Source: an uncultured virus (IMG/VR IMGVR_UViG_3300011912_000001)
Taxonomy: Duplodnaviria; Heunggongvirae; Uroviricota; Caudoviricetes
Direction: 5' to 3' (one strand)
Length of the DNA: 51,343 bases
IMG/VR virus record: IMGVR_UViG_3300011912_000001
Part shown: positions 1-51,343 of the stretch, one piece after another
How the letters are laid out: every line of letters begins with the position of its first letter
Position numbering within the stretch: position 1 is the first letter of the stretch
The notes under the pieces: model-generated
Seen by the model: the letters and a program-made list of their open reading frames with translations, nothing else
Databases searched by the model: none
Told to the model about the DNA's origin: nothing
Made by a program: the position numbers and the translations under genes

Positions 1-190
1 ACGCATGTTGTTCTAAGAAATGAGAAGTCGCATTAGGCACTTCCCCGAAGTTGATGGTGTAGGTTATCAAAACAAAAGGTTCATGGTCACTGTAGGCTGA
101 CAATGGTATTGCGGGTATTGCTAATGCCTCAGACAGCTTTTCTGCAAACTTTTTCGTTTTACCTAGCATGGTGTCGTAGACGATTACCAT
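1..190 (-). CDS. nrdI: NrdI flavodoxin-like ribonucleotide reductase assembly protein (5' part, runs off window)
   Basis: Manual translation from ATG 190: MVIVYDTMLGKTKKFAEKL...EPFVLITYTINFGEVP...FL, matching the NrdI pattern; GAGGTG RBS upstream. Confidence 0.85.
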   Translation of the reverse strand, partial: MVIVYDTMLGKTKKFAEKLSEALAIPAIPLSAYSDHEPFVLITYTINFGEVPNATSHFLEQHA

Positions 191-317
191 GACAAACTCA
201 CCTCACTCCCGAATCAAAATTCGTACCTCTATGTCGAATCTTAACAATCGAAACCTTTTGGAAAGTCAAAAGTCAAGAATGGGGAGGAGAACTTTTTTGT
301 CAAGTATTTGAAACCGA

Positions 318-365
318 ATACTAGATATTGTACGAAAAAAAAGAACATGCCCCCATCCATAGTAG
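318..365. promoter_or_regulatory. Candidate tandem NrdR boxes upstream of nrdI
   Basis: ATACTAGATATTGTAC (318-333) fits acaCwAtATaTwGtgt well; weaker second box at 350-365, 32 bp away. Confidence 0.45.
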
Positions 366-716
366 ATGGTACATGCTCCCTGTTATCTCTTTCCAGACTC
401 ATGTCCGAAGTAAGAGAAGGTTGCGGGTTCAATTTCTTCCTCCTCCCTTCTCTACCAAACTTCGGTCAGGGTTCGTCCACTTGTCATGGAAAAGAATCGT
501 TAAAGTCGTACCTAAAACACTGGCACCGATAATTAATAAATAGAGGTTAGCGAACACGTTACACCTCCTTTCTTAGCGACCAAGTTGCTCTCTTTCTTTG
601 CGAATCTCTTCTAAGCGTTCGAGCTCTTCTTTCGTGAACAAGGGCAATGACACTAGCCTCACCTCCTTTCAAAGATAGGATAAAACCCTTCCATTCCATT
701 TACTCTTTCATGGTTG

Positions 717-1460
717 TTACAATGTCGTCTTCGGAGCTAAGGTCTGAATGAGATGACGACGGAACAGATAGACATCCCGTTGTTCTGAAATGCGTTGTGA
801 GACTTTGTTACCAAAAGCATACGTGAATGCTACCGCTAACGCAATGCTCGTGTAGATATGTTGCTGTTGTTCGAACGTAAAGTCTTGGTATCCTGAGACC
901 TTTCTTTTTGAAGGGAAAACGATGATATCCGAAGCACAGTTGTCACAAAAACAAGTATGAAGCAAATTGTTATTAACATGACCTTTATTTAATTTTAAAA
1001 GAAGTTCTTTTGAAAAGAATTCTGAATAAGAAAAGGATTCGAGTAGTTGATGGTAATGATTGAGACGGTCGAGAGAGAACGTCGTCGCCGCATGATTGTT
1101 CTTTACATAGGTTAAAGGATGTGTTTCAGAAAGAACAGGGTCGTCTAGAATCGCTTTGTAAAAGTTACGGGCATCCCATTCTATGAACGGGTTAGAAAAT
1201 AACCTTTTGGCTTCCGGCGGAATATAGGGAAAGTGCTTGAAGGTAAATGATTTGTACGTGATAGAAAAGACAGAGCGCGAACTCGTTTGATGATTACAAC
1301 ACGGACAAGAAAACAAGGTCGTGTTTCCGTAATGGTATAAGGGAATCGAGGCGTTCAGAGAATAATTTCCGCTCGAAGCTTCGACATGAAAACGGTGATA
1401 GGTCAGATTATAGAACTGATATAAAGCATTGACTTCTTTGACGAAGTTAGAGACTGACAT
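717..1460 (-). CDS. Orphan family A protein (two CxxC, putative Zn-binding), C-terminal tag LIQTLAPKTTL
   Basis: SCPCCN...FCDNCASD; similar to the three neighbours; RBS AAAGGAG. Confidence 0.8.
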   Translation of the reverse strand: MSVSNFVKEVNALYQFYNLTYHRFHVEASSGNYSLNASIPLYHYGNTTLFSCPCCNHQTSSRSVFSITYKSFTFKHFPYIPPEAKRLFSNPFIEWDARNFYKAILDDPVLSETHPLTYVKNNHAATTFSLDRLNHYHQLLESFSYSEFFSKELLLKLNKGHVNNNLLHTCFCDNCASDIIVFPSKRKVSGYQDFTFEQQQHIYTSIALAVAFTYAFGNKVSQRISEQRDVYLFRRHLIQTLAPKTTL

Positions 1461-1511
1461 GAAAAAACTCCTTTCTATTTAATAACTACATGATATGGAC
1501 CGTAGGGACGG

Positions 1512-2252
1512 CTATAGTCTTAATTTTGGTCCAACTTCCTGTTGAAGGAAGAAAGAAAGGTTCGGCATCGCCCGTTGAGAGTGATTTCCGAAAGCGACAA
1601 CGAGTGCGACGGATATAGCGGTCATGGTATAGATGTGAGAAAGGTAAGCTCTTTCATGTTCAATGAATTGGTTTTGGTATTTTGGAATACCACCTTCACG
1701 ATTCAAAAGGAGAAGCAACGAATGCGGATTTTCTAAAACTAAAAAGATGTCAGAGAAACAAGATTTGCAGAAGTAAGTGCGAAGCTTTACTCCTTCAAGA
1801 AGTACAGAAGTAGAACTAGGAAAAGTAGCAGAGTGTTTATTGATGTCGCGCAAAGCCGTATCTGTAAAATAAGGAGACTGTTGGAACAGTTTCAAAAGAG
1901 ATTTATAACGCATGAAACGTTCTAAAGAAAACAAGGATTCATTGCGGTTATATTGGATACTGTTCATGTGATATTTTCCTGTAATTGAAGAAGGTAAACT
2001 GTCTTGAAAAGAATTAGAATCATATTGTTCTTGAGGATGTTGACTCAAGAACTCAAAAACATCCTTATTGAGATAAGGGAAGTTCATGGCTCGAAAGTCT
2101 TTGCCTCTAATATTTAAGTGTTGCCCGCAGCAAGGACAACTTTTATTATCCTCAAGAAGAGAAAAGGCAAGAGGGCCATGGGGAAATGACTGGTTGACGG
2201 AAGTAGGAAAGAACGAGAACAAATGTTGATAGTCTTTAATAAAGGGATGCAT
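1512..2252 (-). CDS. Orphan family A protein, tag LQQEVGPKLRL
   Basis: SCPCCG...FCKSCFSD; start moved to ATG 2252 after AAAGGAG. Confidence 0.8.
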   Translation of the reverse strand: MHPFIKDYQHLFSFFPTSVNQSFPHGPLAFSLLEDNKSCPCCGQHLNIRGKDFRAMNFPYLNKDVFEFLSQHPQEQYDSNSFQDSLPSSITGKYHMNSIQYNRNESLFSLERFMRYKSLLKLFQQSPYFTDTALRDINKHSATFPSSTSVLLEGVKLRTYFCKSCFSDIFLVLENPHSLLLLLNREGGIPKYQNQFIEHERAYLSHIYTMTAISVALVVAFGNHSQRAMPNLSFFLQQEVGPKLRL

Positions 2253-2278
2253 AGGTAAATCTCCTTTCATGTGTGGGA

Positions 2279-3100
2279 TTAAAGAAGCAAGGATGGACGA
2301 AGAGTATTAATGAAGGAAGCCGGTCTTGCGTAAGCAGGGTTGAAAGCAATCGTGAGTAGATAAGAAAGAGCAAAGCCTGTAAAAGCGTAAGAAGCTTGAT
2401 AGAACAATTGAATCAGTTCTGGGGCTTCATCATTTGAAAGATTGATGAAAGAAGGTTCGAAGCCTTCGTCAAGAATCGGGCGGTGTCTTCTGTAGTAGTC
2501 ATCAAAAGCTTGGCTGTAGTTAGTGAATACTTCATAGAAGTTAACGTTCGGAACCAATGGCAAATCACTTAGGCAATTCTCACAAAACGGAATTAAGAAT
2601 TGGTTATTCATAATAGAATATAAAGGTATATTCAAAGGGGTGGAATGAAATCTCATGTTCTGATTGTTATTGTCAACAGTTAAGGTGAGATTGAAAAAGG
2701 GATTCTTTTGGAGTTGAGTTAAAGTGGAAAAGTATGTTGCCCGGTTAGCTGAATTATCAAAGTGGTCGAGAAGGAAAGGATGGGCGCGCAAAGCATGCCT
2801 AAAATAACCCATCAAATCTTTGATTGAGTCGCCCATGTTTAATTCTTGAATCGCTTTTTGTAAAGTCTCAGGGTAAGGGATATAAGAAAGTGAAGTCTGG
2901 GAAGCAACTAACAATGTTGCTCGACAATGGGGACAAAGGATGTCGGGAGGTACTTCAAGATTAACTTCATGGGGCAAAGGAGACTTTGTTAAAAACTGTG
3001 GGTCTTGAGAAATCTTACTGTACTGAGGAAGTGAATAAAGTGCTTTGGTAATGACACCGAAGTCGGTTCGCATATGAGATGAGTTATAGACGATAGTCAT
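2279..3100 (-). CDS. Orphan family A protein, tag FINTLRPSLLL
   Basis: LCPHCR...FCENCLSD; RBS present. Confidence 0.8.
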   Translation of the reverse strand: MTIVYNSSHMRTDFGVITKALYSLPQYSKISQDPQFLTKSPLPHEVNLEVPPDILCPHCRATLLVASQTSLSYIPYPETLQKAIQELNMGDSIKDLMGYFRHALRAHPFLLDHFDNSANRATYFSTLTQLQKNPFFNLTLTVDNNNQNMRFHSTPLNIPLYSIMNNQFLIPFCENCLSDLPLVPNVNFYEVFTNYSQAFDDYYRRHRPILDEGFEPSFINLSNDEAPELIQLFYQASYAFTGFALSYLLTIAFNPAYARPASFINTLRPSLLL

Positions 3101-3124
3101 AAATAAATCTCCTTTCGCTAAGAA

Positions 3125-3913
3125 TTACAGAGGTGTTGGTGGCGACGTCGATTGAAAAAAGAAACTAAGCGGCATGTCTTTGCCACGAAATTCTTTTTTG
3201 AAAGCATAATAAAAAGCATGAGAGATAACAAAGATGGTAAACAAGGTAGAAATCGTTTCGTACTTGATATGTTTGGTGTATTTTTCTGAAACATTGGTAG
3301 ATTGAAAGTGCTCAAAGCGTTGAAGTTCATCATAAAAGAATTTGTTTGGGAGAAGATAAAAGTCTTCTTCACAATGCATGCAACTGAATAAAGAAAAACC
3401 GACACAAGAGAAGTGTATCATGTCAGTTTCATTGCTATCGTCGACGACCATCGTTTTTTGATAAAGATAAGGCAAATTAAAAAAAGGGTTGTTTGAGAAC
3501 AAATGGATGAAATCATGATAGCGTTGAATACTTTGCTCGTGCCATTGATACTCTGTATGATACGTGCGCGAAACCATCTCTTGAAAATAAGAAACGGCAT
3601 CCTGATGAGAAAGAGAAGAAATAAAATCAATGAGAGTCGGAAGCGGGATAAAAATACTTTCGGGATTGCGGACTTCTGACAACTTGATGTCAAAGATATC
3701 ACTTTCAGAAGAACAGAGAGGGCAGATGGTATTCGGATTGTACATAGAATGCTCAGCGCTTACGTGACGAGGAGTTCCTTGAGTAGGAATCGGCATCGGA
3801 AATTCGGATGCTCGACGTTGAGCTTCATACACAGATTCATGAGCAGAAAAGAAACGTTGGACACGATGGATATCTTGCTTGATGAGTTCAACAGAATGGT
3901 AGGAAACAGCCAT
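3125..3913 (-). CDS. Orphan family A protein, tag FFQSTSPPTPL
   Basis: ICPLCS...SCMHCEED; RBS AAGGAGG. Confidence 0.8.
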   Translation of the reverse strand: MAVSYHSVELIKQDIHRVQRFFSAHESVYEAQRRASEFPMPIPTQGTPRHVSAEHSMYNPNTICPLCSSESDIFDIKLSEVRNPESIFIPLPTLIDFISSLSHQDAVSYFQEMVSRTYHTEYQWHEQSIQRYHDFIHLFSNNPFFNLPYLYQKTMVVDDSNETDMIHFSCVGFSLFSCMHCEEDFYLLPNKFFYDELQRFEHFQSTNVSEKYTKHIKYETISTLFTIFVISHAFYYAFKKEFRGKDMPLSFFFQSTSPPTPL

Positions 3914-3957
3914 GGGAATACCTCCTTTGTAGGAAAAATAAAAGAGCTAAGATACTC

Positions 3958-4446
3958 TTAGCTCCAACAGTTGAATAAGTTCATTTTTAACATGTGTAAG
4001 AAAACATTTTTATTTTTGATACAATGTAGATACAAAAAGATTTCTGCTTCGTTTTCATCCGTATGACGAATGAGTGCACGTAGGAAATCATTGATTTCGG
4101 CACGGGCAACCTCAAAATCTGGCTCTGCTAACGATTCTAGATAACGGAATAAAGCATCTCGCTTTGCTTTCTTATAGTATCCATAAATACCATCATGGGA
4201 CATCCAGTAGAGATGGTCCCGGATGTCTTTATTTTCGACACCGACTTTGAAAACCAGCCCTTCGTCTGTTTCTTTATACCAATGCTCTTTGCATTCATTC
4301 TTAAAAAAATGTAAAACCTCTAACAGTTCAGCGTCCATTGCTTTATCGACCTCAGGAATGAAATGGTCATAGAGTTCCTGATAATCATAGCCTTTGAACG
4401 GAGAAGTAGAACCAGAAACTGGTGCGGACGGTTGTTCAGAGAACAT
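3958..4446 (-). CDS. Hypothetical protein
   Basis: ATG 4446 with AGGAG RBS; extended -10 TGTTATAAT just upstream. Confidence 0.7.
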   Translation of the reverse strand: MFSEQPSAPVSGSTSPFKGYDYQELYDHFIPEVDKAMDAELLEVLHFFKNECKEHWYKETDEGLVFKVGVENKDIRDHLYWMSHDGIYGYYKKAKRDALFRYLESLAEPDFEVARAEINDFLRALIRHTDENEAEIFLYLHCIKNKNVFLHMLKMNLFNCWS

Positions 4447-4508
4447 GAACGTCACTCTCCTCTTTAATAAGTTACTTCCTATTATAACAGATAGTGGGAG
4501 GTTGACCA

Positions 4509-4540
4509 TAAAAAAGAGGCTCTCTCCCCAAAGAGCCTCT
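4509..4540 (-). terminator. Intrinsic terminator
   Basis: AGAGGCTCT/AGAGCCTCT stem followed by a U-tract on the minus strand. Confidence 0.6.
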
Positions 4541-4690
4541 CCTCAAATCAAGCTAGGAAGCATCCAATCCAATGAACGAGATTTTTACTCTTCCTTTACT
4601 TATTTTAAGCGGTACGAAACCTAAATCGCAAGTCTTTTTCCATTGTTTCCAGAAAAGAATCATTAATTTTCTGAATATTTATGGAAGATA

Positions 4691-5443
4691 TTACATGCTT
4701 GTAGTTGGTGGCGCCGTCGATTGAAACTCATTACGGGTTTCAAACTTCCGACGATAGTCTTCAGGGGAATAGACACTGAAGCTGACAATGTTGCGTGTAT
4801 TTAAGACTAGAATCGCAGGAGTAATAGCTTCAGGTTTATACGGCGTATACTCCATGTGTGGCACATCAAGGATGTCTGCTACAAGACTTTGAATGGCTTG
4901 TTTTCTACGAGAAGCCGTCAATTGTTCTTCTACACTTTCCATGTAAGAAAAAGCAAAGTTAGTGAAGAATGTTTGACCGTCTACCATTGTGATGTGTGCG
5001 ACATAATTTTCATGGACACGTTCAGGCCAATGGAAATTTTGACGGACGGCCGCCTCACTATCAGAGTCTGTAGTTTGCCTTGCTTCAGCTCCTAGAATAA
5101 TGTTTGCACTAATTCCACGACCAACTGTATCGAATTCTCCACGGTTGTCATTGGTAGTAGCCTCATTTGCCCATGTTGCACGTGGAGCATCAGTGGGTTG
5201 GTAGTCTGAAGGAATATTACCTCCTCGAATGGTACCGCTAGCGCTAATGCTTCGGGCTGTTCCTTCGAAGACAACACGTCCATTATGCAGGAATTGATAG
5301 TCTGATGTGGGTGGAGCGTAGGGTTCAGAAGCGGCTTCGACAGTTTCACGAAGACTTTCTTCTATGGTTTGATAAATCGTGCGTTGTTCTGGTGTTAAGG
5401 CATCTACAGTTTGTGGGTTTTCTTCTGGATTGTGTTCAAGCAT
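4691..5443 (-). CDS. Hypothetical protein, tag variant FQSTAPPTTSM
   Basis: 250 aa ORF; C-terminal half resembles the neighbour at 5449. Confidence 0.75.
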   Translation of the reverse strand: MLEHNPEENPQTVDALTPEQRTIYQTIEESLRETVEAASEPYAPPTSDYQFLHNGRVVFEGTARSISASGTIRGGNIPSDYQPTDAPRATWANEATTNDNRGEFDTVGRGISANIILGAEARQTTDSDSEAAVRQNFHWPERVHENYVAHITMVDGQTFFTNFAFSYMESVEEQLTASRRKQAIQSLVADILDVPHMEYTPYKPEAITPAILVLNTRNIVSFSVYSPEDYRRKFETRNEFQSTAPPTTSM

Positions 5444-5448
5444 CTACA

Positions 5449-6144
5449 TCACTCCAATGGATTTGATAAGTTTGGGGCGGGAGCAAAGCTCTGACGTGGA
5501 AAATGTTTCTGTTTGAATGCATCTTCCGTGTCGACATCATAATATTGAATGGATTGGATATTGAAAATCCGTTCATGAACTGTTGTTAAGTCCTTCGAGA
5601 AAGTGCCGGTAATACTTTTGAAAAGACTATTCGCTGTGTTCAAAGCATTCGGAATATGACGAAGCTGATGAGTATCCTGTAAAGATTGAATCATGGCAGA
5701 CAAATGCTCCGCTGATAATTCATTCTCAGAAACGGCAATAAACGTTTTCACTTGAGAATAGAAATGAGCCCCATCCTTTAGATAGAAGGTAATAACGAAA
5801 GAAACAGGATAAAGGTTTGTATTTAGTGAGAAGCGACTCCGGGGAGTCTCATAAAAATCAGGAGCAAATAAATGATTTTGATGCCGGACACCGGAATCTT
5901 CTTCATAATAACGTCGGGTCTCTCGCCGACGACTTTCTTGTTGCTGACGAAGGTGGTTCGTCATTTCCGTATACGTCCGTGGAGTCGGTGTGCCACCCGT
6001 AGCTTGATGCCACGAATGAGGAGTTGTACGGGAAGCGACACGTGCTTGTAAGTCACTCAAGCGTCTTTCAAGTTGTTCGGTCGTTCGTCGGAGAATGCGA
6101 TTCTCATGTGTCAATTGGTCGAGGTGACTACGATTAGTACTCAT
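5449..6144 (-). CDS. Hypothetical protein with N-terminal coiled coil
   Basis: Long ORF with RBS. Confidence 0.75.
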   Translation of the reverse strand: MSTNRSHLDQLTHENRILRRTTEQLERRLSDLQARVASRTTPHSWHQATGGTPTPRTYTEMTNHLRQQQESRRRETRRYYEEDSGVRHQNHLFAPDFYETPRSRFSLNTNLYPVSFVITFYLKDGAHFYSQVKTFIAVSENELSAEHLSAMIQSLQDTHQLRHIPNALNTANSLFKSITGTFSKDLTTVHERIFNIQSIQYYDVDTEDAFKQKHFPRQSFAPAPNLSNPLE

Positions 6145-6159
6145 AGACAACAGCCTTTC

Positions 6160-6402
6160 TTAGTATAAGATAAAAGCAGTTTTGGATGGTGGGGCATCTT
6201 CAATCTTGAACGATAGGATTTCTTCCCGCCGGTAAACATGCTCGCCATGGTCGGTTACGAATGAATGGTATTCACTTTGCGCAATTTGCCTTTTGATTTT
6301 ATCGTACAAGGAGATAAGTTCCCCATGATAACGGACGGTCTGGCGGTGTTCTTCTAGTTGATGTTGATTGTTGATAGTGTAAATGATGGTGTAAGTGTTC
6401 AT
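6160..6402 (-). CDS. Small hypothetical protein
   Basis: 80 aa ORF, AGAGGA RBS. Confidence 0.6.
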   Translation of the reverse strand: MNTYTIIYTINNQHQLEEHRQTVRYHGELISLYDKIKRQIAQSEYHSFVTDHGEHVYRREEILSFKIEDAPPSKTAFILY

Positions 6403-6485
6403 GATGTGTTCCTCTTTCTGTATGGGACGGTGCCCGTGGTTTTGTCATAAAATTCCCCCTTCGCTTACGCGTGAACTTTAAGTGA

Positions 6486-7067
6486 TTATAAGAATGTTTT
6501 AGGAGCAAGAGGAGAAAACAACTCTGTTTTCGCTTCTTTCAATGCCTTGTAAGTTTCCGTCTTTTCAAAATAGATAAAGATGAGATACTTGAGATTCCCG
6601 ACTGCATCCGACATCTCTTGATGGGATAAGGGAGAAGAATCAATCAAATGACTAAAGGGTGCACTAGTAGGATAGATATAATGATGACGACGGGCAAGCA
6701 AGTGTTGTAAATAATAATGAATCAAATGATGTTCTTTGATTGTCTCGTCTTTTTTCTGTTGATTGATTGTATAAATAGACTGGCTTCCATCTGGTAGTTT
6801 GTAAGTGTAAGTGCTGTAAACAACTTGAACATCAACGGAGTTTCCATAAGACGTAAACTCTCTTGATACTTTTTCATCAATGCTATGCAAAATCTTATAG
6901 GTTTTAGAAGGCGGAGCGACCCTGTGAAAATCATCGAGGATGCGCATGGCTTGGTGCATGGCGGATTCATAGATGGAAGAGTGTCCCATAAAAGATGAGA
7001 CAGCGAAGGTTCTTGGACTTGAAGAGGGAGAAGCCATTCTAAAAATCTGTTCATAAGATGAAAACAT
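6486..7067 (-). CDS. Orphan family B protein, tag LFSPLAPKTFL
   Basis: Shares [YF][WF]xxTxxYK near the C-terminus with three neighbours. Confidence 0.75.
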   Translation of the reverse strand: MFSSYEQIFRMASPSSSPRTFAVSSFMGHSSIYESAMHQAMRILDDFHRVAPPSKTYKILHSIDEKVSREFTSYGNSVDVQVVYSTYTYKLPDGSQSIYTINQQKKDETIKEHHLIHYYLQHLLARRHHYIYPTSAPFSHLIDSSPLSHQEMSDAVGNLKYLIFIYFEKTETYKALKEAKTELFSPLAPKTFL

Positions 7068-7082
7068 TTAGCTTCCTCCTTT

Positions 7083-7622
7083 CTATAAACTAAGACGCGG
7101 TGACGATGTGTCAACGAAAAATTTTAAATAGGGAGCGACATGTTTTTGATAAGTGCGAGTTTTCATCCAAAAGTCTGTCGTGCTTTGTTGTATCCAGAAG
7201 TTTGCTTTCTCGATGGATTCGACATCAAAGTTATGGTTGAGGTGTTTAATAGATACTGCATCAAAACTAGAGAAAGGAAGGGCTTCGACATGGCTCAGAA
7301 CAAAAGAACAAAAAATATCGTAAGCCCGGCGATATCCTTGAAGAGAAGATTGTAAAGTTGGGATTGTAGCATTGTTTGTAACTAGATAGCGCTTTCCTGT
7401 AACTCCACAGGTCACAGAAATCTGTATAGAGTAAGCGTTATTTTCGACTTCTCTCCCACCCATGCTAATAGTTATAGGAAGTCGTTCTTCCTTATAAGAA
7501 AAGATGAAATCAGAAGGAAGTCCGTCGATGCAAAGCGTGTCATACATCTCCATAGCTAGTCGGACATGGTTCTCATTCATCTTTCTTAAAGCTGAGAAAA
7601 ACGGATTTTGTGGCGGCTCCAA
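7083..7622 (-). CDS. Orphan family B protein, tag FVDTSSPRLSL
   Basis: TTG 7622 after AAGGAGG; AMEMYDTL..DGLPSDFIF...FWMKTRTYQ. Confidence 0.75.
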   Translation of the reverse strand: MEPPQNPFFSALRKMNENHVRLAMEMYDTLCIDGLPSDFIFSYKEERLPITISMGGREVENNAYSIQISVTCGVTGKRYLVTNNATIPTLQSSLQGYRRAYDIFCSFVLSHVEALPFSSFDAVSIKHLNHNFDVESIEKANFWIQQSTTDFWMKTRTYQKHVAPYLKFFVDTSSPRLSL

Positions 7623-7635
7623 GGTAAAACCTCCT

Positions 7636-8151
7636 TTATAGATTGTGACGTGGAGATAAAGTAGAAACAAACGGTTTTTTCGAAGGAAGGACGTATTGTT
7701 TATAGACCTTTGTCCTTTTCCAGTAAGCCGGAATCGAATACGGTAAAAAGAACTCTAAGAATGCTTTATCTTTTTCAGGAATTGATTTCTCTAGTTGTTC
7801 ATAAGGTAGTGTTCTTGTCAATTGAGGAAAGACGGCTTTGACATGTTCGATAACGAAGAGTCGGAAGAAAAGGAATAGCGCGTCCGCTTCTTTTATTTCC
7901 ATCGATTCGGGTAGTCGAATCGAATAAGAAGCCTTGGTTTGCTCATCAATGATATTGAGAGTAGCGGCGCCAAGAGAATATTTAAAGGCAAGAGGATTTC
8001 CTATACGATACAGAGAGTCTCTTTCTTGAGTAAATGAGTGAGAAAATCTGATGGAATCAGGGATGCCTCTTTCATAAATCGTTTCATAGGCTTGTTGAGC
8101 AAGCAACATGACTTCAGGCACCCATTTATAGGGTTTTCGTTGAGAACGCAT
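7636..8151 (-). CDS. Orphan family B protein, tag FVSTLSPRHNL
   Basis: AQQAYETI..RGIPDSIRF...YWKRTKVYK. Confidence 0.8.
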   Translation of the reverse strand: MRSQRKPYKWVPEVMLLAQQAYETIYERGIPDSIRFSHSFTQERDSLYRIGNPLAFKYSLGAATLNIIDEQTKASYSIRLPESMEIKEADALFLFFRLFVIEHVKAVFPQLTRTLPYEQLEKSIPEKDKAFLEFFLPYSIPAYWKRTKVYKQYVLPSKKPFVSTLSPRHNL

Positions 8152-8162
8152 AAGAAACCTCC

Positions 8163-8681
8163 TTATAAGAAAAGATTAGGAAGACGAGGAGAGAGCAAAG
8201 GATTTTGTATTGGCTTGATATAGAGCTTGTAGACGTTGGTCTGTTTCCAATAGTCTTGAATCGGTTTTTCAAATTCTTGCTTCAATGTCTGGGGGTCGAA
8301 CATATATTCCAAGACCATATATGACATGTCTTCGTCAATAACATCATTTAAATTTCGATTTGGATAAAGTACATTGAAATGTTCTTGAACAAGCAATCGA
8401 AGACATGAAAGTACAGGTTGAATATTGGTTGATTCATGATAAAAACGACTGGCTTTCCAAGAAAAACTGGTGCCGCTCAGTTCGTCATGTATAGTGACAG
8501 TCTTTCCATCAGCAAATTGATGCAAGATATTTCCTTGTCCATCCTGAACAAGCTTGTAATTTCTACTTGTTTTGAAGATAAATTTAAATGAGTCATGAAA
8601 GCCATTCGCATAGAGAGCATCGTAGGCTTTAAGGGCGACTTTCATCCCTTCTTCGATACCATCTTTCATTCTTTGGTCCAT
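8163..8681 (-). CDS. Orphan family B protein, tag LLSPRLPNLFL
   Basis: ALKAYDAL..NGFHDSFKF...YWKQTNVYK. Confidence 0.8.
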   Translation of the reverse strand: MDQRMKDGIEEGMKVALKAYDALYANGFHDSFKFIFKTSRNYKLVQDGQGNILHQFADGKTVTIHDELSGTSFSWKASRFYHESTNIQPVLSCLRLLVQEHFNVLYPNRNLNDVIDEDMSYMVLEYMFDPQTLKQEFEKPIQDYWKQTNVYKLYIKPIQNPLLSPRLPNLFL

Positions 8682-8743
8682 TAGAAACCTCCTTTGACGC
8701 TTTTGGCTATCGAATTTTAAAAAAAGAGAGGGGTTGCCCCCTC

Positions 8744-8995
8744 TTATTTCTCGTTGAAGATTGCTTCAACTTCACCGACACGTGCAGGATTGAATCCTGT
8801 CATTCGTTTGACTTCTTTGCCTTCGTCATCGAGAAGGAGAAGAACCGGTTGACCCATGAGACCATATTCAAATGCTTTCTCCGGGTTTTTGTCCGTGGAG
8901 ATGACTTCGTCTGCCACCCATCCGTTTCCTTCCATGACCGTAGCGAGTTGTTTGCATGAGGCACAGTTTTCGCCTTCGAATTTAAGGATTTTCAT
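8744..8995 (-). CDS. Thioredoxin/NrdH-like redoxin
   Basis: MKILKFEGENCASCK (CxxC)...GQPVLLLLDDEGKEVKRMTGF; GGAGG RBS. Confidence 0.85.
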   Translation of the reverse strand: MKILKFEGENCASCKQLATVMEGNGWVADEVISTDKNPEKAFEYGLMGQPVLLLLDDEGKEVKRMTGFNPARVGEVEAIFNEK

Positions 8996-9035
8996 ACGTT
9001 TTGTTCCTCCAGTAATTGATTGTAGNNNNNNNNNN

Positions 9036-10055
9036 CTTTTCAAACAAGCGGGTGTTGCTGACGTTGTCGGCGTTCTTGATTTTACCACCGGCGGCAGGAG
9101 CATGTCCGCCTCCATCAAAACATTCCGCTAGTTTATGGACTTGATAGTCCCCATGACGGACACGGAAACCAATCTTCTCATGGTCACGGACGACAACGAA
9201 TTTGGCTTCTGGGAACATTTCCCCCATCATATCACAGATATCATTCTTTTCAGATTCTGCTTCGACGAATGCGAATGTATCTGTTTGGTTCAAGGCAATC
9301 TCTTGGACGTAATTCTTTTTCTTCTTGAGATAAGAATCCCGACGACGAGCATCGACTTCCAACAACATCTTTTCATGTGGTTGCATGGCGATACTCAGTT
9401 CCATCAGTGCCATCCGTTGAACGAACAAGCGTCCTCCTAGGAGATAGAACAACTGGTTGAAGTCCCGTGCTTGTTCTTTGTGTTTGTTCTCTGGGTCTTT
9501 CTGCCATGCCCATGTATCATAACTTCGAACGATGTCGGCAAAGCTTTCCGCGTTCACATGGTTCATGTATTGCCATGTCGCACGTCCTTTATCGTCGACC
9601 ATCACTTCTTCATAACGAGGGGCAAGTTCTTGCGTTAAGAAATCATAGACAAGGTCAGTAGCAGAATGCATCTTCCCCTGTTCATCTTCGACAACGACAC
9701 GTGCCCAGTCATACTGGTTGAGCCATAAGGCACTCTTGTGATGGTCAATCAAATACACTTCAACATTCGGATGCGCTTTTGCAAAGGCATCGAGGGCTTC
9801 TGCCGTCTCTACATCAGTAACAGATAAGTCTGTGATGTAGAATGCATCATAGGACGCGGCATCTTTCCATTTAATGAAGTTCATGACCGCATCGTTTACT
9901 TTTTCATAGAGTGCGATGTGTTCGATGTTCAAGTGGACTTCAGAGTTCAAAGAAAGATACATATCAGTGATAAGGATGGGCGGTCCGTGCCCATCCAAAT
10001 CGGTATGTGTGATAACTTTTACCTTTTGTGGTTTTGCGAGTACATTCTTTGCCAT
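9036..10055 (-). CDS. DHH/DHHA1 phosphoesterase (NrnB-like oligoribonuclease); 3' end obscured by N gap
   Basis: THTDLDG, ITDLS, IDHH and GGGHAPAAG motifs. Confidence 0.9.
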
Positions 10056-10073
10056 CTAAAGCAACTCCTTCAA

Positions 10074-11225
10074 TTAACGTTGTTCAAGTTTCGTACGCAT
10101 CGTTGTGTATGCATTACGAAGATTTGGGTAAGAATCCCGTGCCGTTGCTACTTGTTTGATGGCATCGACGACGATTTGTTTCTTACGGTCGCTCATTAAA
10201 TCATAATCATTGTCCATGACCGCTCCGATGATGAATGACATTTCGACAGAACGAATTCGAATGTAATTATTATCAGGGTGGTTCGTGAACTCACCGGCAA
10301 TGAATTTCAACGCACGGTCAAACACATTTGGGAAATGGGTAATCGAGTTTTGAATGCCGCGTCGTGTTCCTTCATCAAGTGTATCATTCGAGAAGAGACG
10401 AAGGAATGATTTCTTATCTTTTGAAGAAGGCGTGCTGTCAAATAAGACAGGGACCAAGAATAAGAATACAGACGAGAGGTAGAAACGGTCTTGAATGCCA
10501 AAGGTAGCTGGAGAAACATTGTTCTGACGGTAGACATGCGGCAAACGCGCGAGCATATCTTTGAAGATGATACCGTGTCGTGTCGCAAGGGCAATGATTT
10601 GGTCTTCCATTTTCAATTTCGTACCCGCTGTATTCGTCAAGTTGAACCATGTCACTTGTCCTTCGAAGTCAAGGTCATGCGCTGTCTGTGTCGCAATGCG
10701 GAACAAACGGATGCGGTCATAAATTAAGTTCAAGAACTGCTCAAGGTCTTCTTTTCCTTCACGGAATAAGTCTCGACGAAGGGCGTTCCAGTTCTGAGGA
10801 TTCATGAGAGCAGAAACAGGAACATCAACGAAATGACTCGAATGTGGTTTAGATTTCACTTCGAATCGTTTTGTGCGCACGCTGTAAAACAATTCATCAT
10901 CAAACTTACCAAGGTAAGAGCGAAGCAATGAGTCCGTCCGCTGACGACCATCGACGACCAAGAAGTAATCTTGTGGTAACGCGACATCATCACCCATGAA
11001 TGAAATCGGTTGTGTCTTTTCTTCTTCTCCTGAAGTTGCCAAAAGAATAGGAGATAATGGAATGCGCTGTTGATTTGTTGTATCGTCATATGAATTAATC
11101 ATGAAATTTAAAAGAGATTGAACTTGTTTAATTGTCCATGTGTAAGAACGTTGATAAATTGGAATGGCAATGCGGGACTCCATTGTAGCTTGCAGTAAAG
11201 ATTGGACGTTGTTTGGTTCTTGCAT
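10074..11225 (-). CDS. DUF262 (GmrS/ParB-Srx-like) domain protein
   Basis: IPIYQRSYTW and VVDGRQRTDSL motifs. Confidence 0.8.
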   Translation of the reverse strand: MQEPNNVQSLLQATMESRIAIPIYQRSYTWTIKQVQSLLNFMINSYDDTTNQQRIPLSPILLATSGEEEKTQPISFMGDDVALPQDYFLVVDGRQRTDSLLRSYLGKFDDELFYSVRTKRFEVKSKPHSSHFVDVPVSALMNPQNWNALRRDLFREGKEDLEQFLNLIYDRIRLFRIATQTAHDLDFEGQVTWFNLTNTAGTKLKMEDQIIALATRHGIIFKDMLARLPHVYRQNNVSPATFGIQDRFYLSSVFLFLVPVLFDSTPSSKDKKSFLRLFSNDTLDEGTRRGIQNSITHFPNVFDRALKFIAGEFTNHPDNNYIRIRSVEMSFIIGAVMDNDYDLMSDRKKQIVVDAIKQVATARDSYPNLRNAYTTMRTKLEQR

Positions 11226-11267
11226 GAGAAAAACTCCTTTTTTATATTAGTGGTAGAATACGTTCTA

Positions 11268-11296
11268 AGTTTAAAAGATGAAGAAGAAAGTTGCAA
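11268..11296 (-). promoter_or_regulatory. sigma-A-like promoter for the DUF262 gene
   Basis: TTGCAA-17 nt-TAAACT. Confidence 0.55.
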
Positions 11297-11322
11297 TGAA
11301 AATAAACAAGAAGCGGTTTGAA

Positions 11323-11350
11323 TGTTACAGGATTGTATCACAAGTGTAAA
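11323..11350 (+). promoter_or_regulatory. Candidate WalR (YycF) boxes
   Basis: TGTTAC-N5-TGTATC-N5-TGTAAA versus consensus TGTWAH-N5-TGTWAH, upstream of a YocH-like gene. Confidence 0.55.
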
Positions 11351-11408
11351 ATACAAATCCTTCCTGACGGGTTAAAGTAAAGCATAACCTAAAAGGAGGT
11401 AGCATATA

Positions 11409-12020
11409 TTGCTAAAAAAACTCATGTTAACAGCAATGGCGGCTGGCCTTATCTTTAGCGTTTCTCCCCAAGAAACAGAAGCCGCGTCATCAAAGAAAGT
11501 CACGGTCAAGGTCAGTGCCTTGAACGTCCGTGCGAAGGCGACGGTAAATTCTTCGAAAGTCGGTACCGTCTACAAGAACCAGAAGCTTACATATAAAGGT
11601 AGCGTGGGTGCTTGGAAGAAGGTTTCTTATAAAGGGAAAACACGCTATGTCCACGGCGCATACGTTGGTGGTACAAGCAAAGCCAAGTCCAAGAAGACAG
11701 CAGTAAAGGCGTCAACACGAGGGTCGTATAAAATGACCATGAACACAAGCGCATACACGCCCTACTGTGTCGGATGTTCCGGCATTACTGCAAGCGGAAT
11801 CAACGTCAAGAACAGCCAAACCTACAAAGGATATAAAATCATCGCCGCTGGACGTCAGTTCAAAATCGGTACGAAGATGTATATTCCCGGATTTGGTCAT
11901 GCCATTGTACAAGACCGTGGTGGCGCTATCGTCGGCAACAAACTAGACTTACTCGTTCGTACAAAATCACAAGCGTACAGCTGGGGACGGAAGAACGTTA
12001 CCGTCACCATCTACCGCTAA
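11409..12020 (+). CDS. Secreted SH3b + 3D domain cell-wall lytic transglycosylase (YocH-like)
   Basis: Signal peptide ending in AEA-like site; ALNVRA...WKKVSYKGKTRYV (SH3b); SAYT...GITASG...QDRGGAIVGNKLDL (3D); TTG start with AAGGAGG. Confidence 0.9.
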   Translation: MLKKLMLTAMAAGLIFSVSPQETEAASSKKVTVKVSALNVRAKATVNSSKVGTVYKNQKLTYKGSVGAWKKVSYKGKTRYVHGAYVGGTSKAKSKKTAVKASTRGSYKMTMNTSAYTPYCVGCSGITASGINVKNSQTYKGYKIIAAGRQFKIGTKMYIPGFGHAIVQDRGGAIVGNKLDLLVRTKSQAYSWGRKNVTVTIYR

Positions 12021-12031
12021 CAGGTTAGAAC

Positions 12032-12060
12032 AAGGACACTCCTTAGGGGGTGTCTTTTTC
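12032..12060 (+). terminator. Intrinsic terminator
   Basis: GGACACTCC/GGGGTGTCT stem followed by T-tract. Confidence 0.75.
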
Positions 12061-12119
12061 TTTGAAATGATTGTAGGCGATGATGACATCTTCAATCTGT
12101 TCGAGTGAAGGAATCTCGT

Positions 12120-12422
12120 CTAAGGGGATACCTCTTTCTTCAATTGAAGCTTCGATTTGAACAAGCATGTTGTAATCAAGCGTCCAGCCTTCTCACTCTT
12201 TTTGCCTTTCCCTTTTAAAACGACATGACTAGGAGACAACAAACTATAGTGGGAAGCAACTTGGTCATAAGCATCTTCTATATCCATGCCAGTGGTTTCT
12301 TCCACACTTGAAACTTGGTCCCAAAAGACAAGGGAATCGAGCTCCCATCCATCATTGACGGTAGACTGGGATTGTTCATCGACATGTTTGCTGAGTAATT
12401 TGTATTTTTCTTTTTCTGTCAT
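12120..12422 (-). CDS. Hypothetical protein
   Basis: ORF following Sir2 with RBS. Confidence 0.55.
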   Translation of the reverse strand: MTEKEKYKLLSKHVDEQSQSTVNDGWELDSLVFWDQVSSVEETTGMDIEDAYDQVASHYSLLSPSHVVLKGKGKKSEKAGRLITTCLFKSKLQLKKEVSP

Positions 12423-12426
12423 GCAA

Positions 12427-13167
12427 TTACCTTCTTTCTCCATGTTGAATCAGACCTAAATGCGTGTTTAGTTCTTGTAAGACTTCCACGATGTCTCCGT
12501 ATGAACGGAATGACACCTTCCCATCATAGGGTGTACCTGATTTCGTAATGATAGCGGTCCGTGCCCGGTTACTCAGTCCAATCTCTAGTAAATCACTGAA
12601 AGGTCGGACTTCAAGAGAGGTACCAACGACAAGAATAAAGTCGGCGGTCAAGCACGCCGCCATCGCATCTGTCCACTGAGAGACAGGGATATCTTCTCCG
12701 TAGAGAACAACAGGCGGGCGAATGGTTCCTTCAAAACATTTTGGGCACCGGGTATCGTCTACGGTGTTGTAATAAAGAGAAGCATACCGTTGCGCACAAT
12801 GATTACATTCGAAGTATCGCATGTGTCCATGCATCTCAATCGCATGTTTCCCGTGGTAACCATCAATGTTTTGGGNNNNNNNNNNGATGATGGTGGCGCC
12901 GTACCGCTGTCGCCACTCTTCTAAGATGTCATGTCCCGGGTTCGGATGATAACGACGGATGGCTTGGGCTCGTTCCCGGAAGAAATCCCGGAACTCTGGA
13001 GTTCCGATTTTTGAGGCATGGGAAATCTCAAGCGGGTCTCGCCCGTCCCATAAGCCTCCGTTCGAACGGAAATCAGAGAGCCCACTGGCGGTGGACATCC
13101 CTGCTCCCGTCAACACCACAATCCTTTTTGCATCATGAATGGCTTGCACAAACTGTTGTAATGACAT
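12427..13167 (-). CDS. cobB: Sir2/CobB NAD-dependent deacylase (spans N gap)
   Basis: LTGAGMSTASGLSDFRS, QNIDG, EMHG, CxxC..CxxC, RPPVVLYGE, VGTSLEV. Confidence 0.92.
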   Translation of the reverse strand: MSLQQFVQAIHDAKRIVVLTGAGMSTASGLSDFRSNGGLWDGRDPLEISHASKIGTPEFRDFFRERAQAIRRYHPNPGHDILEEWRQRYGATIIXXXXQNIDGYHGKHAIEMHGHMRYFECNHCAQRYASLYYNTVDDTRCPKCFEGTIRPPVVLYGEDIPVSQWTDAMAACLTADFILVVGTSLEVRPFSDLLEIGLSNRARTAIITKSGTPYDGKVSFRSYGDIVEVLQELNTHLGLIQHGERR

Positions 13168-13178
13168 ATGCAATCTCC

Positions 13179-13820
13179 TTAAAATGAATTCTTTGGCATA
13201 CTGGCATCAAAGAGGTCAAAGTTTTCTTTATTGAGAGTTAAATCTTCTCGTAGTTCAGCATAAGAAGAGTAGGAGGATTGGGCAAGTGCTTGCTGGAAGT
13301 AAGTCGGTGCTGGTTGTCCTTCTTCAATAAAATGAATACTTTGTTTGGCAAGAATCCAGTAGGCATTTGTTGTCAAAGACATGTCATTAGCTAGCAAAAG
13401 ATATTTATTTTGACTAGCTTTTGAGTAAACATCATCGAGTACGACATGCTTCGCGAAACGCTTGCGCCATTCACTGATGTCTTGTTGTGCTTGTTTGAAA
13501 TGCATGATGGCAGTGTCGGGCGACGGATTCGTTCCCTCCATCTGATACATGCCTTCTTCAAACTCTGTCTTAATAATAAAGTCTAAATCCTTGAATAAAG
13601 CTTCTCGTTCTTTGACGAGCATCTCATGATTTAGTAGAGGTTCTTTGATATCAGAAGAAACTTGTTCTTCGACAGGTTCTATTACATACCAGAGACCAAG
13701 ACAAGAAAGAGCAACCACAGTTGTGATTACTCCAAGACGTGCTAGCCATTTTTGTTTGAATTGTTTGCGCTGTTGACGCCGCTTGCGTTGATTTGTTTCT
13801 AGACGATTCATGGTCACCAC
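13179..13820 (-). CDS. Membrane-anchored hypothetical protein
   Basis: Basic N-terminus followed by one hydrophobic helix. Confidence 0.7.
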   Translation of the reverse strand: MVTMNRLETNQRKRRQQRKQFKQKWLARLGVITTVVALSCLGLWYVIEPVEEQVSSDIKEPLLNHEMLVKEREALFKDLDFIIKTEFEEGMYQMEGTNPSPDTAIMHFKQAQQDISEWRKRFAKHVVLDDVYSKASQNKYLLLANDMSLTTNAYWILAKQSIHFIEEGQPAPTYFQQALAQSSYSSYAELREDLTLNKENFDLFDASMPKNSF

Positions 13821-13990
13821 TTCTTTCTCCAGCTTAAGCCTTTGAGAAGGCGAATGCTGGTCTGGAGTCCACGCTTGCTGACGTTGTGCTTGACGCGTCC
13901 TTTCCCAAACGAAAGGGAAGGGCCCGTCTTTGAAATGTTCAGTCGAATGCTCTTGCCTATCTTGAAGCTTTTGTAAAATCGAAAGCCCAT
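13814..13990 (-). CDS. DUF4236-like small basic protein
   Basis: MGFRFYKSFKIGKSIRLNISKTGPSLSFG; AAGGAGG RBS. Confidence 0.75.
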   Translation of the reverse strand: MGFRFYKSFKIGKSIRLNISKTGPSLSFGKGRVKHNVSKRGLQTSIRLLKGLSWRKKW

Positions 13991-14009
13991 GACGGGCACC
14001 TCCTTTAAC

Positions 14010-14576
14010 TTATTGTTTCGATTGATATTCCTCGTAGAGACGCTCGACTTCTTCAATTGATTGTTTCTGTAATTGCAATTGTTCAATTTGATTATCAATA
14101 TCTTGTTTCAATTGAATGAAGACCGAAGAAGACCATGAAATATTTCCGCCTTCTACTTGAATCGATTCTGCTGAAGGCTCTTTGACTTCAGGTGATGCCG
14201 TAAGAGATTCAGAGAATGATGGAACGTCGATAGTAGAAACGCTCGTAAAATTAACTTTCTTTTTCTTCTTATTTGAATTCTTATCGGAAGCAACGGTTCC
14301 TTTATTGGCTTTACCGACGCTTCGTCCATTTTGTTCCCGAACTTCTGAGACTCTCTTGACGTAAGAAGTATACTCTGCATCCGAACGGTCAAGGTTCGCA
14401 TAAATTTCTTTTACGTCTTTTGTCGAGAAGATAACTCCTCGATAGATATATAGGCGAATGGTATTCACGGAATAATGATAACGTTTTGAAAGGAACAAAA
14501 GAATTTCTTCTGGTGATAGTTCGTCAACGGATTTCAAAGGTTCTTTTTGATAATAAATAGCTCCAAGTTTTTTCAT
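14010..14576 (-). CDS. Hypothetical protein, C-terminal coiled coil
   Basis: ATG 14576 after AAGGAG; divergent from the candidate ncRNA. Confidence 0.7.
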   Translation of the reverse strand: MKKLGAIYYQKEPLKSVDELSPEEILLFLSKRYHYSVNTIRLYIYRGVIFSTKDVKEIYANLDRSDAEYTSYVKRVSEVREQNGRSVGKANKGTVASDKNSNKKKKKVNFTSVSTIDVPSFSESLTASPEVKEPSAESIQVEGGNISWSSSVFIQLKQDIDNQIEQLQLQKQSIEEVERLYEEYQSKQ

Positions 14577-14722
14577 GTGAAGATATCTCCTTTTCATGTT
14601 GTAAAAAATTTTTTTATAATCGCGCGCGAAAATAATACAAATTTCAAAAAGCAAATCGTTTTCCTTACACCTTATACATTATCAGATAATAAATAAAAAA
14701 AGTAGTCGGAAGAAAAAAGAAC

Positions 14723-14752
14723 TTGCTTTTGGATTTCCTTACAGCGTATACT
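14723..14752 (+). promoter_or_regulatory. sigma-A-like promoter pointing into the non-coding region
   Basis: TTGCTT-18 nt-TATACT; overlaps TTATCCACG (8/9 DnaA box match). Confidence 0.5.
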
Positions 14753-14759
14753 TATCCAC

Positions 14760-15162
14760 GAAGAAATGGACAAGTGAATACCCGTCATATATGCGGGTCG
14801 CGTGGACTGCCAACTTACACGCTGAAGAAAACTAAACTGGACAGGGTGAGCTCCCCCGATGCAATAAGCAGGGCACTTCAACGGAAGACAGGTCGTGTCT
14901 AGACTGTCGTTGAAGGTGGTTGGCCGCACAACTTAAAAAGGCGGAGACGAGGCACTCTGGTATCACGAGAAATCGGGATACGGAGCGATGACAGGTGAGC
15001 TAACGCGAACACACTGAGGGCAGAGGTAAGGTGAGTCATCGTCGAAGGTAAAACTTCGAAAGTCACTAGACACCGATGAAGACGGAAACCCCAACCAGAC
15101 TAGCAATCGACGGAACGTCATATCACCGAACTTTTCCCTGAGCCTTGATATCCTTTTTTTTT
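14760..15162 (+). ncRNA. Candidate large structured non-coding RNA (family not recognised)
   Basis: No credible ORF, higher GC than flanks, multiple hairpins, long-range GTGTCTAG/CTAGACAC pairing, upstream promoter, poly-T at ~15153-15162. Confidence 0.55.
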
Positions 15163-15227
15163 GTGGTGTCTGGGCTCAGGGTGAAGTCTGCTCCGATACC
15201 GTTTCCCTTCCTGCAAAGCATCTCTGG

Positions 15228-15256
15228 AATGTATATACACCCACTCCCCTTGTCAA
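15228..15256 (-). promoter_or_regulatory. sigma-A promoter convergent on the candidate ncRNA
   Basis: TTGACA-17 nt-TACATT. Confidence 0.6.
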
Positions 15257-15347
15257 GTAACTTGAACAGTTTCGACACTTGACCTACACAAGACCAACTG
15301 CCGAAACTGACAAACCTTAAAGACAAAAGAACAAGAGCAGACGAACA

Positions 15348-16028
15348 TTACTCCGGGAGAAGTCTGACTCGCTCTAGAGAACGGTGTCTCCCTATAAGAT
15401 ACGGTTGCAAGATGATGACATCCCGCTCCATGGACACATCAATCGAAGTCACTCCTTGATTAAGCAAGTTGAATAGGAGTTCCCGGAAATGTCCTTCTGG
15501 ATGAATAGTCGGACGTTCGTGTCCATAGGTGAGGGAATGCGCCGCATAGAGACTGACATGATACATCCCTTGATAAAAGTACGTATCAGAGTTTTCTTCT
15601 GTTGACGGAGTGACCTCAAACTGAAGCTGAAGACTATCAAACGTTAAGAGTGGGGTCAAGAACCGTTGAAGCTCTTCAAAGTAGACTGGGTCTAAGGGAA
15701 CGACTGGAATAAGTGGAGCGCCTACTTGTTGCGGATTCATCAAGCGGTCATCTTGTAAGGTATCAATGTGATGGGTCTTCAAGAGATAAGGTGGCGTCAA
15801 CACATATTCTGTTGCCCGGTGCCGTTGTGTCATAAGCGTGATAATCTGTTGCTCTAACATGGCATTGAGAATTTGGCGTTCGAACGGATTCGCGTAATTG
15901 TACAAATTCGGATGATGCCGAAGAATGGACAAGTGCGTATACGTGAGCAAAGGGAACGTTTCTTTCTTCTCAAAACACATGTTAATGGGATTGTAGAGAG
16001 ATGTAGAACGAATCGTAAAGTCTAACAT
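15348..16028 (-). CDS. Hypothetical protein
   Basis: 226 aa, AAAGGAG RBS, extended -10 TGCTATACT upstream. Confidence 0.75.
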   Translation of the reverse strand: MLDFTIRSTSLYNPINMCFEKKETFPLLTYTHLSILRHHPNLYNYANPFERQILNAMLEQQIITLMTQRHRATEYVLTPPYLLKTHHIDTLQDDRLMNPQQVGAPLIPVVPLDPVYFEELQRFLTPLLTFDSLQLQFEVTPSTEENSDTYFYQGMYHVSLYAAHSLTYGHERPTIHPEGHFRELLFNLLNQGVTSIDVSMERDVIILQPYLIGRHRSLERVRLLPE

Positions 16029-16060
16029 CGTAAGAACTCCTTTCTAAGAACTGATAAGAG

Positions 16061-16079
16061 AAGGGGCGTAGCCCCGGCT
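16061..16079. repeat. Dispersed hairpin repeat AAGGGGCGTAGCCCCGGCT, copy 1
   Basis: Identical to copies at 17754, 33063 and 33663. Confidence 0.9.
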
Positions 16080-16167
16080 ATCTTTCAGTATAGCAAGTCC
16101 TCGTGTAAAAAGGGTTTTTGGCTATTTTTAAAAAAAAGGGGTTCCGTTGCCGGAGACCCCTTGGTGT

Positions 16168-16569
16168 TTAGATTTCGCCAAGAAGACGAAGTGTTTGATT
16201 AAGTTCAGCTTGACGTCCACGTAGACGGATAAGCTCGTTGTTATCCGCACGAGATAATTCACTGCCTTCTGCACGGAGACGTGCTTGTTTCGCATTCAAG
16301 ACAATCAAGCGGTCGTCTGTACGACGAGCTGACGCTTGTTCGTCCTTGAGTGCTTTTTTCTTGCGGCAGAGAACGCCTTCAAGTGATTCGATATCGTGTT
16401 CAAGGATGCGGACAGCACCTTTGTGGTGGTTTTGTTTTTTACGGAGACGTTCGACTTCACGTTTTTCTGAGTCGTTGAGGTCGCCAGCAGAGCGTTTTTT
16501 CATGATTTCTTGGACTTGTGCTTCTAAACGGATGATTTCTACACGTGCGTTATCTGCTACTAATGACAT
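16168..16569 (-). CDS. Coiled-coil hypothetical protein
   Basis: ATG after GGAGG; charged helical sequence; terminator hairpin at ~16130-16162. Confidence 0.75.
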   Translation of the reverse strand: MSLVADNARVEIIRLEAQVQEIMKKRSAGDLNDSEKREVERLRKKQNHHKGAVRILEHDIESLEGVLCRKKKALKDEQASARRTDDRLIVLNAKQARLRAEGSELSRADNNELIRLRGRQAELNQTLRLLGEI

Positions 16570-16589
16570 AAGGGATTCCTCCAAAGGTT

Positions 16590-16775
16590 TTATTCGTCTT
16601 CCGACGTAAGTTCTTCATACAATAAAGCTTCTTCAATCTTTTCGTCTTCGATACCGCCACATTCGCCTTCTTCCATCATTTGACGGGCATATTCGACGGC
16701 GTCACTGATGTTCGGTGCATCGATGACAAAAGATTCAGTGGTCATGCGGTTCATATACACTTTAAAACGTTTCAC
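16590..16775 (-). CDS. Small acidic hypothetical protein
   Basis: GTG start after AAGGAGGAG. Confidence 0.7.
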   Translation of the reverse strand: MKRFKVYMNRMTTESFVIDAPNISDAVEYARQMMEEGECGGIEDEKIEEALLYEELTSEDE

Positions 16776-16805
16776 ATTATCTCCTCCTTGAAGAGAGGAA
16801 GCGCC

Positions 16806-17681
16806 TTAAAAAGACGCTTGTCCAATTTTAGCAAATGACTCGATGAAAGTTTTCAAGAAACTCTCATGGACATAGTACGATGGTGCCATCAAAGAACGGA
16901 CGCCGATTTCTTCGACAGCATGTTCTTCTTGTCCGATATAACGACGGACTTGACCTGAACGTTTGTGGAACTCAAGGGCACCGCCATCTTCGTCAATGAC
17001 TTCATATCCAGATGAAAGCATCATGAATGCCATCGCCCCTGTAATCGGCGTGAGACCGTCGAGAGAAATGAAACCGCTTTCATTCTGTTGGTACTGGAAG
17101 CTACCCGCTTGTTGTGTTGGTGCCATTGGAACGGAAACAGAAGAAGGGACAGCGACACCAGCACTTGCGCCAATACCGATTTGAGCACGGGCGCTGTCGA
17201 TAATCGATTGACGGCGTGCCTGTTCTTCTGCTTGTTTTGCGGCTTCTGCTTCTTCTGCCGCTTGTCGTGCCGCCGCTTGGATTTCAAGTGTGCGTTGGAC
17301 TTGTGCAATTTTCTCTTGTTCCTTTTGACGCTGAAGCTCTTCGAGACTGATAGAAGGAGGAGCAACCGGCATCGCTGGTTCCAGAGTCGCTTGCGGTGGT
17401 GCCACCATACCCATTGGAGCTTGTGGAATCAATTGGTATTGGATACGAGATGGGTCTTCTCGAACTTCCAATTGTTCAAGTGCAAGTTGGAAGACTTGGT
17501 TTGAACCAACATGGAGATTGAGGAAGACTTTAGGTTCTCCTGTCTCTAATTTAAGTTCTTCATTGATGACATCAAGGTCTCGTGTGAAGACATCCGTGTA
17601 GACACCGGGAATCGATTGAAGACGTTGTGTCTCTTCTAATGAAATGTTACGAATCTTGGCGATTTTAGCCATAATACTCAT
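16806..17681 (-). CDS. Hypothetical protein with central coiled coil
   Basis: 291 aa ORF, AAAGGAG RBS. Confidence 0.8.
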   Translation of the reverse strand: MSIMAKIAKIRNISLEETQRLQSIPGVYTDVFTRDLDVINEELKLETGEPKVFLNLHVGSNQVFQLALEQLEVREDPSRIQYQLIPQAPMGMVAPPQATLEPAMPVAPPSISLEELQRQKEQEKIAQVQRTLEIQAAARQAAEEAEAAKQAEEQARRQSIIDSARAQIGIGASAGVAVPSSVSVPMAPTQQAGSFQYQQNESGFISLDGLTPITGAMAFMMLSSGYEVIDEDGGALEFHKRSGQVRRYIGQEEHAVEEIGVRSLMAPSYYVHESFLKTFIESFAKIGQASF

Positions 17682-17753
17682 TTCTCCTTTGATAATGGAT
17701 TTGTTCGTAGGAATGTATGAGTGTACTCATTCTATTCCTATAAACATAAAACG

Positions 17754-17772
17754 AAGGGGCGTAGCCCCGGCT
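17754..17772. repeat. Dispersed hairpin repeat, copy 2
   Basis: AAGGGGCGTAGCCCCGGCT. Confidence 0.9.
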
Positions 17773-17792
17773 TTCCTTTGATTTTAAAACGG

Positions 17793-18647
17793 TTAGAATT
17801 CATCTGACGTACCGGAAAGGGAATCTTTTAAATAACCTTCGAGTTCTTGGATGAGATATTGACGGACGGATTCCAAATACTCGACGTCCGTCACTTGTAA
17901 AGAATAGAAATCTTCATTGAGTTCTTGTAATTGTGCTTCAAGGTCAGTGAAGTTTTCTTTTGTCATGTCCATGTATTCTTGTTGGTCTTTTTCAGGGAGC
18001 GCGTCGTAATCATAGACACGGACCTGTTCTCCGTCTGTTTGAAGGACTTCTCGAAGCTTACAATGCATGAGGGCATCATGGCGCCCGGAACCTTTTTTTA
18101 AGAATAACGCTTCTTGGTACGGGTTCTCTTTCCCTTCAAGCAAATTGTCCCGGAAGTCTTCGAGCAAGAACAGCGCACGTTGCATGTGCGATAACTGTTT
18201 GAGGTTGAAAAGGGTAGGGTCAGTGTGACTAAACACACGATTTTGAGCATTTTTGAATAACCCTTTCACAGACATGAACAACCGTCCCATGTCAGATTTA
18301 GCGAGTTGTTCCCGTTCATCGAATAAGAATTGAAGCATCGAATGAACATAGACGACATTCTGGGAAAAGAGCATATCTAAGAAATTCGGGTTTGATTTTA
18401 AAAGTTGATGTTCCAAATAACGGACATCATGGACTTTAAAATCAAAGGCTTCACTCTTGAATTCTGACGCATACATCCGACGATGATACAAATCTTCGAA
18501 CGTCGGCATGACGAAGACTTGGAAGTCCCTGTCAGAATCTTTAGTCTGAAGATTGTAGTTCAAACTACCGGTTTCGACGACCATCATGACTTCTCGTTCT
18601 TTGACTTGGTCATGCGTTTGGAAAAAACGTAAGTCATAAGTCATCAC
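17793..18647 (-). CDS. Pol-beta superfamily nucleotidyltransferase (phage NrdC.11/YcgL-like)
   Basis: GSLNYNLQTKDSDRDF (GS-x10-DxD) and LLKSNPNFLDMLFS. Confidence 0.8.
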   Translation of the reverse strand: MMTYDLRFFQTHDQVKEREVMMVVETGSLNYNLQTKDSDRDFQVFVMPTFEDLYHRRMYASEFKSEAFDFKVHDVRYLEHQLLKSNPNFLDMLFSQNVVYVHSMLQFLFDEREQLAKSDMGRLFMSVKGLFKNAQNRVFSHTDPTLFNLKQLSHMQRALFLLEDFRDNLLEGKENPYQEALFLKKGSGRHDALMHCKLREVLQTDGEQVRVYDYDALPEKDQQEYMDMTKENFTDLEAQLQELNEDFYSLQVTDVEYLESVRQYLIQELEGYLKDSLSGTSDEF

Positions 18648-18659
18648 TAAAACTCCTTT

Positions 18660-18854
18660 CTAACTACTGGATTGGTTCTCGTATAACTCTCTTAATACAT
18701 CAGGAGAAATTTCAACAATACGAAATTTATCGTAATGCGGGTTGTTTGCATATTTATTGAGGACACGCTGGGCAAGACCTCTTGACTTATAGACTTTAGA
18801 AGAAAAAACTTCTCCACTTTCCGGTTCAATGATTAAGAATTGTCCTCTTGCCAT
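18660..18854 (-). CDS. Small hypothetical protein
   Basis: AAGGAG RBS. Confidence 0.6.
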   Translation of the reverse strand: MARGQFLIIEPESGEVFSSKVYKSRGLAQRVLNKYANNPHYDKFRIVEISPDVLRELYENQSSS

Positions 18855-19081
18855 ACTAATACTCCTTCCATAGTCAAAACAACAGCTTTTGGTGGTGTTT
18901 CATCCCATTCCCAAAACGTGTGAAGGGAACCAACATTGACAGCGCGTGCAACACGTTTTGCTTCTTCTAGGGTATCAAAAGTAGTGGCTTCATGAATGTT
19001 TTTCGTAAAATCCCATGAAGCATAGGAAGGGTCAACAAAATAAATAGCATCCGATTTATCCTTTAGTACATATTTGCGCAT
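18833..19081 (-). CDS. Small hypothetical protein
   Basis: ATG 19081 after AAGGAGGAG. Confidence 0.65.
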   Translation of the reverse strand: MRKYVLKDKSDAIYFVDPSYASWDFTKNIHEATTFDTLEEAKRVARAVNVGSLHTFWEWDETPPKAVVLTMEGVLVWQEDNS

Positions 19082-19094
19082 TAAAACTCCTCCT

Positions 19095-19256
19095 TCATTT
19101 TGAAAACATGCCAGCGAAATCAAAATCTTTGATAGCTTGGCATCTTTCTTCATATTTTTTACGTTCTTGTTCCGTCATCTCAGGTTTTTCTCCTTTGGCT
19201 TCCGAATAAATGGTTTTCATGCGCCCATCCGAATAGGCGCCGTCATAAGTCGACAT
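19095..19256 (-). CDS. Small hypothetical protein
   Basis: ATG 19256 after AAAGGAG. Confidence 0.55.
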   Translation of the reverse strand: MSTYDGAYSDGRMKTIYSEAKGEKPEMTEQERKKYEERCQAIKDFDFAGMFSK

Positions 19257-19301
19257 AAAAACTCTCCTTTCTAAAAAAGCCCTTCCGAAGAAGGGCATGG
19301 A

Positions 19302-22300
19302 TTAGACTTCAAATAGATGTTTGTTGACACGTTTCGGAATCGTGAGCTTATCGAGGATAAGGCTTCGGTCATCCCGTTGCGGGTTGTACTTGAAGTTGCA
19401 TTCGACTTTGACAAGCATGTCTTTTTTGATGATGCCGCGCACGTCCGCATACGTCATCGGGAAGCAGACCATGTCTCGTTGTCCTTCCAAGAAATCGATT
19501 TTGATGAAGGCCATCGGGTCGCCTTTCTTGGTCAAGATTTCACGGACATCGGCGACAATACCACTAGAGAGAATCTTTTCACTATCAGGTACATTGTCCC
19601 AATCAACGGGAACGCCGATACCATCCAGTGGATGACCGCTCAAGTAGACACTGAGATAATGCTTTTCGGTTTCGAGTTTGGTCTTGTTGTTGAAGTGGTC
19701 GATTTCCGATGTTAAATCTTCATCGTAACCACGGAGCAGGTATGTCTGCTGTAGGATTTCATAGCGATTGAAGTGGTCCGATACCATCGTATCCAGTGCG
19801 CCTGATAAGGCAAGGGCTTTGATGGCGGCTTTGTTCAAGCCTTTCTTCGGTACACGTGCGGTCATGTCCTCTAAATCAAGGAATGGGCGCGCTTCCAGCA
19901 CATTTTGGATGGCGACGGCACCAAATCCTTTAATGGCTTCGAGACCAAAACGAATGTCATTACCTTCAATCGTAAAGCCTAGTTTCGAATTGTTGACGTC
20001 CGGCGGTAGAATCTTAATACCGTACGTCTTCGCATCTTGGATATACGCGGTGACCTTTGCTTCATCATCACTGAAGACACTCAAGAGAGCGGTAAAGAAT
20101 TCAGCAGGATAATACGTCTTGAAGTAAGCGGTCTGATAAGTCAAAAGTGAATACGCCGCCGCATGACTTCGATTGACGATTGCACCGCCTCTTTCGAGGT
20201 ATTTTAACTCTGCTCAAAGCAGACGGACTAGACTATATAATCACCCTCTATTGAGGGGACAGGCGCTTCGATTTAAGGGGTTCTCTCCCACCATTCAAAT
20301 AGAATGGCCCTACTCCAGTTGCACTTTTTTGTGTGGGTGTGCCAGTTAAGGGATAGTCGTTGAACCTTCTTCCTCATGTGTAGGAAGCTTGGATGCGTTT
20401 AGTTGATTGCCCAATCTTCTTCGCTGTTACCATACCGGACGCATTGCCGCCCGCCACCGCCTTATTACTAAGACGGCTTGGTGGAAGAAGCTCTAAGGGT
20501 CGTCCCCGCAATTCACCTGTTATTTCGGTCTGCAAGTTGCCTTGCAGTAGGACCTTCGTATAAGTGAGAGAATTTCTCTTCTTTACGAGGCAATGAAACA
20601 GTGGAATCCGCATACATATACTGATGAAGTTTACGCATATTGTGTCCTCCGGCAATGCAAAGGTAAATCATCTGTTCACTTTTTGAAGCCTTAATCGTGG
20701 ATGTAATATCCAAGCTCTGAAGAAGCTCTTTCAATTCGTGAATAAATGGGATGTTACCGATGATTTGCGCATTGAGATATGCGTATTTCTGTTTGTTAGT
20801 GGAAGCAGTCGTATTTACAAGAAATACAGAACCGTCGGCGTCAAAGTATCCCCGAATGTAATGCGGCATTAAATGAGTAGGAATTTCAGGAATTCCATCA
20901 TCATTTGCTTTTCTGCCATACTTGCGAATATCTTGACACATTTTCTTACGACAAATGGTAAGCCGCGCTTGTTCTTTGCTTCCTTCATAACCACCTCTAG
21001 TTGTTGCAATGTTCCCTGTGTATTCTACAGTGTTTGCAAAACGTCGGATGTGGTCTTGGTCAATGGATGTAAGAATCACCGTCCACGGTGCTTTCTCTGA
21101 AATGTATCCATCTCCAAACATGAACCCTAACCAGTATGCTTTTTCTTGTGAATCAATTGTCTCAAAGAAATCCGTGTTCACTGTAATTGCCATGTTAAAT
21201 CCCTCCCTACTAAAAGTTTACTATGGAAGGGTTTCAATAGCAAGTGGTTTATACGTTTTGTAATCCATAACCCACAAAGGGCTTGATAAGCTCAATTAAC
21301 TTATCAGCAGTGGCTTCATCGTAGCCTTGCTCTAATGTTCTAGCATGCAATTCTGGTAAAACTTGGTCCATTACTTTCTGGGATTTTTTTCCTGTAGCTT
21401 TCCTGAGCGAGTCCTGCTGTCCTTCAGTATAGCCACCAAATACACCAGCAAGTTGCATCAATTGCTCTTGGTAAATCATGATACCGAACGTTTTCTTTAA
21501 GACAGGTTCAGCGTCAGGATGGAAGTAAGATACGTCTCGCATACCATTCGCCCGCGCCTGATATTCTGGAATTTCATCCATCGGCCCGGGACGATATAAC
21601 GATAATCCTGCAATCAATGATTCGAAGTTGACGGTATCTAAGCCCTTAAACACATTGGACATTCCACTGCTCTCGATTTGAAAAATTCCCAGTGTTTTTC
21701 CATTTCCGATGGTCGAGTACACGGCATCATCATCGGGTTCAAAGTTATCAGGGTCAAGGGCAACACCATGACGTTCTTTGACCAAGTCCCGGGCGATGGC
21801 GACGACGGACAAGTTCTTCAGTCCTAGTAAGTCAAACTTCAAGAATCCGAATTCTTCAAGGGTCGGTCCATCATACTGACTGACCATCTCCCCTTCCTTC
21901 CCACGCATAACAGGGACGGTGCTTCCAATGCTAGAAGGGGCAACCAAAATTCCACAAGCATGAACGGAAGACGAGCGGGGCATCCCTTCTACTTTCAGCG
22001 CCATCTCAAAGAGTTCAGGATATTGTTCTGCATACTCTTGGATGGTCGGGACTTCCTCTAAACATTTTGAAATCGCATACGGTTTACCAAAGACAACAGG
22101 TACATGCTTATTGATTTCGGTGATGATAGTATGGTCGATGTTCAGACCACGACCAATATCTTTAAGAACAGCTTTCGTTGATAAAGAGGTATAGGTTCCG
22201 ATTTGAGAAACCCGGTCATGTCCATATTTCTCAACCAAATAATCAATGATTTCATGACGACGAAGGTAATCGAAGTCACTATCAATATCAGGGAATCCGG

Positions 22301-23926
22301 GCCGCTCTGGATTTATAAAGCGACTGAATAGCAAGTCGTNNNNNNNNNNTCGTATTTAATCGGGTCTAAGTTCGTAATCCCTAAGACGTAAGAAACAAGA
22401 CTTCCGGCGGCGGAACCACGTCCCGCACCGACTAGAATGCCATTCTCCCGGGCATAGTTGATATAATCCCAAACAATGATGAAATAAGCAGAAATGTTTT
22501 TGTCTTTGATGACCTTTAGCTCATAATTGAGACGGTCGATGTACGTCTCCATGTCCAAGTCTTTTTCAAGACATTTGCGGAAGAGACCGTCAGAAGCCAG
22601 TTGACGCAAATAGGTATCAAAATCATAACCGGCTGGTACATCATAGACCGGGAATTTGATTTCCGTATTATCTAAAGCGACGTTACAACTGTTCGCCACC
22701 ACCATCGTGTTCAAGACCGCTTCATAGGGAATCCCTTTGCCAAGGATTTCTTCCGTGCTCATGAAATAACAGGAATCATAGACACTGATGTCTCCCGCGT
22801 CCTCACTTTTCCCGATAGTAGTCAGGGAAGCGTGAATCGCTTTTTCTTCTTTCTTGAGCATGTGGACGTCGGTCGTACAAATAAGTGGGATGTCCATTTC
22901 TTTTGAGAATTCCATTAAGCGTTTATTGACATAATGCTGTTCGGGTTGGTCGCTAGGTTGAACTTCCAGATAGAATTCATCGAGGACGTCCGCATAGAAC
23001 TTGATTAAGTTTTTAGCGACTTTATCATACCCTTTGAGTAGACATTGACTGATGTCACTTCCTAAACAAGCACTGGTTCCGATAAGACCGGTCCCGTGTT
23101 CTTTTAAGAGTTTATAATCAATCCGTGGTTTGCGGTAGAAGCCATCCAAGAAACCAGAAGCACAAAGAGCAAGTAAGTTCTTGTAACCTTCGGTGTTCTT
23201 CGCAATCAATAATAAATGATTCATTTGCGGACGCCACTGGAAGAGGTTGTAGACATTCTTCTTCTCACGTACACAAAAACGCATGTTGTTACGAGTAGAA
23301 GCAGATTTACGAGCCGTGATTTCTTTTTTGAGCTTGGTAACAGGGAGTGGGGGTTCTTCAAGTTTCTCCCGTTCGGTTTTGATTTGATTCGCAAAGAAGA
23401 CATCGACTTGTGTCATCATCAATTTTGCTAACTTCTTATCTCCGATTTCAAGAAGACTCGTCAGGTTCTGGTCGAGCATCTCTTGCTTCGGGACATAGAA
23501 CAGACGCGGTTTGCCTTCTTCATCGAGTTCATAAGAAACTTTTTCAAAGTCTGCCTTTTTCCATGTGTGATGGGGCGTGATATACGCTTCCATCCCTAGA
23601 ATCGGTTTGATTCCAGCATCGATGGCGGCATGATAGAATTTAAAATGACTTGCCATGGTGCCGTGTTCACTGACACCGACAGCGGGCATGCCATACTCTT
23701 TGGCTAACGGCATCAAGTCATCAATGCGGGCGAACCCGTCAAGAAGACTGCCGTCAGGCGTATGCAAATGTAAATGAATTTGTTTTAAATCCTGTGAAAA
23801 ATCAGATAAACCTTTTTCTTGAATCAATTGTCGAAAATGGTCGCGGTTTTCTTCTAGAATCCGTTTCCCTTTTTCGATGTAGTCGGTTTCAGGCGCTTGG
23901 GCCCCAAAGGATAAATCCTGTACCAA
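19302..23926 (-). CDS. dnaE: DNA polymerase III alpha subunit; exons ~23926-21263 and 20176-19302 (~1170 aa spliced; start approximate)
   Basis: PHP (HLHLHT, GMEAY, TTDVH), [27 protein letters not shown]; spliced junction gives [15 protein letters not shown]-terminal OB fold. Removing the 10 N plus duplicated TCGT at 22340 restores the frame. Confidence 0.95.
20177..21262 (-). mobile_element. Group I intron in dnaE
   Basis: 5' exon ends in U (GGA T), intron ends in G; core AATTGCGGGGA, TTCAACGACTA, ATATAGTCTAG; P3 ACAGGTG/CGCCTGT; splicing rebuilds a TTC Phe codon. Confidence 0.92.
20513..21193 (-). CDS. Intron-encoded two-motif LAGLIDADG homing endonuclease
   Basis: [12 protein letters not shown] and [12 protein letters not shown]; own RBS GGGAGG; internal promoter TTGCTA-17-TAAACT (21243-21215). 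Confidence 0.9.
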   Translation of the reverse strand: MAITVNTDFFETIDSQEKAYWLGFMFGDGYISEKAPWTVILTSIDQDHIRRFANTVEYTGNIATTRGGYEGSKEQARLTICRKKMCQDIRKYGRKANDDGIPEIPTHLMPHYIRGYFDADGSVFLVNTTASTNKQKYAYLNAQIIGNIPFIHELKELLQSLDITSTIKASKSEQMIYLCIAGGHNMRKLHQYMYADSTVSLPRKEEKFSHLYEGPTARQLADRNNR

Positions 23927-24186
23927 CGACAACACCACCTCATATATATTTGAGAAAACTTCCCATACGTTAAGTGTACCGTATAGAGAACATTTAATCA
24001 TCAAATAAAGAAAGCCAAGGAGCCCCCATCATTGAAAAGGCCCTTGGCTATTGAAAAATAAAAAGAAAAAACCCGACCGAAGTCGGGCTCCCGCTTTATC
24101 GCAACTACCACATTACGAAAAAGAAGCGTTCTCATGAAGAACTACATCCTTAGCGTAATCTGTTGTCAAAAGATTGTCAATATCGC

Positions 24187-24624
24187 TTACAGAGGAAAAA
24201 TTTCGTCTGCGAATGTCCGGTAATCGAATGGTTGATGTGGATGTTCAAACGACCGCTTCAGTTTCGTGTCATAGAGACTCCGACTGATAGCCATCGCATG
24301 TCCTTTGAAAGCGACGACCTTCCCTTGCAACACACCTTCATTCTGATGAAGTAATTCTTCATACAGAGTGGGTTCCATACAAACGTTGATAGTACCTAAA
24401 CCGTCATCAATGGTGATGTAGGCATCTTCAATCAGATGGAGTTCGCCGGCTTTTTCTTGGGGGTGAGCACACCGAAACTGGCTGAGATTCAAATGATGCG
24501 TGATGACTCCTCCCACGACGACAGGGATGTCATTAAACTCACCCTGTTTTTGTAATTCCTTTTCAAGCACGACACTGAACGTTACTTTGTCTTTGAGTTG
24601 TTGCGTTACGTTGATAGGTTCCAT
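24187..24624 (-). CDS. Stand-alone OB-fold protein resembling the DnaE C-terminal OB domain
   Basis: VVVGGVIT...AYITIDDGLGTINVCMEPTLYEE...GKVVAFKG; AAGGAGG RBS. Confidence 0.6.
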   Translation of the reverse strand: MEPINVTQQLKDKVTFSVVLEKELQKQGEFNDIPVVVGGVITHHLNLSQFRCAHPQEKAGELHLIEDAYITIDDGLGTINVCMEPTLYEELLHQNEGVLQGKVVAFKGHAMAISRSLYDTKLKRSFEHPHQPFDYRTFADEIFPL

Positions 24625-24703
24625 GGGACAAGCCCTCCTTGAATGATTTGAATGGAGTGTAACCATTAGAAAGAATTCTGACAATTGTTTTTTCAGATTC
24701 TTT

Positions 24704-25387
24704 TTAGGTATCCGCATTCAAGGAAGATTGGACAAGTCCATTTGCCGTTTCATTCTTCTCACGCGGTATCCATACAATCTCCACGTTTTCAAACTGAGAA
24801 ATCAAAAAGCGTGCTTCTTGCATGAGACGTGAGATGGTTTCGATACGTGTACGGTTGATGCCACGCATTTGATTATAGAGAATTTCAGAGTCCGTATAGA
24901 CGGTCATACGAATCCTGAAAATATCCATGTTCGTATGAATCAGCGTCCGCAAGCAAGAATTGAGTGCTTCGTATTCTGCCGCGTGACTACTGACAAGTTG
25001 GGTCGTAGGTGTTTCCGTCTCCTTGTATGTCCCATCAGGTTCATAATAAGGAGGTAAGCGGAAAACATCTTTTTGAATGATTTCGCCATTACTTTTGAGC
25101 ACGTACGCACTAGCGGCGGCTGGTGTGATGTTCGTGTCAGGGTGGCGAACGCCTCCGTCGATGTTACATTCCAAATATTTACGACCATGCAATCGGCGAA
25201 TTAATTCAAACTGCTCTTTGAAATCAGTGTCTTCTTCACAAAAAAGATTGGATAGTTCTAAAAATTCAGGATAACTTCGACTGAGACTTTCGCGCACCGG
25301 AAGGCGCTCGACGTCATGCGGAATCGTATAATACTCTTTCGCAAGCGCCAAGACGCAATCCTTGAGGAACGCTTTAGAAGTCTCCAT
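24704..25387 (-). CDS. RNase HI-like protein with N-terminal extension
   Basis: IDGG, AEYEAL, YTDSE, WIPREKNETAN (last acidic residue appears to be D to N). Confidence 0.85.
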   Translation of the reverse strand: METSKAFLKDCVLALAKEYYTIPHDVERLPVRESLSRSYPEFLELSNLFCEEDTDFKEQFELIRRLHGRKYLECNIDGGVRHPDTNITPAAASAYVLKSNGEIIQKDVFRLPPYYEPDGTYKETETPTTQLVSSHAAEYEALNSCLRTLIHTNMDIFRIRMTVYTDSEILYNQMRGINRTRIETISRLMQEARFLISQFENVEIVWIPREKNETANGLVQSSLNADT

Positions 25388-25392
25388 TCAGC

Positions 25393-26370
25393 TTACCAAG
25401 GTGCATCAGCAGATTCGACTTCTACAGCTCGTGTGCGCGGTTTACGTGATACTCGTTTCTTTGGTGCTGGAACCACAACTTTTGAAGGGAAGAACTGAGA
25501 AATCGCTGGGTTGTCAGGTGTCATCTGAAGAGCAGACATGAAATCTTCTTCCGTTGTCGAAAGCGTACGGAATGTCATGTTGTTGAGGTTATAGAAGATA
25601 GCGAAATGGTCGATGCCTTTCGTCAAATCTTGTGGTTTCGCAAGAATTTTGTTTGCAAAACCAAAGATGAGATTCGCCGCCGTCATGTTTGTGTGGATGT
25701 TTTGAGGAGCGGACTCCGCATTTTCCGCACATGACATTTCCGTTGGCAATTTATCTGAACCGTCCAACATCGACGGGAACATGTCAATGATTGATGGTGT
25801 CGACGGCGTCACCGGCGCACCAAAACGTTCGTTTCCAAACGTCGTCTCAAGATTTTGATTACGTACCATTTGAAGCGACAATACCACTTGTCCAGTCATT
25901 TCTTCGTTTCCGCTGGAAATAAAATATGACTTCGTATACGAGCGGTGTGCTTCTTGAATGAAGGCACGTGTTTTGTTGTTGTCGACACAATCGATGAAAA
26001 CAGGGCATGCTGGGTTTTCGTCATCTTGATGGACTAGACCACGAAGCATGTCGACCTCGACGATATAATCTGTCACATAGTCAATNNNNNNNNNNGCCAT
26101 GACTTCTGCTTTGTTTTTGTTCATGTCACGGTCGACGAAGTTTTGACGAATCAAGTTCTTTTCTTCGACAATGTCACCGTCAATGATAGTGAGGTAATGC
26201 GGGGTTAACCCTTCAAGTCCACGGATACGGTTTTGAATCGCAATTTGACGAGCAAGTTGAGGAATCAAATATCCACCGGTACCACCGGCACCAACGACGA
26301 TGAAGTGTTTCGATTGTGCATACATACCTGATAATTGTAAGCGCGGGCTAAACAGATTTGATAAGTCCAT
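25393..26370 (-). CDS. ThiF/E1-like Ubl-activating enzyme (PRTRC ThiF type; spans N gap)
   Basis: VVGAGGTG, DGDIVEEKNLIRQ, NKAEV, DCVDN, candidate catalytic Cys in SCAE. Confidence 0.9.
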   Translation of the reverse strand: MDLSNLFSPRLQLSGMYAQSKHFIVVGAGGTGGYLIPQLARQIAIQNRIRGLEGLTPHYLTIIDGDIVEEKNLIRQNFVDRDMNKNKAEVMXXXXIDYVTDYIVEVDMLRGLVHQDDENPACPVFIDCVDNNKTRAFIQEAHRSYTKSYFISSGNEEMTGQVVLSLQMVRNQNLETTFGNERFGAPVTPSTPSIIDMFPSMLDGSDKLPTEMSCAENAESAPQNIHTNMTAANLIFGFANKILAKPQDLTKGIDHFAIFYNLNNMTFRTLSTTEEDFMSALQMTPDNPAISQFFPSKVVVPAPKKRVSRKPRTRAVEVESADAPW

Positions 26371-26424
26371 AGTAAATAGTCTCCTTTGTGAATAAGAATA
26401 AAAGAGGGGTTTCCCCCTCTTGTG

Positions 26425-29055
26425 TTACATCAAACGGGATGGGTCTTTGTAGTAGGCACTGAGTTCCCACGGATATTGAGAAGCTGTCAATTCGTCAAAA
26501 ACGCTTTGAATAGCTTCCACAACGTCAGGTTTTTCTTCGGTTTCGTCTTGAAATCGAAGCTCCACCTCTGATTCGCCGGGACGAAAATCCAGTAAAGAAT
26601 CTTGAGTAGATGTTCCTGTTCCGTAGTAACCATAGTCTTCATCTTCTGGATAGTAAGATTGAGGATTACTTGCCGTGCCGACGGCCGAACCGACCTCCTT
26701 TAGATTTGCTTGCCCCTTTCCCAAGCGGTTCAATTCCTCCGCTTGCGCCGCACGTGCTTTTGCTAAACGTGCTTCTTCTTTTGTCCAGAGGTCAAGTCGT
26801 GTTGCATATTGTTCGCCTGTTTCCGCCGCGCGTTGAATCGGACGATAATTCGTATGCCCAAGAGCAGGACACGTACCCACACCGGGTTTACGCTCGACGT
26901 ACATTTTTCTTACAGGGTCCCAATCTTTCCCTGCATTAGACGACCAAGCAGTCGAAGCAGGAGCGGTGTATCGCTTTGAGTGTTGTTCCATCCAATCAGC
27001 AGGGTATTCGAGTTGCGCCCAAGGACCTTGGTAATCCAAGTATTCCTCTTCCTCTTCTGTCGTGCCTTGTCCGACGCTGATAGCTGTTTCGAGCAAGTCG
27101 AGGTCACCTTCTACCATGTAGTCTGTGACGATACGAGAAGACGTCTTCATGCGTGGAATGTCAAAGACGTATGACATTGGTACGATAACGCGTGTGTTAC
27201 CGACAACATAACGCATTGTGAATGCTGGTTGTTTGTCGAGAACACGTCCCCATACAGCATAGAACTGTGTCATGTTTTCATTGTCATTATCTGTACCAGA
27301 GAAGAACGCGTTCATCGTGTTCCTTTTTGTTACTTCGGAAATTTATCATGTTTTCTGGACATGAAAACTGTCGCATCTTGATAAATGATATTGTAGAATT
27401 TCTGAACATCGGCTTTGGCGCCGAATCGCCACATGTGGATACCATTCGAGAACGTCATATATCCTTTAATGTCAAACCATTCAGAGATAGGAAGAAGAAA
27501 CTCTTCTGTTCCTCTGAAGCAGACATAGGGACGTTTCTGAGTACCACTTGTGACAACCATCATGATTGAACCATCTCCGTCAAAATAACCACGGATAAAA
27601 TGATGTTTTAAGTGTTCAGGGATATGCTGAATCATCGAGTCCATGGTGATAGATTTACGTTCAGTCAAACCATACTTCATTAAGTCAGAAGTCAGTTTTT
27701 TACGAGTGAATGTAATTCGTACCATGTTGTCTCGTTTTAAGTGAATAATTGGTTGCTGGGCTTTCATGGCAACTTTCATTTTTTCTAGGATATCAATGTC
27801 AGTGTTTTTGATAGTGATACTCAAATACACGACTCCGCGTCCATTGTCTTGAAGACAACCGTCAGCGGCAATGAATCCTAAGAAATAAGCTTTTTCTTCT
27901 GTATCAATCGTTTCAAAGAAATTTTCATCAAAAGAATAGAAAGAACGTTTTTGATGATTGCCATACTTTTTAACGATTGAAGAAACAGCTTGTTCATATT
28001 CACCAAAATGTTGAGCAATCTTATACACGCTCATACCCGATTCATGCATTTTCACGATATCGTCTTTCAAGTGCTCCAGTTTAAGTGGCAAAATAATCAG
28101 CTCCTGTATATGCATTAGTTGAGTCCTAATATCATAATACAATGAGTAGTGTATTCTGTCAATTTCCGGGGGTAGTCATTTCTGCTACCCTCTCCCCGTT
28201 CAAAATCAAAGCATATAGGGGAGAGCAGACTATCGCATACTGACCCTAGACCTCCGCTCCAACGGTCTTGCTGTCTAGGTAGTCTCCTTCGCTTAGTCGT
28301 TCACGGTCATAAAGGGATAGATTCCCACCATTGAATTATTTCACAACGATTCAATGTCGTTCCGCCCTGTCTACCGGCTTTCGGCATTCCAAGTCAATCA
28401 GAAGGAGTTTTACAGCCACATTCATTTAATGGCTGTGGATTTCGAGCAAGAGAGATAAGTTCTCTCGCAACCATGGCACCATCTTATCCATGTGGAACTC
28501 AGAAAGTGCGGCAGAGTTTGTTTGTTTTGGGCAATACATGACAAGTTGTCCGTCGACAGTCAGACCTTTGACTGGAGTTCCGTCTTCATATGTCTGTGGA
28601 AGGGCAACATTGTTATGGTTCCAGAAGAATAAGTTCGACGCTTCCGTATGGTCACGACGTTCAACATCACGGTACCAGCTTAAGATTTGGATGAGGTATT
28701 TACCCGGGATTTTAGGAATTGTTAAATGAACACCGGCTTCAAGTGCACCGACGCCCGGTAACTTCGCTTCATACTTTTCGACTTCTTCGATGAAGAGACC
28801 GATAGGTTTTTTCGTGATTTTAAAGAGACCATTGCTTGCGGCAACGAATGTGACTTCCTTCTCCAAACGTGGGATAAGGTCTTCAATCGTTTTGCCGGCA
28901 AAGAGACGGTCTGTAACTTGTGCGGCAACCGCTTCTTCGATTTGAAGGCGAAGAGCTTTTTGTGCTTCTGTTTCAACAGGTTTCGTTGTTTTTGTTGCAG
29001 TTGTAGTTGTAGTAGTTGGAAGTCCGATAGCGGCTTTTGCTTTTTGTTTAGACAT
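26425..29055 (-). CDS. JAB/JAMM metallo-isopeptidase (PRTRC protein A-like); exons 29055-28429 and 27321-26425 (~507 aa)
   Basis: Splicing rebuilds EIHSH-NTMNAFF-S-GT-D (HxH-x7-S-x2-D); upstream Glu in HTEA; long acidic C-terminal extension. Confidence 0.9.
27322..28428 (-). mobile_element. Group I intron in the JAB gene
   Basis: Exon ACAGCCAU pairs with IGS GUGGCUGU with U.G at the splice site; P3 CTCCTTC/GAAGGAG; P7 GACTA/TAGTC; terminal G at 27322. Confidence 0.92.
27330..28091 (-). CDS. Intron-encoded LAGLIDADG homing endonuclease
   Basis: YFLGFIAADGCL and FIRGYFDGDGSI; TTG 28091 after AGGAG; internal promoter TTGACA-17-TATTAT (28162-28134). Confidence 0.9.
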   Translation of the reverse strand: MPLKLEHLKDDIVKMHESGMSVYKIAQHFGEYEQAVSSIVKKYGNHQKRSFYSFDENFFETIDTEEKAYFLGFIAADGCLQDNGRGVVYLSITIKNTDIDILEKMKVAMKAQQPIIHLKRDNMVRITFTRKKLTSDLMKYGLTERKSITMDSMIQHIPEHLKHHFIRGYFDGDGSIMMVVTSGTQKRPYVCFRGTEEFLLPISEWFDIKGYMTFSNGIHMWRFGAKADVQKFYNIIYQDATVFMSRKHDKFPK

Positions 29056-29089
29056 GGGTAAATTCCTCCTAAAGTGTGGTTTGTAAAAG

Positions 29090-29455
29090 TTACCAGAAAA
29101 ACGTGAACGCAACCAATGAAGATTCGTCCAACGTTTCTGGTACTTCGATTTTGACTTCTTTGATGGCATAAGGCATATCGTTATCATGGTCGATAAAAAT
29201 GCGTTGTAAGGCAACGATATCATGAATGGTTAACCCGTCAAATGAGATATAAGAGACGGAGACCGTCATCGATTCTTTCATATCTTCTAGCACTTTTCGT
29301 CGCATTTGATGATAAGCGACTAAAGCATTTGATGATAAAGAAACCGGTGGTTGGTATCTGGCATTATGGGCAAGGTCGCTCCAGTCTTTCTCATACTGGA
29401 ACGAATCCCGCCATTTCCGCAAAAAAGCAGTTTTTGCTTTTTGAAAGAGGGACAT
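29090..29455 (-). CDS. Hypothetical protein inside the Ubl operon
   Basis: 121 aa, GGGAGG RBS. Confidence 0.7.
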   Translation of the reverse strand: MSLFQKAKTAFLRKWRDSFQYEKDWSDLAHNARYQPPVSLSSNALVAYHQMRRKVLEDMKESMTVSVSYISFDGLTIHDIVALQRIFIDHDNDMPYAIKEVKIEVPETLDESSLVAFTFFW

Positions 29456-29476
29456 CAGAAAAACCCTCCCTATTTA

Positions 29477-30283
29477 TCAGTTCTCTTCAACAAAACGATT
29501 GAAGAAACTACCGACAGTTTTATCAACTGGAACTAACTGAGCTTCCGGGAACCGGGCGTCAGGATTCGCAAGCAATTCCGTATGCAAGTGATGGAACATT
29601 TGGTCCATGTGTTGAATGCGTTGGTTCTCACGAATCGATTCGTGTGGAGAAGCAAAACGACGGAAACGTCCGTCATCCAAGTCATTGTTAAATGCGGCGG
29701 CAAAGAATTGAGATTGTAAAGAAATCAATGCGGCAGGTGTTGGCATGACAGAATTCAAGTTACCAGACCAGCAAATGTTACCGCGACCGTACACGTTCGT
29801 AAATGGAGCACGGAACAAGGCATCATTTAAGCCTAAGACTTGGTGTTTAATCGCATGCACATAGACATGTCCACGAATTTTACGTGTGTCGTTGGATGTG
29901 ATTTCAGCGACGACGAACCATGCAAGAGCAGGACGTGGGATTTCCATTTGGGCGATACTACCACCATTTGTGAACGTGAAATTGTAATCATCGGCATCGC
30001 CATCATAGCGTCCCCGGTGTTCGTACTTAATTTCTTGACGGCCCGGAGGCGTCGTAATCATGTAGTACTCTTTGTTTCCTTTACGAGCAAACAATCGAGT
30101 TCCCCAGTCTCCCGGCAGGAGTGGAGTACGCATAGCAGTTTGCTGTTCAATGATTTGAGAAAGAGACTCGATAGTAATCGGTTTTTTATTACGAACAGCA
30201 CCGTTCACGATTTCAACGTAAGCGGCGCCGTTCTCAAGGGTAATGACAGCTTTATTGGTTTGAGCAGAAACTTGAGTGGACAT
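29477..30283 (-). CDS. Prokaryotic E2-like protein (Prok-E2 family D / PRTRC protein B-like)
   Basis: TPLLPG, PALAWF, LFRAPFTNVYGRGNICW (candidate catalytic Cys), FFAAAFNNDL. Confidence 0.8.
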   Translation of the reverse strand: MSTQVSAQTNKAVITLENGAAYVEIVNGAVRNKKPITIESLSQIIEQQTAMRTPLLPGDWGTRLFARKGNKEYYMITTPPGRQEIKYEHRGRYDGDADDYNFTFTNGGSIAQMEIPRPALAWFVVAEITSNDTRKIRGHVYVHAIKHQVLGLNDALFRAPFTNVYGRGNICWSGNLNSVMPTPAALISLQSQFFAAAFNNDLDDGRFRRFASPHESIRENQRIQHMDQMFHHLHTELLANPDARFPEAQLVPVDKTVGSFFNRFVEEN

Positions 30284-30307
30284 AGGTGAACCTCCTTGAG
30301 AATGAAA

Positions 30308-31939
30308 TTACATAACGAGATACGAAGTCATGCTTACAAATGGTTCAGTGAGAGAAGCCATGTGCGTTGCATCCGTATCAATCTGGATGATTTGTGGTGT
30401 ACCTTGGATACAATTCGTTTCCAAGAGACGAGAAGCAAGTTGTGACGGATTAAGACCTAGTTCAAGTCCTCCGACAGACGTACTGAGCGCATATTCATTG
30501 TCTCCTGTACGTGTGACACGGTATCCATTCGGAGATGGACGCAATTGGTCAAGTGGAATAGCAGGTTCTGCTTCCTGAACAGGTGCTTCTTCTGGGAGAG
30601 GAGCCGCTGTCGGTGCCACTTCTGCTTGTTCTTGTGGAACGATACCATGACGCGCAAGCAAGTCTTCTAGAGAGATGCTTTCTTGTGTCGCTTGAGCTTG
30701 TGGCGTAGAAGGCGTCTCTGTGATTTCAACAGAAGCCACAGAAGTCGTTGTACGGACAGATGCCACCATATCAATCGCTTGTTGGCGTTCTGGCGTCATC
30801 GCTTCTTCACCTTCGTAGACGTCAGAGTATTGTGCAAATGTTGCTTTGAACAAGTCCATGTTCATCTCAACGTTAAAGAACTCATTGATGGAAATGATAT
30901 TGCCTTCACCGTATCCTGTAACTTTACCGATAACCGGGTCTTCGTAGCCTTCAACAAGCGGTGGGTCAACGACAGGAGAGATGATGTTGGCAAACCATGT
31001 ACCAGAAGATGTCTTCGACTCATACAAGTAGAGTTCAGCGCCGATTGGAACATGTGGAGCCGTTTCAAGCGGATAAACGAGTTGGTCGAGACCTTTTTCT
31101 TCCATGAAAAGACCAGCTTCTTCAGAGAGACCGCGAATCTGTTCACGAGAGAAGATTTTGTTCTGTTTGTACCATTCGTTGAAGATGTCAAATTGCGCCT
31201 GACGCGTTTCTTGTGTGCGCTGGTAGAAGGATTCAATGTGCTCATCCATTTCTACTTTCAACCCGTCATACATTTCTCCTAAGAGTAACGAGTGACTTGT
31301 ATACGCAAACAATTTACGAATGATGTTCGGAAGCTTCAAGCGGCGGGCTTGTGCCGTCCGTGATGTTTCAGGACTGTAGATTTGTTCCGATAAACGATGC
31401 AAGGCATCATTGTCGATTTTGATGTGCGCATAATCATTGCCACGGACATTCACCAACTCTAGATAACGACGTTGTCCGTCATTCAAGTTGTTGATGTCAT
31501 TTTTTGCAGAATGATAGGCGGTGACAATCGTGTTCATTTTTGGATATTTGTCATTGAAGTACTTATTCCAGTACTGGTCTTCTTGATAAACATGGGCAAC
31601 ACGGTCCGCATTCGCTACCATATCTTCAGAAAGACGAAGACTGAAGACTTGACGTCCGGGACGAAGTTGCAGATGCGGGGCAAAACGTTCCGCATACATC
31701 GTTACCATCTGAATGTAGTTTTGTTTAAACGTCTCAAAATCAGAAGCAGGTAACAAGCTCGATAAATCAAGCGATTGACTGACGTGCGCATTCGGGAACT
31801 GTAAAGTTTCAGCGACTTGGAGAGGTAAGTCAATGACTTCTGCTAAACGACTCACAAGTGTACTATATTCTTCTTTCGAATCTTTATAGAACGAAAGACT
31901 AGAAAGTTTTGTAGAATATTCAGGAGAAAAAACATTCAT
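30308..31939 (-). CDS. Large unknown protein in the Ubl operon
   Basis: 543 aa, AAGGAGG RBS, P/E/A-rich linker before a short C-terminal domain. Confidence 0.85.
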   Translation of the reverse strand: MNVFSPEYSTKLSSLSFYKDSKEEYSTLVSRLAEVIDLPLQVAETLQFPNAHVSQSLDLSSLLPASDFETFKQNYIQMVTMYAERFAPHLQLRPGRQVFSLRLSEDMVANADRVAHVYQEDQYWNKYFNDKYPKMNTIVTAYHSAKNDINNLNDGQRRYLELVNVRGNDYAHIKIDNDALHRLSEQIYSPETSRTAQARRLKLPNIIRKLFAYTSHSLLLGEMYDGLKVEMDEHIESFYQRTQETRQAQFDIFNEWYKQNKIFSREQIRGLSEEAGLFMEEKGLDQLVYPLETAPHVPIGAELYLYESKTSSGTWFANIISPVVDPPLVEGYEDPVIGKVTGYGEGNIISINEFFNVEMNMDLFKATFAQYSDVYEGEEAMTPERQQAIDMVASVRTTTSVASVEITETPSTPQAQATQESISLEDLLARHGIVPQEQAEVAPTAAPLPEEAPVQEAEPAIPLDQLRPSPNGYRVTRTGDNEYALSTSVGGLELGLNPSQLASRLLETNCIQGTPQIIQIDTDATHMASLTEPFVSMTSYLVM

Positions 31940-31960
31940 TGGCGGTTACGCCTCCTTTTC

Positions 31961-32294
31961 TTAGACAAAGTCATCTTCTTCCAGTTCGGTTGCGACTGGT
32001 TCGATGCGACTTAATCGGAGTAACATACTTTCTTCTCGTTGTAAGGTACGAGAAGAATAATCACGAAATGATGAGATAAAATCACTGATGCTCATACCAC
32101 GGTTCAATGATTGAAGATTCGAGAGCGCCTGTTCAACGTTCGTATCCTCTGAAGGGAAAATACCTTCGAACCGATGGTGTTCACGATTAGAAGAAGCTTN
32201 NNNNNNNNNNNATAATTTCATTTTGATTGCTACGAAACTCTTCTGCTGTTTGCGCAATAGGTTCCATTGATGGTTCAACAGTAGGTTCTGCCAT
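31961..32294 (-). CDS. Hypothetical protein (spans N gap)
   Basis: ATG 32294 (MAEPTVEPS...) after AAAGGAG; continues past the gap in the 31961 frame. Confidence 0.6.
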
Positions 32295-32329
32295 GAGTAG
32301 GCTCCTTTCTTTAAAAGGGTTTTGGCTAA

Positions 32330-32363
32330 AAAATAAAAAAAGGGAAGCCATAAGACTCCCCTA
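32330..32363 (-). terminator. Intrinsic terminator after the tri-Ubl gene
   Basis: GGGGAGTC/GGCTTCCC stem then TTTTTTTATTTTT. Confidence 0.7.
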
Positions 32364-32406
32364 TAAGGTACGTTCACCCGAAGGTAAAAACAAGGAAACT
32401 GACGAA

Positions 32407-32925
32407 TCAGTTCCCTTTTGTACCCGCACGAACAACAAAGTGGAACTCTCCGTTACGGAGTTCAACTGACGCACCCGAAAGTTCTGGGTAGATTTGCTTC
32501 AACGCGTCCTTTGCTTGTTCTGGTGTTGTACCAGCCGGAAGGTCGATACGCGTGCCGTTGTAAACAGCGACAGCGCCCGCACCTTTCGTACCTGCACGGA
32601 CGACGAAGTGGAATTCGCCGTTACGAAGCTCGACTGATGCGCCTGAGAGCTCAGGGTAGATTTGTTTCAATGCATCTTTCGCTTGCTCCGGTGTAGTACC
32701 AGCTGGTAAATCAATGCGTGTTCCGTTGTACACTGCAACCGCACCAGACGATTGCGCGCCTTTAGTACCCGCTTTGACTTCGAACGTGATTGTGTCGCCG
32801 TTTTGTACTGCACGAGCGTTTGCAAGTTCTGGGTAGATTTGCTTGAGGGCATCTTTCGCCGCTTCCGCTGTAGTACCTGCTGGTAAATCGATAGTTGTAC
32901 CGTTGTAGATTGCTTTCATTGACAT
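32407..32925 (-). CDS. Tandem tri-ubiquitin-like precursor (Prok_Ub / PRTRC protein C-like)
   Basis: Three ~55 aa repeats YNGT.IDLP...QIYPEL...AGTKG; last repeat followed by a single Asn. Confidence 0.9.
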   Translation of the reverse strand: MSMKAIYNGTTIDLPAGTTAEAAKDALKQIYPELANARAVQNGDTITFEVKAGTKGAQSSGAVAVYNGTRIDLPAGTTPEQAKDALKQIYPELSGASVELRNGEFHFVVRAGTKGAGAVAVYNGTRIDLPAGTTPEQAKDALKQIYPELSGASVELRNGEFHFVVRAGTKGN

Positions 32926-33062
32926 GTTGAAAAACCTCCGATAAATGATTTTATTTTGGGCAATCTTGCCCGTTCAACTCCCGTGGTATCGGAGCTGGCA
33001 CGGAAGCTGAACGGAAAAGAATCCTCTCAAAATAAAAAATAAGTATTTTTAAACCTTTTTAG

Positions 33063-33152
33063 AAGGGGCGTAGCCCCGGCTTTCTTTAAAGCTTTTAAAG
33101 CTTTTAGCCAGTATATCATTTAAACATAAAAACAAGGGACGTAGTCCCGGCT
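33063..33152. repeat. Two hairpin repeat copies upstream of the tri-Ubl gene
   Basis: 33063-33081 exact copy; 33134-33152 GGGAC-GTA-GTCCC carries a compensatory change; extended -10 TGATATACT lies between them. Confidence 0.85.
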
Positions 33153-33349
33153 TTCTTTTAAAAAATAAAATAGGACGGATAAACCTGCAAGTCCATACGC
33201 CCTATCTTGATGTCCGCTAAAACTCAAATAAAAGCGGACGGTTGCCACTGCCATGGCGCCTTCTCTTTCTGTATTGGCCGTACAGTCAAAAAAGGGTAAG
33301 TCGAATAGGAGATGCTACAAAGAAAAAAAAGAAAAAGAAAGTAGTAAGG

Positions 33350-33585
33350 TTGGTGGGAGTTTCCGCTCCCATAATGGAATAAGACGCACAGTTTACCACG
33401 ACCATGCGCCTCATCAACTGAAGCTGTGTGTGTGAGAGGTGTAGGATAGGTTTGGTGGGGTGCCCCCCATAATAGCGTTAGGCATGGCGGAGAACCATAC
33501 CTAACTAGACGTGTAGACCCGTAGAAGTGTACGTAAAGCACGTAACTACGCTTAAATCTTTGGCGGGAGTTTCCGCTCCCATGAT
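33350..33585. repeat. Three hairpin-containing direct repeats at ~100 bp spacing
   Basis: TTGG[TC]GGGAGTTTCCGCTCCCAT[AG]AT at ~33350 and ~33560; shorter TTGGTGGGGTGCCCCCCATAAT at ~33452. Confidence 0.8.
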
Positions 33586-33662
33586 AAGAAGAGATTGTAC
33601 CAGCGAAGGGGTGCCTAGAGTACAATCTCTAAACGATTAAAAATGATTTTAATCATTAAAAG

Positions 33663-33681
33663 AAGGGGCGTAGCCCCGGCT
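33663..33681. repeat. Dispersed hairpin repeat copy
   Basis: AAGGGGCGTAGCCCCGGCT just after the stop of the 33694 gene. Confidence 0.9.
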
Positions 33682-33693
33682 TTCCTTTGTCTT

Positions 33694-34407
33694 TTATAAA
33701 AACAAAGAAGGCGCTACGATAGGTTTGAAAGTTTCTTGCGAAGAAGACCAATCGAACAAAGGCCAGAAACGACGGTAATAGTCGTAGGAAGGAAGGTTGC
33801 GGAATTGTTCGAGGGTTAAAATGTCTTGGTCTTTTGGAGAAGAATAAACGAACGTAAGAGAAGCGGATTCAAAAACACGGGAAGATTTTGCTAAATGTTC
33901 AAATAAGAATAAGAGTTCTTTTTTTCGGTCGAATGCATGAAAAAAACAAGTGGGTTCGACCGGCGCGGACGTTTGCAAAAAGATATGGTTCATCTCTTTA
34001 GCCAAAGGTAGTAATTCTGTTTCTGAATCAGGGTTTAAAAGAAGACTAAGGAAATCCTCATTGCCTTGTGTAGCAAGTAAAGAGGGTTTAAGCAAAGAAT
34101 AGCGACGATAAGATTTTGTCATGACTTCATAGGCGATAAGAGGGTAATACAGAGGGATATGAATTCTCTTATCATCTTTTTGTGCATGGCTGAAAAGTAG
34201 ATGCGTGTAATCAACTTTTACGAAATAAAGAGGAGGGGGAAGCAACTTGCCTCCTAGGAAATGGGTTAAGGCAAATTGAAGTAATTGACGTTGACCCTCT
34301 TCAGCGGATAACGTAAAAGCATCCATTCTTTTGATGGCTTTATGGTGCTGTCTGATAAAAGCATCAAAGTTATGCGTGAGGTCTTCTGCTGTATAAATCG
34401 TCAACAC
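33694..34407 (-). CDS. Orphan protein, tag FKPIVAPSLFL
   Basis: 237 aa ORF, AGGAGG RBS. Confidence 0.75.
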   Translation of the reverse strand: MLTIYTAEDLTHNFDAFIRQHHKAIKRMDAFTLSAEEGQRQLLQFALTHFLGGKLLPPPLYFVKVDYTHLLFSHAQKDDKRIHIPLYYPLIAYEVMTKSYRRYSLLKPSLLATQGNEDFLSLLLNPDSETELLPLAKEMNHIFLQTSAPVEPTCFFHAFDRKKELLFLFEHLAKSSRVFESASLTFVYSSPKDQDILTLEQFRNLPSYDYYRRFWPLFDWSSSQETFKPIVAPSLFL

Positions 34408-34439
34408 CTCCTAGAAGCCGGGTGACCCCGGCACATTCT

Positions 34440-34682
34440 TTACATTTTGACATGCCATGTGACTTCGACAGGCGCAATTTCAGAGATAATGGTTTCAGGA
34501 TTCGTATGAACGAAAATGACGGCATCGCAAGCACGACACTCTAAAAATTGTCCAGTTTCAGGACACTCCGTAATCGGAACATCAATCATTTCTTGGACAC
34601 CACCTTGTTTTTGGCAAGACGGACATACACCATCTGTTGACTGATAGTGTTGTTCTGTAACATATTGGACTTTCATAATCAT
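34440..34682 (-). CDS. Small Zn-ribbon protein
   Basis: CPSC...CRAC. Confidence 0.7.
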   Translation of the reverse strand: MIMKVQYVTEQHYQSTDGVCPSCQKQGGVQEMIDVPITECPETGQFLECRACDAVIFVHTNPETIISEIAPVEVTWHVKM

Positions 34683-34795
34683 GTGAGTTCACTCCTTTTC
34701 ATGTGATAACTGCAACGAACTAAAAAAAGAAGCCGCGCAGCGGCGGCTTTCTTTTGATTTTAAAGAAAAATCCGGGACATCGCCCGGCTCTATGG

Positions 34796-35362
34796 TTAGT
34801 TTTTCCCTTTTAGGATGACTTCGACGTCTGTCCATGACAAAGTAGGAGAAAAGACAAGTTCAAGGTCTTGTCCGGGTTTGGCATCAAAGTAAAGTTTTCC
34901 TTTTAATGTGCGTCCCGCATTAATCTCTCCGTTGATGCCATAATCATCATCAGCATATGCTTCAGGAATTTGTTCACCGTTTTTATCATAAAGATTGAAA
35001 TCTGTCGTATCAACAAAAACTTGTTCAGATGAATTGTTCTTGGCAACGATATCAAAAACAATCATATTGCCAGAATCGGCGCTGTCATATTCTCCAGCGT
35101 CTTTATTAACAGGTTTTGAAACAGTAATTTGAAGCTTACCAACAGAGAAGGTGTCGCCGAATTTTAAGTCCTTTGCTTTCTTTTCTTCTTTTTTGTCTTT
35201 CGAATCCGACTTTTTACTGTCGTCTCCGACTGTAACTTCCTCGCTTTTTTTCATTTCTTTGTCTACATCATTGATGACACTGGAGGTGCAGGCGACGACG
35301 CCAATGACCATAATAGCGATGACAATCAAGATTGCAACAACAAATTTAATAATGGTTCTCAT
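34796..35362 (-). CDS. DUF4352-like membrane-anchored or lipoprotein
   Basis: Hydrophobic N-terminus with VAC, K/D-rich linker, DFNLYDKNG...GEINAGRTLKGKLYF. Confidence 0.75.
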   Translation of the reverse strand: MRTIIKFVVAILIVIAIMVIGVVACTSSVINDVDKEMKKSEEVTVGDDSKKSDSKDKKEEKKAKDLKFGDTFSVGKLQITVSKPVNKDAGEYDSADSGNMIVFDIVAKNNSSEQVFVDTTDFNLYDKNGEQIPEAYADDDYGINGEINAGRTLKGKLYFDAKPGQDLELVFSPTLSWTDVEVILKGKN

Positions 35363-35438
35363 GAGAAAATTTCCTTTCGAAATAAAGTCTAGGGCGGAGG
35401 GACGATGAAAGATAACGGGAATCACCTCCTTTAATGGA

Positions 35439-35837
35439 TTACGTGGTAGTTATTAATTCATGCATCTGTTGATGCCGATGCGTGCGCGGGAAAAACATCG
35501 TGAGTTGGTCTTCGCTTAAACCGACTAATACTTTTTGTCCTGAACGGAAAAAATAAGGGGTAAGAAATGTAGGACGGTCCATCAATTCCTGATGAAGGTC
35601 AAACAAGGATAACGATTGAATTTCATCGGATTCATACCATTCAACGATGCTAGGTGTCTTTTTCAAAATATGTTTGACATCATCGACCTCTTGAAGAATC
35701 AATAAGAATTCTTTGTAAGAGAAAAACTCTTTTCGGATGTCAACGACCGTGACTTCGACGCCGTTTGCCTCAAGCAGTTCGATGACCCGCCGCAAACGTT
35801 TGGTGACAATATTGTAGTAGATATTTAAAGTGCGCAT
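35439..35837 (-). CDS. Spx/ArsC-family protein lacking the redox CxxC
   Basis: Colinear with Spx, e.g. VLVGLSEDQLTMFFPRTHR versus LQVGYNEDEIRRFLPRKVR; no Cys from ATG 35837. Confidence 0.7.
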   Translation of the reverse strand: MRTLNIYYNIVTKRLRRVIELLEANGVEVTVVDIRKEFFSYKEFLLILQEVDDVKHILKKTPSIVEWYESDEIQSLSLFDLHQELMDRPTFLTPYFFRSGQKVLVGLSEDQLTMFFPRTHRHQQMHELITTT

Positions 35838-35847
35838 GATATCCTCC

Positions 35848-36126
35848 TTATGTGCAATCGGCTTCTTGTTGCAAAATATCAGGATGGAATCTGTCCATGT
35901 AATCACGGAAGTCTTGACCTAAGGCAAATCCTTCTGGAGTCATGTAGTACACGTGTTCTTCATGGTCATAATGTGCCAAAATATCATAGTTCGAAGCCGA
36001 CATAATAATATTGCAACGATGAAGCATGCCGTTACAACGGTTGGTTGAAAAATATTCAATTGAGAGACGGGGGCGCTCCCCGCTTTCTTCAGTGTTAATG
36101 GGATGTCCTTTTACGAATAGGTACAT
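35848..36126 (-). CDS. Hypothetical protein
   Basis: AAGGAGG RBS. Confidence 0.65.
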   Translation of the reverse strand: MYLFVKGHPINTEESGERPRLSIEYFSTNRCNGMLHRCNIIMSASNYDILAHYDHEEHVYYMTPEGFALGQDFRDYMDRFHPDILQQEADCT

Positions 36127-36146
36127 AGAAACCTCCTTTCAAATGA

Positions 36147-36713
36147 CTAAAGGGTTAAACGAGGACCTTGAACGCGTTGGAGTTGAGGGCTCCGTATAGT
36201 CTCCATCAAGTTTCTGATGGATTTTAAAGCGTCGCGTTGATAGGTACGCGCCATGATTTTGCGTTTAGAAGAAGTATTAAAATTCGTTTTCTTGCCATAG
36301 ATACCAACATAGGGAGGGTCATCTGTTTCGGTGACAGGCATTGCCGCCAACGCTTCGTCAACATTAGAAACTAAAATCATGCTAGTTGGAAAGTAATATT
36401 TAACGGCAGGACCTAAGGTCAAGGTTGCTTCTCGAATGCCTCGCGTATCAAAAGTGCGTTCATGTACATTATAATACTTGAGAAGCAAATCAAAGGCATA
36501 TTTCCGAACAATGGGATATAAATCATTGGAAAAATCAAAACGTGGAGTAAAAGTAAAAGGATTCTTATATAAAATAAAGAGACCGTAGGCATACTCTCCA
36601 TCAAATTCTCGAATGCTGACGATAATACCCAAGGATTGATGCTTCATATGAAAATGAGAAGAGCTAGAAAGACTGGAAGGACGAACGATGTCGCCGATTT
36701 CAAAGGATGCCAT
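36147..36713 (-). CDS. Orphan family C protein, tag LQRVQGPRLTL
   Basis: GDIVRP...HFHMKHQSLGIIV shared with neighbours. Confidence 0.75.
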   Translation of the reverse strand: MASFEIGDIVRPSSLSSSSHFHMKHQSLGIIVSIREFDGEYAYGLFILYKNPFTFTPRFDFSNDLYPIVRKYAFDLLLKYYNVHERTFDTRGIREATLTLGPAVKYYFPTSMILVSNVDEALAAMPVTETDDPPYVGIYGKKTNFNTSSKRKIMARTYQRDALKSIRNLMETIRSPQLQRVQGPRLTL

Positions 36714-36729
36714 GTGCACATCTCCTTTC

Positions 36730-37257
36730 TTAAAGTCGGAGGAATGGAATCGAAAGAGGTTGGAAAGGTTGCAAAGCAACGAGTTCCTTTAAGTGTTTCG
36801 TACGCGAAGCCATAAAGCGGTCGAAAGTGACATACGACTGAGACATTTGATTGTGTGCCAAGTGTGCGTTTACTAACATCCCTTCTTCGAAAGAAGAAAC
36901 CCGTTGAAGGTCTCTTTCTTTGACCTTGACACGGAGACGGTCGTATCGTTCTGCTAAAGCATAGACTTTATTGCTGTTTGAAGGAGTCGAGACCCTAATA
37001 AAATTCTCAAGGGCTGTGCGGCAGACACCTGAGTCGATTTTATAAAAAGAAGAAGTCAACCATGTATAGGTTGGTTGAAGGCCATGCGCATAAGGATTCG
37101 CATATAAACAAAGAATGACATATTCACGATTATGAACGTCAGGGTTTTTGACATGCAAGACGATACCAAAAGCTTGGTTCTTCGCATGAAAGTAATTCGT
37201 CAAATTACTCCCTCGTATAGAAGGAGTAGGAACGACAAAATCTCCGGGTTTTAACAT
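36730..37257 (-). CDS. Orphan family C protein, tag FQPLSIPFLRL
   Basis: GDFVVP...YFHAKNQAFGIVL. Confidence 0.75.
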   Translation of the reverse strand: MLKPGDFVVPTPSIRGSNLTNYFHAKNQAFGIVLHVKNPDVHNREYVILCLYANPYAHGLQPTYTWLTSSFYKIDSGVCRTALENFIRVSTPSNSNKVYALAERYDRLRVKVKERDLQRVSSFEEGMLVNAHLAHNQMSQSYVTFDRFMASRTKHLKELVALQPFQPLSIPFLRL

Positions 37258-37271
37258 ACAAGGCTCCTTTC

Positions 37272-37748
37272 TTATAAAAATATTTTGGGTAGATTGATGG
37301 AAGAAAAAAGACACAAATGGGAAAGATAATGCTCATGGAAATAGTCAGGGCGAAGACAATATTTCATGACACTGTTAAGGGGTATTCCATTTAAATGCGC
37401 TAAATCTGATAAAGCCTCTAAATAACCAGTAGAGGTCGGCGTCATCACTTTCAAGGAAGAAACCATTCGGTCTGGAGATACCAAATCATAATGAAGTAAA
37501 TTGGAACAATTTGTTGTGAAGTTCAAAGAATGATAGGTTTGCTTGCCTTTAAAAATATTAGAAAGAGTTTCGTTAATGGCAGTGCGGTCTCTTGTATTCA
37601 TATGAAAAGAATGATACTTAGATTGAATAACAAAAATACGAAGCGGCTCCACGTTCATAACAATGGCGAACATGTTATCTTGTTTTGCAAAAAAAGAGCC
37701 GGGGTTTTCTGAGATACCATATATGATATCGTGTAGTTTCAGTTCCAT
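37272..37748 (-). CDS. Orphan family C protein, tag FSSINLPKIFL
   Basis: HDIIYG...FFAKQDNMFAIVM. Confidence 0.75.
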   Translation of the reverse strand: MELKLHDIIYGISENPGSFFAKQDNMFAIVMNVEPLRIFVIQSKYHSFHMNTRDRTAINETLSNIFKGKQTYHSLNFTTNCSNLLHYDLVSPDRMVSSLKVMTPTSTGYLEALSDLAHLNGIPLNSVMKYCLRPDYFHEHYLSHLCLFSSINLPKIFL

Positions 37749-37762
37749 TGCATGATACCTCC

Positions 37763-38464
37763 TTAAACTGGAACAGTAATTCCAGTAGATACATGGGTAC
37801 CATCATCAAAATAGGCATTGAGGCGCTTATTGGAACCGGCGCCACCATCAATAAACGTCATGTTTTTCTTTTTATAGGGATTCGTATTGTCGGTTTGATG
37901 ATAATCGGAAGCATGGACATGACCGAAGACGAATTGTTTTTCAGGGTACATGCCCGCATGCGTCGGCATCTTCCATGAAGGCGATGTCATCTCCATTTCC
38001 GTCGATTGACTGTAATGACTACGGAACGGATTGAAGCCGCCGTGAATAAAGACAGTATCCCCTTCCTCATGCATCAGTTTCAAGCTTTGAAGAAAGGCAA
38101 GGATGTCCGTATGCATGCTGGCAATCCGTTGTTGCGTCTGCATGATATCAACGAAGTCCATACTTGGGAAAAAGGTTGGGTCAAGAGATTTGAGCGTCGC
38201 TTGCCCAAACTGATAACTGTATTCATTGAACTCTCCTAGTAAATATTCTTCAAGATAGAGTTCATGATTTCCTTTTAAAGCGATATGTCCTTCTGAAACC
38301 CGTTGACGGACATGTTGAAGGACTTTCAGGGAATCAGGTCCCCGGTCGACGTAATCCCCATTGTAGATAAAACGAATACGAGGATACATGCGAAGCACGA
38401 ATTCTTCTAGACGGATAAGGGCATCGTAATGCCCGTGGATATCACCGATAGCGCACCATTTCAT
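37763..38464 (-). CDS. PPP-family metallophosphoesterase (Ser/Thr phosphatase or ApaH-like)
   Basis: GDIHGH, GDYVDRG, GNHE, HGG, FGH. Confidence 0.9.
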   Translation of the reverse strand: MKWCAIGDIHGHYDALIRLEEFVLRMYPRIRFIYNGDYVDRGPDSLKVLQHVRQRVSEGHIALKGNHELYLEEYLLGEFNEYSYQFGQATLKSLDPTFFPSMDFVDIMQTQQRIASMHTDILAFLQSLKLMHEEGDTVFIHGGFNPFRSHYSQSTEMEMTSPSWKMPTHAGMYPEKQFVFGHVHASDYHQTDNTNPYKKKNMTFIDGGAGSNKRLNAYFDDGTHVSTGITVPV

Positions 38465-38485
38465 AATAAAACACCTGCTTTCAAA

Positions 38486-39121
38486 TTAGTTAGGAAGCTT
38501 GCCAATACGTTTCTTTAAAGCTTTCCAGTCTTTTTCACGAGTTGCCCAGTCTGGGTCTTGTGGCGTCAAATTTTCTAAACGCACGAGTTCATCTTCAATC
38601 GATAATTCATTATCAATGATAGTGACCATCAATTCACGTAAGTCAGCAATATAATGATTCAATCGGTACGAAAAATCTTGTTCAGCAAAATTAAATTGAA
38701 TGCCTGTTAAACAATATTTGAGAACAATAGAAGAAAGACCTTTTTGCTCTTTATGAGACCAGAGTAAAACCGAAGCGAGTTCTGAAAGTGTTGGAAAGGT
38801 TTGCGTTTCTTTTGAAATCATCTGAATACTAGGATGATGTTTGCAAAGCTCATAAGTTATCATATCCGGTGATAATCCACTAGAGGTATGAAATTGATAA
38901 TGTTCAACAATAAGGTTGCACCCTTCATAAGTTTCTAAAAGAGTATCAGGACGAAATCCTGAACGATTGACAGGACCGGTGAACATAGCAAAGTGCTTCT
39001 TCAAATTTGTAAGAGAGTAAATCTTGCCTTTTTTCGTAAAGTTAGGACGGCGTCCACCTGTTGAAATCTTACCATCAGGACGAACAATCCATGCATAGGT
39101 CATGGTCACAGTATAAGACAT
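38486..39121 (-). CDS. Hypothetical protein
   Basis: 211 aa; STGG...FTKKGKIY N-terminal motif. Confidence 0.75.
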   Translation of the reverse strand: MSYTVTMTYAWIVRPDGKISTGGRRPNFTKKGKIYSLTNLKKHFAMFTGPVNRSGFRPDTLLETYEGCNLIVEHYQFHTSSGLSPDMITYELCKHHPSIQMISKETQTFPTLSELASVLLWSHKEQKGLSSIVLKYCLTGIQFNFAEQDFSYRLNHYIADLRELMVTIIDNELSIEDELVRLENLTPQDPDWATREKDWKALKKRIGKLPN

Positions 39122-39136
39122 AATAAATAAGCCTCC

Positions 39137-39565
39137 TTATAAGGTTGTAGGTCGAATAAAAACAGCAGGTTCAAAGCTTGTAGTCTCATAGATACGAGAG
39201 CTAGGACAATCAGGTTTTTCAGAGATAGGAGCAAAAAACAATTTCTTTAAAGCAAAAGAATAAAATTGAGTTTCTTTGTCGAGAAAGACAAAAAACTCAT
39301 CCCGAATAGAGGGAATGCTTAAACTTTGGTTAAGTCTTTCTTTTATATCTAAGGTAGGGAGACGTTGAGGATTATAACTATAATGGCGTAAGACCTCTTG
39401 AATGTACTGATGGGTCTTTTCATTGCCTTGGAAAAAATAATACTCTCTACCTTCTAGAACGTCTTTCCCCAAGAAAGGAATGTGATAATGAAAACAATAG
39501 TCTGGTGAAGGTTTAGCTCTTTGAAGATAAGCCATTTGACGTTTTTGAGTCATAGAAAGATACAT
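39137..39565 (-). CDS. Orphan protein, tag variant FEPAVFIRPTTL
   Basis: AAGGAGG RBS. Confidence 0.7.
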   Translation of the reverse strand: MYLSMTQKRQMAYLQRAKPSPDYCFHYHIPFLGKDVLEGREYYFFQGNEKTHQYIQEVLRHYSYNPQRLPTLDIKERLNQSLSIPSIRDEFFVFLDKETQFYSFALKKLFFAPISEKPDCPSSRIYETTSFEPAVFIRPTTL

Positions 39566-39577
39566 AAGAAAACCTCC

Positions 39578-40150
39578 TTAGTAAAATCGAGCTTGTCCGC
39601 TTTGACGTTCTGCATACAAGATAGCAGAAACTTCTTTGATACGTTCAATGACCATTTCTTCAGGAATCGGTTGACCGAATGGGAGTCCCCAGTCTTGGTC
39701 GACGCCGACATTGATTTGGTTGCGCAACCGACTAGGAAGGGAATGGATGTGTCCATGGATGTTAAACAGGTTCCAACGCTCACCTAGGTCTACGGGATAA
39801 TGACTGACGAGGACACTGACGCCGTGGGTACGGAACTTCGTCATCAACGGCATGATTTCAACGCCAATGGCTTTAAGTTTTTTCAAGAACTTTGTATGGT
39901 CATGGTTACCGGGCCACAACTGGATGTGTCCGTTCAAGCGTTTAATGACGGCGATGATTTCGGCTTCATTGCCGATACCAAAGTCACCAACCATGCGTAC
40001 GGTATCATTCGGTCCGACAGCATTGTTCCAGTTGAAAATGATAGTCTCGTTCATGCCCCGGATATCGTCCTTGAAGATGATACGCCCGGGTTCGAACAAG
40101 GGAATGTTTTGGTGATTGATATGCGGGTCTGCAATATAGAAAACAGCCAT
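39578..40150 (-). CDS. Calcineurin-like metallophosphoesterase
   Basis: ADPHINH, VGDF, GNHD, SHYP, HGHIH. Confidence 0.9.
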   Translation of the reverse strand: MAVFYIADPHINHQNIPLFEPGRIIFKDDIRGMNETIIFNWNNAVGPNDTVRMVGDFGIGNEAEIIAVIKRLNGHIQLWPGNHDHTKFLKKLKAIGVEIMPLMTKFRTHGVSVLVSHYPVDLGERWNLFNIHGHIHSLPSRLRNQINVGVDQDWGLPFGQPIPEEMVIERIKEVSAILYAERQSGQARFY

Positions 40151-40213
40151 AAGTAAAACCTCCTTGAGAATAATCAAAAAAGAGGGGCGTAGCCCCCCGC
40201 TCTTTATTTTTTA

Positions 40214-40552
40214 TTAGACACGAGAGTTCCACGAGATAACAATTTCATTATTTGCGGGATAAAGTTCTGCACTGTACCCGGAATCGTGAAGGAGTTGTTG
40301 TAACTCCATCCAGATAGAAAATTGGGTAAATAGTTCATCTAGTTTTGGCGGGTTAAAAACAAAACTATCCTTTCCTTGAACGGTCACGACAGCTATCTCT
40401 GCTTTAATAAGTTGAAGGCATTTTTCTAGATAAAGAAGGCGTGGGCGTTCCGTTTTCTTACGTTCTGCTAAAAGGTCTTCAAAGATTTTTGTTGTTTTGA
40501 GTGCTTCTTTTGCATGAGGTAAAATCGTTTTTAGTTCTTCCATGGATTTCAT
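40214..40552 (-). CDS. Hypothetical protein ('GY...ISW' family)
   Basis: Similar to 42090 and 50184 ORFs. Confidence 0.7.
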   Translation of the reverse strand: MKSMEELKTILPHAKEALKTTKIFEDLLAERKKTERPRLLYLEKCLQLIKAEIAVVTVQGKDSFVFNPPKLDELFTQFSIWMELQQLLHDSGYSAELYPANNEIVISWNSRV

Positions 40553-40563
40553 GAGAATCCTCC

Positions 40564-41205
40564 TTATCGTAAGACGATGGATGGGTAAAATTGACCGTTG
40601 AAAATGAACTCGCCTTTGGCATCAATGATGTCAGGACCGTTCTCTGGTTTTTGCTTTGTTGTCGTGTACGCATAGACTTTATGCTTAGTGCCGATATACT
40701 TAGCTTTCTTGACGTTCGTCATGTAGCTGTATTCCATGCCTACGACGTCATCTTTCTTTAGAAGGGTTTTGCCTTGCTTCAGTTTTTTCGTGTAGCCATC
40801 AGCCGAATATGTGGCACTGATGTCAAAGTCACGGGCGGCATCGAACTCTTCTTTGAACATCAAGTAACTATCGCCGGAAGTCCGTTTAATAGAAGTGTTG
40901 CGGACATACGGAGATTTCGTTGACCCTTGAATCAAAACAAGGACTTGGTCATTCGGGTCTTTACGGAAAGAAGCAATCGTTTTTAGGTCGACGACGGCGT
41001 TCCCGTACTTGTTCAGTTTGGCTTTCTTGAATGTGTAATGCCCGTCTTCAATCGTATATGTCTTGTTCTTATACGAACTTGGGAAGTTAATCGTGACTTT
41101 CGCATCGCTGACTTTGATGGAAGCGACAGGTTTTGCCGCCTCCGCCATCAAAGCAGGGGAAAGAAAAACAGTTCCAACAGTAGCAAGTGCAATCAATTTT
41201 TTCAT
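40564..41205 (-). CDS. Secreted basic protein
   Basis: Signal peptide MKKLIALATVGTVFLSPALMAEA. Confidence 0.8.
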   Translation of the reverse strand: MKKLIALATVGTVFLSPALMAEAAKPVASIKVSDAKVTINFPSSYKNKTYTIEDGHYTFKKAKLNKYGNAVVDLKTIASFRKDPNDQVLVLIQGSTKSPYVRNTSIKRTSGDSYLMFKEEFDAARDFDISATYSADGYTKKLKQGKTLLKKDDVVGMEYSYMTNVKKAKYIGTKHKVYAYTTTKQKPENGPDIIDAKGEFIFNGQFYPSIVLR

Positions 41206-41225
41206 CTAAGGTTCCTCCTAAGGAA

Positions 41226-41687
41226 TTAAAGGGATGTGGGAATAGTAATCGTTTGAAAACGTGAGGCTTTTGTGAGAATGGCAAAATTGAAAGAAACATA
41301 ACCATGTACCGGACTATGCGTCATGCTTTTTGTCAATTCAGGATGACGGTGCGAAAATCCTAACATCTCATGTTGATGCGCTACATCTTCCATGACAACA
41401 GAAACACGAGTATGGGGCACCATGTTAAAGAGAATAGCACCTTGTAGGGGAGAGACGACAAAGGTTCCATTATGGTATTTTGCCCAAAAGCCTTCAGAAA
41501 AGGAGTGTTTCTCTGCTACAAAGACTCGCATGATTTCTGGAGTGAATTTAACATGAGAGCCAATAGCAAATTTATTTATCGTTAACAAGTTAAAGTCTGT
41601 ATCAAATGTAATGGATGGAATGGAGCGTTTGCTCATGTTTTTTTTTTGTTTAAGAAAAGCTTTCTGAAAACGAACAGATTCAACCAT
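41226..41687 (-). CDS. Orphan protein, tag variant FQTITIPTSL
   Basis: ATG 41687 after AAGGAGG. Confidence 0.7.
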   Translation of the reverse strand: MVESVRFQKAFLKQKKNMSKRSIPSITFDTDFNLLTINKFAIGSHVKFTPEIMRVFVAEKHSFSEGFWAKYHNGTFVVSPLQGAILFNMVPHTRVSVVMEDVAHQHEMLGFSHRHPELTKSMTHSPVHGYVSFNFAILTKASRFQTITIPTSL

Positions 41688-42084
41688 GGTTAGGTTCCTC
41701 CTTTGAAACATAAGTCAAAATGACAAAGGGTAGACCATTGGCTTTCGCTTCCTTGAACACATCCGGGTAGTCACTAAAGAAGAAGACATTCTTTGAAGTC
41801 ATGTTCCGAAGCCGCTTGCCATTCTCTTCATTGTATTTGCGTTTCAAATGCCCGATGAATCGAGCAGAGTCCGTGAGTGTATACCGGGTGATATCTCCGC
41901 TATCACTGATTTCTGCCATGTACAAAGAATGATGGAAGAAGACAGTGTCATCTTTTTGTTGCATATCTAGCATTTTGACTAAATGTTCGTGTTCAAATCC
42001 TAGATGGGCATAGACAGCAGGACTATCTAGCTCCATCTTTTCTTTAATACGTTCGGTAAAGTTTTTTAATTGGTCGTCTTTCAT
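41680..42084 (-). CDS. Hypothetical protein
   Basis: ATG 42084 after AAGGAG. Confidence 0.7.
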   Translation of the reverse strand: MKDDQLKNFTERIKEKMELDSPAVYAHLGFEHEHLVKMLDMQQKDDTVFFHHSLYMAEISDSGDITRYTLTDSARFIGHLKRKYNEENGKRLRNMTSKNVFFFSDYPDVFKEAKANGLPFVILTYVSKEEPNHG

Positions 42085-42089
42085 CGGAA

Positions 42090-42482
42090 TCACTCCTTGT
42101 TTTTCATATCCCAAGAAACAGTAAATACCGTCACATAATGAGGATTAGGATTGTCGGCTTTGACAACATATCCGGCTTTGCGAAAACGAGCAAAAACAAC
42201 ATCGAGAACAGCACGTTGAATAGAGTAAATCAATTTCGGACGGAAAAGAGTATCAATAGAAATTTCAGAAATGAACCCTCCTTTTTCACTTACCCAGCGA
42301 ATATCTTCAGAAATTTCAGCAGTACATCTTTCAACTTGTTCGTCAATCATTTGCTGGTTTTGTTTAAGCCGTTGCTCTTCTTTTTGTTTTTTCTTGAGCT
42401 CTAAAAGTTCAAAAGCTTCTTTTGCTTGTTTATACATAAAATCGGGAGAAGGAATCAGTTTTTCATTGTTCATCGTCTTCAT
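42090..42482 (-). CDS. Hypothetical protein ('GY...VSW' family)
   Basis: FRKAGYVV...FTVSW. Confidence 0.7.
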   Translation of the reverse strand: MKTMNNEKLIPSPDFMYKQAKEAFELLELKKKQKEEQRLKQNQQMIDEQVERCTAEISEDIRWVSEKGGFISEISIDTLFRPKLIYSIQRAVLDVVFARFRKAGYVVKADNPNPHYVTVFTVSWDMKNKE

Positions 42483-42718
42483 TCTCCTTTCGAATCGACA
42501 ATTTTAAATTCTGAAAAGAACAAGTATACGGGCAGATGGGTTGCCGGGTTCGGGCCCCAGACATCAGCGGCAGAAGGAGATTGGTAGTAGAACACAATCT
42601 CTTCTTTCTTTGCATCGTAAATCATCGTATAGTCTTCGACCACGGCTTTCGCATCAGGATGGTCTTGCAGATACTGGACAGCTTCTTCCATCGGTAACAA
42701 TAAGTTTTTCATAATCAT
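42479..42718 (-). CDS. Small hypothetical protein
   Basis: RBS AAAGGAG, overlaps next gene start. Confidence 0.65.
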   Translation of the reverse strand: MIMKNLLLPMEEAVQYLQDHPDAKAVVEDYTMIYDAKKEEIVFYYQSPSAADVWGPNPATHLPVYLFFSEFKIVDSKGE

Positions 42719-42735
42719 TCACTCCTTTGATGGGT

Positions 42736-43399
42736 TTAAAAACGGGGAAACTCTTCGACTTTTTCACCAATGCGTACAGGGGGAATGCCTTGAAGAGAAG
42801 GTAAGGTCGGCAGGGCGGCGATTTCACGGGCCGCAAGCTCCAAGGCTTCAATCGATTGGCGGGACCGGTCATCATTGCGGTCATCATGGGATTGAATCAA
42901 TTTCATGTGTGCCGTGTAACAAATGGATTGAATCCGTTGATGGTAGACAGGGTCAGGGTGTTTTAGGTCATACGTCTGAACGAGTTCAGGGACAAAGACA
43001 CTGAAAAAGCGACGCTCATGGTCTGCTAGATAATGTTGTCCTTCTTCCCATGTATCTTCAGGAAAAATGAGGTTCAGCTTGACCGTCGATGTCAAAAAAT
43101 CATTCCATAGCTGAATGGCTTCGACATGTTCTGGGTGTTGTTTTAACCATTTATACAGGACCATGTTCTNNNNNNNNNNAGGTGTTGGCAATCGCTAAAT
43201 ACTTGCGCATCACATGATACGGCAAGGGAAAAGAAGGAGGTGGCGGAGGAAGCTCTTGTCTGCTACGTTCAAGTTGTCGTTCCAAAAGAATATCATGAAC
43301 TTCTTTTCCTTCAGGTAGATTCTTAAACTTGGTATAAATAAAAGGGACGCTGACGACTCCTCCTGTGAGCAATGCCGCCGCCATGATTTCAAATAACAT
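42736..43399 (-). CDS. Membrane-anchored hypothetical protein, probably one gene across the N gap
   Basis: Hydrophobic N-terminus at 43399; ORFs on both sides meet at the gap 43170-43179. Confidence 0.55.
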
Positions 43400-43648
43400 G
43401 AGAAAGCTCCTTTCTTATTTTTTGTCAGCAGTCGCTAACCAAAGAAACACGACAATCACAATCAAAGGGACGATTCCAAACATGGTCAAGAACTCCTTTC
43501 TTCTAGTAGGGAACGAGACGACCGGACTTTGTCATTTTCTTTTAAACGATAAGCATAGGAATAGAGGCGCCAGAAGCGTTCTCCTTCTGTTTCCGGTTTC
43601 TTTAATAATTGTCGCACACGTTGGACAATACGCATATACATCTTCCTT

Positions 43649-44140
43649 TCAGAGGGGAGTAGGAACAGTGGTAGTAGGTTGGAAACGGGCTGTTAGGGGT
43701 TGAAGTAGAAGTTTAGGGACGTGAAAACCAGCGCCGCTATTCATACCACAATTCGGAAAAGCAAGTTCGCCGGCAATAAAGCCATATAGCATCTGGTCCG
43801 TATGAAAATTGCCAGTGGTAATGGTTAACGTCGGAAGTTCATAATCTTTGCGAAGAAAATAAACATCTCGTTGAAACGGAATCAAACGAAGACGATTTGA
43901 TTGAATGAAATCGGCATGCTGTTCGACTTGGTCGGTTTTTTCCAAATACATGTGAATATGACGAAAGATATCAGGAATAAATGAGAACTCGTCTCCCATT
44001 TGATGCCCATGAATAGTGAGAAGTGAAAAGTATTCTTCTCCTTTTGCATCTGTATGGAGTGGAATAAAAGTAGCAAATTCTTGGGAGCGGGTCGTGCGTT
44101 TTTTAGTGTAGGCAAAAGGGACATTCCTAGAAATACTCAC
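43649..44140 (-). CDS. Orphan protein, tag variant FQPTTTVPTPL
   Basis: GTG 44140 after AAAGGAG. Confidence 0.7.
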   Translation of the reverse strand: MSISRNVPFAYTKKRTTRSQEFATFIPLHTDAKGEEYFSLLTIHGHQMGDEFSFIPDIFRHIHMYLEKTDQVEQHADFIQSNRLRLIPFQRDVYFLRKDYELPTLTITTGNFHTDQMLYGFIAGELAFPNCGMNSGAGFHVPKLLLQPLTARFQPTTTVPTPL

Positions 44141-44153
44141 AAAGACACTCCTT

Positions 44154-44504
44154 TCAAAGGGTACGGAATGATTTGAACCAACGTGGTGTCTGGGCATCTA
44201 AAAACGGGAAAATAGCGACACCGGTTAAAGAACGCGGTGCCACTTCGGTTTTTCCACTATCGTAGACGGCATAATGCGCAATTCTTTCTTGTTTGAGGCG
44301 GTCGATGGTATCCAGCAGTTCTTGTTGGTTCATGCCACACACAATCTTGCGTTGTCCATGGAACAAGAACCAATCTTCAATTTGACTGGCATCAGCTTTT
44401 CTTTTCGTCATGAGAATTAAACCGGAGGTGGCATGGGCGACTTGCGCCGCCACTTTCCCCGGTGACATGTTTAAATCGGTGTTGACAAGAATATATTGGC
44501 GCAT
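44154..44504 (-). CDS. Peptidyl-tRNA hydrolase, PTH2 family
   Basis: VNTDLNMSPGKVAAQVAHA, GQRKIV, DSGKTEVAP. Confidence 0.9.
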   Translation of the reverse strand: MRQYILVNTDLNMSPGKVAAQVAHATSGLILMTKRKADASQIEDWFLFHGQRKIVCGMNQQELLDTIDRLKQERIAHYAVYDSGKTEVAPRSLTGVAIFPFLDAQTPRWFKSFRTL

Positions 44505-44515
44505 AAAAACTCTCC

Positions 44516-44896
44516 TTAAATAAAAAAATGTAAAGCGTAAGCAATCCCTAACATGAAAGCAATTTGGAACATACGACGTTGTTGATGGTTTTGGTTGAGT
44601 GCGACTTTCAAATGATTCGGTATCTGTTGTTTGAAACGTTCTTCATTATATTCATGATGATAACTACGAGAGACGGGACGTAAGACGTTTAAGACCATCA
44701 GTCCGACAAAGAACGGAATGAACCCTAGGCGCGGGGCCCCGAACAATTCTGGTAGATACCAATTGTAAATAAGCATCAACGAGAACGGATAATAGACAAG
44801 ATAAAGTAACGCATTCAGTAGTAAGCCCGCATACGTGAGATTGTTCGAAATCGATTCTTTCAATTGTTCCTTAGATTGTTCTGTTGATTTTTTCAT
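44516..44896 (-). CDS. Integral membrane protein
   Basis: Three hydrophobic segments. Confidence 0.75.
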   Translation of the reverse strand: MKKSTEQSKEQLKESISNNLTYAGLLLNALLYLVYYPFSLMLIYNWYLPELFGAPRLGFIPFFVGLMVLNVLRPVSRSYHHEYNEERFKQQIPNHLKVALNQNHQQRRMFQIAFMLGIAYALHFFI

Positions 44897-44947
44897 AATT
44901 AAAGCCTCCTTTTAATAAAAGAAAAGCCCCCAAGAAGGGGGCAATGC

Positions 44948-45787
44948 TTATTTGTTCTTTTTGTCGACGATGATGTTGTCAGCGCCTGTAACTTCCACGT
45001 ACGAGCCATTCCATTTCTCTGTCTTCTTGTACTCAACGAGTTCAGAAGTAATCGACTTCGAAATTTCTTTGTTGGCTTCCGCTTCCGCTTTCGCTTTTGC
45101 TAGGATAGCTTTTGCTTCCCCTTCAGCGATGACGAGTTTCTTCTCTGCTTCAATCTTTTCATTTTGAAGTTCGAGTTTCTTTTTCTCGTTCTCTTGCGAT
45201 GCTTGGATGCGCGCATCAATTGATTTTTGTGTGTTCTTGTCAGGCTTTGGTGCGCCTAACGTGACTTCTTGGACAAGGAAGCCAAGCTCCTTGACTTTGT
45301 CTTCGTAAATCTTAGCGATTTCTGATTGGGCTTTCGATGAATCTTCACCATAAACTTCTAAGAGATTATATTTGCTGACAGTCTGGCGTGTAGCATCGAG
45401 TAGACGACGTTGCATGTAACCGGCTTCGATGTCTTCAACAGGGACACTGCCAAACTCTTTGTAGATACTGACGACTTTTGTTGCATCCACTTTATACGTA
45501 TACGATAAATCAAGGGTGATGTTCTTACCATCTTTTGTTGAAACAATCATATCTTTTGCATCGACCGTGCGAAGTTTTGTTGGATACTGAACGACGTTAT
45601 CGATAGGTGAAATCACGTGCCAGCCTTGTGAGAGAACATCGTCTTGGACACCGCCGTTCGCACTATAAACGATACCGACGTGACCATTATCTACTTTTTC
45701 TGTGAAAACGAAAAATCCGACAACTGCTAAAACTAAAACGGCGAAGGAAACGATTCCTCCGATGATACCTTTGGGTGTGAAATTCAT
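44948..45787 (-). CDS. SPFH/band 7 (prohibitin-like) membrane protein
   Basis: TM helix, GHVGIVY...GWH, STKDGKNI, AEGEAKA...AEAEAN, EKWNG. Confidence 0.9.
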   Translation of the reverse strand: MNFTPKGIIGGIVSFAVLVLAVVGFFVFTEKVDNGHVGIVYSANGGVQDDVLSQGWHVISPIDNVVQYPTKLRTVDAKDMIVSTKDGKNITLDLSYTYKVDATKVVSIYKEFGSVPVEDIEAGYMQRRLLDATRQTVSKYNLLEVYGEDSSKAQSEIAKIYEDKVKELGFLVQEVTLGAPKPDKNTQKSIDARIQASQENEKKKLELQNEKIEAEKKLVIAEGEAKAILAKAKAEAEANKEISKSITSELVEYKKTEKWNGSYVEVTGADNIIVDKKNK

Positions 45788-45849
45788 GAGTGTGTAACCA
45801 TCCTATTCTTTAAGAAATTTGGGTAGAACCTTTATATGGTGAAACTGTA

Positions 45850-46449
45850 TTACCAAGAACTTGAATCTGATGAACCTGAATCATAAGAAGAACTAGAGCC
45901 ACTGTCATAACTAGATGAATCACTGGAACTAGAATCATAGGAAGAACCAGAGTCATGATGACTGCTATGAGAATGGTGGCGAGAAGAATCATCGTCGGAG
46001 ACATACGCGCCCCATGTTGGATTGCCAACGTACGGATAACCATTCGTCATGTTTTGACGGTCTCTTTCTTCTCGTTGACGACGTTTACGGGCTTCTTCCA
46101 AACGTTGCTTTTCTAAACGTTCTTTGGCTTGTTCCGCCCATTCACGTGTTAAGCGTGCATGACGCTCTTCACGAGCTTTGCGTTCGATTTCTTCTTGTTG
46201 AGCTGTTGTTCGAGTAGAAGACGTAAAAGAATGTTGAGAACGAGTATGTGGCGCAATCGCACGTTCACTGCTCGCATACTTATCATGCTCGTCTTCGATA
46301 TCATCGTCGTCGTCATCGGATAAGTTTTCCTTTAAGTCCTCGTGCACATCCTTGACGGCACCTCCGATTTTCTTGAACCAAGGGGAAATCATAAACCAAG
46401 CAAACACGATGAACGCAAAAATAATGATAAGTGTGAATATCATACGCAT
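45850..46449 (-). CDS. Membrane-anchored protein with coiled coil and Ser/Asp-rich tail
   Basis: N-terminal TM; SSSYDSG repeats; extended -10 TGGTATAGT upstream. Confidence 0.75.
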   Translation of the reverse strand: MRMIFTLIIIFAFIVFAWFMISPWFKKIGGAVKDVHEDLKENLSDDDDDDIEDEHDKYASSERAIAPHTRSQHSFTSSTRTTAQQEEIERKAREERHARLTREWAEQAKERLEKQRLEEARKRRQREERDRQNMTNGYPYVGNPTWGAYVSDDDSSRHHSHSSHHDSGSSYDSSSSDSSSYDSGSSSSYDSGSSDSSSW

Positions 46450-46537
46450 ATTGCTATCTCCTTTCCTTATCTACTATACCATTTTTAGAAGTAAATGGTT
46501 TCATTTTTGACAAATATTTTTACGTTCAGATGAACTT

Positions 46538-47122
46538 TTAAAGACTAGACATGGGTCTGATTATATTTTCGAAAGAAGCAACCCGGTAATCGTTTATAAC
46601 TTTTTGATAGGGTGTAAAGTCTTGAAAGAACTCCTGAAAGAACTGAAAATGCTGTGGTTGAAGACGAAACACACAAGCTGTATTGAAAGCGAAAGGTGGA
46701 GTATCTCTTAGGTGATAGCGTTTTTGGGCAAAACGATTCATAAAGGAATCGTATTCATCGAATCCGTCCCTAGCATAAATCGACATCTGATAACGCTTGC
46801 GCGAAGACCCATTTTGAAACGCTAAAAATTTGGTCAGATACTGTTCGAGATAAGCGGAAGGAGTTCCGAAAGCGGTATTAACTTTTTTCGTTTCTACCAT
46901 GACGATATGAGTCACAAGATAATTTTCTTCTTCTTCTCCCGGCAAAATAGGATGCTGTGGAAGAAAAATGAGGAAAAAAGGTTCTAAAGAAAAGATGTTC
47001 GGATTATAGGCGGGGTCGTTCCTATGGTCGAAATAATGCTGGGCATATTGACGATAAAATTCCTGAAACTTTTCCATGAAAGCGGGATTGAACACTTGAA
47101 TGGGAAAACGTCCATAAGACAT
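46538..47122 (-). CDS. Orphan family D protein, tag FENIIRPMSSL
   Basis: FN...VFRLQPQHFQFFQEFF shared with 47141 and 48300. Confidence 0.8.
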   Translation of the reverse strand: MSYGRFPIQVFNPAFMEKFQEFYRQYAQHYFDHRNDPAYNPNIFSLEPFFLIFLPQHPILPGEEEENYLVTHIVMVETKKVNTAFGTPSAYLEQYLTKFLAFQNGSSRKRYQMSIYARDGFDEYDSFMNRFAQKRYHLRDTPPFAFNTACVFRLQPQHFQFFQEFFQDFTPYQKVINDYRVASFENIIRPMSSL

Positions 47123-47140
47123 TAGAAGCTACACATCCTT

Positions 47141-47710
47141 TTAGAGAAAATGAGTGGGAGGAGAAGTCGAAGTAAAAGGTTTAAAGTGTTGCTGAAATTG
47201 TGGGAAATCTATGAAAAAGTCTTTGAAGTAATGATAATCTTCCGGTTGCAACCGAAATACCACGTGTGGATTAAAAAGTCCGTCCCCTAAGTTATATGTT
47301 TTGATTTCTCCATAGTCTTTCACAGAGTCAGCAAAACTTCTTAAAGGCAAAGGTCTTTCTGTATAATCAGGGATAGGGCGTCGAAGAAAAAAGCCTTCGA
47401 ATTGATGATGACGGGCGACAATAAATCCTTGACTGTCCGTATACAGATATTGAACGAAAACAATTGCAAAAGCAGAATCTCCCCGTAAATCGATGGTATT
47501 GCCTAGCTGAGGAGGAATATGGATAAGAAAGAAAGATTCTTTTTCTTTAAATGAAGGGTGGAATTTTTCTATATCACGAGAAGCGTTCAAAAAATAGAAC
47601 TCTTGACGTTCCTCATGAAATTTTTTGTAAGCTTTAAAGAAATCAGGATTTCCAATTTGATAGGGAAAAGAAGCCTTATCTTCTAATCCCTGTAATGGGT
47701 TCGTATACAT
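47141..47710 (-). CDS. Orphan family D protein, tag FTSTSPPTHFL
   Basis: FNPHVVFRLQPEDYHYFKDFF. Confidence 0.8.
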   Translation of the reverse strand: MYTNPLQGLEDKASFPYQIGNPDFFKAYKKFHEERQEFYFLNASRDIEKFHPSFKEKESFFLIHIPPQLGNTIDLRGDSAFAIVFVQYLYTDSQGFIVARHHQFEGFFLRRPIPDYTERPLPLRSFADSVKDYGEIKTYNLGDGLFNPHVVFRLQPEDYHYFKDFFIDFPQFQQHFKPFTSTSPPTHFL

Positions 47711-47722
47711 GGGAACCTCCTA

Positions 47723-48286
47723 TTATTCAGATGTTTGTTGAAAGTGTTCACGAAGTGTTGTCAGAATAAAGCCTAAGCGGTTCTTACCACGCCATTGTTC
47801 AGGATGGTTTGCTTGTCGGTCGCTTTTCTTATGCCCGATGCCCCAAATTGTATCATAAGGAGACGCTTCGACGAAGACCAATCGTTTCGTTGATGGTTGC
47901 ATCAACTGTTGTTTCATGTCAGCATTTTGAGAAAACTTATGGAAGTTCCCTCTCCAGACGACATTGATGGATTCCTTATCCCACTGGTCTTTATCAAACG
48001 GAGAGACCGCGCGTCCTAAGGATTTGTATTGTTTCGGGATTTCTCGTTCGCCACCGACCGGATACGGAATCGCTAGAATCTTTTGAGCAGTGTCGGTATC
48101 ACCAAAAAACATGGCTTTCGAGTACATCATGTATTGTTCCATGCATGTGAATTCAATGCCATCGACAGTGAATAAAGAACGATGGAACTGAGAGAACAGC
48201 GAGACCGTCGTCCAAAAATAATGGAACTCCATGTCTTGTTGCTTTTCAATGACTTCTTGTTTCGTGAGTAAAGATACAGGGTTCAT
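47723..48286 (-). CDS. NADAR (YbiA) family N-glycosidase
   Basis: FSQFH, EQYMMYSKA, KSLGR, HKFSQN, EASPYDTIWGIG, GKNRLG. Confidence 0.92.
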   Translation of the reverse strand: MNPVSLLTKQEVIEKQQDMEFHYFWTTVSLFSQFHRSLFTVDGIEFTCMEQYMMYSKAMFFGDTDTAQKILAIPYPVGGEREIPKQYKSLGRAVSPFDKDQWDKESINVVWRGNFHKFSQNADMKQQLMQPSTKRLVFVEASPYDTIWGIGHKKSDRQANHPEQWRGKNRLGFILTTLREHFQQTSE

Positions 48287-48299
48287 AATAAACATCTCC

Positions 48300-48905
48300 T
48301 TATAAAGTGTTTTTAGGTGGAGCCGCATTCAAAAACATGTGATGCGGATGCTGTTTCATTTTATCTTGAAACGGTTTGAAATGAGCAAAGAATGGAGCAA
48401 AATAATGAAAATGTTCGGGTTGAAGCTGGAAGACAACTTCACTATTGAAACAGTTGAAGTGCTCAGCCGTTCTTAGCGTTCTCTTATCTCCAATATGCGC
48501 TATCATGTCCTCATAGGGAACAAAAGGTTCATCATCAGAAAAATCTTTCCATTCTGCTAACTTCTTTCCATGAACATAAGGAGAAAGTTCAAAACGAGAA
48601 AACCGATAAGAGTTTTGTGTCACATCAATACCGACAAGCTTGTCATAAGACTCGACGTAAACGATGGGAGTTATGAAGGTGACGGCATCTTGAGAAGAAG
48701 CATCAGAAGGAAGATAAATCAAAAAGACATCTTCTGGCTTTTCAACACGGCATGTATACGAATTATAAGAAGAGGGGCTTAGTATTTTTTGAACATATTC
48801 TGCTTGATATTGTTCGCGGAAAGCCCGATAAATGTCTTGATATTCGGGGATACTTTTGAAGTTAGGGAACAGTCTTCGTTCGGGCGGTGTATCATTCTTT
48901 TTCAT
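48300..48905 (-). CDS. Orphan family D protein, tag FLNAAPPKNTL
   Basis: ATG 48905 after AAAGGAG; FNSEVVFQLQPEHFHYFAPFF. Confidence 0.8.
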   Translation of the reverse strand: MKKNDTPPERRLFPNFKSIPEYQDIYRAFREQYQAEYVQKILSPSSYNSYTCRVEKPEDVFLIYLPSDASSQDAVTFITPIVYVESYDKLVGIDVTQNSYRFSRFELSPYVHGKKLAEWKDFSDDEPFVPYEDMIAHIGDKRTLRTAEHFNCFNSEVVFQLQPEHFHYFAPFFAHFKPFQDKMKQHPHHMFLNAAPPKNTL

Positions 48906-48922
48906 GCGTGTTCTCCTTTCAT

Positions 48923-49474
48923 TTATAAGGAGGCCGTAGGCCCCCGCTCTTTCGATTTTTGAAGAGTGTTGCGTATTTTTGTCGTTGGTTTCGTTGAAGA
49001 AACAGGATGAGGCATTTTCAGACGCTGATGATGCATCTCGCAAGTGGAAGCAAAGCTCATGGCATTCGATGCCGCTTGGCGCTTAAAGGATTCCAAGCAT
49101 TCGTGATACCGTTCAGCGTAGATGCCCTTCTTGCATTCTTCAACGAAAGACAATAGAATGGTCTGCTTGAGAATCTCAATTTCAGATTCTGCAAAAAAGA
49201 AACGAGGGTAACGGGGAGAATGCGAGTGTTTGCGAAAGACTGCGACTTGTTCGGGTGTCATCCCTAGCATCAAATTAAAACGATAATCATACTTGGGGTT
49301 GCCCCGATGGTCACTGATACGAATACTATAGTTGGCGCCGTAATCCATCTTGATATAGGTGCTGTTACTCGTAGTCGCTCGTCGGACATGTGTCGTAAAA
49401 TCATTTTCTGTTAAAAAGGTTAAGAGGTTACGGGTAACACGTTTGTTCGCGGTCGTCCGCTTGATGTTTGGCAT
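48923..49474 (-). CDS. Hypothetical protein with STY...SIRISDH motif
   Basis: ATG 49474; ends in PTASL. Confidence 0.7.
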   Translation of the reverse strand: MPNIKRTTANKRVTRNLLTFLTENDFTTHVRRATTSNSTYIKMDYGANYSIRISDHRGNPKYDYRFNLMLGMTPEQVAVFRKHSHSPRYPRFFFAESEIEILKQTILLSFVEECKKGIYAERYHECLESFKRQAASNAMSFASTCEMHHQRLKMPHPVSSTKPTTKIRNTLQKSKERGPTASL

Positions 49475-49490
49475 AATAAAAGTCACATCC

Positions 49491-50159
49491 TTAGAGAGTA
49501 AGTGTAGGGACAAAAGAAGGAGAAAGTTGTTCAAAAGAACGAGTGGTGACAGAGGCATATTGGTCAATGGTCAACCAAGAAATATGAAAATAAAAAGCAT
49601 TGTTAATACACGTAACATTTAGTGGAAAACGTGCCTTATCTGACATCTGGTTGAAGGGTGGGACGTTGAATTGATTAAAGGGAAGATTAAGAGGAAAACT
49701 GATATAGGGGTATTTCTTAGAAAGAAAAATACGAAGCAAAGAACGAGAACACAGGATTTCTCGCATGGTACATTTGACACCGTTAATCGAATGATGACCG
49801 GGGAAATGTGAAATCAAAGATTCCGTGAAATCAAACAGATGCGGATAATATTCAGCACCATTGATTTTGCGGGCATCAACAAGAGAACGAACGAACAAAT
49901 GAAATTGTTCCGTGTATGATCTGCCAATCGAAGCTTGTAAACGGTCAGGTAATTTAAAGTATAAATCGGACTGGCGTGCTTTCTTGTTAAAAAACAAATG
50001 AAGATGCGTTACCGAATAGCTTGGAATGGGTTTGTCTAGGGTTGGTCGAATCGGAGCTTCACTTTCGTTAAACAGATGGTAATAGGGGTTTTCTTTTGTT
50101 TGACAGCCATGATAGTTTCGAAAACGAGACATATGGCGATTGAATTGATAGAAAGTCAT
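49491..50159 (-). CDS. Orphan protein, tag LSPSFVPTLTL
   Basis: 222 aa ORF. Confidence 0.75.
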   Translation of the reverse strand: MTFYQFNRHMSRFRNYHGCQTKENPYYHLFNESEAPIRPTLDKPIPSYSVTHLHLFFNKKARQSDLYFKLPDRLQASIGRSYTEQFHLFVRSLVDARKINGAEYYPHLFDFTESLISHFPGHHSINGVKCTMREILCSRSLLRIFLSKKYPYISFPLNLPFNQFNVPPFNQMSDKARFPLNVTCINNAFYFHISWLTIDQYASVTTRSFEQLSPSFVPTLTL

Positions 50160-50183
50160 AAAGCACCTGCTTTCCAGTTAGTT

Positions 50184-50528
50184 TTACCACGAAATTGTAA
50201 GCGTGGCTTCATTCATGTCATCTAAGGCATGCGGTTGGATGGCTTGGACTCCAAATTTTTGAATCATCAAGTAGAGGGTGAGATGGTGATAAACTTGGCG
50301 ATGAATATCACTATTGAATTCGATGGTGAATGTAACATTGTCGCCACCGATTGCGGCTTTCTTATTGATGGTATTGACGAGATTAAAGAAATGACGGTGC
50401 CAAACCATCCGATATAAGCTTTCTTCGGTTTCTTTGTCATTAGCCGGTTTTTGATTCGCACGGTCCGTCATCGCCCGCACTTCATGTGCTTTTAATGGAA
50501 TGGATTTCATAATAATTTGCTCCTTCAA
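50184..50528 (-). CDS. Hypothetical protein ('ISW' family)
   Basis: INKKAAIGG...LTISW; start uncertain. Confidence 0.7.
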   Translation of the reverse strand: MKEQIIMKSIPLKAHEVRAMTDRANQKPANDKETEESLYRMVWHRHFFNLVNTINKKAAIGGDNVTFTIEFNSDIHRQVYHHLTLYLMIQKFGVQAIQPHALDDMNEATLTISW

Positions 50529-50801
50529 TCAGTAGTATTTTTGTGAAGAATGGGCAACAGCATCATAGCGACGATAGAGTGCATTATATTCTAAAGAAGC
50601 ATGACGAAGTTCAGGATAGATTTGAGACAAAGCAAATAGTGCTTCTTCGTGAGTAACACGCGGAGGTAACTCTACTACAGTACCGTTATAGTGTACTTTA
50701 AATGAATCAGAAGTCTGTATTTCTAGAAGTTCTTCTGATGGTGGTTCTGGTCGTGCGATATGAGCACGTCGTTTTGGAGCAGGAATAATAGGAGCGGGCA
50801 A
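50529..50801 (-). CDS. Solo Ubl paralog lacking the C-terminal glycine
   Basis: VHYNGTVVELP...ALSQIYPELRHA aligns with the Ubl repeat; ends SSQKYY instead of GTKG; start uncertain. Confidence 0.75.
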   Translation of the reverse strand: MPAPIIPAPKRRAHIARPEPPSEELLEIQTSDSFKVHYNGTVVELPPRVTHEEALFALSQIYPELRHASLEYNALYRRYDAVAHSSQKYY

Positions 50802-50821
50802 ATTTTCTTGTTCAATGTTTT

Positions 50822-51340
50822 CTAATTTTGCTTGTGTGTTTCGTAAAGGTAAGCCTCCTTGATATCAGTGAGTGTTGCTTGGCGGTACTGTTCTTTATAG
50901 GCGTTGACGACTTCAGTAATCATAGCATGGTAGCTGTGAGACATTGCTAAGACTTGACGTTCTTGGTCCGCTTGTTTTTTATCAGGTGAAAAGAAATGCG
51001 GAGTCTGTGGAATCTTGATGATTTTGTCAGCATAAATGCTGAAGAACATGCGATGTTTGAGAGCGACATGATTGTAGATGTCATTGCCTGTATCATTTTT
51101 GAATGAATCGCGCATCCGTTGCAAGTCTGACATGAAATCACGGTAACTGACAGGTTTTTCATTGTACATAAACAAAGGGTCGTCAGGATTATTGCGTCCC
51201 ATTAGCTTTTTTCCCATATCGAGCAAAACGTCAGTGTAAGGTGTTAGAATTTTGTAAGCGAAGTCAGAGTCATCGTGTTCTTTAAGAGCAGGATTTTCTT
51301 CATGATTCAGTGCAGGGTATTTCTTGTAGATACTCAGCAC
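50822..51340 (-). CDS. Hypothetical protein (start may lie beyond the window)
   Basis: 172 aa ORF at the window edge. Confidence 0.65.
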   Translation of the reverse strand: MLSIYKKYPALNHEENPALKEHDDSDFAYKILTPYTDVLLDMGKKLMGRNNPDDPLFMYNEKPVSYRDFMSDLQRMRDSFKNDTGNDIYNHVALKHRMFFSIYADKIIKIPQTPHFFSPDKKQADQERQVLAMSHSYHAMITEVVNAYKEQYRQATLTDIKEAYLYETHKQN

Positions 51341-51343
51341 ATA

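What the first reader, a model, noticed from the sequence alone, without database searches (positions are those of the whole stretch)
717..50159. Shared C-terminal tag [F/L]-x5-P-x3-L-COOH on about 20 unrelated orphan proteins: a candidate sorting/targeting system
Seen in sequence: 17 ORFs end exactly in P-x-x-x-L-stop (PKTTL 717, PKLRL 1512, PSLLL 2279, PPTPL 3125, PKTFL 6486, PRLSL 7083, PRHNL 7636, PNLFL 8163, PSLFL 33694, PRLTL 36147, PFLRL 36730, PKIFL 37272, PMSSL 46538, PTHFL 47141, PKNTL 48300, PTASL 48923, PTLTL 49491). Three end in PxxL (39137, 41226, 43649) and one in PTTSM (4691). Most have F or L six residues before the Pro (FKPIVAP, FSSINLP, FENIIRP, FLNAAPP, FVSTLSP, FQPLSIP). 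Carriers belong to at least four families with no evident mutual similarity, plus singletons; they are 140-275 aa, F/Y/H-rich and lack signal peptides. None of the recognisable enzymes carries the tag, and the underlying DNA is not a repeat. Inference: a free C-terminus 'address' read by one receptor, e.g. capsid/compartment loading, translocation through a conjugation or secretion machine, a PDZ/TPR-type adaptor or degron, or a substrate adaptor of the co-encoded Ubl ligation system. I know of no described system with this motif.
Basis: partly seen in the sequence, partly recalled or inferred. Interest (0 to 1): 0.92.

Follow-up and report, generated by a model that had tools for sequence, protein, structure and literature searches.

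The report
Shared end-tag on phage orphan proteins
About a quarter of the genes on this piece of a giant Bacillus-type phage encode otherwise unrelated, unknown proteins that all end in the same 11-residue peptide, which looks like a common address or docking label whose reader is still unknown.

Summary
Of 81 minus-strand gene products, 16 end exactly in [F/L]-x5-P-x3-L-COOH, against 8 of 14,540 internal windows. Four more carry close variants (three P-x2-L, one ending in Met). The 17th P-x3-L case (48923) is probably a terminator-hairpin coincidence.

Selection acts on the protein. Pro and Leu codons vary, and the tail does not pair with the next ribosome site more than in untagged genes.

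Carriers fall into four BLAST families plus singletons, with no profile similarity beyond the tail. By hydropathy they have no signal peptide and no clear membrane segment. In the one usable model the tail is low-confidence coil.

All 8 distant homologues of one family, from other uncultured sequences, keep the tail. The whole genomes of the two nearest published phages have none: 0 of 546 and 0 of 466 ORFs. One of them carries a different tail on about 40 small orphans.

Best reading: a portable docking peptide read from its free end by one partner, probably phage-encoded. Loading into the virion is my leading guess and a degradation tag is next. No reader was found, and a link to the Ubl operon is unsupported.

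The parts
717..1460 (-). Tagged gene, family A (247 aa), ends LIQTLAPKTTL
   Evidence: ortholog 221/247 identical keeps the tail
1512..2252 (-). Tagged gene, family A (246 aa; alternative start 2270), ends LQQEVGPKLRL
   Evidence: an ortholog has T instead of L at -11
2279..3100 (-). Tagged gene, family A (273 aa), ends FINTLRPSLLL
3125..3913 (-). Tagged gene, family A (262 aa), ends FFQSTSPPTPL. The AF2 model has its tail (254-262) as low-confidence coil
4691..5443 (-). Variant carrier (250 aa, acidic singleton), ends FQSTAPPTTSM (Met in place of Leu). Its tail DNA is 22/23 identical to that of 3125
6486..7067 (-). Tagged singleton (193 aa), ends LFSPLAPKTFL
7083..7622 (-). Tagged gene, family B (179 aa), ends FVDTSSPRLSL
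7636..8151 (-). Tagged gene, family B (171 aa), ends FVSTLSPRHNL
8163..8681 (-). Tagged gene, family B (172 aa), ends LLSPRLPNLFL. Orthologs 153/172 and 133/172 identical keep PNLFL
33694..34407 (-). Tagged singleton (237 aa; start uncertain), ends FKPIVAPSLFL and is followed directly by a terminator
36147..36713 (-). Tagged gene, family C (188 aa), ends LQRVQGPRLTL
36730..37257 (-). Tagged gene, family C (175 aa), ends FQPLSIPFLRL
37272..37748 (-). Tagged gene, loosely family C (158 aa), ends FSSINLPKIFL
39137..39565 (-). Variant carrier (142 aa), ends ...FIRPTTL (P-x2-L)
41226..41687 (-). Variant carrier (153 aa), ends FQTITIPTSL (F-x5-P-x2-L)
43649..44140 (-). Variant carrier (163 aa), ends FQPTTTVPTPL (P-x2-L, F at -11)
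46538..47122 (-). Tagged gene, family D (194 aa), ends FENIIRPMSSL
47141..47710 (-). Tagged gene, family D (189 aa), ends FTSTSPPTHFL
48300..48905 (-). Tagged gene, family D (201 aa), ends FLNAAPPKNTL
49491..50159 (-). Tagged singleton (222 aa), ends LSPSFVPTLTL
48923..49474 (-). Doubtful case: ends GPTASL but has K at -11. Its tail is encoded by a terminator-like hairpin, and its KLEB27-3 relative is untagged
   Evidence: (D7)
40564..41205 (-). Near miss: 213-aa orphan ending FNGQFYPSIVL-R, which is the motif plus one extra residue

Best explanation
The tail [F/L]-x2-(hydrophobic)2-[K/R/small]-P-[K/R/T/S]-[L/T/I]-x-L-COOH is a portable short linear motif. It is a flexible 11-residue end-piece on a variable linker that has been attached to, or kept on, many unrelated fast-evolving accessory proteins of one clade of giant Bacillus-type phages. 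One common partner reads it from the free C-terminus.

Shown:
- The motif lies exactly at the terminus.
- Selection acts on the amino acids, not the nucleotides.
- The tail is conserved over deep divergence.
- The carriers have no signal peptide and no clear membrane segment by hydropathy, and are unrelated to each other.
- The tail is absent from the nearest published phages.

Inferred:
- There is a single reader.
The reason is that a related phage (WH1) carries a quite different shared tail on its own orphans, and another (KLEB27-3) carries neither.

The tail would bind the inside of the capsid shell, the scaffold or the core, as the C-terminal peptides of encapsulin cargo and of prohead proteases do, and as the N-terminal capsid-targeting sequence of T4 internal proteins does. 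I put about 0.3 on this. A bipartite degradation or adaptor tag of the ssrA/SspB kind comes next at about 0.25, then docking on a replication or transcription hub at about 0.15-0.2.

The confidence given below is for the general statement (a protein-level docking tag with one common reader), not for the virion-loading sub-claim.
For: Enrichment:
- 16 of 81 products end in the full motif, against 8 of 14,540 internal windows.
- No other frame among 1,227 carries it.

Protein-level selection:
- All four Pro codons and all six Leu codons are used at the anchor positions.
- 5 of 20 carriers have no Shine-Dalgarno match within 20 nt downstream.
- Tail-to-downstream duplex energies are the same in tagged and untagged genes (means -6.0 and -5.9 kcal/mol, P = 0.77).

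Portability:
- Families A-D and the singletons show no BLASTP or hhalign similarity apart from the tail.
- 22 of 23 bases are shared between the tail DNA of the unrelated genes 3125 and 4691.

Deep conservation:
- All 8 distant family-A homologues found by HMM search end in the tail, 7 as P-x3-L and 1 as P-x2-L.
- P and L are 2 of only 11 invariant columns among 369, at 14-36% identity to the first sequence.
- The linker before the tail varies from roughly 17 to 32 residues by my reading of the alignment.

Flexibility: residues 254-262 of the AF2 model of 3125 have pLDDT below 50 and are coil, while the body is modelled at pTM 0.78.

Location in the cell: no carrier has a signal-peptide-like or clearly membrane-spanning stretch by hydropathy.

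Clade restriction and a co-evolving reader:
- 0 of 546 ORFs in WH1 and 0 of 466 in KLEB27-3 end in P-x3-L.
- WH1 has another tail on 39 of 545 ORFs, where roughly one is expected (my estimate from the internal rate). Its carriers fall into 23 BLAST clusters.

Precedent for terminal capsid-targeting peptides: T4 CTS and the C-terminal propeptide of the SPN3US protease (passages read in PMC7411985).
Against: - No reader was found, and the window holds only 51 kb of a 237-kb genome.
- The timing of expression is unknown. The sigma-70-type promoter scan is not above shuffles.
- The tagged genes sit among replication and accessory genes and not in a structural module. One tagged array starts behind a short motif (ATAGCCAA after a terminator) that also precedes the DnaE operon. 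This fits early or middle expression better than late, and so weighs against virion loading.
- Among close orthologues the tail is only mildly more conserved than the body (8/154 against 245/2562 changes, P = 0.085). The -11 anchor changed once.
- Paralogy inflates the simple statistics.
- Common descent of all carriers from one ancestor cannot be excluded with profiles of only 3-4 sequences.
Confidence: 0.6

Rival explanations
1. Degradation or adaptor tag. The tail is a bipartite C-terminal degron. An upstream part (F and hydrophobic residues) is bound by an adaptor, and the terminal x-L-COOH is taken by an AAA+ unfoldase. This would give timed removal of accessory or take-over proteins.
For: - The tail is a terminal, low-confidence-coil 11-residue peptide with a hydrophobic last residue and a free carboxylate.
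- The two nearest published phages each carry a gene annotated as a ClpP proteolytic subunit outside their structural modules (annotation as deposited).
- The carriers lie among non-structural genes.
- The bipartite 11-residue ssrA/SspB/ClpX precedent is recalled, not from a call.
Against: - There is no sequence likeness to known degrons.
- A host ClpX-type reader is highly conserved, so it would not explain why related Bacillus phages carry a different tail or none.
- ClpP is present in both tail-less relatives, so it does not co-occur with the tail.
- No protease or adaptor gene lies in the window.
Confidence: 0.25
2. Docking on a hub such as a phage or host sliding clamp, RNA polymerase or another take-over target. 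The model is the C-terminal clamp-binding tails shared by T4 gp43, gp33 and gp55.
For: - The related phage 0305phi8-36 is reported to encode a divergent PolIII-beta homologue without a clamp loader (passages read in PMC3201878).
- Short C-terminal hydrophobic peptides are the usual clamp ligands (recalled).
Against: - The tail does not resemble QL[SD]LF-type motifs.
- The phage's own DnaE C-terminus (…[13 protein letters not shown]) does not carry the tail.
- No DNA_pol3_beta match (PF00712) was found in WH1 or KLEB27-3 at E <= 0.01.
- About twenty orphan ligands would be unusual for a clamp.
Confidence: 0.15
3. Common descent rather than a portable tag. All carriers would derive from one ancestral gene by tandem duplication, and the tail would be the only part that stayed recognisable.
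For: - Carriers lie in tandem arrays.
- They share an unusual pyrimidine-rich coding strand (0.559 against 0.491) and an F/P/H/Y/S-rich composition.
- Profiles of 3-4 sequences have little power.
Against: - hhalign probabilities are below 1% for all four family pairs tested.
- Lengths range from 142 to 273 aa. Only family A has the CxxC…CxxC pairs.
- Tail DNA is shared between the unrelated 3125 and 4691.
- Even if true, this still requires strong selection on the tail, so it is not exclusive of the main reading.
Confidence: 0.2
4. Substrate or adaptor tag of the co-encoded Ubl (PRTRC-like E1/E2/Ubl) operon.
For: - E1-type enzymes act on free C-terminal carboxylates (established chemistry, recalled).
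- The operon lies between tagged clusters.
- Its 543-aa member has no tblastn match in WH1 or KLEB27-3 but has homologues at 59-99% identity in other uncultured sequences.
Against: - The E1, E2, Ubl and two further operon genes have homologues in WH1 and KLEB27-3, which have no such tail.
- Ubl-type E1 substrates end in Gly, not Leu (recalled).
Confidence: 0.06
5. A nucleotide-level signal (ribosome-site overlap, anti-Shine-Dalgarno hairpin, terminator or cleavage site) or chance.
For: - 15 of 20 tagged genes have a Shine-Dalgarno match within 20 nt of the stop. Tail DNA is 68% pyrimidine, against 48% in untagged genes.
- One case (48923) is indeed explained by a terminator hairpin.
- In WH1 part of its own tail (K-x-E) often coincides with the next gene's ribosome site.
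Against: - Third codon positions vary freely.
- 5 carriers have no nearby ribosome site, and duplex energies do not differ (P = 0.77).
- Untagged genes with the same downstream ribosome sites lack the tail.
- Distant homologues keep the amino acids.
- Chance is excluded.
Confidence: 0.03

Closest known systems
T4 capsid targeting sequence (CTS) of internal proteins IPI-III and Alt (passages read in PMC7411985; Mullaney and Black 1996 cited there, not read)
   Same: A short terminal peptide shared by otherwise unrelated phage proteins. It addresses them to one phage structure.
   Different: - The CTS is N-terminal, 10-20 aa long, and is cut off by the prohead protease.
- The tail here is at the extreme C-terminus with no evident cleavage site.
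- Packaging of its carriers has not been shown.
Encapsulin cargo-loading peptides, and C-terminal targeting tails of prohead proteases and scaffolds in HK97-fold shells (encapsulin part recalled; SPN3US gp245 C-terminal propeptide from PMC7411985)
   Same: A peptide of about 10 residues at the C-terminus, behind a flexible linker of variable length, carried by unrelated cargo.
   Different: - There is no sequence likeness.
- The capsid genes are outside the window, so adjacency cannot be examined.
- About 20 cargo genes in 51 kb would be far more than in any encapsulin system (recalled).
ssrA tag with the SspB adaptor and ClpX (recalled)
   Same: An 11-residue, disordered, strictly C-terminal peptide with two recognition parts and a non-polar free end.
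   Different: - The ssrA tag is added co-translationally by tmRNA, whereas this tail is genome-encoded on each protein.
- The sequences are unrelated (no LAA end).
- No protease link has been shown.
C-terminal sliding-clamp-binding tails of T4 gp43, gp33 and gp55 (recalled; also named as closest known in the earlier scan note e1-5801370)
   Same: Unrelated phage proteins share a short hydrophobic C-terminal peptide that docks on one phage hub.
   Different: - T4 has only a handful of ligands, all in replication or transcription.
- The motif is different.
- No clamp gene was seen here or, by Pfam, in the two nearest relatives.
PDZ-type recognition of free C-termini ([S/T] or hydrophobic at -3 counted from a terminal hydrophobic residue; recalled)
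   Same: 13 of 17 P-x3-L tails have L, I, T or S two residues before the terminal Leu, which fits class I/II PDZ ligands.
   Different: - No PDZ domain is detectable in the window.
- Bacterial PDZ proteins mostly act outside the cytoplasm (recalled).
- The conserved Pro at -5 and Phe at -11 reach beyond a usual PDZ footprint.

Membership tests
T4-type capsid targeting sequence | Short terminal peptide shared by unrelated proteins of one phage | tested here: met
   16-20 carriers in at least 9 BLAST-independent lineages
T4-type capsid targeting sequence | N-terminal position and removal by the prohead protease at a conserved site | tested here: not met
   The motif is at the extreme C-terminus and no shared N-terminal peptide is seen
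T4-type capsid targeting sequence | Carriers are found inside the virion | not testable with these tools
   No proteome data; no sequencing run was listed
Encapsulin-type cargo-loading peptide | C-terminal peptide of about 10 aa behind a flexible, variable linker | tested here: met
   Linker of roughly 17-32 aa in family A by my reading of the alignment; tail pLDDT below 50 and coil
Encapsulin-type cargo-loading peptide | HK97-fold shell gene next to the cargo, and binding to its inner face | not testable with these tools
   Structural genes lie outside the 51-kb window; the rest of the contig could not be fetched
ssrA/SspB/ClpX-type C-terminal degron | Disordered C-terminal peptide with a non-polar free end | tested here: met
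   Terminal Leu in 19 of 20 carriers and Met in 1; tail is low-confidence coil in the AF2 model
ssrA/SspB/ClpX-type C-terminal degron | LAA-like end, and dependence on ClpXP or another AAA+ protease | tested here: not met
   No tail ends in LAA or similar. Protease dependence is not testable here
Bacterial sliding-clamp-binding motif | QL[SD]LF / QLxLxL-type peptide (recalled consensus) | tested here: not met
   The tails do not fit. The phage DnaE C-terminus lacks the tail
Bacterial sliding-clamp-binding motif | A clamp gene in the phage | tested here: inconclusive
   PF00712 was not found in WH1 or KLEB27-3. A divergent homologue is reported in 0305phi8-36 (PMC3201878). The window's own genome is not available
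Sortase / exosortase-type C-terminal sorting signals | N-terminal signal peptide, motif followed by a membrane helix and a basic tail | tested here: not met
   No signal-peptide-like stretch and no clear membrane segment in 20 carriers. Nothing follows the motif
PDZ-ligand C-termini | [S/T/hydrophobic]-x-hydrophobic-COOH | tested here: met
   13 of 17 P-x3-L tails have L, I, T or S at -3, and all end in Leu
PDZ-ligand C-termini | A PDZ-domain reader encoded with the ligands | tested here: inconclusive
   No PDZ hit among the 82 window proteins at E <= 0.01. 186 kb of the genome was not seen
Ubl / E1 substrates (PRTRC-like operon) | C-terminal Gly(-Gly) fed into an E1 adenylation site; co-occurrence of the substrate tag with the operon | tested here: not met
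   The tails end in Leu. Operon genes are present in the tail-less WH1 and KLEB27-3

The most novel reading that the evidence does not exclude
A clade of giant Bacillus-type phages encodes its own protein-addressing system. One fast-evolving phage receptor reads an 11-residue free C-terminal peptide carried by about a quarter of the accessory genes seen here. It uses the peptide to load these otherwise unrelated proteins into the virion, which would be an encapsulin-like cargo system working in a real virus, or into another phage-built compartment. Earlier unchecked notes of this scan list further tags in other huge phages. Together these would make phage-specific C-terminal address codes a general and so far undescribed feature of giant-phage biology.
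Probability: 0.3. Interest if true: 0.9.

Novelty: new variant of a known kind. Interest (0 to 1): 0.78.

Why it matters
Giant phages carry hundreds of orphan genes that resist annotation. A shared, portable end-tag groups about twenty of them into one functional class. It also offers a direct experimental handle: a peptide pull-down, reporter fusions and virion proteomics would each be informative.

It would also link virus assembly to encapsulin cargo loading. If the tag is a degron, it would reveal programmed proteolysis of a whole class of phage proteins.

A related phage has a different tail on its own orphans.

Tried and rejected
Fetching more of the genome or its relatives:
- No whole genome is held for the window.
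- An exact 40-mer from the window start was not found in viral, genome or metagenome contigs.
- The search for related loci gave no locus with families A and D, NADAR, a family-A sub-alignment, or the 543-aa protein and its alignment.
- The one metagenome hit (L008, 40% identity over 40 residues) is a chance word match, not a relative.
- Sequencing runs: none was listed, and no RNA holder was listed.

Function of the carriers:
- No Pfam family passes its curated cut-off in any carrier; the one match below E = 0.01 is a sub-threshold zf-Di19 hit in 3125 (18.7 bits against a cut-off of 27.5). No PHROG hit.
- tblastn of 3125 against 50,697 phage records found nothing.
- The ESM Atlas gave no usable hit for 3125 or for the 543-aa protein.
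- AF2 of family D was too poor to use (pLDDT 46.6).
- The family A model (pLDDT 73.6) has no fold match: Foldseek on PDB and on BFVD found nothing at E <= 0.001, and the best VIA-align Z was 3.9.

Reader:
- The complex prediction of the 543-aa Ubl-operon protein with the family A tail returned 'no answer' (scores 0.35, 0.18, 0.21 against a mark of 0.32). This is no evidence either way.
- NCBIfam added only PRTRC-type names, an RNase H-like hit and a weak Spx-like hit.

Other checks:
- The anti-Shine-Dalgarno hairpin idea was rejected.
- Sigma-70-type promoter matches are not above shuffles, so expression timing is not inferable.
- Rfam found no family at gathering score.
- Two full-text searches for a described shared C-terminal tag in jumbo phages found nothing relevant (listings and abstract starts only). 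No paper holds the names vB_BceM_WH1 or KLEB27-3.

Full report
**What the window is.** All long ORFs lie on the minus strand, and most are preceded by strong Shine-Dalgarno sites.

Pfam finds the following:
- a DnaE-type polymerase in three pieces, with a LAGLIDADG gene between two of them
- Sir2, GmrSD-N, DHH/DHHA1, NADAR, PTH2 and SPFH domains, and two phosphoesterases
- an E1/E2/Ubl set that NCBIfam names PRTRC-like

The nearest published relatives are the jumbo Bacillus phages vB_BauM_KLEB27-3, vB_BceM_WH1 and Edson. Their DnaE is 52-58% identical at the protein level, and ThiF, NADAR, DnaE and Sir2 lie in the same order. The window's proteins are on record on a 237,343-base contig. So this is 51 kb of an uncultured giant phage of a Bacillus-like host.

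I called 81 minus-strand genes.
- Seventeen products end in P-x3-L, and sixteen of them have F or L at -11.
- Three end in P-x2-L.
- One (4691) has the full spacing but ends in Met.

The full motif occurs 8 times in 14,540 internal windows of the same proteins. Among 1,227 stop-to-stop frames of 25 aa or more it occurs only in the tagged genes. In the complete genomes of WH1 and KLEB27-3, 0 of 546 and 0 of 466 ORFs of 60 aa or more end in P-x3-L.

The simple binomial value (about 1e-36) overstates independence, because many carriers are paralogues. Even so, at least nine lineages carry the tail with no BLASTP link to one another.

One listed case is probably spurious. 48923 has K at -11. Its tail is encoded by a copy of a GC-rich terminator-like hairpin (family D7). 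Its only relative, in KLEB27-3, ends differently.

Position preferences beyond the three anchors:
- K/R/T/S at -4
- L/T/I at -3
- small or basic residues at -6
- hydrophobic residues at -7 and -8

**Protein level, not nucleotide level.** All four Pro codons and all six Leu codons are used at the anchors.

I tested whether the pyrimidine-rich tail pairs with the downstream ribosome site. Duplex energies are the same for 20 tagged and 60 untagged genes (means -6.0 and -5.9 kcal/mol, Mann-Whitney P = 0.77). Five tagged genes have no Shine-Dalgarno match within 20 nt. The repeat search shows no tail repeat family.

Two pairs of tails do share DNA:
- 22 of 23 bases between the unrelated genes 3125 and 4691
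- 24 of 33 bases between 6486 and 8163

This looks like recent transfer of the tail between genes.

**The carriers.** BLASTP gives four families:
- A: 717, 1512, 2279, 3125
- B: 7083, 7636, 8163
- C: 36147, 36730, and loosely 37272
- D: 46538, 47141, 48300

There is also a weak pair (41226 and 43649), and the rest are singletons. Profile-profile comparison of four family pairs (A-D, B-D, A-B, C-D) gives probabilities below 1%. The only alignment that makes sense is the last 31 columns of B and D, which is the tail and the aromatic stretch before it.

Within families the tail P and L are invariant although overall identity is 16-33%.

Other properties:
- No carrier has a Pfam match above the curated cut-off or any PHROG match; the only Pfam row below E = 0.01 is a sub-threshold zf-Di19 hit in 3125.
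- None has a signal-peptide-like stretch, and the highest 19-residue hydropathy (1.65) stays below the 1.88-3.35 of the window's membrane controls.
- They are rich in F, P, H, Y and S and poor in G, W, E, K and D.
- Their coding strand is unusually pyrimidine-rich: 0.559 against 0.491 in untagged genes.

**Conservation elsewhere.** Word-based searches of 5.8 billion proteins found only the window's own family D members. For family B they also found two orthologues of 8163 from other assemblies.

Cluster look-ups show near relatives on other contigs. In 14 orthologue pairs the tail changed at 8 of 154 positions and the body at 245 of 2,562 (Fisher P = 0.085). The P and L anchors never changed (0 of 28 by my reading of the printed tails). 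The -11 anchor changed once. This is only a trend.

The strong evidence comes from the exhaustive HMM search with family A. It found eight further homologues (E from 1e-25 to 4e-5), all from uncultured sequences. Every one ends in the tail: seven as [F/L]-x5-P-x3-L and one as F-x5-P-x2-L.

In the 12-sequence alignment, identity to the first sequence is 14-36%, and only 11 of 369 columns are invariant. Two of those are the tail P and L. By my reading of the alignment, the segment between the last helix and the tail varies from roughly 17 to 32 residues.

AF2 on this alignment gives a usable model (pLDDT 73.6, pTM 0.78). Residues 254-262 are coil with pLDDT below 50. The fold has no clear match in PDB or BFVD.

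**Relatives without the tail, and one with another tail.** WH1 and KLEB27-3 lack the tail completely. They also have no tblastn match to any carrier.

While reading WH1, I saw that about 40 of its small proteins (75-190 aa), lying in arrays, end in N-(N)-x6-8-[hydrophobic]-[K/R]-x-[E/D]-x3-5. This fits 39 of 545 ORFs; from the internal rate I estimate that about 0.8 is expected. With the last 20 residues removed, 43 proteins selected by a slightly looser pattern fall into 23 BLAST clusters. None of the 16 tested has a Pfam match, and one has a weak PHROG match.

Part of that tail (K-x-E) often doubles as the next gene's ribosome site. It is also present, however, where a separate ribosome site follows the stop. 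KLEB27-3 shows at most a trace of this tail (5 of 238 ORFs in 100 kb).

The window has no PDZ, TPR or protease domain.

The Ubl operon is not specific to tag-bearing phages. Its E1, E2, Ubl and the two halves of another gene have homologues in both tail-less relatives. Its 543-aa member has no match there, but it has four homologues of 59-99% identity in other uncultured sequences. The rest of the genome could not be fetched.

**How it most likely works.**

Shown: a low-confidence-coil, strictly terminal 11-residue peptide with three fixed anchors is kept by selection on unrelated proteins of one phage clade that lack signal peptides.

Inferred: one partner binds it end-on, because no tail has an extension except the near miss 40564, which carries one extra Arg.

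Also inferred: the partner is phage-encoded. Related phages of Bacillus hosts carry a different tail or none, which a conserved host protein would not explain.

For the role of the partner I commit to virion loading, at about 0.3. C-terminal peptides address proteases, scaffolds and encapsulin cargo to HK97-fold shells, and T4 uses a shared terminal peptide for its internal proteins (passages read in PMC7411985; the encapsulin part is recalled). Paralogous orphan families are also typical of giant-phage head contents (recalled).

Against this, the carriers sit among replication and accessory genes. One tagged array follows the same post-terminator motif as the DnaE operon.

A bipartite degron comes next at about 0.25. 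Hub docking (0.15), common descent (0.2, not exclusive of the main reading) and a Ubl link (0.06) follow. A nucleotide signal or chance is at 0.03.

**Novelty.** Terminal address peptides are a known kind. This tail, its carriers and its clade are not described in Pfam or PHROGs, nor in the papers returned by two full-text searches (listings only).

Earlier notes of this scan report other shared C-terminal tags in other huge phages or giant mobile elements. Those are unchecked AI notes and I did not test them. Together with the WH1 tail, they raise the possibility that phage-specific C-terminal codes are common in giant phages.

Noticed in passing
L002 (LC597490.1 150001-200000) and L003 (200001-229829): Phage vB_BceM_WH1 has its own shared C-terminal tail, N-(N)-x6-8-hydrophobic-[K/R]-x-[E/D]-x3-5. 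It is on 39 of 545 ORFs, where I estimate about 0.8 is expected from the internal rate. The carriers are small orphans in arrays; 43 selected by a slightly looser pattern fall into 23 BLAST clusters. The K-x-E part often overlaps the next gene's ribosome site, but not always.
   Followed up: partly
window 25393-32925 (minus strand): A PRTRC-like Ubl operon: ThiF-type E1 (25393-26370), Prok-E2_D / PRTRC_B (29477-30283) and a 172-aa protein made of three Ubl-like repeats (32407-32925; DNA repeats D2/D3). It also holds a fast-evolving 543-aa orphan (30308-31939). The WH1 homologue of the triple-Ubl protein (gp211) is annotated 'virion structural protein' as deposited.
   Followed up: partly
window 26425-29223: Genes 28426-29223 and 26425-27315 both match one WH1 gene (gp215). 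In the window they are separated by a LAGLIDADG/HTH gene (27330-28142) and a 283-base gap. This looks like a gene split by a homing-endonuclease insertion. No Rfam intron reached gathering score.
   Followed up: partly
window 19302-24004: The DnaE polymerase is in three ORFs (22313-24004, 21249-22334, 19302-20144). A LAGLIDADG gene (20513-21193) and a 229-base gap lie between the last two. DnaE is also split in WH1 and KLEB27-3.
   Followed up: no
window 3125-3160 and 4691-4726: The tail-coding DNA of two unrelated neighbouring genes shares 22 of 23 bases (TTTCAATCGACG.CGCCACCAAC). This suggests recent transfer of the tail by recombination.
   Followed up: partly
window 717-8681, 33694-50159: Tagged genes have a pyrimidine-rich coding strand (mean 0.559 against 0.491 in untagged genes). 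This shows up as positive GC and AT skew of the plus strand in those regions. The cause is unknown.
   Followed up: partly
window 16048-16092, 17741-17785, 33050-33094, 33121-33165, 33650-33694, 34717-34761: A family of six near-identical terminator hairpins (core GGGGCGTAGCCCC plus a T-run on the minus strand).
   Followed up: no
window about 8690-8715, 16108-16139, 24034-24065, 32312-32343: A short motif (ATAGCCAA on the transcribed strand) follows terminators upstream of the tagged array 8163-6486, gene 15348 and the DnaE operon. A further repeat copy lies at 32312-32343. It may be a phage-specific promoter element.
   Followed up: no
window 9026-9035, 12876-12885, 22340-22349, 26086-26095, 32200-32211, 43170-43179: Six runs of 10-12 N interrupt genes, read as X in translations. 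They are masking, not biology.
   Followed up: no
window 35439-35906: A weak Spx/ArsC-like protein (E = 1.4e-5, below cut-off). WH1 and KLEB27-3 also carry genes annotated as Spx regulators.
   Followed up: no
window 40564-41205: A 213-aa orphan ends FNGQFYPSIVL-R. This is the motif with one extra residue, possibly a decayed or variant tag.
   Followed up: no

What the first reader, a model, noticed from the sequence alone, without database searches (positions are those of the whole stretch)
27322..28428. Group I intron with LAGLIDADG endonuclease inserted in the HSH active-site motif of a JAB peptidase gene
Seen: exon 1 stops at ...EIHSH|TAA; the intron has a clear P1 (ACAGCCAU/GUGGCUGU), P3 and P7; exon 2 resumes NTMNAFFSGTD and completes the JAMM motif. 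Automatic annotation would show two broken hypotheticals. Established: bacterial and phage group I introns mostly occupy conserved sites of tRNA, nucleotide-metabolism, replication or virion genes. Inference: the Ubl system is conserved and common enough in this element family to sustain homing, and splicing gates Ubl maturation.
Basis: partly seen in the sequence, partly recalled or inferred. Interest (0 to 1): 0.75.

Follow-up and report, generated by a model that had tools for sequence, protein, structure and literature searches.

The report
Mobile intron splitting a phage JAB gene
A self-splicing-type (group I) intron that carries its own homing endonuclease gene sits exactly inside the zinc-binding active-site motif of a ubiquitin-like-system peptidase gene of a jumbo phage; the kind of element is well known, but this host gene and site appear to be new.

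Summary
Confirmed. On the minus strand a 1107-nt insert (28428..27322) interrupts a JAB/JAMM peptidase gene between ...EIHSH and NTMNAFFSGTD. Removing it rebuilds H-x-H-x7-S-x2-D in frame, and the two halves abut residues 210/211 of an uninterrupted homolog.

The insert has a full group I layout: P1 with U·G at the 5' splice site, P3-P9.2, and a terminal G. Rfam's group I model misses it. A covariance model built only from 8 related introns in other genes finds this one site in the 51 kb window at 81.9 bits, E=7e-19. The family structure is backed by covariation.

A 261-aa two-motif LAGLIDADG endonuclease gene lies in the P9.2 loop.

Among 66 homologous alleles, 51 are intact and 15 break at this codon boundary, scattered over the tree. 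That pattern fits a mobile intron.

The gene belongs to a PRTRC-like Ubl/E2/JAB/E1 cassette of a jumbo phage related to Bacillus jumbo phages and phage-like plasmids.

Splicing and homing were not shown, because no RNA data were found. Regulatory "gating" of Ubl maturation has no support.

Verdict: a new member of a known kind, of moderate interest.

The parts
28429..29055 (-). JAB (PRTRC_A-like) gene, exon 1: 209 codons, MSKQKAK...LLLEIHSH. It carries the catalytic Glu (TEAS) and the HxH of the JAMM motif.
   Evidence: ORF. BLASTP to the intron-less homolog L001:3371-4747 covers residues 28-210 at 48% identity, 9e-56, and ends exactly at HSH. The start at 29055 is inferred from homolog N-termini and from the end of the upstream ORF at 29090.
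28429..28436 (-). P1 5' strand (last 8 nt of exon 1, ACAGCCAU); the 5' splice site follows U28429.
   Evidence: Sequence. 8 bp with the guide sequence, U·G at the splice site.
27322..28428 (-). Group I intron, 1107 nt.
   Evidence: The boundaries give an in-frame junction that matches residues 210/211 of the homolog.
28412..28419 (-). Internal guide sequence, P1 3' strand (GUGGCUGU), preceded by L1 UAAAUGAAU (28428-28420).
28226..28413 (-). Ribozyme core with these helices:
- P3 CUCCUUC 28407-28401 / GAAGGAG 28290-28284
- P4 CUUG 28393-28390 / CAGG 28369-28366
- P5 UGCCG 28386-28382 / CGGUA 28376-28372
- P6 GCGG 28365-28362 / CCGU 28306-28303, with an inserted P6a/b
- P7 GACUA 28298-28294 / UAGUC 28232-28228, plus GC 28292-28291 / GC 28236-28235
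- P8 28283-28273 / 28251-28239
   Evidence: cmsearch with R2 (built from 8 relatives, window excluded): 81.9 bits, E=7.3e-19, model 1-120 of 120. Helices read from alignment A3. Covariation in the family.
28171..28225 (-). P9 hairpin (CUCUCCCC 28225-28218 / GGGGAGAG 28197-28190) and P9.1 hairpin (28189-28171, stem GGUAG/CUACC, conserved loop CAGAAAUGA).
   Evidence: Fold and comparison with L008, L009, L015 and L031. These keep the same loop with compensating stems.
28161..28168 (-). P9.2 5' strand (CGGAAAUU).
   Evidence: 8-bp perfect complement to 27343-27336, in the slots where relatives have a short P9.2 hairpin. 6 of 20000 shuffles and 0 of 727 ORF-internal windows match it.
27330..28115 (-). 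Homing endonuclease gene in the P9.2 loop: 261 aa, an N-terminal HTH-like region plus two LAGLIDADG motifs (…YFLGFIAADGC…, …FIRGYFDGDGS…).
   Evidence: - Pfam LAGLIDADG_3 3.5e-8; HTH_SB 7.7e-6, below its cutoff.
- phrog_4645 3.8e-57.
- 30-38% identity to annotated intron-encoded endonucleases of Staphylococcus and Bacillus phages.
- 12 of 18 listed differences to the X1 allele fall on third codon positions.
27336..27343 (-). P9.2 3' strand (AAUUUCCG), overlapping the last codons of the endonuclease gene.
27322..27335 (-). Conserved 3' tail AAGUAACAAAAAGG, ending in the terminal G (27322).
   Evidence: The same tail (A GUAACAA[A/U]A..G) follows P9.2 in L009, L015 and L031/L032.
26425..27321 (-). 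JAB gene, exon 2: 298 codons plus stop, NTMNAFFSGTD…. It carries the Ser and Asp of the JAMM motif.
   Evidence: BLASTP to L001:3371-4747 starts at residue 211, 38% identity, 2e-24. Weak PRTRC_A match, E=0.0095.
32407..32925 (-). Context: Ubl protein (PRTRC_C-like).
   Evidence: TIGR03738, 52.1 bits against a cutoff of 45.95.
29477..30283 (-). Context: E2-like protein (Prok-E2_D / PRTRC_B-like).
   Evidence: Pfam PF14460 6.9e-11; TIGR03737 1.7e-11, below its cutoff.
25393..26370 (-). Context: E1-like ThiF protein (PRTRC_ThiF-like).
   Evidence: Pfam ThiF 3.2e-12; TIGR03736 1.5e-22, below its cutoff.

Best explanation
The insert is a mobile group I intron. The JAB gene is transcribed through it, and the RNA folds into a compact group I core: P1, then P3 to P9.2, with no P2 and no P7.1/7.2.

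**Splicing (inferred, not shown).** By the established group I mechanism, a free guanosine bound at P7 attacks after U28429, the U of the U·G pair in P1. The terminal G (27322) then takes its place, and the exons are joined CAU|AAC. That restores one 507-codon reading frame with a complete JAMM site: Glu and HxH come from exon 1, Ser and Asp from exon 2. Without splicing, translation stops at the first intron codon (UAA).

**Homing (inferred, not shown).** The intron's own gene sits in the P9.2 loop with its own ribosome-binding site. It encodes a single-chain, two-motif LAGLIDADG endonuclease. It presumably cuts intron-less JAB alleles of related phages or phage-like plasmids at the HSH codons, so that the intron is copied in by repair.

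**What is shown.** The anatomy, the exact junction, membership of an intron family found in other phage genes, the intact endonuclease gene, and the patchy distribution of breaks at this site.
For: **1. Junction.**
- Exon 1 ends at residue 210 and exon 2 starts at residue 211 of the uninterrupted homolog L001:3371-4747.
- The joined reading gives HxHx7Sx2D.
- 51 of 51 full-length homologs have that motif uninterrupted.

**2. Ribozyme.**
- Model R2, built from 8 related introns in other genes with the window excluded, gives one hit in the whole window: 28226-28413 (-), 81.9 bits, E=7.3e-19.
- The same model hits 21 places in 25 sources and none of the 8 loci that had matched a search pattern only by chance.
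- On the MAFFT alignment of the 8 relatives, 95.8% of cells pair. 18 of 33 pairs (P3, P4, P5, P6, P7, P8) change on both sides. 0 of 500 shuffles reach this, and slid controls pair at 37-44%.
- P1: in 9 of 9 introns the last exon base is U opposite G, with six different exon sequences matched by the guide.
- One relative (L031) matches Rfam RF00028 over the full model at 36.2 bits, E=6.7e-6.

**3. 3' end.**
- The tail GUAACAAAAAGG| and the P9.1 loop are shared with relatives.
- An 8-bp P9.2 closes the 800-nt ORF loop.

**4. Endonuclease.**
- Pfam LAGLIDADG_3 and phrog_4645 matches.
- Relatives are annotated as intron-encoded in recA and DNA polymerase genes.
- GC is 0.37 against 0.47 in the exons.

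**5. Mobility.**
- 15 of 66 alleles break at or 3-9 residues after HSH.
- The label needs 11 changes on a 63-row tree, at least 6 of them forced by well-supported branches.
- A freshwater-metagenome contig carries the same intron with at most 68 differences in 1107 nt. Its exon stretches differ at 22 or more of 149 and at 57 of 284 positions.
Against: - **No RNA evidence.** No run on record as RNA held the stretch, and no spliced joint was seen.
- **Rfam is negative.** The group I model gives no match to this intron even at E<=10. It reports only 1 of the 8 relatives used for the model, and that one below the gathering score.
- **P10 is not evident.** No clear pairing of the guide region with the first bases of exon 2 is visible (by eye).
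- **Vertical descent is possible locally.** The three closest broken alleles (window, P0001, P0002) form one clade (SH-aLRT 98-99), so within that clade the intron may simply be inherited.
- **Other broken alleles unseen.** The DNA of the other 14 could not be fetched, so what interrupts them is unknown. Three of them read on for 3-9 residues after HSH, so their inserts do not begin with UAA as this one does.
- **Possible separate translation of exon 2.** An AGGA lies 5 nt upstream of the in-frame ATG at 27315-27313, so separate translation of the second half cannot be excluded from sequence alone.
Confidence: 0.87

Rival explanations
1. Split gene without splicing. The insert is a decayed intron or an endonuclease cassette, and the JAB is made as two polypeptides (1-209, and a second from the ATG at 27315) that either assemble or are inactive.
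For: - An in-frame ATG with AGGA 5 nt upstream lies two codons into exon 2.
- Gene callers report the halves as separate proteins in 14 other records.
- No spliced RNA was seen.
Against: - The ribozyme core is complete and scores 81.9 bits against a model of relatives.
- P1 pairs with this exon's own last 8 bases.
- The terminal G gives exactly the in-frame junction.
- The AGG of the supposed ribosome site is part of a tail conserved in relatives in other genes.
- The Met is a conserved residue of the JAB motif in 51 of 51 intact homologs.
- The split would separate the zinc ligands HxH from Asp.
Confidence: 0.06
2. Dead gene. The intron has lost activity, or the phage no longer needs the JAB, and the locus is a decaying pseudogene.
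For: Splicing is untested. P10 is weak.
Against: - Both exons keep long open frames with all catalytic residues.
- The endonuclease ORF is intact, and its differences to a second allele concentrate on third codon positions: 12 of 18, binomial p=0.004.
- That second allele shows no indel over 1334 nt.
- The flanking E1, E2 and Ubl genes are intact.
Confidence: 0.04
3. Regulatory gate. Splicing efficiency is controlled, and it times or limits JAB production and hence Ubl processing.
For: Only the trivial dependence of full-length JAB on splicing. The intron lies in the active-site codons.
Against: - Active-site positions are the usual targets of homing endonucleases because they are conserved (passages of PMC2504315).
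- 51 of 66 alleles work without any insert.
- Broken and intact alleles alternate among near-identical proteins, for example P0056 beside P0015 and P0067 beside P0050. That fits a selfish element rather than a conserved regulator.
Confidence: 0.05

Closest known systems
Group I introns of the same RNA family in phage ribonucleotide reductase genes (L007, L013, L026, and L012-type copies with an ORF in P8), a Sporomusa prophage tape-measure gene (L009) and a tail-tube gene (L031)
   Same: - Same core sequence and helices P3-P8, with shared single-stranded joints.
- Same P9.1 loop and 3' tail in L008, L009, L015 and L031.
-.
   Different: - The host gene and guide sequence differ.
- This copy has long insertions in P6 and P8 and carries a LAGLIDADG gene in L9.2. 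The RNR copies have no ORF, or a different ORF in P8.
- No member of the family was seen in a JAB gene elsewhere in the DNA I could fetch.
Intron-encoded LAGLIDADG endonucleases of Bacillus phage 0305phi8-36 (ORF036, 'mobile intron protein', in the DNA polymerase III alpha gene) and of Staphylococcus Silviavirus phages Romulus/Remus (in recA)
   Same: Same endonuclease family (phrog_4645). 38% and 31% identity over 77-92% of the protein. All sit in phage group I introns as annotated in the records.
   Different: Different host genes. No enzyme of this subgroup that I found has a solved structure. The cleavage site of this one is unknown.
Prophage and phage group I introns of the Bacillus cereus group (Tourasse & Kolstø 2008, PMC2504315; passages read)
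   Same: - Introns in tape-measure, tube, RNR, recA and DNA polymerase genes.
- Related copies at different sites keep P3-P7 and differ in P1, P2, P8 and P9.
- They insert in the most conserved stretch of the host gene.
   Different: The passages found hold no JAB/Mov34 host gene ('Mov34': 0 occurrences). Their introns are classed IA1/IA2, whereas this core lacks P2 and P7.1/7.2. I did not assign a subclass.
[quoted passage not shown]
   Same: Same four components. PRTRC_C is above its cutoff, and PRTRC_A, B and ThiF are the best NCBIfam matches. The same gene order is found in Bacillus jumbo phages and 215-240 kb plasmids.
   Different: Three of the four matches are far below the equivalog cutoffs. 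The JAB here is about 500 aa with a long C-terminal extension. No ParB-like gene was noticed. The cassette is phage-borne.
PhiPA3 gp210, an intron endonuclease used in competition between co-infecting jumbo phages (PMC11620839; search listing and start of abstract only)
   Same: A homing endonuclease in a jumbo-phage intron. It offers a possible benefit beyond selfish spread.
   Different: Different endonuclease, host gene and phage group. No competition data exist here.

Membership tests
Group I intron | P1 helix between the end of the 5' exon and an internal guide sequence, with U·G at the 5' splice site | tested here: met
   ACAGCCAU/GUGGCUGU, 8 bp, U28429 opposite G28419. The same rule holds in 9 of 9 family members, across six different exon sequences.
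Group I intron | Conserved core P3-P8 including the P3/P7 pseudoknot, supported by covariation | tested here: met
   - Family model hit at 81.9 bits, E=7.3e-19.
- 18 of 33 pairs show changes on both sides, 95.8% of cells pair, and 0 of 500 shuffles reach this.
- 24 of 26 pairs on the model-fitted alignment that includes the window (this leans towards the model).
Group I intron | Terminal G at the 3' splice site; exon ligation restores the host reading frame | tested here: met
   G27322. The junction equals residues 210|211 of an intron-less homolog.
Group I intron | Match to Rfam RF00028 at or above the gathering score (50 bits) | tested here: not met
No match at gathering or at E<=10. Relative L031 reaches 36.2 bits, E=6.7e-6, and the other relatives scanned show nothing at E<=1.
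Group I intron | Guanosine-dependent self-splicing | not testable with these tools
   No RNA holder was listed, and no spliced joint appeared in the contigs laid.
LAGLIDADG homing endonuclease | Profile match and two LAGLIDADG motifs, each with the acidic residue | tested here: met
   Pfam PF14528, 34 bits against a cutoff of 22.5. The motifs …GFIAADGC… and …GYFDGDGS… are in the translation. phrog_4645 3.8e-57 over residues 14-258.
LAGLIDADG homing endonuclease | Cleavage of the intron-less target site | not testable with these tools
   Candidate targets are the HSH|H/N-TM codons of intact alleles.
JAB/MPN+ (JAMM) metallopeptidase | Glu … H-x-H-x7-S-x2-D motif | tested here: met
   TEAS plus HSH in exon 1, and NTMNAFFSGTD in exon 2. 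The motif is contiguous in 51 of 51 full-length homologs.
JAB/MPN+ (JAMM) metallopeptidase | Pfam Prok-JAB (PF14464) at or above its cutoff | tested here: not met
   No Pfam family on either exon. The intron-less homolog L001 reaches 18.4 bits against a cutoff of 25. 18 of 51 homologs carry a precomputed PF14464 hit.
JAB/MPN+ (JAMM) metallopeptidase | MPN fold | tested here: met
   An AlphaFold2 model of the intron-less homolog (mean pLDDT 81) finds Rpn11, a bacterial Ubl-deubiquitinase (8tyx_B), CSN5, AMSH/Sst2 and Cap3 as top Foldseek hits, E from 2e-4. This was tested on the homolog, not on the window's own joined protein.
PRTRC system | PRTRC_A, B, C and ThiF proteins at equivalog cutoffs | tested here: not met
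   C: 52.1 against 45.95 (met). A: 15.5 and 29.5 against 101.8. B: 44 against 131.45. ThiF: 80.1 against 144.75. The cassette is therefore PRTRC-like, not a curated member.
PRTRC system | Associated ParB-related protein | tested here: inconclusive
   No ParB-like family appeared among 60 window ORFs in the PHROGs scan at E<=1e-5. No dedicated search was made.

The most novel reading that the evidence does not exclude
The HSH| codon boundary of the phage-borne JAB gene is a live homing hot spot. About a quarter of known alleles (15 of 66) are interrupted there, in a pattern scattered over the gene tree.

The interrupting intron belongs to a promiscuous ribozyme family. That family has colonised at least six unrelated phage gene contexts by changing only its guide sequence, and it has picked up different endonuclease genes in different loops. 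The near-identical L1 of this intron and of an RNR copy, where L1 pairs with the RNR exon 2, would then be a relic of such a jump.

The endonuclease may also act as a weapon between co-infecting jumbo phages or phage-plasmids, by cutting the rival's Ubl-system peptidase gene at its active-site codons.
Probability: 0.25. Interest if true: 0.6.

Novelty: new member of a known kind. Interest (0 to 1): 0.4.

Why it matters
- **Annotation.** Gene callers report this gene as two unrelated hypotheticals, and 14 such halves are already in public protein sets. Counts of phage Ubl systems will therefore miss or mis-score about a quarter of the JAB genes in this family.
- **Detection.** Rfam's group I model misses the family. 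It was found here in RNR, tape-measure, tail-tube and JAB genes, with up to three copies on a 1.4-kb contig. Phage intron surveys based on that model alone undercount it.
- **Biology.** The gene and this exact peptide stretch appear conserved and widespread enough among jumbo phages and phage-like plasmids of Bacillus-type hosts to keep a homing element going. That is indirect evidence that the Ubl cassette matters to these elements. The intron-plus and intron-minus alleles give a natural pair for homing and phage-competition experiments.

Tried and rejected
- **Rfam.** No family matched at gathering score on the whole window. No Intron_gpI match at E<=10 on 27200-28550; the six matches listed were chance snoRNA, lncRNA and IRE hits.
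- **blastn against GenBank phages.** Only an 80-nt stretch of the endonuclease gene matched; the ribozyme and the exons did not.
- **RNA evidence.** No RNA holder was listed. Two runs labelled RNA-Seq were judged 'probably DNA' when laid, and no spliced joint appeared.
- **PDB sequence searches.** The JAB profile gave 0 hits at E<=1. The endonuclease gave nothing significant.
- **RNAalifold.** On the relatives it found P3-P6 but cannot show P7, which is a pseudoknot. P7 was counted separately.
- **Model R1.** It was built with P8 typed one column out of register and never used. R2 replaced it.
- **First P9.2 shuffle test.** It used the wrong slots and was meaningless. It was redone.
- **Pattern scans.** The 19-nt core pattern found nothing in IMG/VR. 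Of its 6 hits elsewhere, 3 were chance (L005, L006, L010). Of the 19 hits of the 17-nt pattern, 8 loci were chance (7 distinct sequences; L014 and L019 are identical) and 11 were introns.
- **DNA of the other broken alleles.**
  - No own genome is held.
  - IMG/VR gave 9 JAB loci whose matches all span the site, so they are intron-less by span; I did not inspect each one.
  - Three Bacillus-type plasmids examined are intact.
  - A locus could not serve as a centre for relatives, and plasmid handles have no relatives.
  - The look-up of encoding contigs is closed.
- **Intein.** Rejected: the first codon after HSH is a stop, and the insert's ORF has its own start.
- **Group II intron.** Rejected: no such Rfam match and no reverse transcriptase in the insert.
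- **Single-origin reading.** The first tree suggested one origin. It was overturned once the shorter proteins were searched.
Full report
**What is in the sequence**

The gene lies on the minus strand.
- An ORF ends ...L L L E I H S H with CAT at 28431-28429, followed directly by TAA.
- 1107 bases further on, after G27322, the same frame resumes: AAC ACG ATG AAC GCG TTC TTC TCT GGT ACA GAT (N T M N A F F S G T D). It runs for 298 codons to 26425.
- Read across the gap, the peptide is HSHNTMNAFFSGTD, the JAMM signature H-x-H-x7-S-x2-D.
- The catalytic Glu (…TEAS…) and the two His are in exon 1. The Ser and Asp are in exon 2.
- Between the exons lies an ORF with two LAGLIDADG motifs.

**Is the junction real?**

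A related 251.5-kb viral contig (L001) has the same gene order and an uninterrupted 458-aa homolog.
- Exon 1 aligns to its residues 28-210 (48% identity, 9e-56), ending on HSH.
- Exon 2 aligns from residue 211 (38%, 2e-24). Nothing is missing or duplicated.
- In a search of the large protein collection, 51 of 51 full-length relatives (280-492 aa) carry the motif uninterrupted.
- An AlphaFold2 model of the uninterrupted homolog (mean pLDDT 81) finds JAMM/MPN deubiquitinases as its best structural matches, E from 2e-4: Rpn11, a bacterial Ubl-deubiquitinase, CSN5, AMSH/Sst2 and Cap3.
- Profile evidence is weak. Prok-JAB scores 18.4 bits, below its cutoff of 25. PRTRC_A scores 5e-7. The PDB sequence search found nothing.

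**Is it a group I intron?**

Rfam says no. There is no RF00028 match at gathering score on the window or at E<=10 on the region.

By hand, the 5' 270 nt fold into a canonical core:
- P1: ACAGCCAU/GUGGCUGU, with U·G at the splice site
- P3: CUCCUUC/GAAGGAG
- P4: CUUG/CAGG
- P5: UGCCG/CGGUA
- P6: GCGG/CCGU, with an inserted arm
- P7: GACUA/UAGUC
- P8, P9 and P9.1

The P7 strands lie in stretches that resemble the classical R and S elements. That resemblance is recalled, not tested.

To test the fold independently, I looked for relatives with short core patterns. Real relatives turned up in several other genes:
- class II ribonucleotide reductase genes, at TNP|C (L007, L013, L026 and eight further copies with an ORF in P8);
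- a tape-measure gene in a Sporomusa chromosome (L009);
- a tail-tube gene (L031/L032);
- three unassigned contexts (L008, L015, L029).

RNAalifold on eight of them, without the window, predicted P3-P6 by itself.

On their MAFFT alignment the full structure, including P7 as a pseudoknot and the outer P8 pairs, holds well:
- 95.8% of cells pair.
- 18 of 33 pairs change on both sides.
- 0 of 500 shuffles reach this, and slid controls pair at 37-44%.

A covariance model from those eight sequences (R2) finds one place in the whole window: 28226-28413 (-), 81.9 bits, E=7.3e-19, over the full model. Across 25 sources it finds 21 places. It finds none in the eight loci that had matched a pattern by chance.

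On the model-fitted alignment that includes the window, 24 of 26 pairs show changes on both sides. That alignment leans towards the model.

P1 covaries with the exon. In 9 of 9 introns the last exon base is U opposite G, with six different exon sequences. For L008, L015 and L029 the splice sites are my own assignment.

One relative (L031) matches RF00028 over the full model at 36.2 bits, E=6.7e-6, below the gathering score.

**The 3' end and the endonuclease gene**

In L009, L015 and L031, P9.1 is followed by a short P9.2 hairpin and the tail A-GUAACAA(A/U)A..G|. P9.1 has a conserved loop …CAGAAAUGA… with compensating stems.

The window has the same P9.1 and the same tail (AAGUAACAAAAAGG|), but its P9.2 is different. 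CGGAAAUU (28168-28161) pairs with AAUUUCCG (27343-27336), and this helix encloses the ORF. That 8-bp match, in exactly those slots, arose in 6 of 20000 shuffles and in 0 of 727 windows inside the ORF. So the endonuclease gene sits in the P9.2 loop, and its last codons form the 3' strand.

The ORF most likely starts at the ATG at 28115, which has AGGA 9 nt upstream. Evidence on its identity:
- It matches Pfam LAGLIDADG_3 and phrog_4645 over residues 14-258.
- It is 30-38% identical to proteins annotated as intron-encoded endonucleases in recA of Staphylococcus Silviavirus phages and in the DNA polymerase III alpha gene of Bacillus phage 0305phi8-36.
- Its GC content is 0.37 against 0.47 for the exons and the ribozyme.

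**Distribution**

- A search with exon 1 found two proteins that end at ...HSH.
- A search for shorter relatives of the intact protein found 15 more short proteins. Nine end exactly at HSH. Three run on 3-9 residues past it. Three are C-terminal pieces that begin at or just before the conserved Met.
- Several come from long contigs (up to 234 kb), so they are not contig-end truncations.
- With the window, that makes 15 broken and 51 intact alleles.
- On a quick maximum-likelihood tree of the exon-1 region, the broken state needs 11 changes, at least 6 of them forced by well-supported branches. The shuffled mean is 13.6, and 16 of 500 shuffles are as low. Broken alleles sit beside near-identical intact ones.
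- The tree has 63 rows. I left out P0051-P0053 as very long branches, and the C-terminal pieces.
- The window, P0001 and P0002 form one clade (support 98-99).
- I could not fetch the DNA of the other broken alleles, so whether they hold this intron is unknown.

One direct case of the same intron elsewhere exists. An 11.9-kb freshwater-metagenome contig covers 27173-28506 without indels.
- There are 90 differences in all, and at least 22 of them fall in the 149 exon-2 bases. At most 68 therefore fall in the 1107-nt intron plus 78 exon-1 bases.
- Further into exon 1 there are 57 differences in 284 bases, and a 103-base stretch is too diverged to align.
- The intron is thus at least 93.9% identical, while the exons are about 80-85% identical.
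- Of the 18 listed differences inside the endonuclease gene, 12 are at third codon positions (p=0.004).
- The same call showed shorter contigs in wastewater runs with variant P5 and P6 arms and different upstream sequence. These are further family members in other contexts.

**Context**

The window is phage-like, with all genes on one strand. Its DNA polymerase is about 60% identical to those of Bacillus jumbo phages KLEB27-3, WH1 and Edson.

The JAB gene sits in a cassette of these parts:
- Ubl (PRTRC_C, above its cutoff)
- two unknown proteins
- E2 (Prok-E2_D / PRTRC_B-like)
- a 121-aa protein
- JAB
- E1 (ThiF / PRTRC_ThiF-like)
- an RNase H-like protein

The same order occurs in those phages and in 215-240 kb Bacillus and Cytobacillus plasmids, where the JAB gene is intact. 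The cassette corresponds to the Ubl+JAB+E1+E2 operon type listed for B. cereus and B. thuringiensis by Iyer et al. 2006 (PMC1779556, passages).

**How it most likely works**

The mechanism is the standard group I pathway and standard homing, as set out under Best explanation. The anatomy, junction, family membership and distribution are shown. Splicing, cleavage and homing are inferred.

The active-site position is what one expects of a homing element that targets the most conserved stretch of its host gene (PMC2504315, passages). Nothing supports regulated 'gating'.

**Novelty**

Group I introns with LAGLIDADG genes in phage genes are textbook material. The pattern of related cores with different guide sequences and peripheral arms at different sites has been described for Bacillus prophages (PMC2504315, passages).

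A JAB or Ubl-system host gene was not found in print:
- 'group I intron' + 'JAMM' + 'phage': 0 papers.
- 'group I intron' + 'JAB domain': 0 papers.
- 'PRTRC': 45 papers, of which none of the 15 listed titles concerns a phage intron.

These searches cover only the held library. I file the finding as a new member of a known kind, of moderate interest.

Noticed in passing
window about 20177-21262 (-); endonuclease ORF 20513-21193 (-): A second intron splits the DNA polymerase III alpha gene between ...GYG and FNRSHAAAY. The junction was read by eye. It carries a paralogous LAGLIDADG gene (phrog_4645 7e-44; 32% identical to the JAB-intron enzyme), and its ribozyme lies 3' of the ORF. Rfam RF00028 gives only 23.4 bits, E=0.0035, at 20208-20614. 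Model R2 does not hit it, so it belongs to a different intron family. Bacillus phage 0305phi8-36 has an annotated 'mobile intron protein' in the same gene.
   Followed up: partly
window 22313-22349: The DNA polymerase ORFs 22313-24004 and 21249-22334 overlap by 22 nt in different frames, although their PHROG profile positions are contiguous (36-427, then 429-790). A masked run of 10 N (22340-22349) lies at this junction, so a frameshift, a further small insert and masking cannot be told apart.
   Followed up: no
L008 159-289, 475-597, 772-887; L015 1-114, 388-573, 1593-1723 and 2225-3131: Two short contigs each hold three copies of the same intron-family core (R2 scores 48-103 bits). L015 also holds an unrelated group I intron that Rfam does detect (78.8 bits). 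The family can be very dense locally.
   Followed up: partly
L012, L017, L018, L021, L022, L024, L025, L028 (just after P3'): The RNR copies of the intron family carry an ORF beginning MIVYWIRE… inside P8. The window's copy instead carries a LAGLIDADG gene in L9.2, and L007, L013 and L026 carry none. The same ribozyme is thus paired with different or no endonuclease genes. The family of the P8 ORF was not tested.
   Followed up: no
window 28420-28428 compared with L026 (intron start): The window's L1 (UAAAUGAAU) is almost the same as L1 of the RNR intron L026 (AAAUGAAU). In L026 its last four bases can pair with the first bases of RNR exon 2 (GUUC), forming P10. In the window no such pairing with exon 2 (AACACG) is evident. 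This may be a relic of a move from an RNR site.
   Followed up: no
window 9026-9035, 12876-12885, 22340-22349, 26086-26095, 32200-32211, 43170-43179: Six runs of 10-12 N (masked stretches). One lies inside the ThiF (E1) ORF and shows as XXXX in its translation.
   Followed up: no
window 24704-25387 (-): An RNase H-like protein (Pfam RVT_3 2e-11; NCBIfam RNase HI 3e-15) directly follows the E1 gene. This holds here and in the Bacillus and Cytobacillus plasmids, where it is annotated 'reverse transcriptase-like protein'. It looks like a conserved, unexplained member of the cassette.
   Followed up: no
window 12427-13173 (-): A Sir2-like protein (phrog_2162, 1.7e-31) is encoded in the phage window.
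   Followed up: no

Follow-up and report, generated by a model that had tools for sequence, protein, structure and literature searches.

The gene at positions 32407-32925 is best read as the tag gene of a phage-encoded ubiquitin-like (Ubl) conjugation cassette of the PRTRC or 'class 6d' type, a polyprotein of three putative beta-grasp units that would be cleaved and conjugated while the DNA of its units is kept dissimilar. We give this reading a probability of about 0.58. The gene lies on the minus strand of a 51,343-nucleotide viral sequence (hereafter the window), as do all features of the gene and cassette given below.

The poly-Ubl gene encodes 172 aa, consisting of three Prok_Ub/PRTRC_C-type units, a terminal Asn and the stop codon. 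Unit 1 (32758-32925; aa 1-56) is divergent, and 33 of its last 50 residues are identical to those of units 2 and 3. Unit 2 (32581-32757; aa 57-115) begins with AQSSG and ends with AGTKG, unit 3 (32413-32580; aa 116-171) begins with AG and ends with AGTKG, and Gly is the last residue of all three. The ORF translation places a further codon, Asn172 (32410-32412), after the final Gly as a putative blocking residue. Yeast UBI4 also ends in Asn. A first-pass annotation, made from the sequence alone, had described three Ubl repeats ending in AGTKG with one extra Asn, a divergent repeat 1, a terminator after the gene and a head-to-tail Ubl precursor to be cleaved by a JAB. The 172-aa ORF and the unit comparison bear out the first two points, the adjoining E2, JAB and E1 genes agree with the last, and 3' of the gene there are indeed two terminator-like hairpins (32341-32417), one at 32417-32392 that overlaps the stop codon and one at 32362-32341 with a T7 run. 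A comparable hairpin was found downstream of the Ubl gene of phage WH1 and a weak one in the viral contig L008, while no downstream hairpin was found for gp199 of phage KLEB27-3. On the 5' side, a candidate sigma-70-like promoter (TTGAAC, 18 nt, TAAAAT; 32948-32977) was recognised by consensus match only, and the ~55 nt directly 5' of the start codon are nearly invariant when compared with a metagenome ortholog (L002). Codon choice in the gene (AAC 8/8, TAC 6/6, CAC 2/2, ATC 7/8), compared with window-wide usage (AAC 276/595, TAC 213/601, CAC 121/436, ATC 322/758), suggests high expression. Rfam gave no family anywhere in the window at gathering score and only matches with E>=0.4 upstream of the poly-Ubl gene, and a tRNA search of the window found none.

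With regard to family, poly-Ubl passed the Pfam cut-off for Prok_Ub (PF14454; 29.1 bits, cut-off 25) and the NCBIfam cut-off for PRTRC_C (TIGR03738; 52.1 bits, cut-off 45.95), the latter with two matched stretches. Apart from Prok_Ub, the Pfam search gave a weak match to ThiS and some chance matches, with none to the ubiquitin family at E<=0.01. For the Ubl, a profile search of solved structures returned nothing meaningful (best E 0.023, a chorismate synthase) and PHROGs, run on the cassette, only weak unnamed families. AlphaFold2 predicted unit 3 alone as strand-strand-helix-strand-strand with a floppy tail (pLDDT 77.5), and the whole protein at pLDDT 58 and pTM 0.31 with linkers below pLDDT 50. 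Foldseek with the unit model gave no match at E<=0.001; its top 50 include the bacterial Ubl BilA, MoaD and ubiquitin. Structural neighbours of the unit model from VIA-align were mostly ubiquitin, UBL, SUMO, ISG15 and MoaD, with Z of 4-5 (best 5.0). A sulfur-carrier (ThiS/MoaD) role was considered and rejected on the presence of E2 and JAB genes, with sulfur-transfer genes not seen.

The cassette runs in the order Ubl, small ORF, 543-aa ORF, E2, JAB and ThiF-type E1, with a homing-endonuclease insert dividing the JAB gene. The E2, JAB and E1 genes all lie within 7 kb of the poly-Ubl gene on the same strand, and the cassette sits among replication-type genes. Its order is kept in three cultured jumbo Bacillus phages (WH1, Edson and KLEB27-3) and in the 239-kb viral contig L008. 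The first-pass annotation had called the gene bacterial; the element is a phage, and the closest relatives of the window DNA polymerase are the three jumbo Bacillus phages. The small ORF (about 111 aa; 31961-32294) has the position of WH1 gp212 and KLEB27-3 gp198, is broken at 32200-32211 by a masked N run, with a change of frame from one side to the other, and gave no family in a Pfam search. The 543-aa ORF (30308-31939) has the position of a ~510-560-aa ORF in every related cassette. It belongs to no known family, with no matches in Pfam, PHROGs, NCBIfam or PADLOC and no usable match in the Protein Atlas, where its model is poor (pLDDT 0.44).

The E2-like protein (29477-30283) matches Prok-E2_D (PF14460; 42.6 bits, cut-off 25), and its Cys171 and His139 are invariant in an alignment of 5/5 homologs. 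Against PRTRC_B (TIGR03737) it scores 44 bits, below the cut-off of 131.45, and on these profile scores it is related to PRTRC_B and not an equivalog. The JAB peptidase gene is in two parts: a 5' part (28429-29223), 49-50% identical by tblastn to WH1 gp215 and KLEB27-3 gp195, that ends in EIHSH, the first half of the JAMM motif, and a 3' part (26425-27321) that starts at about NTMNAFFSGTD and holds the second half. Between them lies an intervening sequence of ~1.1 kb (27322-28428, ends approximate) with a LAGLIDADG endonuclease ORF (27330-28142). When the JAB is read across the insert, the JAMM motif H-x-H-x7-S-x2-D is intact. An intein was rejected, since stop codons on both sides of the endonuclease ORF argue for an intron instead; Rfam found no group I intron in this sequence at gathering score. 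The ThiF-family E1-like adenylating enzyme (25393-26370; PF00899, 46.6 bits, cut-off 28.1) contains an N run (26086-26095) and is 44-45% identical to WH1 gp216 and KLEB27-3 gp194. In the 2023 library PADLOC-DB 2.0.0, the Ubl, the E2, both JAB halves and the 543-aa ORF had no match, and the E1 gave weak E1-E2 matches (<=18.1 bits).

Among known systems, the cassette resembles the class 6d operons of Iyer, Burroughs and Aravind 2006 (PMC1779556), which correspond to the PRTRC cassette of NCBIfam (TIGR03735-03738). The Ubl passes PRTRC_C, the E2 matches Prok-E2_D and PRTRC_B, and the KLEB27-3 JAB is annotated as PRTRC_A. The class 6d Ub-like, JAB, E1-like and E2-like parts were all found in the window, and the position of the fast-evolving alpha-helical protein is held there by the 543-aa ORF of no family (model pLDDT 0.44). 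Class 6d is listed in that paper's table with a single Ub-like protein and in bacteria (PMC1779556), whereas the window cassette belongs to jumbo phages and its Ubl is a 3-unit array, with 2-7 units in relatives. It also differs from PRTRC in the E2 score below the PRTRC_B cut-off and in the lack of a ParB-family gene among the window ORFs scanned with Pfam (10 + 3 + 45). The only candidate in the ParB search was a GmrSD_N-domain protein (10074-11225), about 14 kb from the cassette.

Other systems share parts of this design. BilABCD, as described in PMC10557695, also has separate Ubl, E2, JAB and E1 genes, and its JAB pre-processes the Ubl by cutting after a conserved Gly; however, Bil serves bacteria as a defence and marks the tail proteins of phages, while the window cassette is phage-borne. 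The TAPI (Ub-like) and TAPK (JAB) proteins of lambda and T1 likewise pair a phage Ub-like domain with C-terminal Gly and a JAB predicted to release it, but they lack E1 and E2, have one Ub-like domain only and lie in the tail gene cluster, not among replication-type genes (PMC1779556). The class 6e 'polyUbl'/Bub and Type II Bil Ubl3 proteins, according to PMC11601603 and PMC1779556, carry 2-3 tandem Ub-like domains beside E1, E2 and peptidase genes. They belong to a different Ubl family, and in class 6e the E2/RWD-like protein is inactive and JAB and E1 form a single fusion, whereas the window has an E2 with invariant Cys and separate JAB and E1 genes. Eukaryotic polyubiquitin (UBI4, UBB, UBC) shares the head-to-tail arrangement of a small tag, with a probable beta-grasp fold in the phage units, the one extra terminal codon and the variable unit number, but the phage units are 56-59 aa and not 76, the first unit is divergent and there is no detectable sequence relationship to ubiquitin.

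The survey of repeat number in homologs that the first-pass annotation had proposed showed 1-7 units in each relative; among 107 relatives, 14 have a single unit and 85 have 2-7. In 50 of the 85 multi-unit proteins at least one pair of units is 90% or more identical. Between-unit identity is not universal, since the protein sequences of the four L008 units match at only 66-78%. The last unit is followed by anything from no tail to one of about 20 aa, and Asn is the commonest of the one-residue tails (16 of the 99 proteins with a recognised unit end). Relatives were absent from several searches: a blastn search with the gene region found nothing among 50,697 phage records, and no relatives came from viral-contig scans for which the window protein, P0026, P0031 or alignment A1 was the query. 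Two candidates from the viral-contig scan with P0007 (L006 and L007) were rejected as chance matches inside a large unrelated ORF, as was one from the genome-contig scan with alignment A1 (L009), a chance match to an unrelated protein in an Actinomycetes MAG. A metagenome scan returned the ortholog L002 and one further sequence, L003. Sequencing runs holding parts of the stretch comprised 20 rows from 14 studies (largest share 0.30), with no RNA run listed. Contigs from four of these runs (X1, X2, X3 and X8) hold relatives at roughly 87% identity, in which, among the rows listed, variant bases make unit 2 codons 94-95 Ala-Asn.

It is possible that the array is never cut. In that case the product would be a three-domain beta-grasp protein with at most its last Gly activated, acting as a scaffold, filament or virion component like the Bil/Bub Ubl3. 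According to PMC11601603, Bil/Bub Ubls with two or three beta-grasp domains are common, and Ubl3 is reported as uncleaved, in the form of dimers and Ca2+-dependent filaments. The GenBank label of the WH1 homolog gp211, 'virion structural protein', would fit such a role, and so would one subfamily in which units end in AQNKS, AQRKS or AQNKA, without Gly. Nonetheless, every unit keeps the full tail motif, internal ones included, and the copy number spans 1-7, where the single units that stand alone, 56-59 aa long, end in the same motif as array units. The units also behave as interchangeable copies, with replacements common to several of them, whereas the domains of a compact multidomain protein would be expected to specialise, and the linkers are predicted to be floppy. 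We consider an uncleaved protein rather unlikely and favour the cleaved precursor.

Over 55 aa, residues 61-115 match residues 117-171 without exception, yet 37/55 codons (38/165 bases) differ, all of them synonymously; the codon alignment thus confirms the earlier hand count. The Nei-Gojobori comparison, which the annotation had suggested as a dN/dS check, gave about 37 synonymous differences over 41.8 sites (pS 0.88, too high to correct) and no true replacement between units 2 and 3. The 1.0 'non-synonymous' difference that the method reports for this pair is a path artefact of TTA vs CTT. A duplication of this kind cannot be chance. The two units share 77% of their bases, with a longest identical run of 11 nt, which speaks against identity through recent copying of the eukaryotic-polyubiquitin type, whether by ordinary concerted evolution or by recent birth-and-death; units copied recently should match in DNA as well. 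The copy number of 1 to 7 among relatives would suit recent copying, as would a patch in Edson resembling gene conversion (see below) and KLEB27-3 units that are somewhat more alike than shuffles, but units pair by position between genomes and not by genome. We regard recent copying as very improbable.

The number of differing codons expected between units 2 and 3 is 34.3 +/- 3.4 with window-wide usage (P of 37 or more = 0.27) and 37.3 with uniform usage. The observed 37/55 is close to this random-codon expectation, so the description 'near-saturated' is correct, and the silent divergence is a full randomisation. When the gene's own codons were shuffled among same-residue positions, 30.2 +/- 2.9 differences were expected (P=0.009), and the window gene alone lends weak support to a divergence that is 'more than saturated'. 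A count equal to random codon choice is also what would be left by an old duplication under extreme purifying selection only, in which silent sites drifted to saturation with no selection on DNA and no exchange. Run-length tests are compatible with this, as differences showed no extra spreading: the longest identical in-register run in the window (11 nt) was not shorter than in shuffles (P=0.27), and neither were those of Edson (up to 29 nt) and KLEB27-3 (up to 26 nt), the WH1 maximum alone giving P=0.036. KLEB27-3 has no over-dispersion either, its units being less different than shuffles (140/300 vs 156.6; 99.2% of shuffles reach the observed count), while codon-shuffle tests gave P=0.008 for WH1 and P=0.066 for Edson.

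Comparisons between genomes argue against drift alone. The window and its metagenome ortholog, which breaks off after unit 2 with 11 usable unit-3 codons, differ at pS 0.28 in unit 1 and 0.44 in unit 2, vs 0.88 between window units 2 and 3; over those 11 codons, ortholog unit 3 stands at pS 0.43 to window unit 3 and 0.96 to unit 2. Unit 2 has gained 6 amino-acid changes relative to its ortholog at pS 0.44, whereas units 2 and 3 of the window show 0 at 0.88. The protein can therefore change, and strong purifying selection alone does not account for the unit pattern. Replacements also recur in several units at once: between WH1 and Edson, position 28 (S/A) differs in 4/4 units and position 1 (L/V) in 3/4, and in the window clade AN vs SG, and D vs E or A, differ in both unit 2 and unit 3.

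For WH1 and Edson, the same-residue codons that differ number 12/54, 22/54, 21/55 and 12/55 in orthologous units, 24-34 in non-orthologous pairs, and 31-35 of 55-57 in co-resident pairs. In a label-swap test of this pair, 371/636 codons differed between co-resident units vs 343/636 between cross-genome non-orthologous units (T=28, null 0 +/- 9.25, P=0.00065), a signal that rests on one phage pair; under neutral, independent evolution T should not exceed 0. The same test on the window and its ortholog gave T=-1 (P=0.75) with only 46 usable cells. Silent divergence between WH1 and Edson is also higher in the internal units 3 and 4 (43/109) than in the E1 and E2 genes (76/484; Fisher P=2e-7). In Edson, a stretch of 29 nt across the S/A site is identical between units 3 and 4, with four clustered unit-4 codons in unit-3 spelling, which looks like a short gene-conversion patch. 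Taken with the 6 unit-2 changes above, these data make an old duplication with purifying selection, as the first-pass annotation had it, insufficient alone and, as a full account, quite improbable. Its second suggestion, recoding against recombinational collapse, gains support from the WH1 and Edson label-swap (a single pair), and the silent-site pattern points to selection for DNA dissimilarity. Its claim of the same pattern in eukaryotic polyubiquitin turned out to be reversed here: silent differences between units of identical protein are described for polyubiquitin in PMC10457151, but its repeats are homogenised, whereas co-resident phage units resemble each other less than orthologous units do, and less even than non-orthologous units of the sister phage.

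On the reading we favour, poly-Ubl would be transcribed from its own promoter, and the hairpins 3' of the gene would partly stop transcription. The JAB metallopeptidase, once the intervening sequence is removed, would cut after each AGTKG and trim the terminal Asn. A related JAB from bacteria, BilC, cuts its Ubl after a conserved Gly and also cuts a Ubl-GFP fusion (PMC10557695). The products, 56-59 aa long and each with its C-terminal Gly free, would be one unit-1-type tag and two near-identical unit-2/3-type tags. The ThiF-type E1 would adenylate this Gly. The E2 would then carry the tag on Cys171 to lysines of phage or host proteins. We infer these steps and targets. Selection would hold the units to one protein sequence, with rare, very short gene-conversion patches spreading replacements between them, while their DNA remains as different as the genetic code permits, presumably because recombination in the replicating phage genome would remove long direct repeats of identical sequence.

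Among the papers searched, none was found on this phage cassette or its recoded repeats, and the terms 'Ubl', 'JAB', 'ThiF' and 'E1-like' are absent from the main text of a 2021 comparative review of 224 jumbo phages. Bacterial Ubl conjugation has so far been studied as host defence against phages. The full Ubl-E2-JAB-E1 kit in the culturable jumbo phages WH1, Edson and KLEB27-3 raises the question of what a phage tags, and why. The tag may be placed on virion proteins, in line with the label of the WH1 homolog, and a possible purpose would be to forestall Bil-type tagging of those proteins by the host. More broadly, we tentatively suggest that jumbo Bacillus-type phages run their own Ubl tagging and reached the polyubiquitin design independently, under the opposite genetic regime, in which the protein stays the same and the DNA is actively driven apart. 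This suggestion, which we hold at less than even odds as a whole, includes replacements spread by patches of a few bases and a recoding that protects the tandem array from deletion. In its polyprotein form the gene converges strikingly with eukaryotic polyubiquitin. The gene would also offer a rare natural test case in which synonymous-site selection appears to keep repeats unlike instead of homogenised, with a bearing on the old dispute over whether ubiquitin genes follow concerted evolution or birth-and-death, and on how stable repeated genes are designed.

The poly-Ubl gene (32407–32925, minus strand) was called as an ORF of 172 aa and comprises three ubiquitin-like (Ubl) units (aa 1–56, 57–115, and 116–171), each with an AGTKG end, followed by one Asn and the stop codon. 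Residues 61–115 of unit 2 and 117–171 of unit 3 are identical over 55 aa, and 37 of these 55 codons differ (38/165 bases), synonymously throughout; the hand count in the first-pass annotation was exact on codon alignment. A dN/dS comparison bore this out, with effectively zero non-synonymous change and, by Nei-Gojobori, ~37 synonymous differences over 41.8 synonymous sites (proportion of synonymous sites differing, pS, 0.88, beyond correction). Unit 1 is identical to units 2 and 3 at 33 of its last 50 residues. Two random spellings under window-wide codon usage are expected to differ at 34.3 ± 3.4 codons (P(≥37) = 0.27), and a 55-aa peptide under uniform usage at 37.3, while shuffling the gene's own codons among same-residue positions gave 30.2 ± 2.9 (P = 0.009). 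Based on these expectations, the window gene alone shows that DNA similarity between units 2 and 3 is completely lost, with only a slight indication of dissimilarity beyond that. Most of the 18 codons that did not change encode residues for which one codon is used gene-wide. Codon choice in the gene (AAC 8/8, TAC 6/6, CAA 7/7, CAC 2/2), when compared with the whole window (276/595, 213/601, 467/599, and 121/436, respectively), suggests high expression.

A metagenome ortholog (L002; 93% identical to the window Ubl protein, ending after unit 2 save for 11 codons of unit 3) was compared with the window gene. Window and ortholog differ by pS 0.28 and three residue changes in unit 1 and by pS 0.44 and six residue changes in unit 2, as against pS 0.88 and none between window units 2 and 3. 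The 11 surviving unit 3 codons of L002 have a pS of 0.43 to window unit 3 and 0.96 to unit 2; because they group with window unit 3, units 2 and 3 had diverged as DNA before the two phages separated. An old duplication under strong purifying selection, as the first-pass annotation had proposed, is thus insufficient (six changes at pS 0.44 vs. none at 0.88), and purifying selection by itself does not appear to be enough for the unit pattern. Replacements common to two units were D and SG in the window and, in relatives from our protein searches, E and AN (P0001), D, A, EN, and D (P0002), and E..RS (P0003 and P0005). In the cultured jumbo Bacillus phages WH1 and Edson, same-residue codons of orthologous units 2–5 differ at 12/54, 22/54, 21/55, and 12/55, non-orthologous unit pairs at 24–34 codons, and co-resident pairs at 31–35 of 55–57 codons. 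The 10 residue changes in these units are confined to three positions (S/A at position 28 and L/V (or T) at position 1 in 4/4 units; V/I at position 3 in two). The units remain similar in protein sequence but dissimilar in DNA.

If units evolved independently after the two phages diverged, a unit should differ to the same extent from a co-resident paralog and from that paralog's counterpart in the other phage; gene conversion would bring co-resident units closer together. We used a label-swap test on the 53 columns with one residue across all eight units of WH1 and Edson, in which the two phages' codons were swapped at random per unit and column. Codons differed in 371/636 co-resident comparisons and 343/636 cross-genome non-orthologous comparisons (T, co-resident minus cross-genome = 28 vs. 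a null of 0 ± 9.25; P = 0.00065), which favors the other explanation offered in the annotation, recoding. The internal units 3 and 4 also had elevated silent divergence between WH1 and Edson orthologs (43/109, compared with 76/484 for the E1 and E2 genes; Fisher P = 2e-7), which was not seen in units 1, 2, and 5 (34/162; P = 0.15). Codon shuffles pointed the same way for WH1 (198/324 vs. 182.6, P = 0.008) and, less strongly, for Edson (P = 0.066), but KLEB27-3, the third such phage, gave a contrary result, with units less different than chance (140/300 vs. 156.6). Between the window and L002 the label swap gave T = −1 (P = 0.75) on 46 usable cells, mostly with the divergent unit 1. Except for the WH1 maximum (P = 0.036), the longest stretches of identity between units (11 nt in the window, ≤29 in Edson) were no shorter than those of shuffled sequences.

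With regard to how replacements spread between units, Edson units 3 and 4 share an identical 29-nt run across the S/A site, where four clustered codons of unit 4 have the unit 3 spelling, unlike WH1 unit 4. Between Edson and WH1, the S/A codon alone changed in unit 5 (TCA to GCT, two bases), and in unit 2 one base was substituted in situ (TCG to GCG). We take these differences between Edson and WH1 to reflect very short conversion patches together with point mutation. Codons 31–38 of window unit 2, the stretch containing AN/SG, form an unbroken block of eight differences from L002 (23 of the 55 codons differ in total; P = 0.013), and all but one of the silent changes in this block shift unit 2 away from the unit 3 spelling.

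The first-pass annotation described the precursor as bacterial. From gene content, we place it in a phage rather than a bacterial chromosome, because KLEB27-3 (217 kb), WH1 (230 kb), and Edson (234 kb) are closest to the window polymerase piece (60% identity) and were the only carriers of Ubl homologs among 50,697 phage records. All but four of the 80 called ORFs lie on the minus strand, and PHROGs and Pfam named phage-type functions: DNA polymerase III alpha, split by an endonuclease insert (19302–20144 and 21249–22334, minus strand), RNase H, a nucleotidyltransferase, a NinI-like phosphatase, and a peptidase. The minus strand also encodes a GmrSD_N-domain protein (10074–11225), a PTH2 peptidyl-tRNA hydrolase (44154–44504), an SPFH/Band 7 protein (44948–45787), and a NADAR-domain protein (47723–48328); in WH1, a NADAR gene directly follows E1. 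The endonuclease ORF between the polymerase pieces (20513–21193) belongs to phrog_4645, as does the endonuclease in the JAB insert, and in KLEB27-3, too, the polymerase annotation is divided, with an HNH endonuclease between its two parts. Three adjacent, slightly overlapping ORFs at 36147–37748 (minus strand; 210, 194, and 158 aa) matched no known family in PHROGs or Pfam; their N-terminal stretches look alike, and they may be paralogs.

The Ubl protein scored 29.1 bits against Pfam Prok_Ub (cut-off 25) and 52.1 bits against NCBIfam PRTRC_C (cut-off 45.95). Downstream on the same strand lie a small ORF (31961–32294), a 543-aa ORF with no family match (Pfam, PHROGs, NCBIfam, Protein Atlas, PADLOC), an E2-like protein (Prok-E2_D, 42.6 bits; PRTRC_B, 44 bits, under that model's cut-off) whose Cys171 and His139 are unchanged across five homologs, a JAB peptidase in two pieces (26425–29223), and a ThiF-family E1 (46.6 bits). 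Masked N runs of 10–12 nt occur at 32200–32211 and five other places (9026, 12876, 22340, 26086, and 43170); the first breaks the small ORF and separates two different reading frames, so this run may be longer or shorter than the bases it replaces. When aligned to their unsplit counterparts in WH1 and KLEB27-3, the JAB pieces cover residues ~5–189 and ~179–301 and break within the catalytic JAMM motif (EIHSH, then xTMNAFFSGTD). Within the ~1.1-kb insert lies an ORF for a LAGLIDADG endonuclease (27330–28142) with stop codons at both sides, and Rfam recognized no group I intron there; homologs in WH1, KLEB27-3, and L008 (a 239-kb IMG/VR viral contig) are uninterrupted. The order poly-Ubl, small ORF, ~510–560-aa ORF, E2, JAB, ThiF is kept in WH1, Edson, KLEB27-3, and L008; on this sequence evidence, poly-Ubl with its E2, JAB, and E1 partners is conserved in a jumbo phage clade. 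By gene content the cassette is of class 6d or PRTRC type: it has at least four of the five parts of class 6d (Ub-like, JAB, E1-like, and E2-like genes), a gene set listed in the table of Iyer et al. (PMC1779556) for bacteria with a single Ub-like protein, and differs from PRTRC cassettes in having no ParB gene among the ORFs scanned with Pfam and an E2 under the equivalog cut-off. Class 6e (Bub) polyUbl systems, in which E2 is inactive and JAB is fused to E1, are of a different class from the window system.

A word-index search returned 25 relatives and an exhaustive search 91 at E ≤ 0.001, including three long low-complexity false matches. Applying our own unit-end motif to 107 proteins, as a survey of repeat number, gave between one and seven units (one in 14, two in 48, three in 15, four in 13, five in 8, seven in 1; motif unrecognized in 8). 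Unit pairs ≥90% identical over the last 50 residues occurred in 50/85 multi-unit proteins. No residue follows the last unit in 15 proteins; 45 have a single residue there (Asn in 16), 23 have 2–5 residues, and 16 have a longer peptide. Stand-alone single units of 56–59 aa have the same terminal motif. The distinct poly-Ubl proteins P0010/P0014 and P0011/P0015 are paired (245 and 180 aa), and the longest contigs listed for paired proteins are equal in length (8173 and 5910 bp), which suggests that some genomes have two neighboring poly-Ubl genes.

The whole-protein model was poor (pLDDT 58; lowest confidence in linkers 51–66 and 109–118). The unit 3 model (16-row alignment; pLDDT 77.5) has a strand-strand-helix-short helix-strand-strand order with a disordered tail. 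Foldseek gave no match to it at E ≤ 0.001, its best 50 including the bacterial Ubl BilA (8tyz_B, 8tz0_E), MoaD, and ubiquitin; in an all-against-all aligner (best Z 5.0), ubiquitin, UBL, SUMO, ISG15, and MoaD domains dominate the list. The model is consistent with a minimal beta-grasp fold.

We propose that JAB would cut after each unit-terminal Gly, because its bacterial relative BilC is described as cleaving its own Ubl, including a Ubl-GFP fusion, after a conserved Gly (PMC10557695); E1 would then adenylate the tag and E2 would carry it to targets. The main rival is that the uncleaved protein is the functional form, as is reported for Ubls with several beta-grasp domains encoded in Bil and Bub operons (PMC11601603). 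The GenBank label of WH1 poly-Ubl (gp211, 8815–9714 of the WH1 locus L001), "virion structural protein", is compatible with either reading. The nearby gp208 (6078–7553) has the same label, and both genes lie in a non-structural region.

On the minus strand, the gene is flanked by a promoter-like site upstream (32977–32948) and, in agreement with the terminator noted at first pass, two terminator-like hairpins downstream (32417–32392 and 32362–32341). The ~55 nt just before the start codon are almost the same in L002. A hairpin right behind the gene is strong in WH1 and weak in L008, and the same scan found none in KLEB27-3. The ~770 nt upstream (32926–33693, minus strand) have no convincing ORF; the predicted fold of 33160–33645 is much more stable than those of shuffled sequences (−149.9 kcal/mol, z = −5.8), and a 41-nt hairpin element occurs in three copies (33047–33087, 33118–33158, and 33647–33687), with stems changed on both sides and flanks conserved in L002. 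This stretch may encode a non-coding RNA or consist of several terminators.

The likeness to eukaryotic polyubiquitin drawn in the first-pass annotation holds for the head-to-tail units, the one extra codon, and the variable unit number, but not for the silent sites: eukaryotic repeats are homogenized, and the opposite is seen in phage poly-Ubl. Our literature search found no paper describing this phage Ubl cassette and no description of the silent-site pattern, and the main text of a 2021 jumbo-phage review from the group behind the Iyer et al. classes does not contain "Ubl", "JAB", "ThiF", or "E1-like". In one subfamily (P0031, P0033, P0039, P0040, P0051, and P0059) every unit ends in AQNKS, AQRKS, or AQNKA, without Gly, usually with one further residue after the unit end; if such units are cleaved and activated, their C-terminal chemistry must differ. 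The feature is real and unusual, a phage-borne polyprotein form of a PRTRC-type Ubl, in which selection would favor dissimilarity at the DNA level, since deletion would otherwise remove identical direct repeats of 168 nt.
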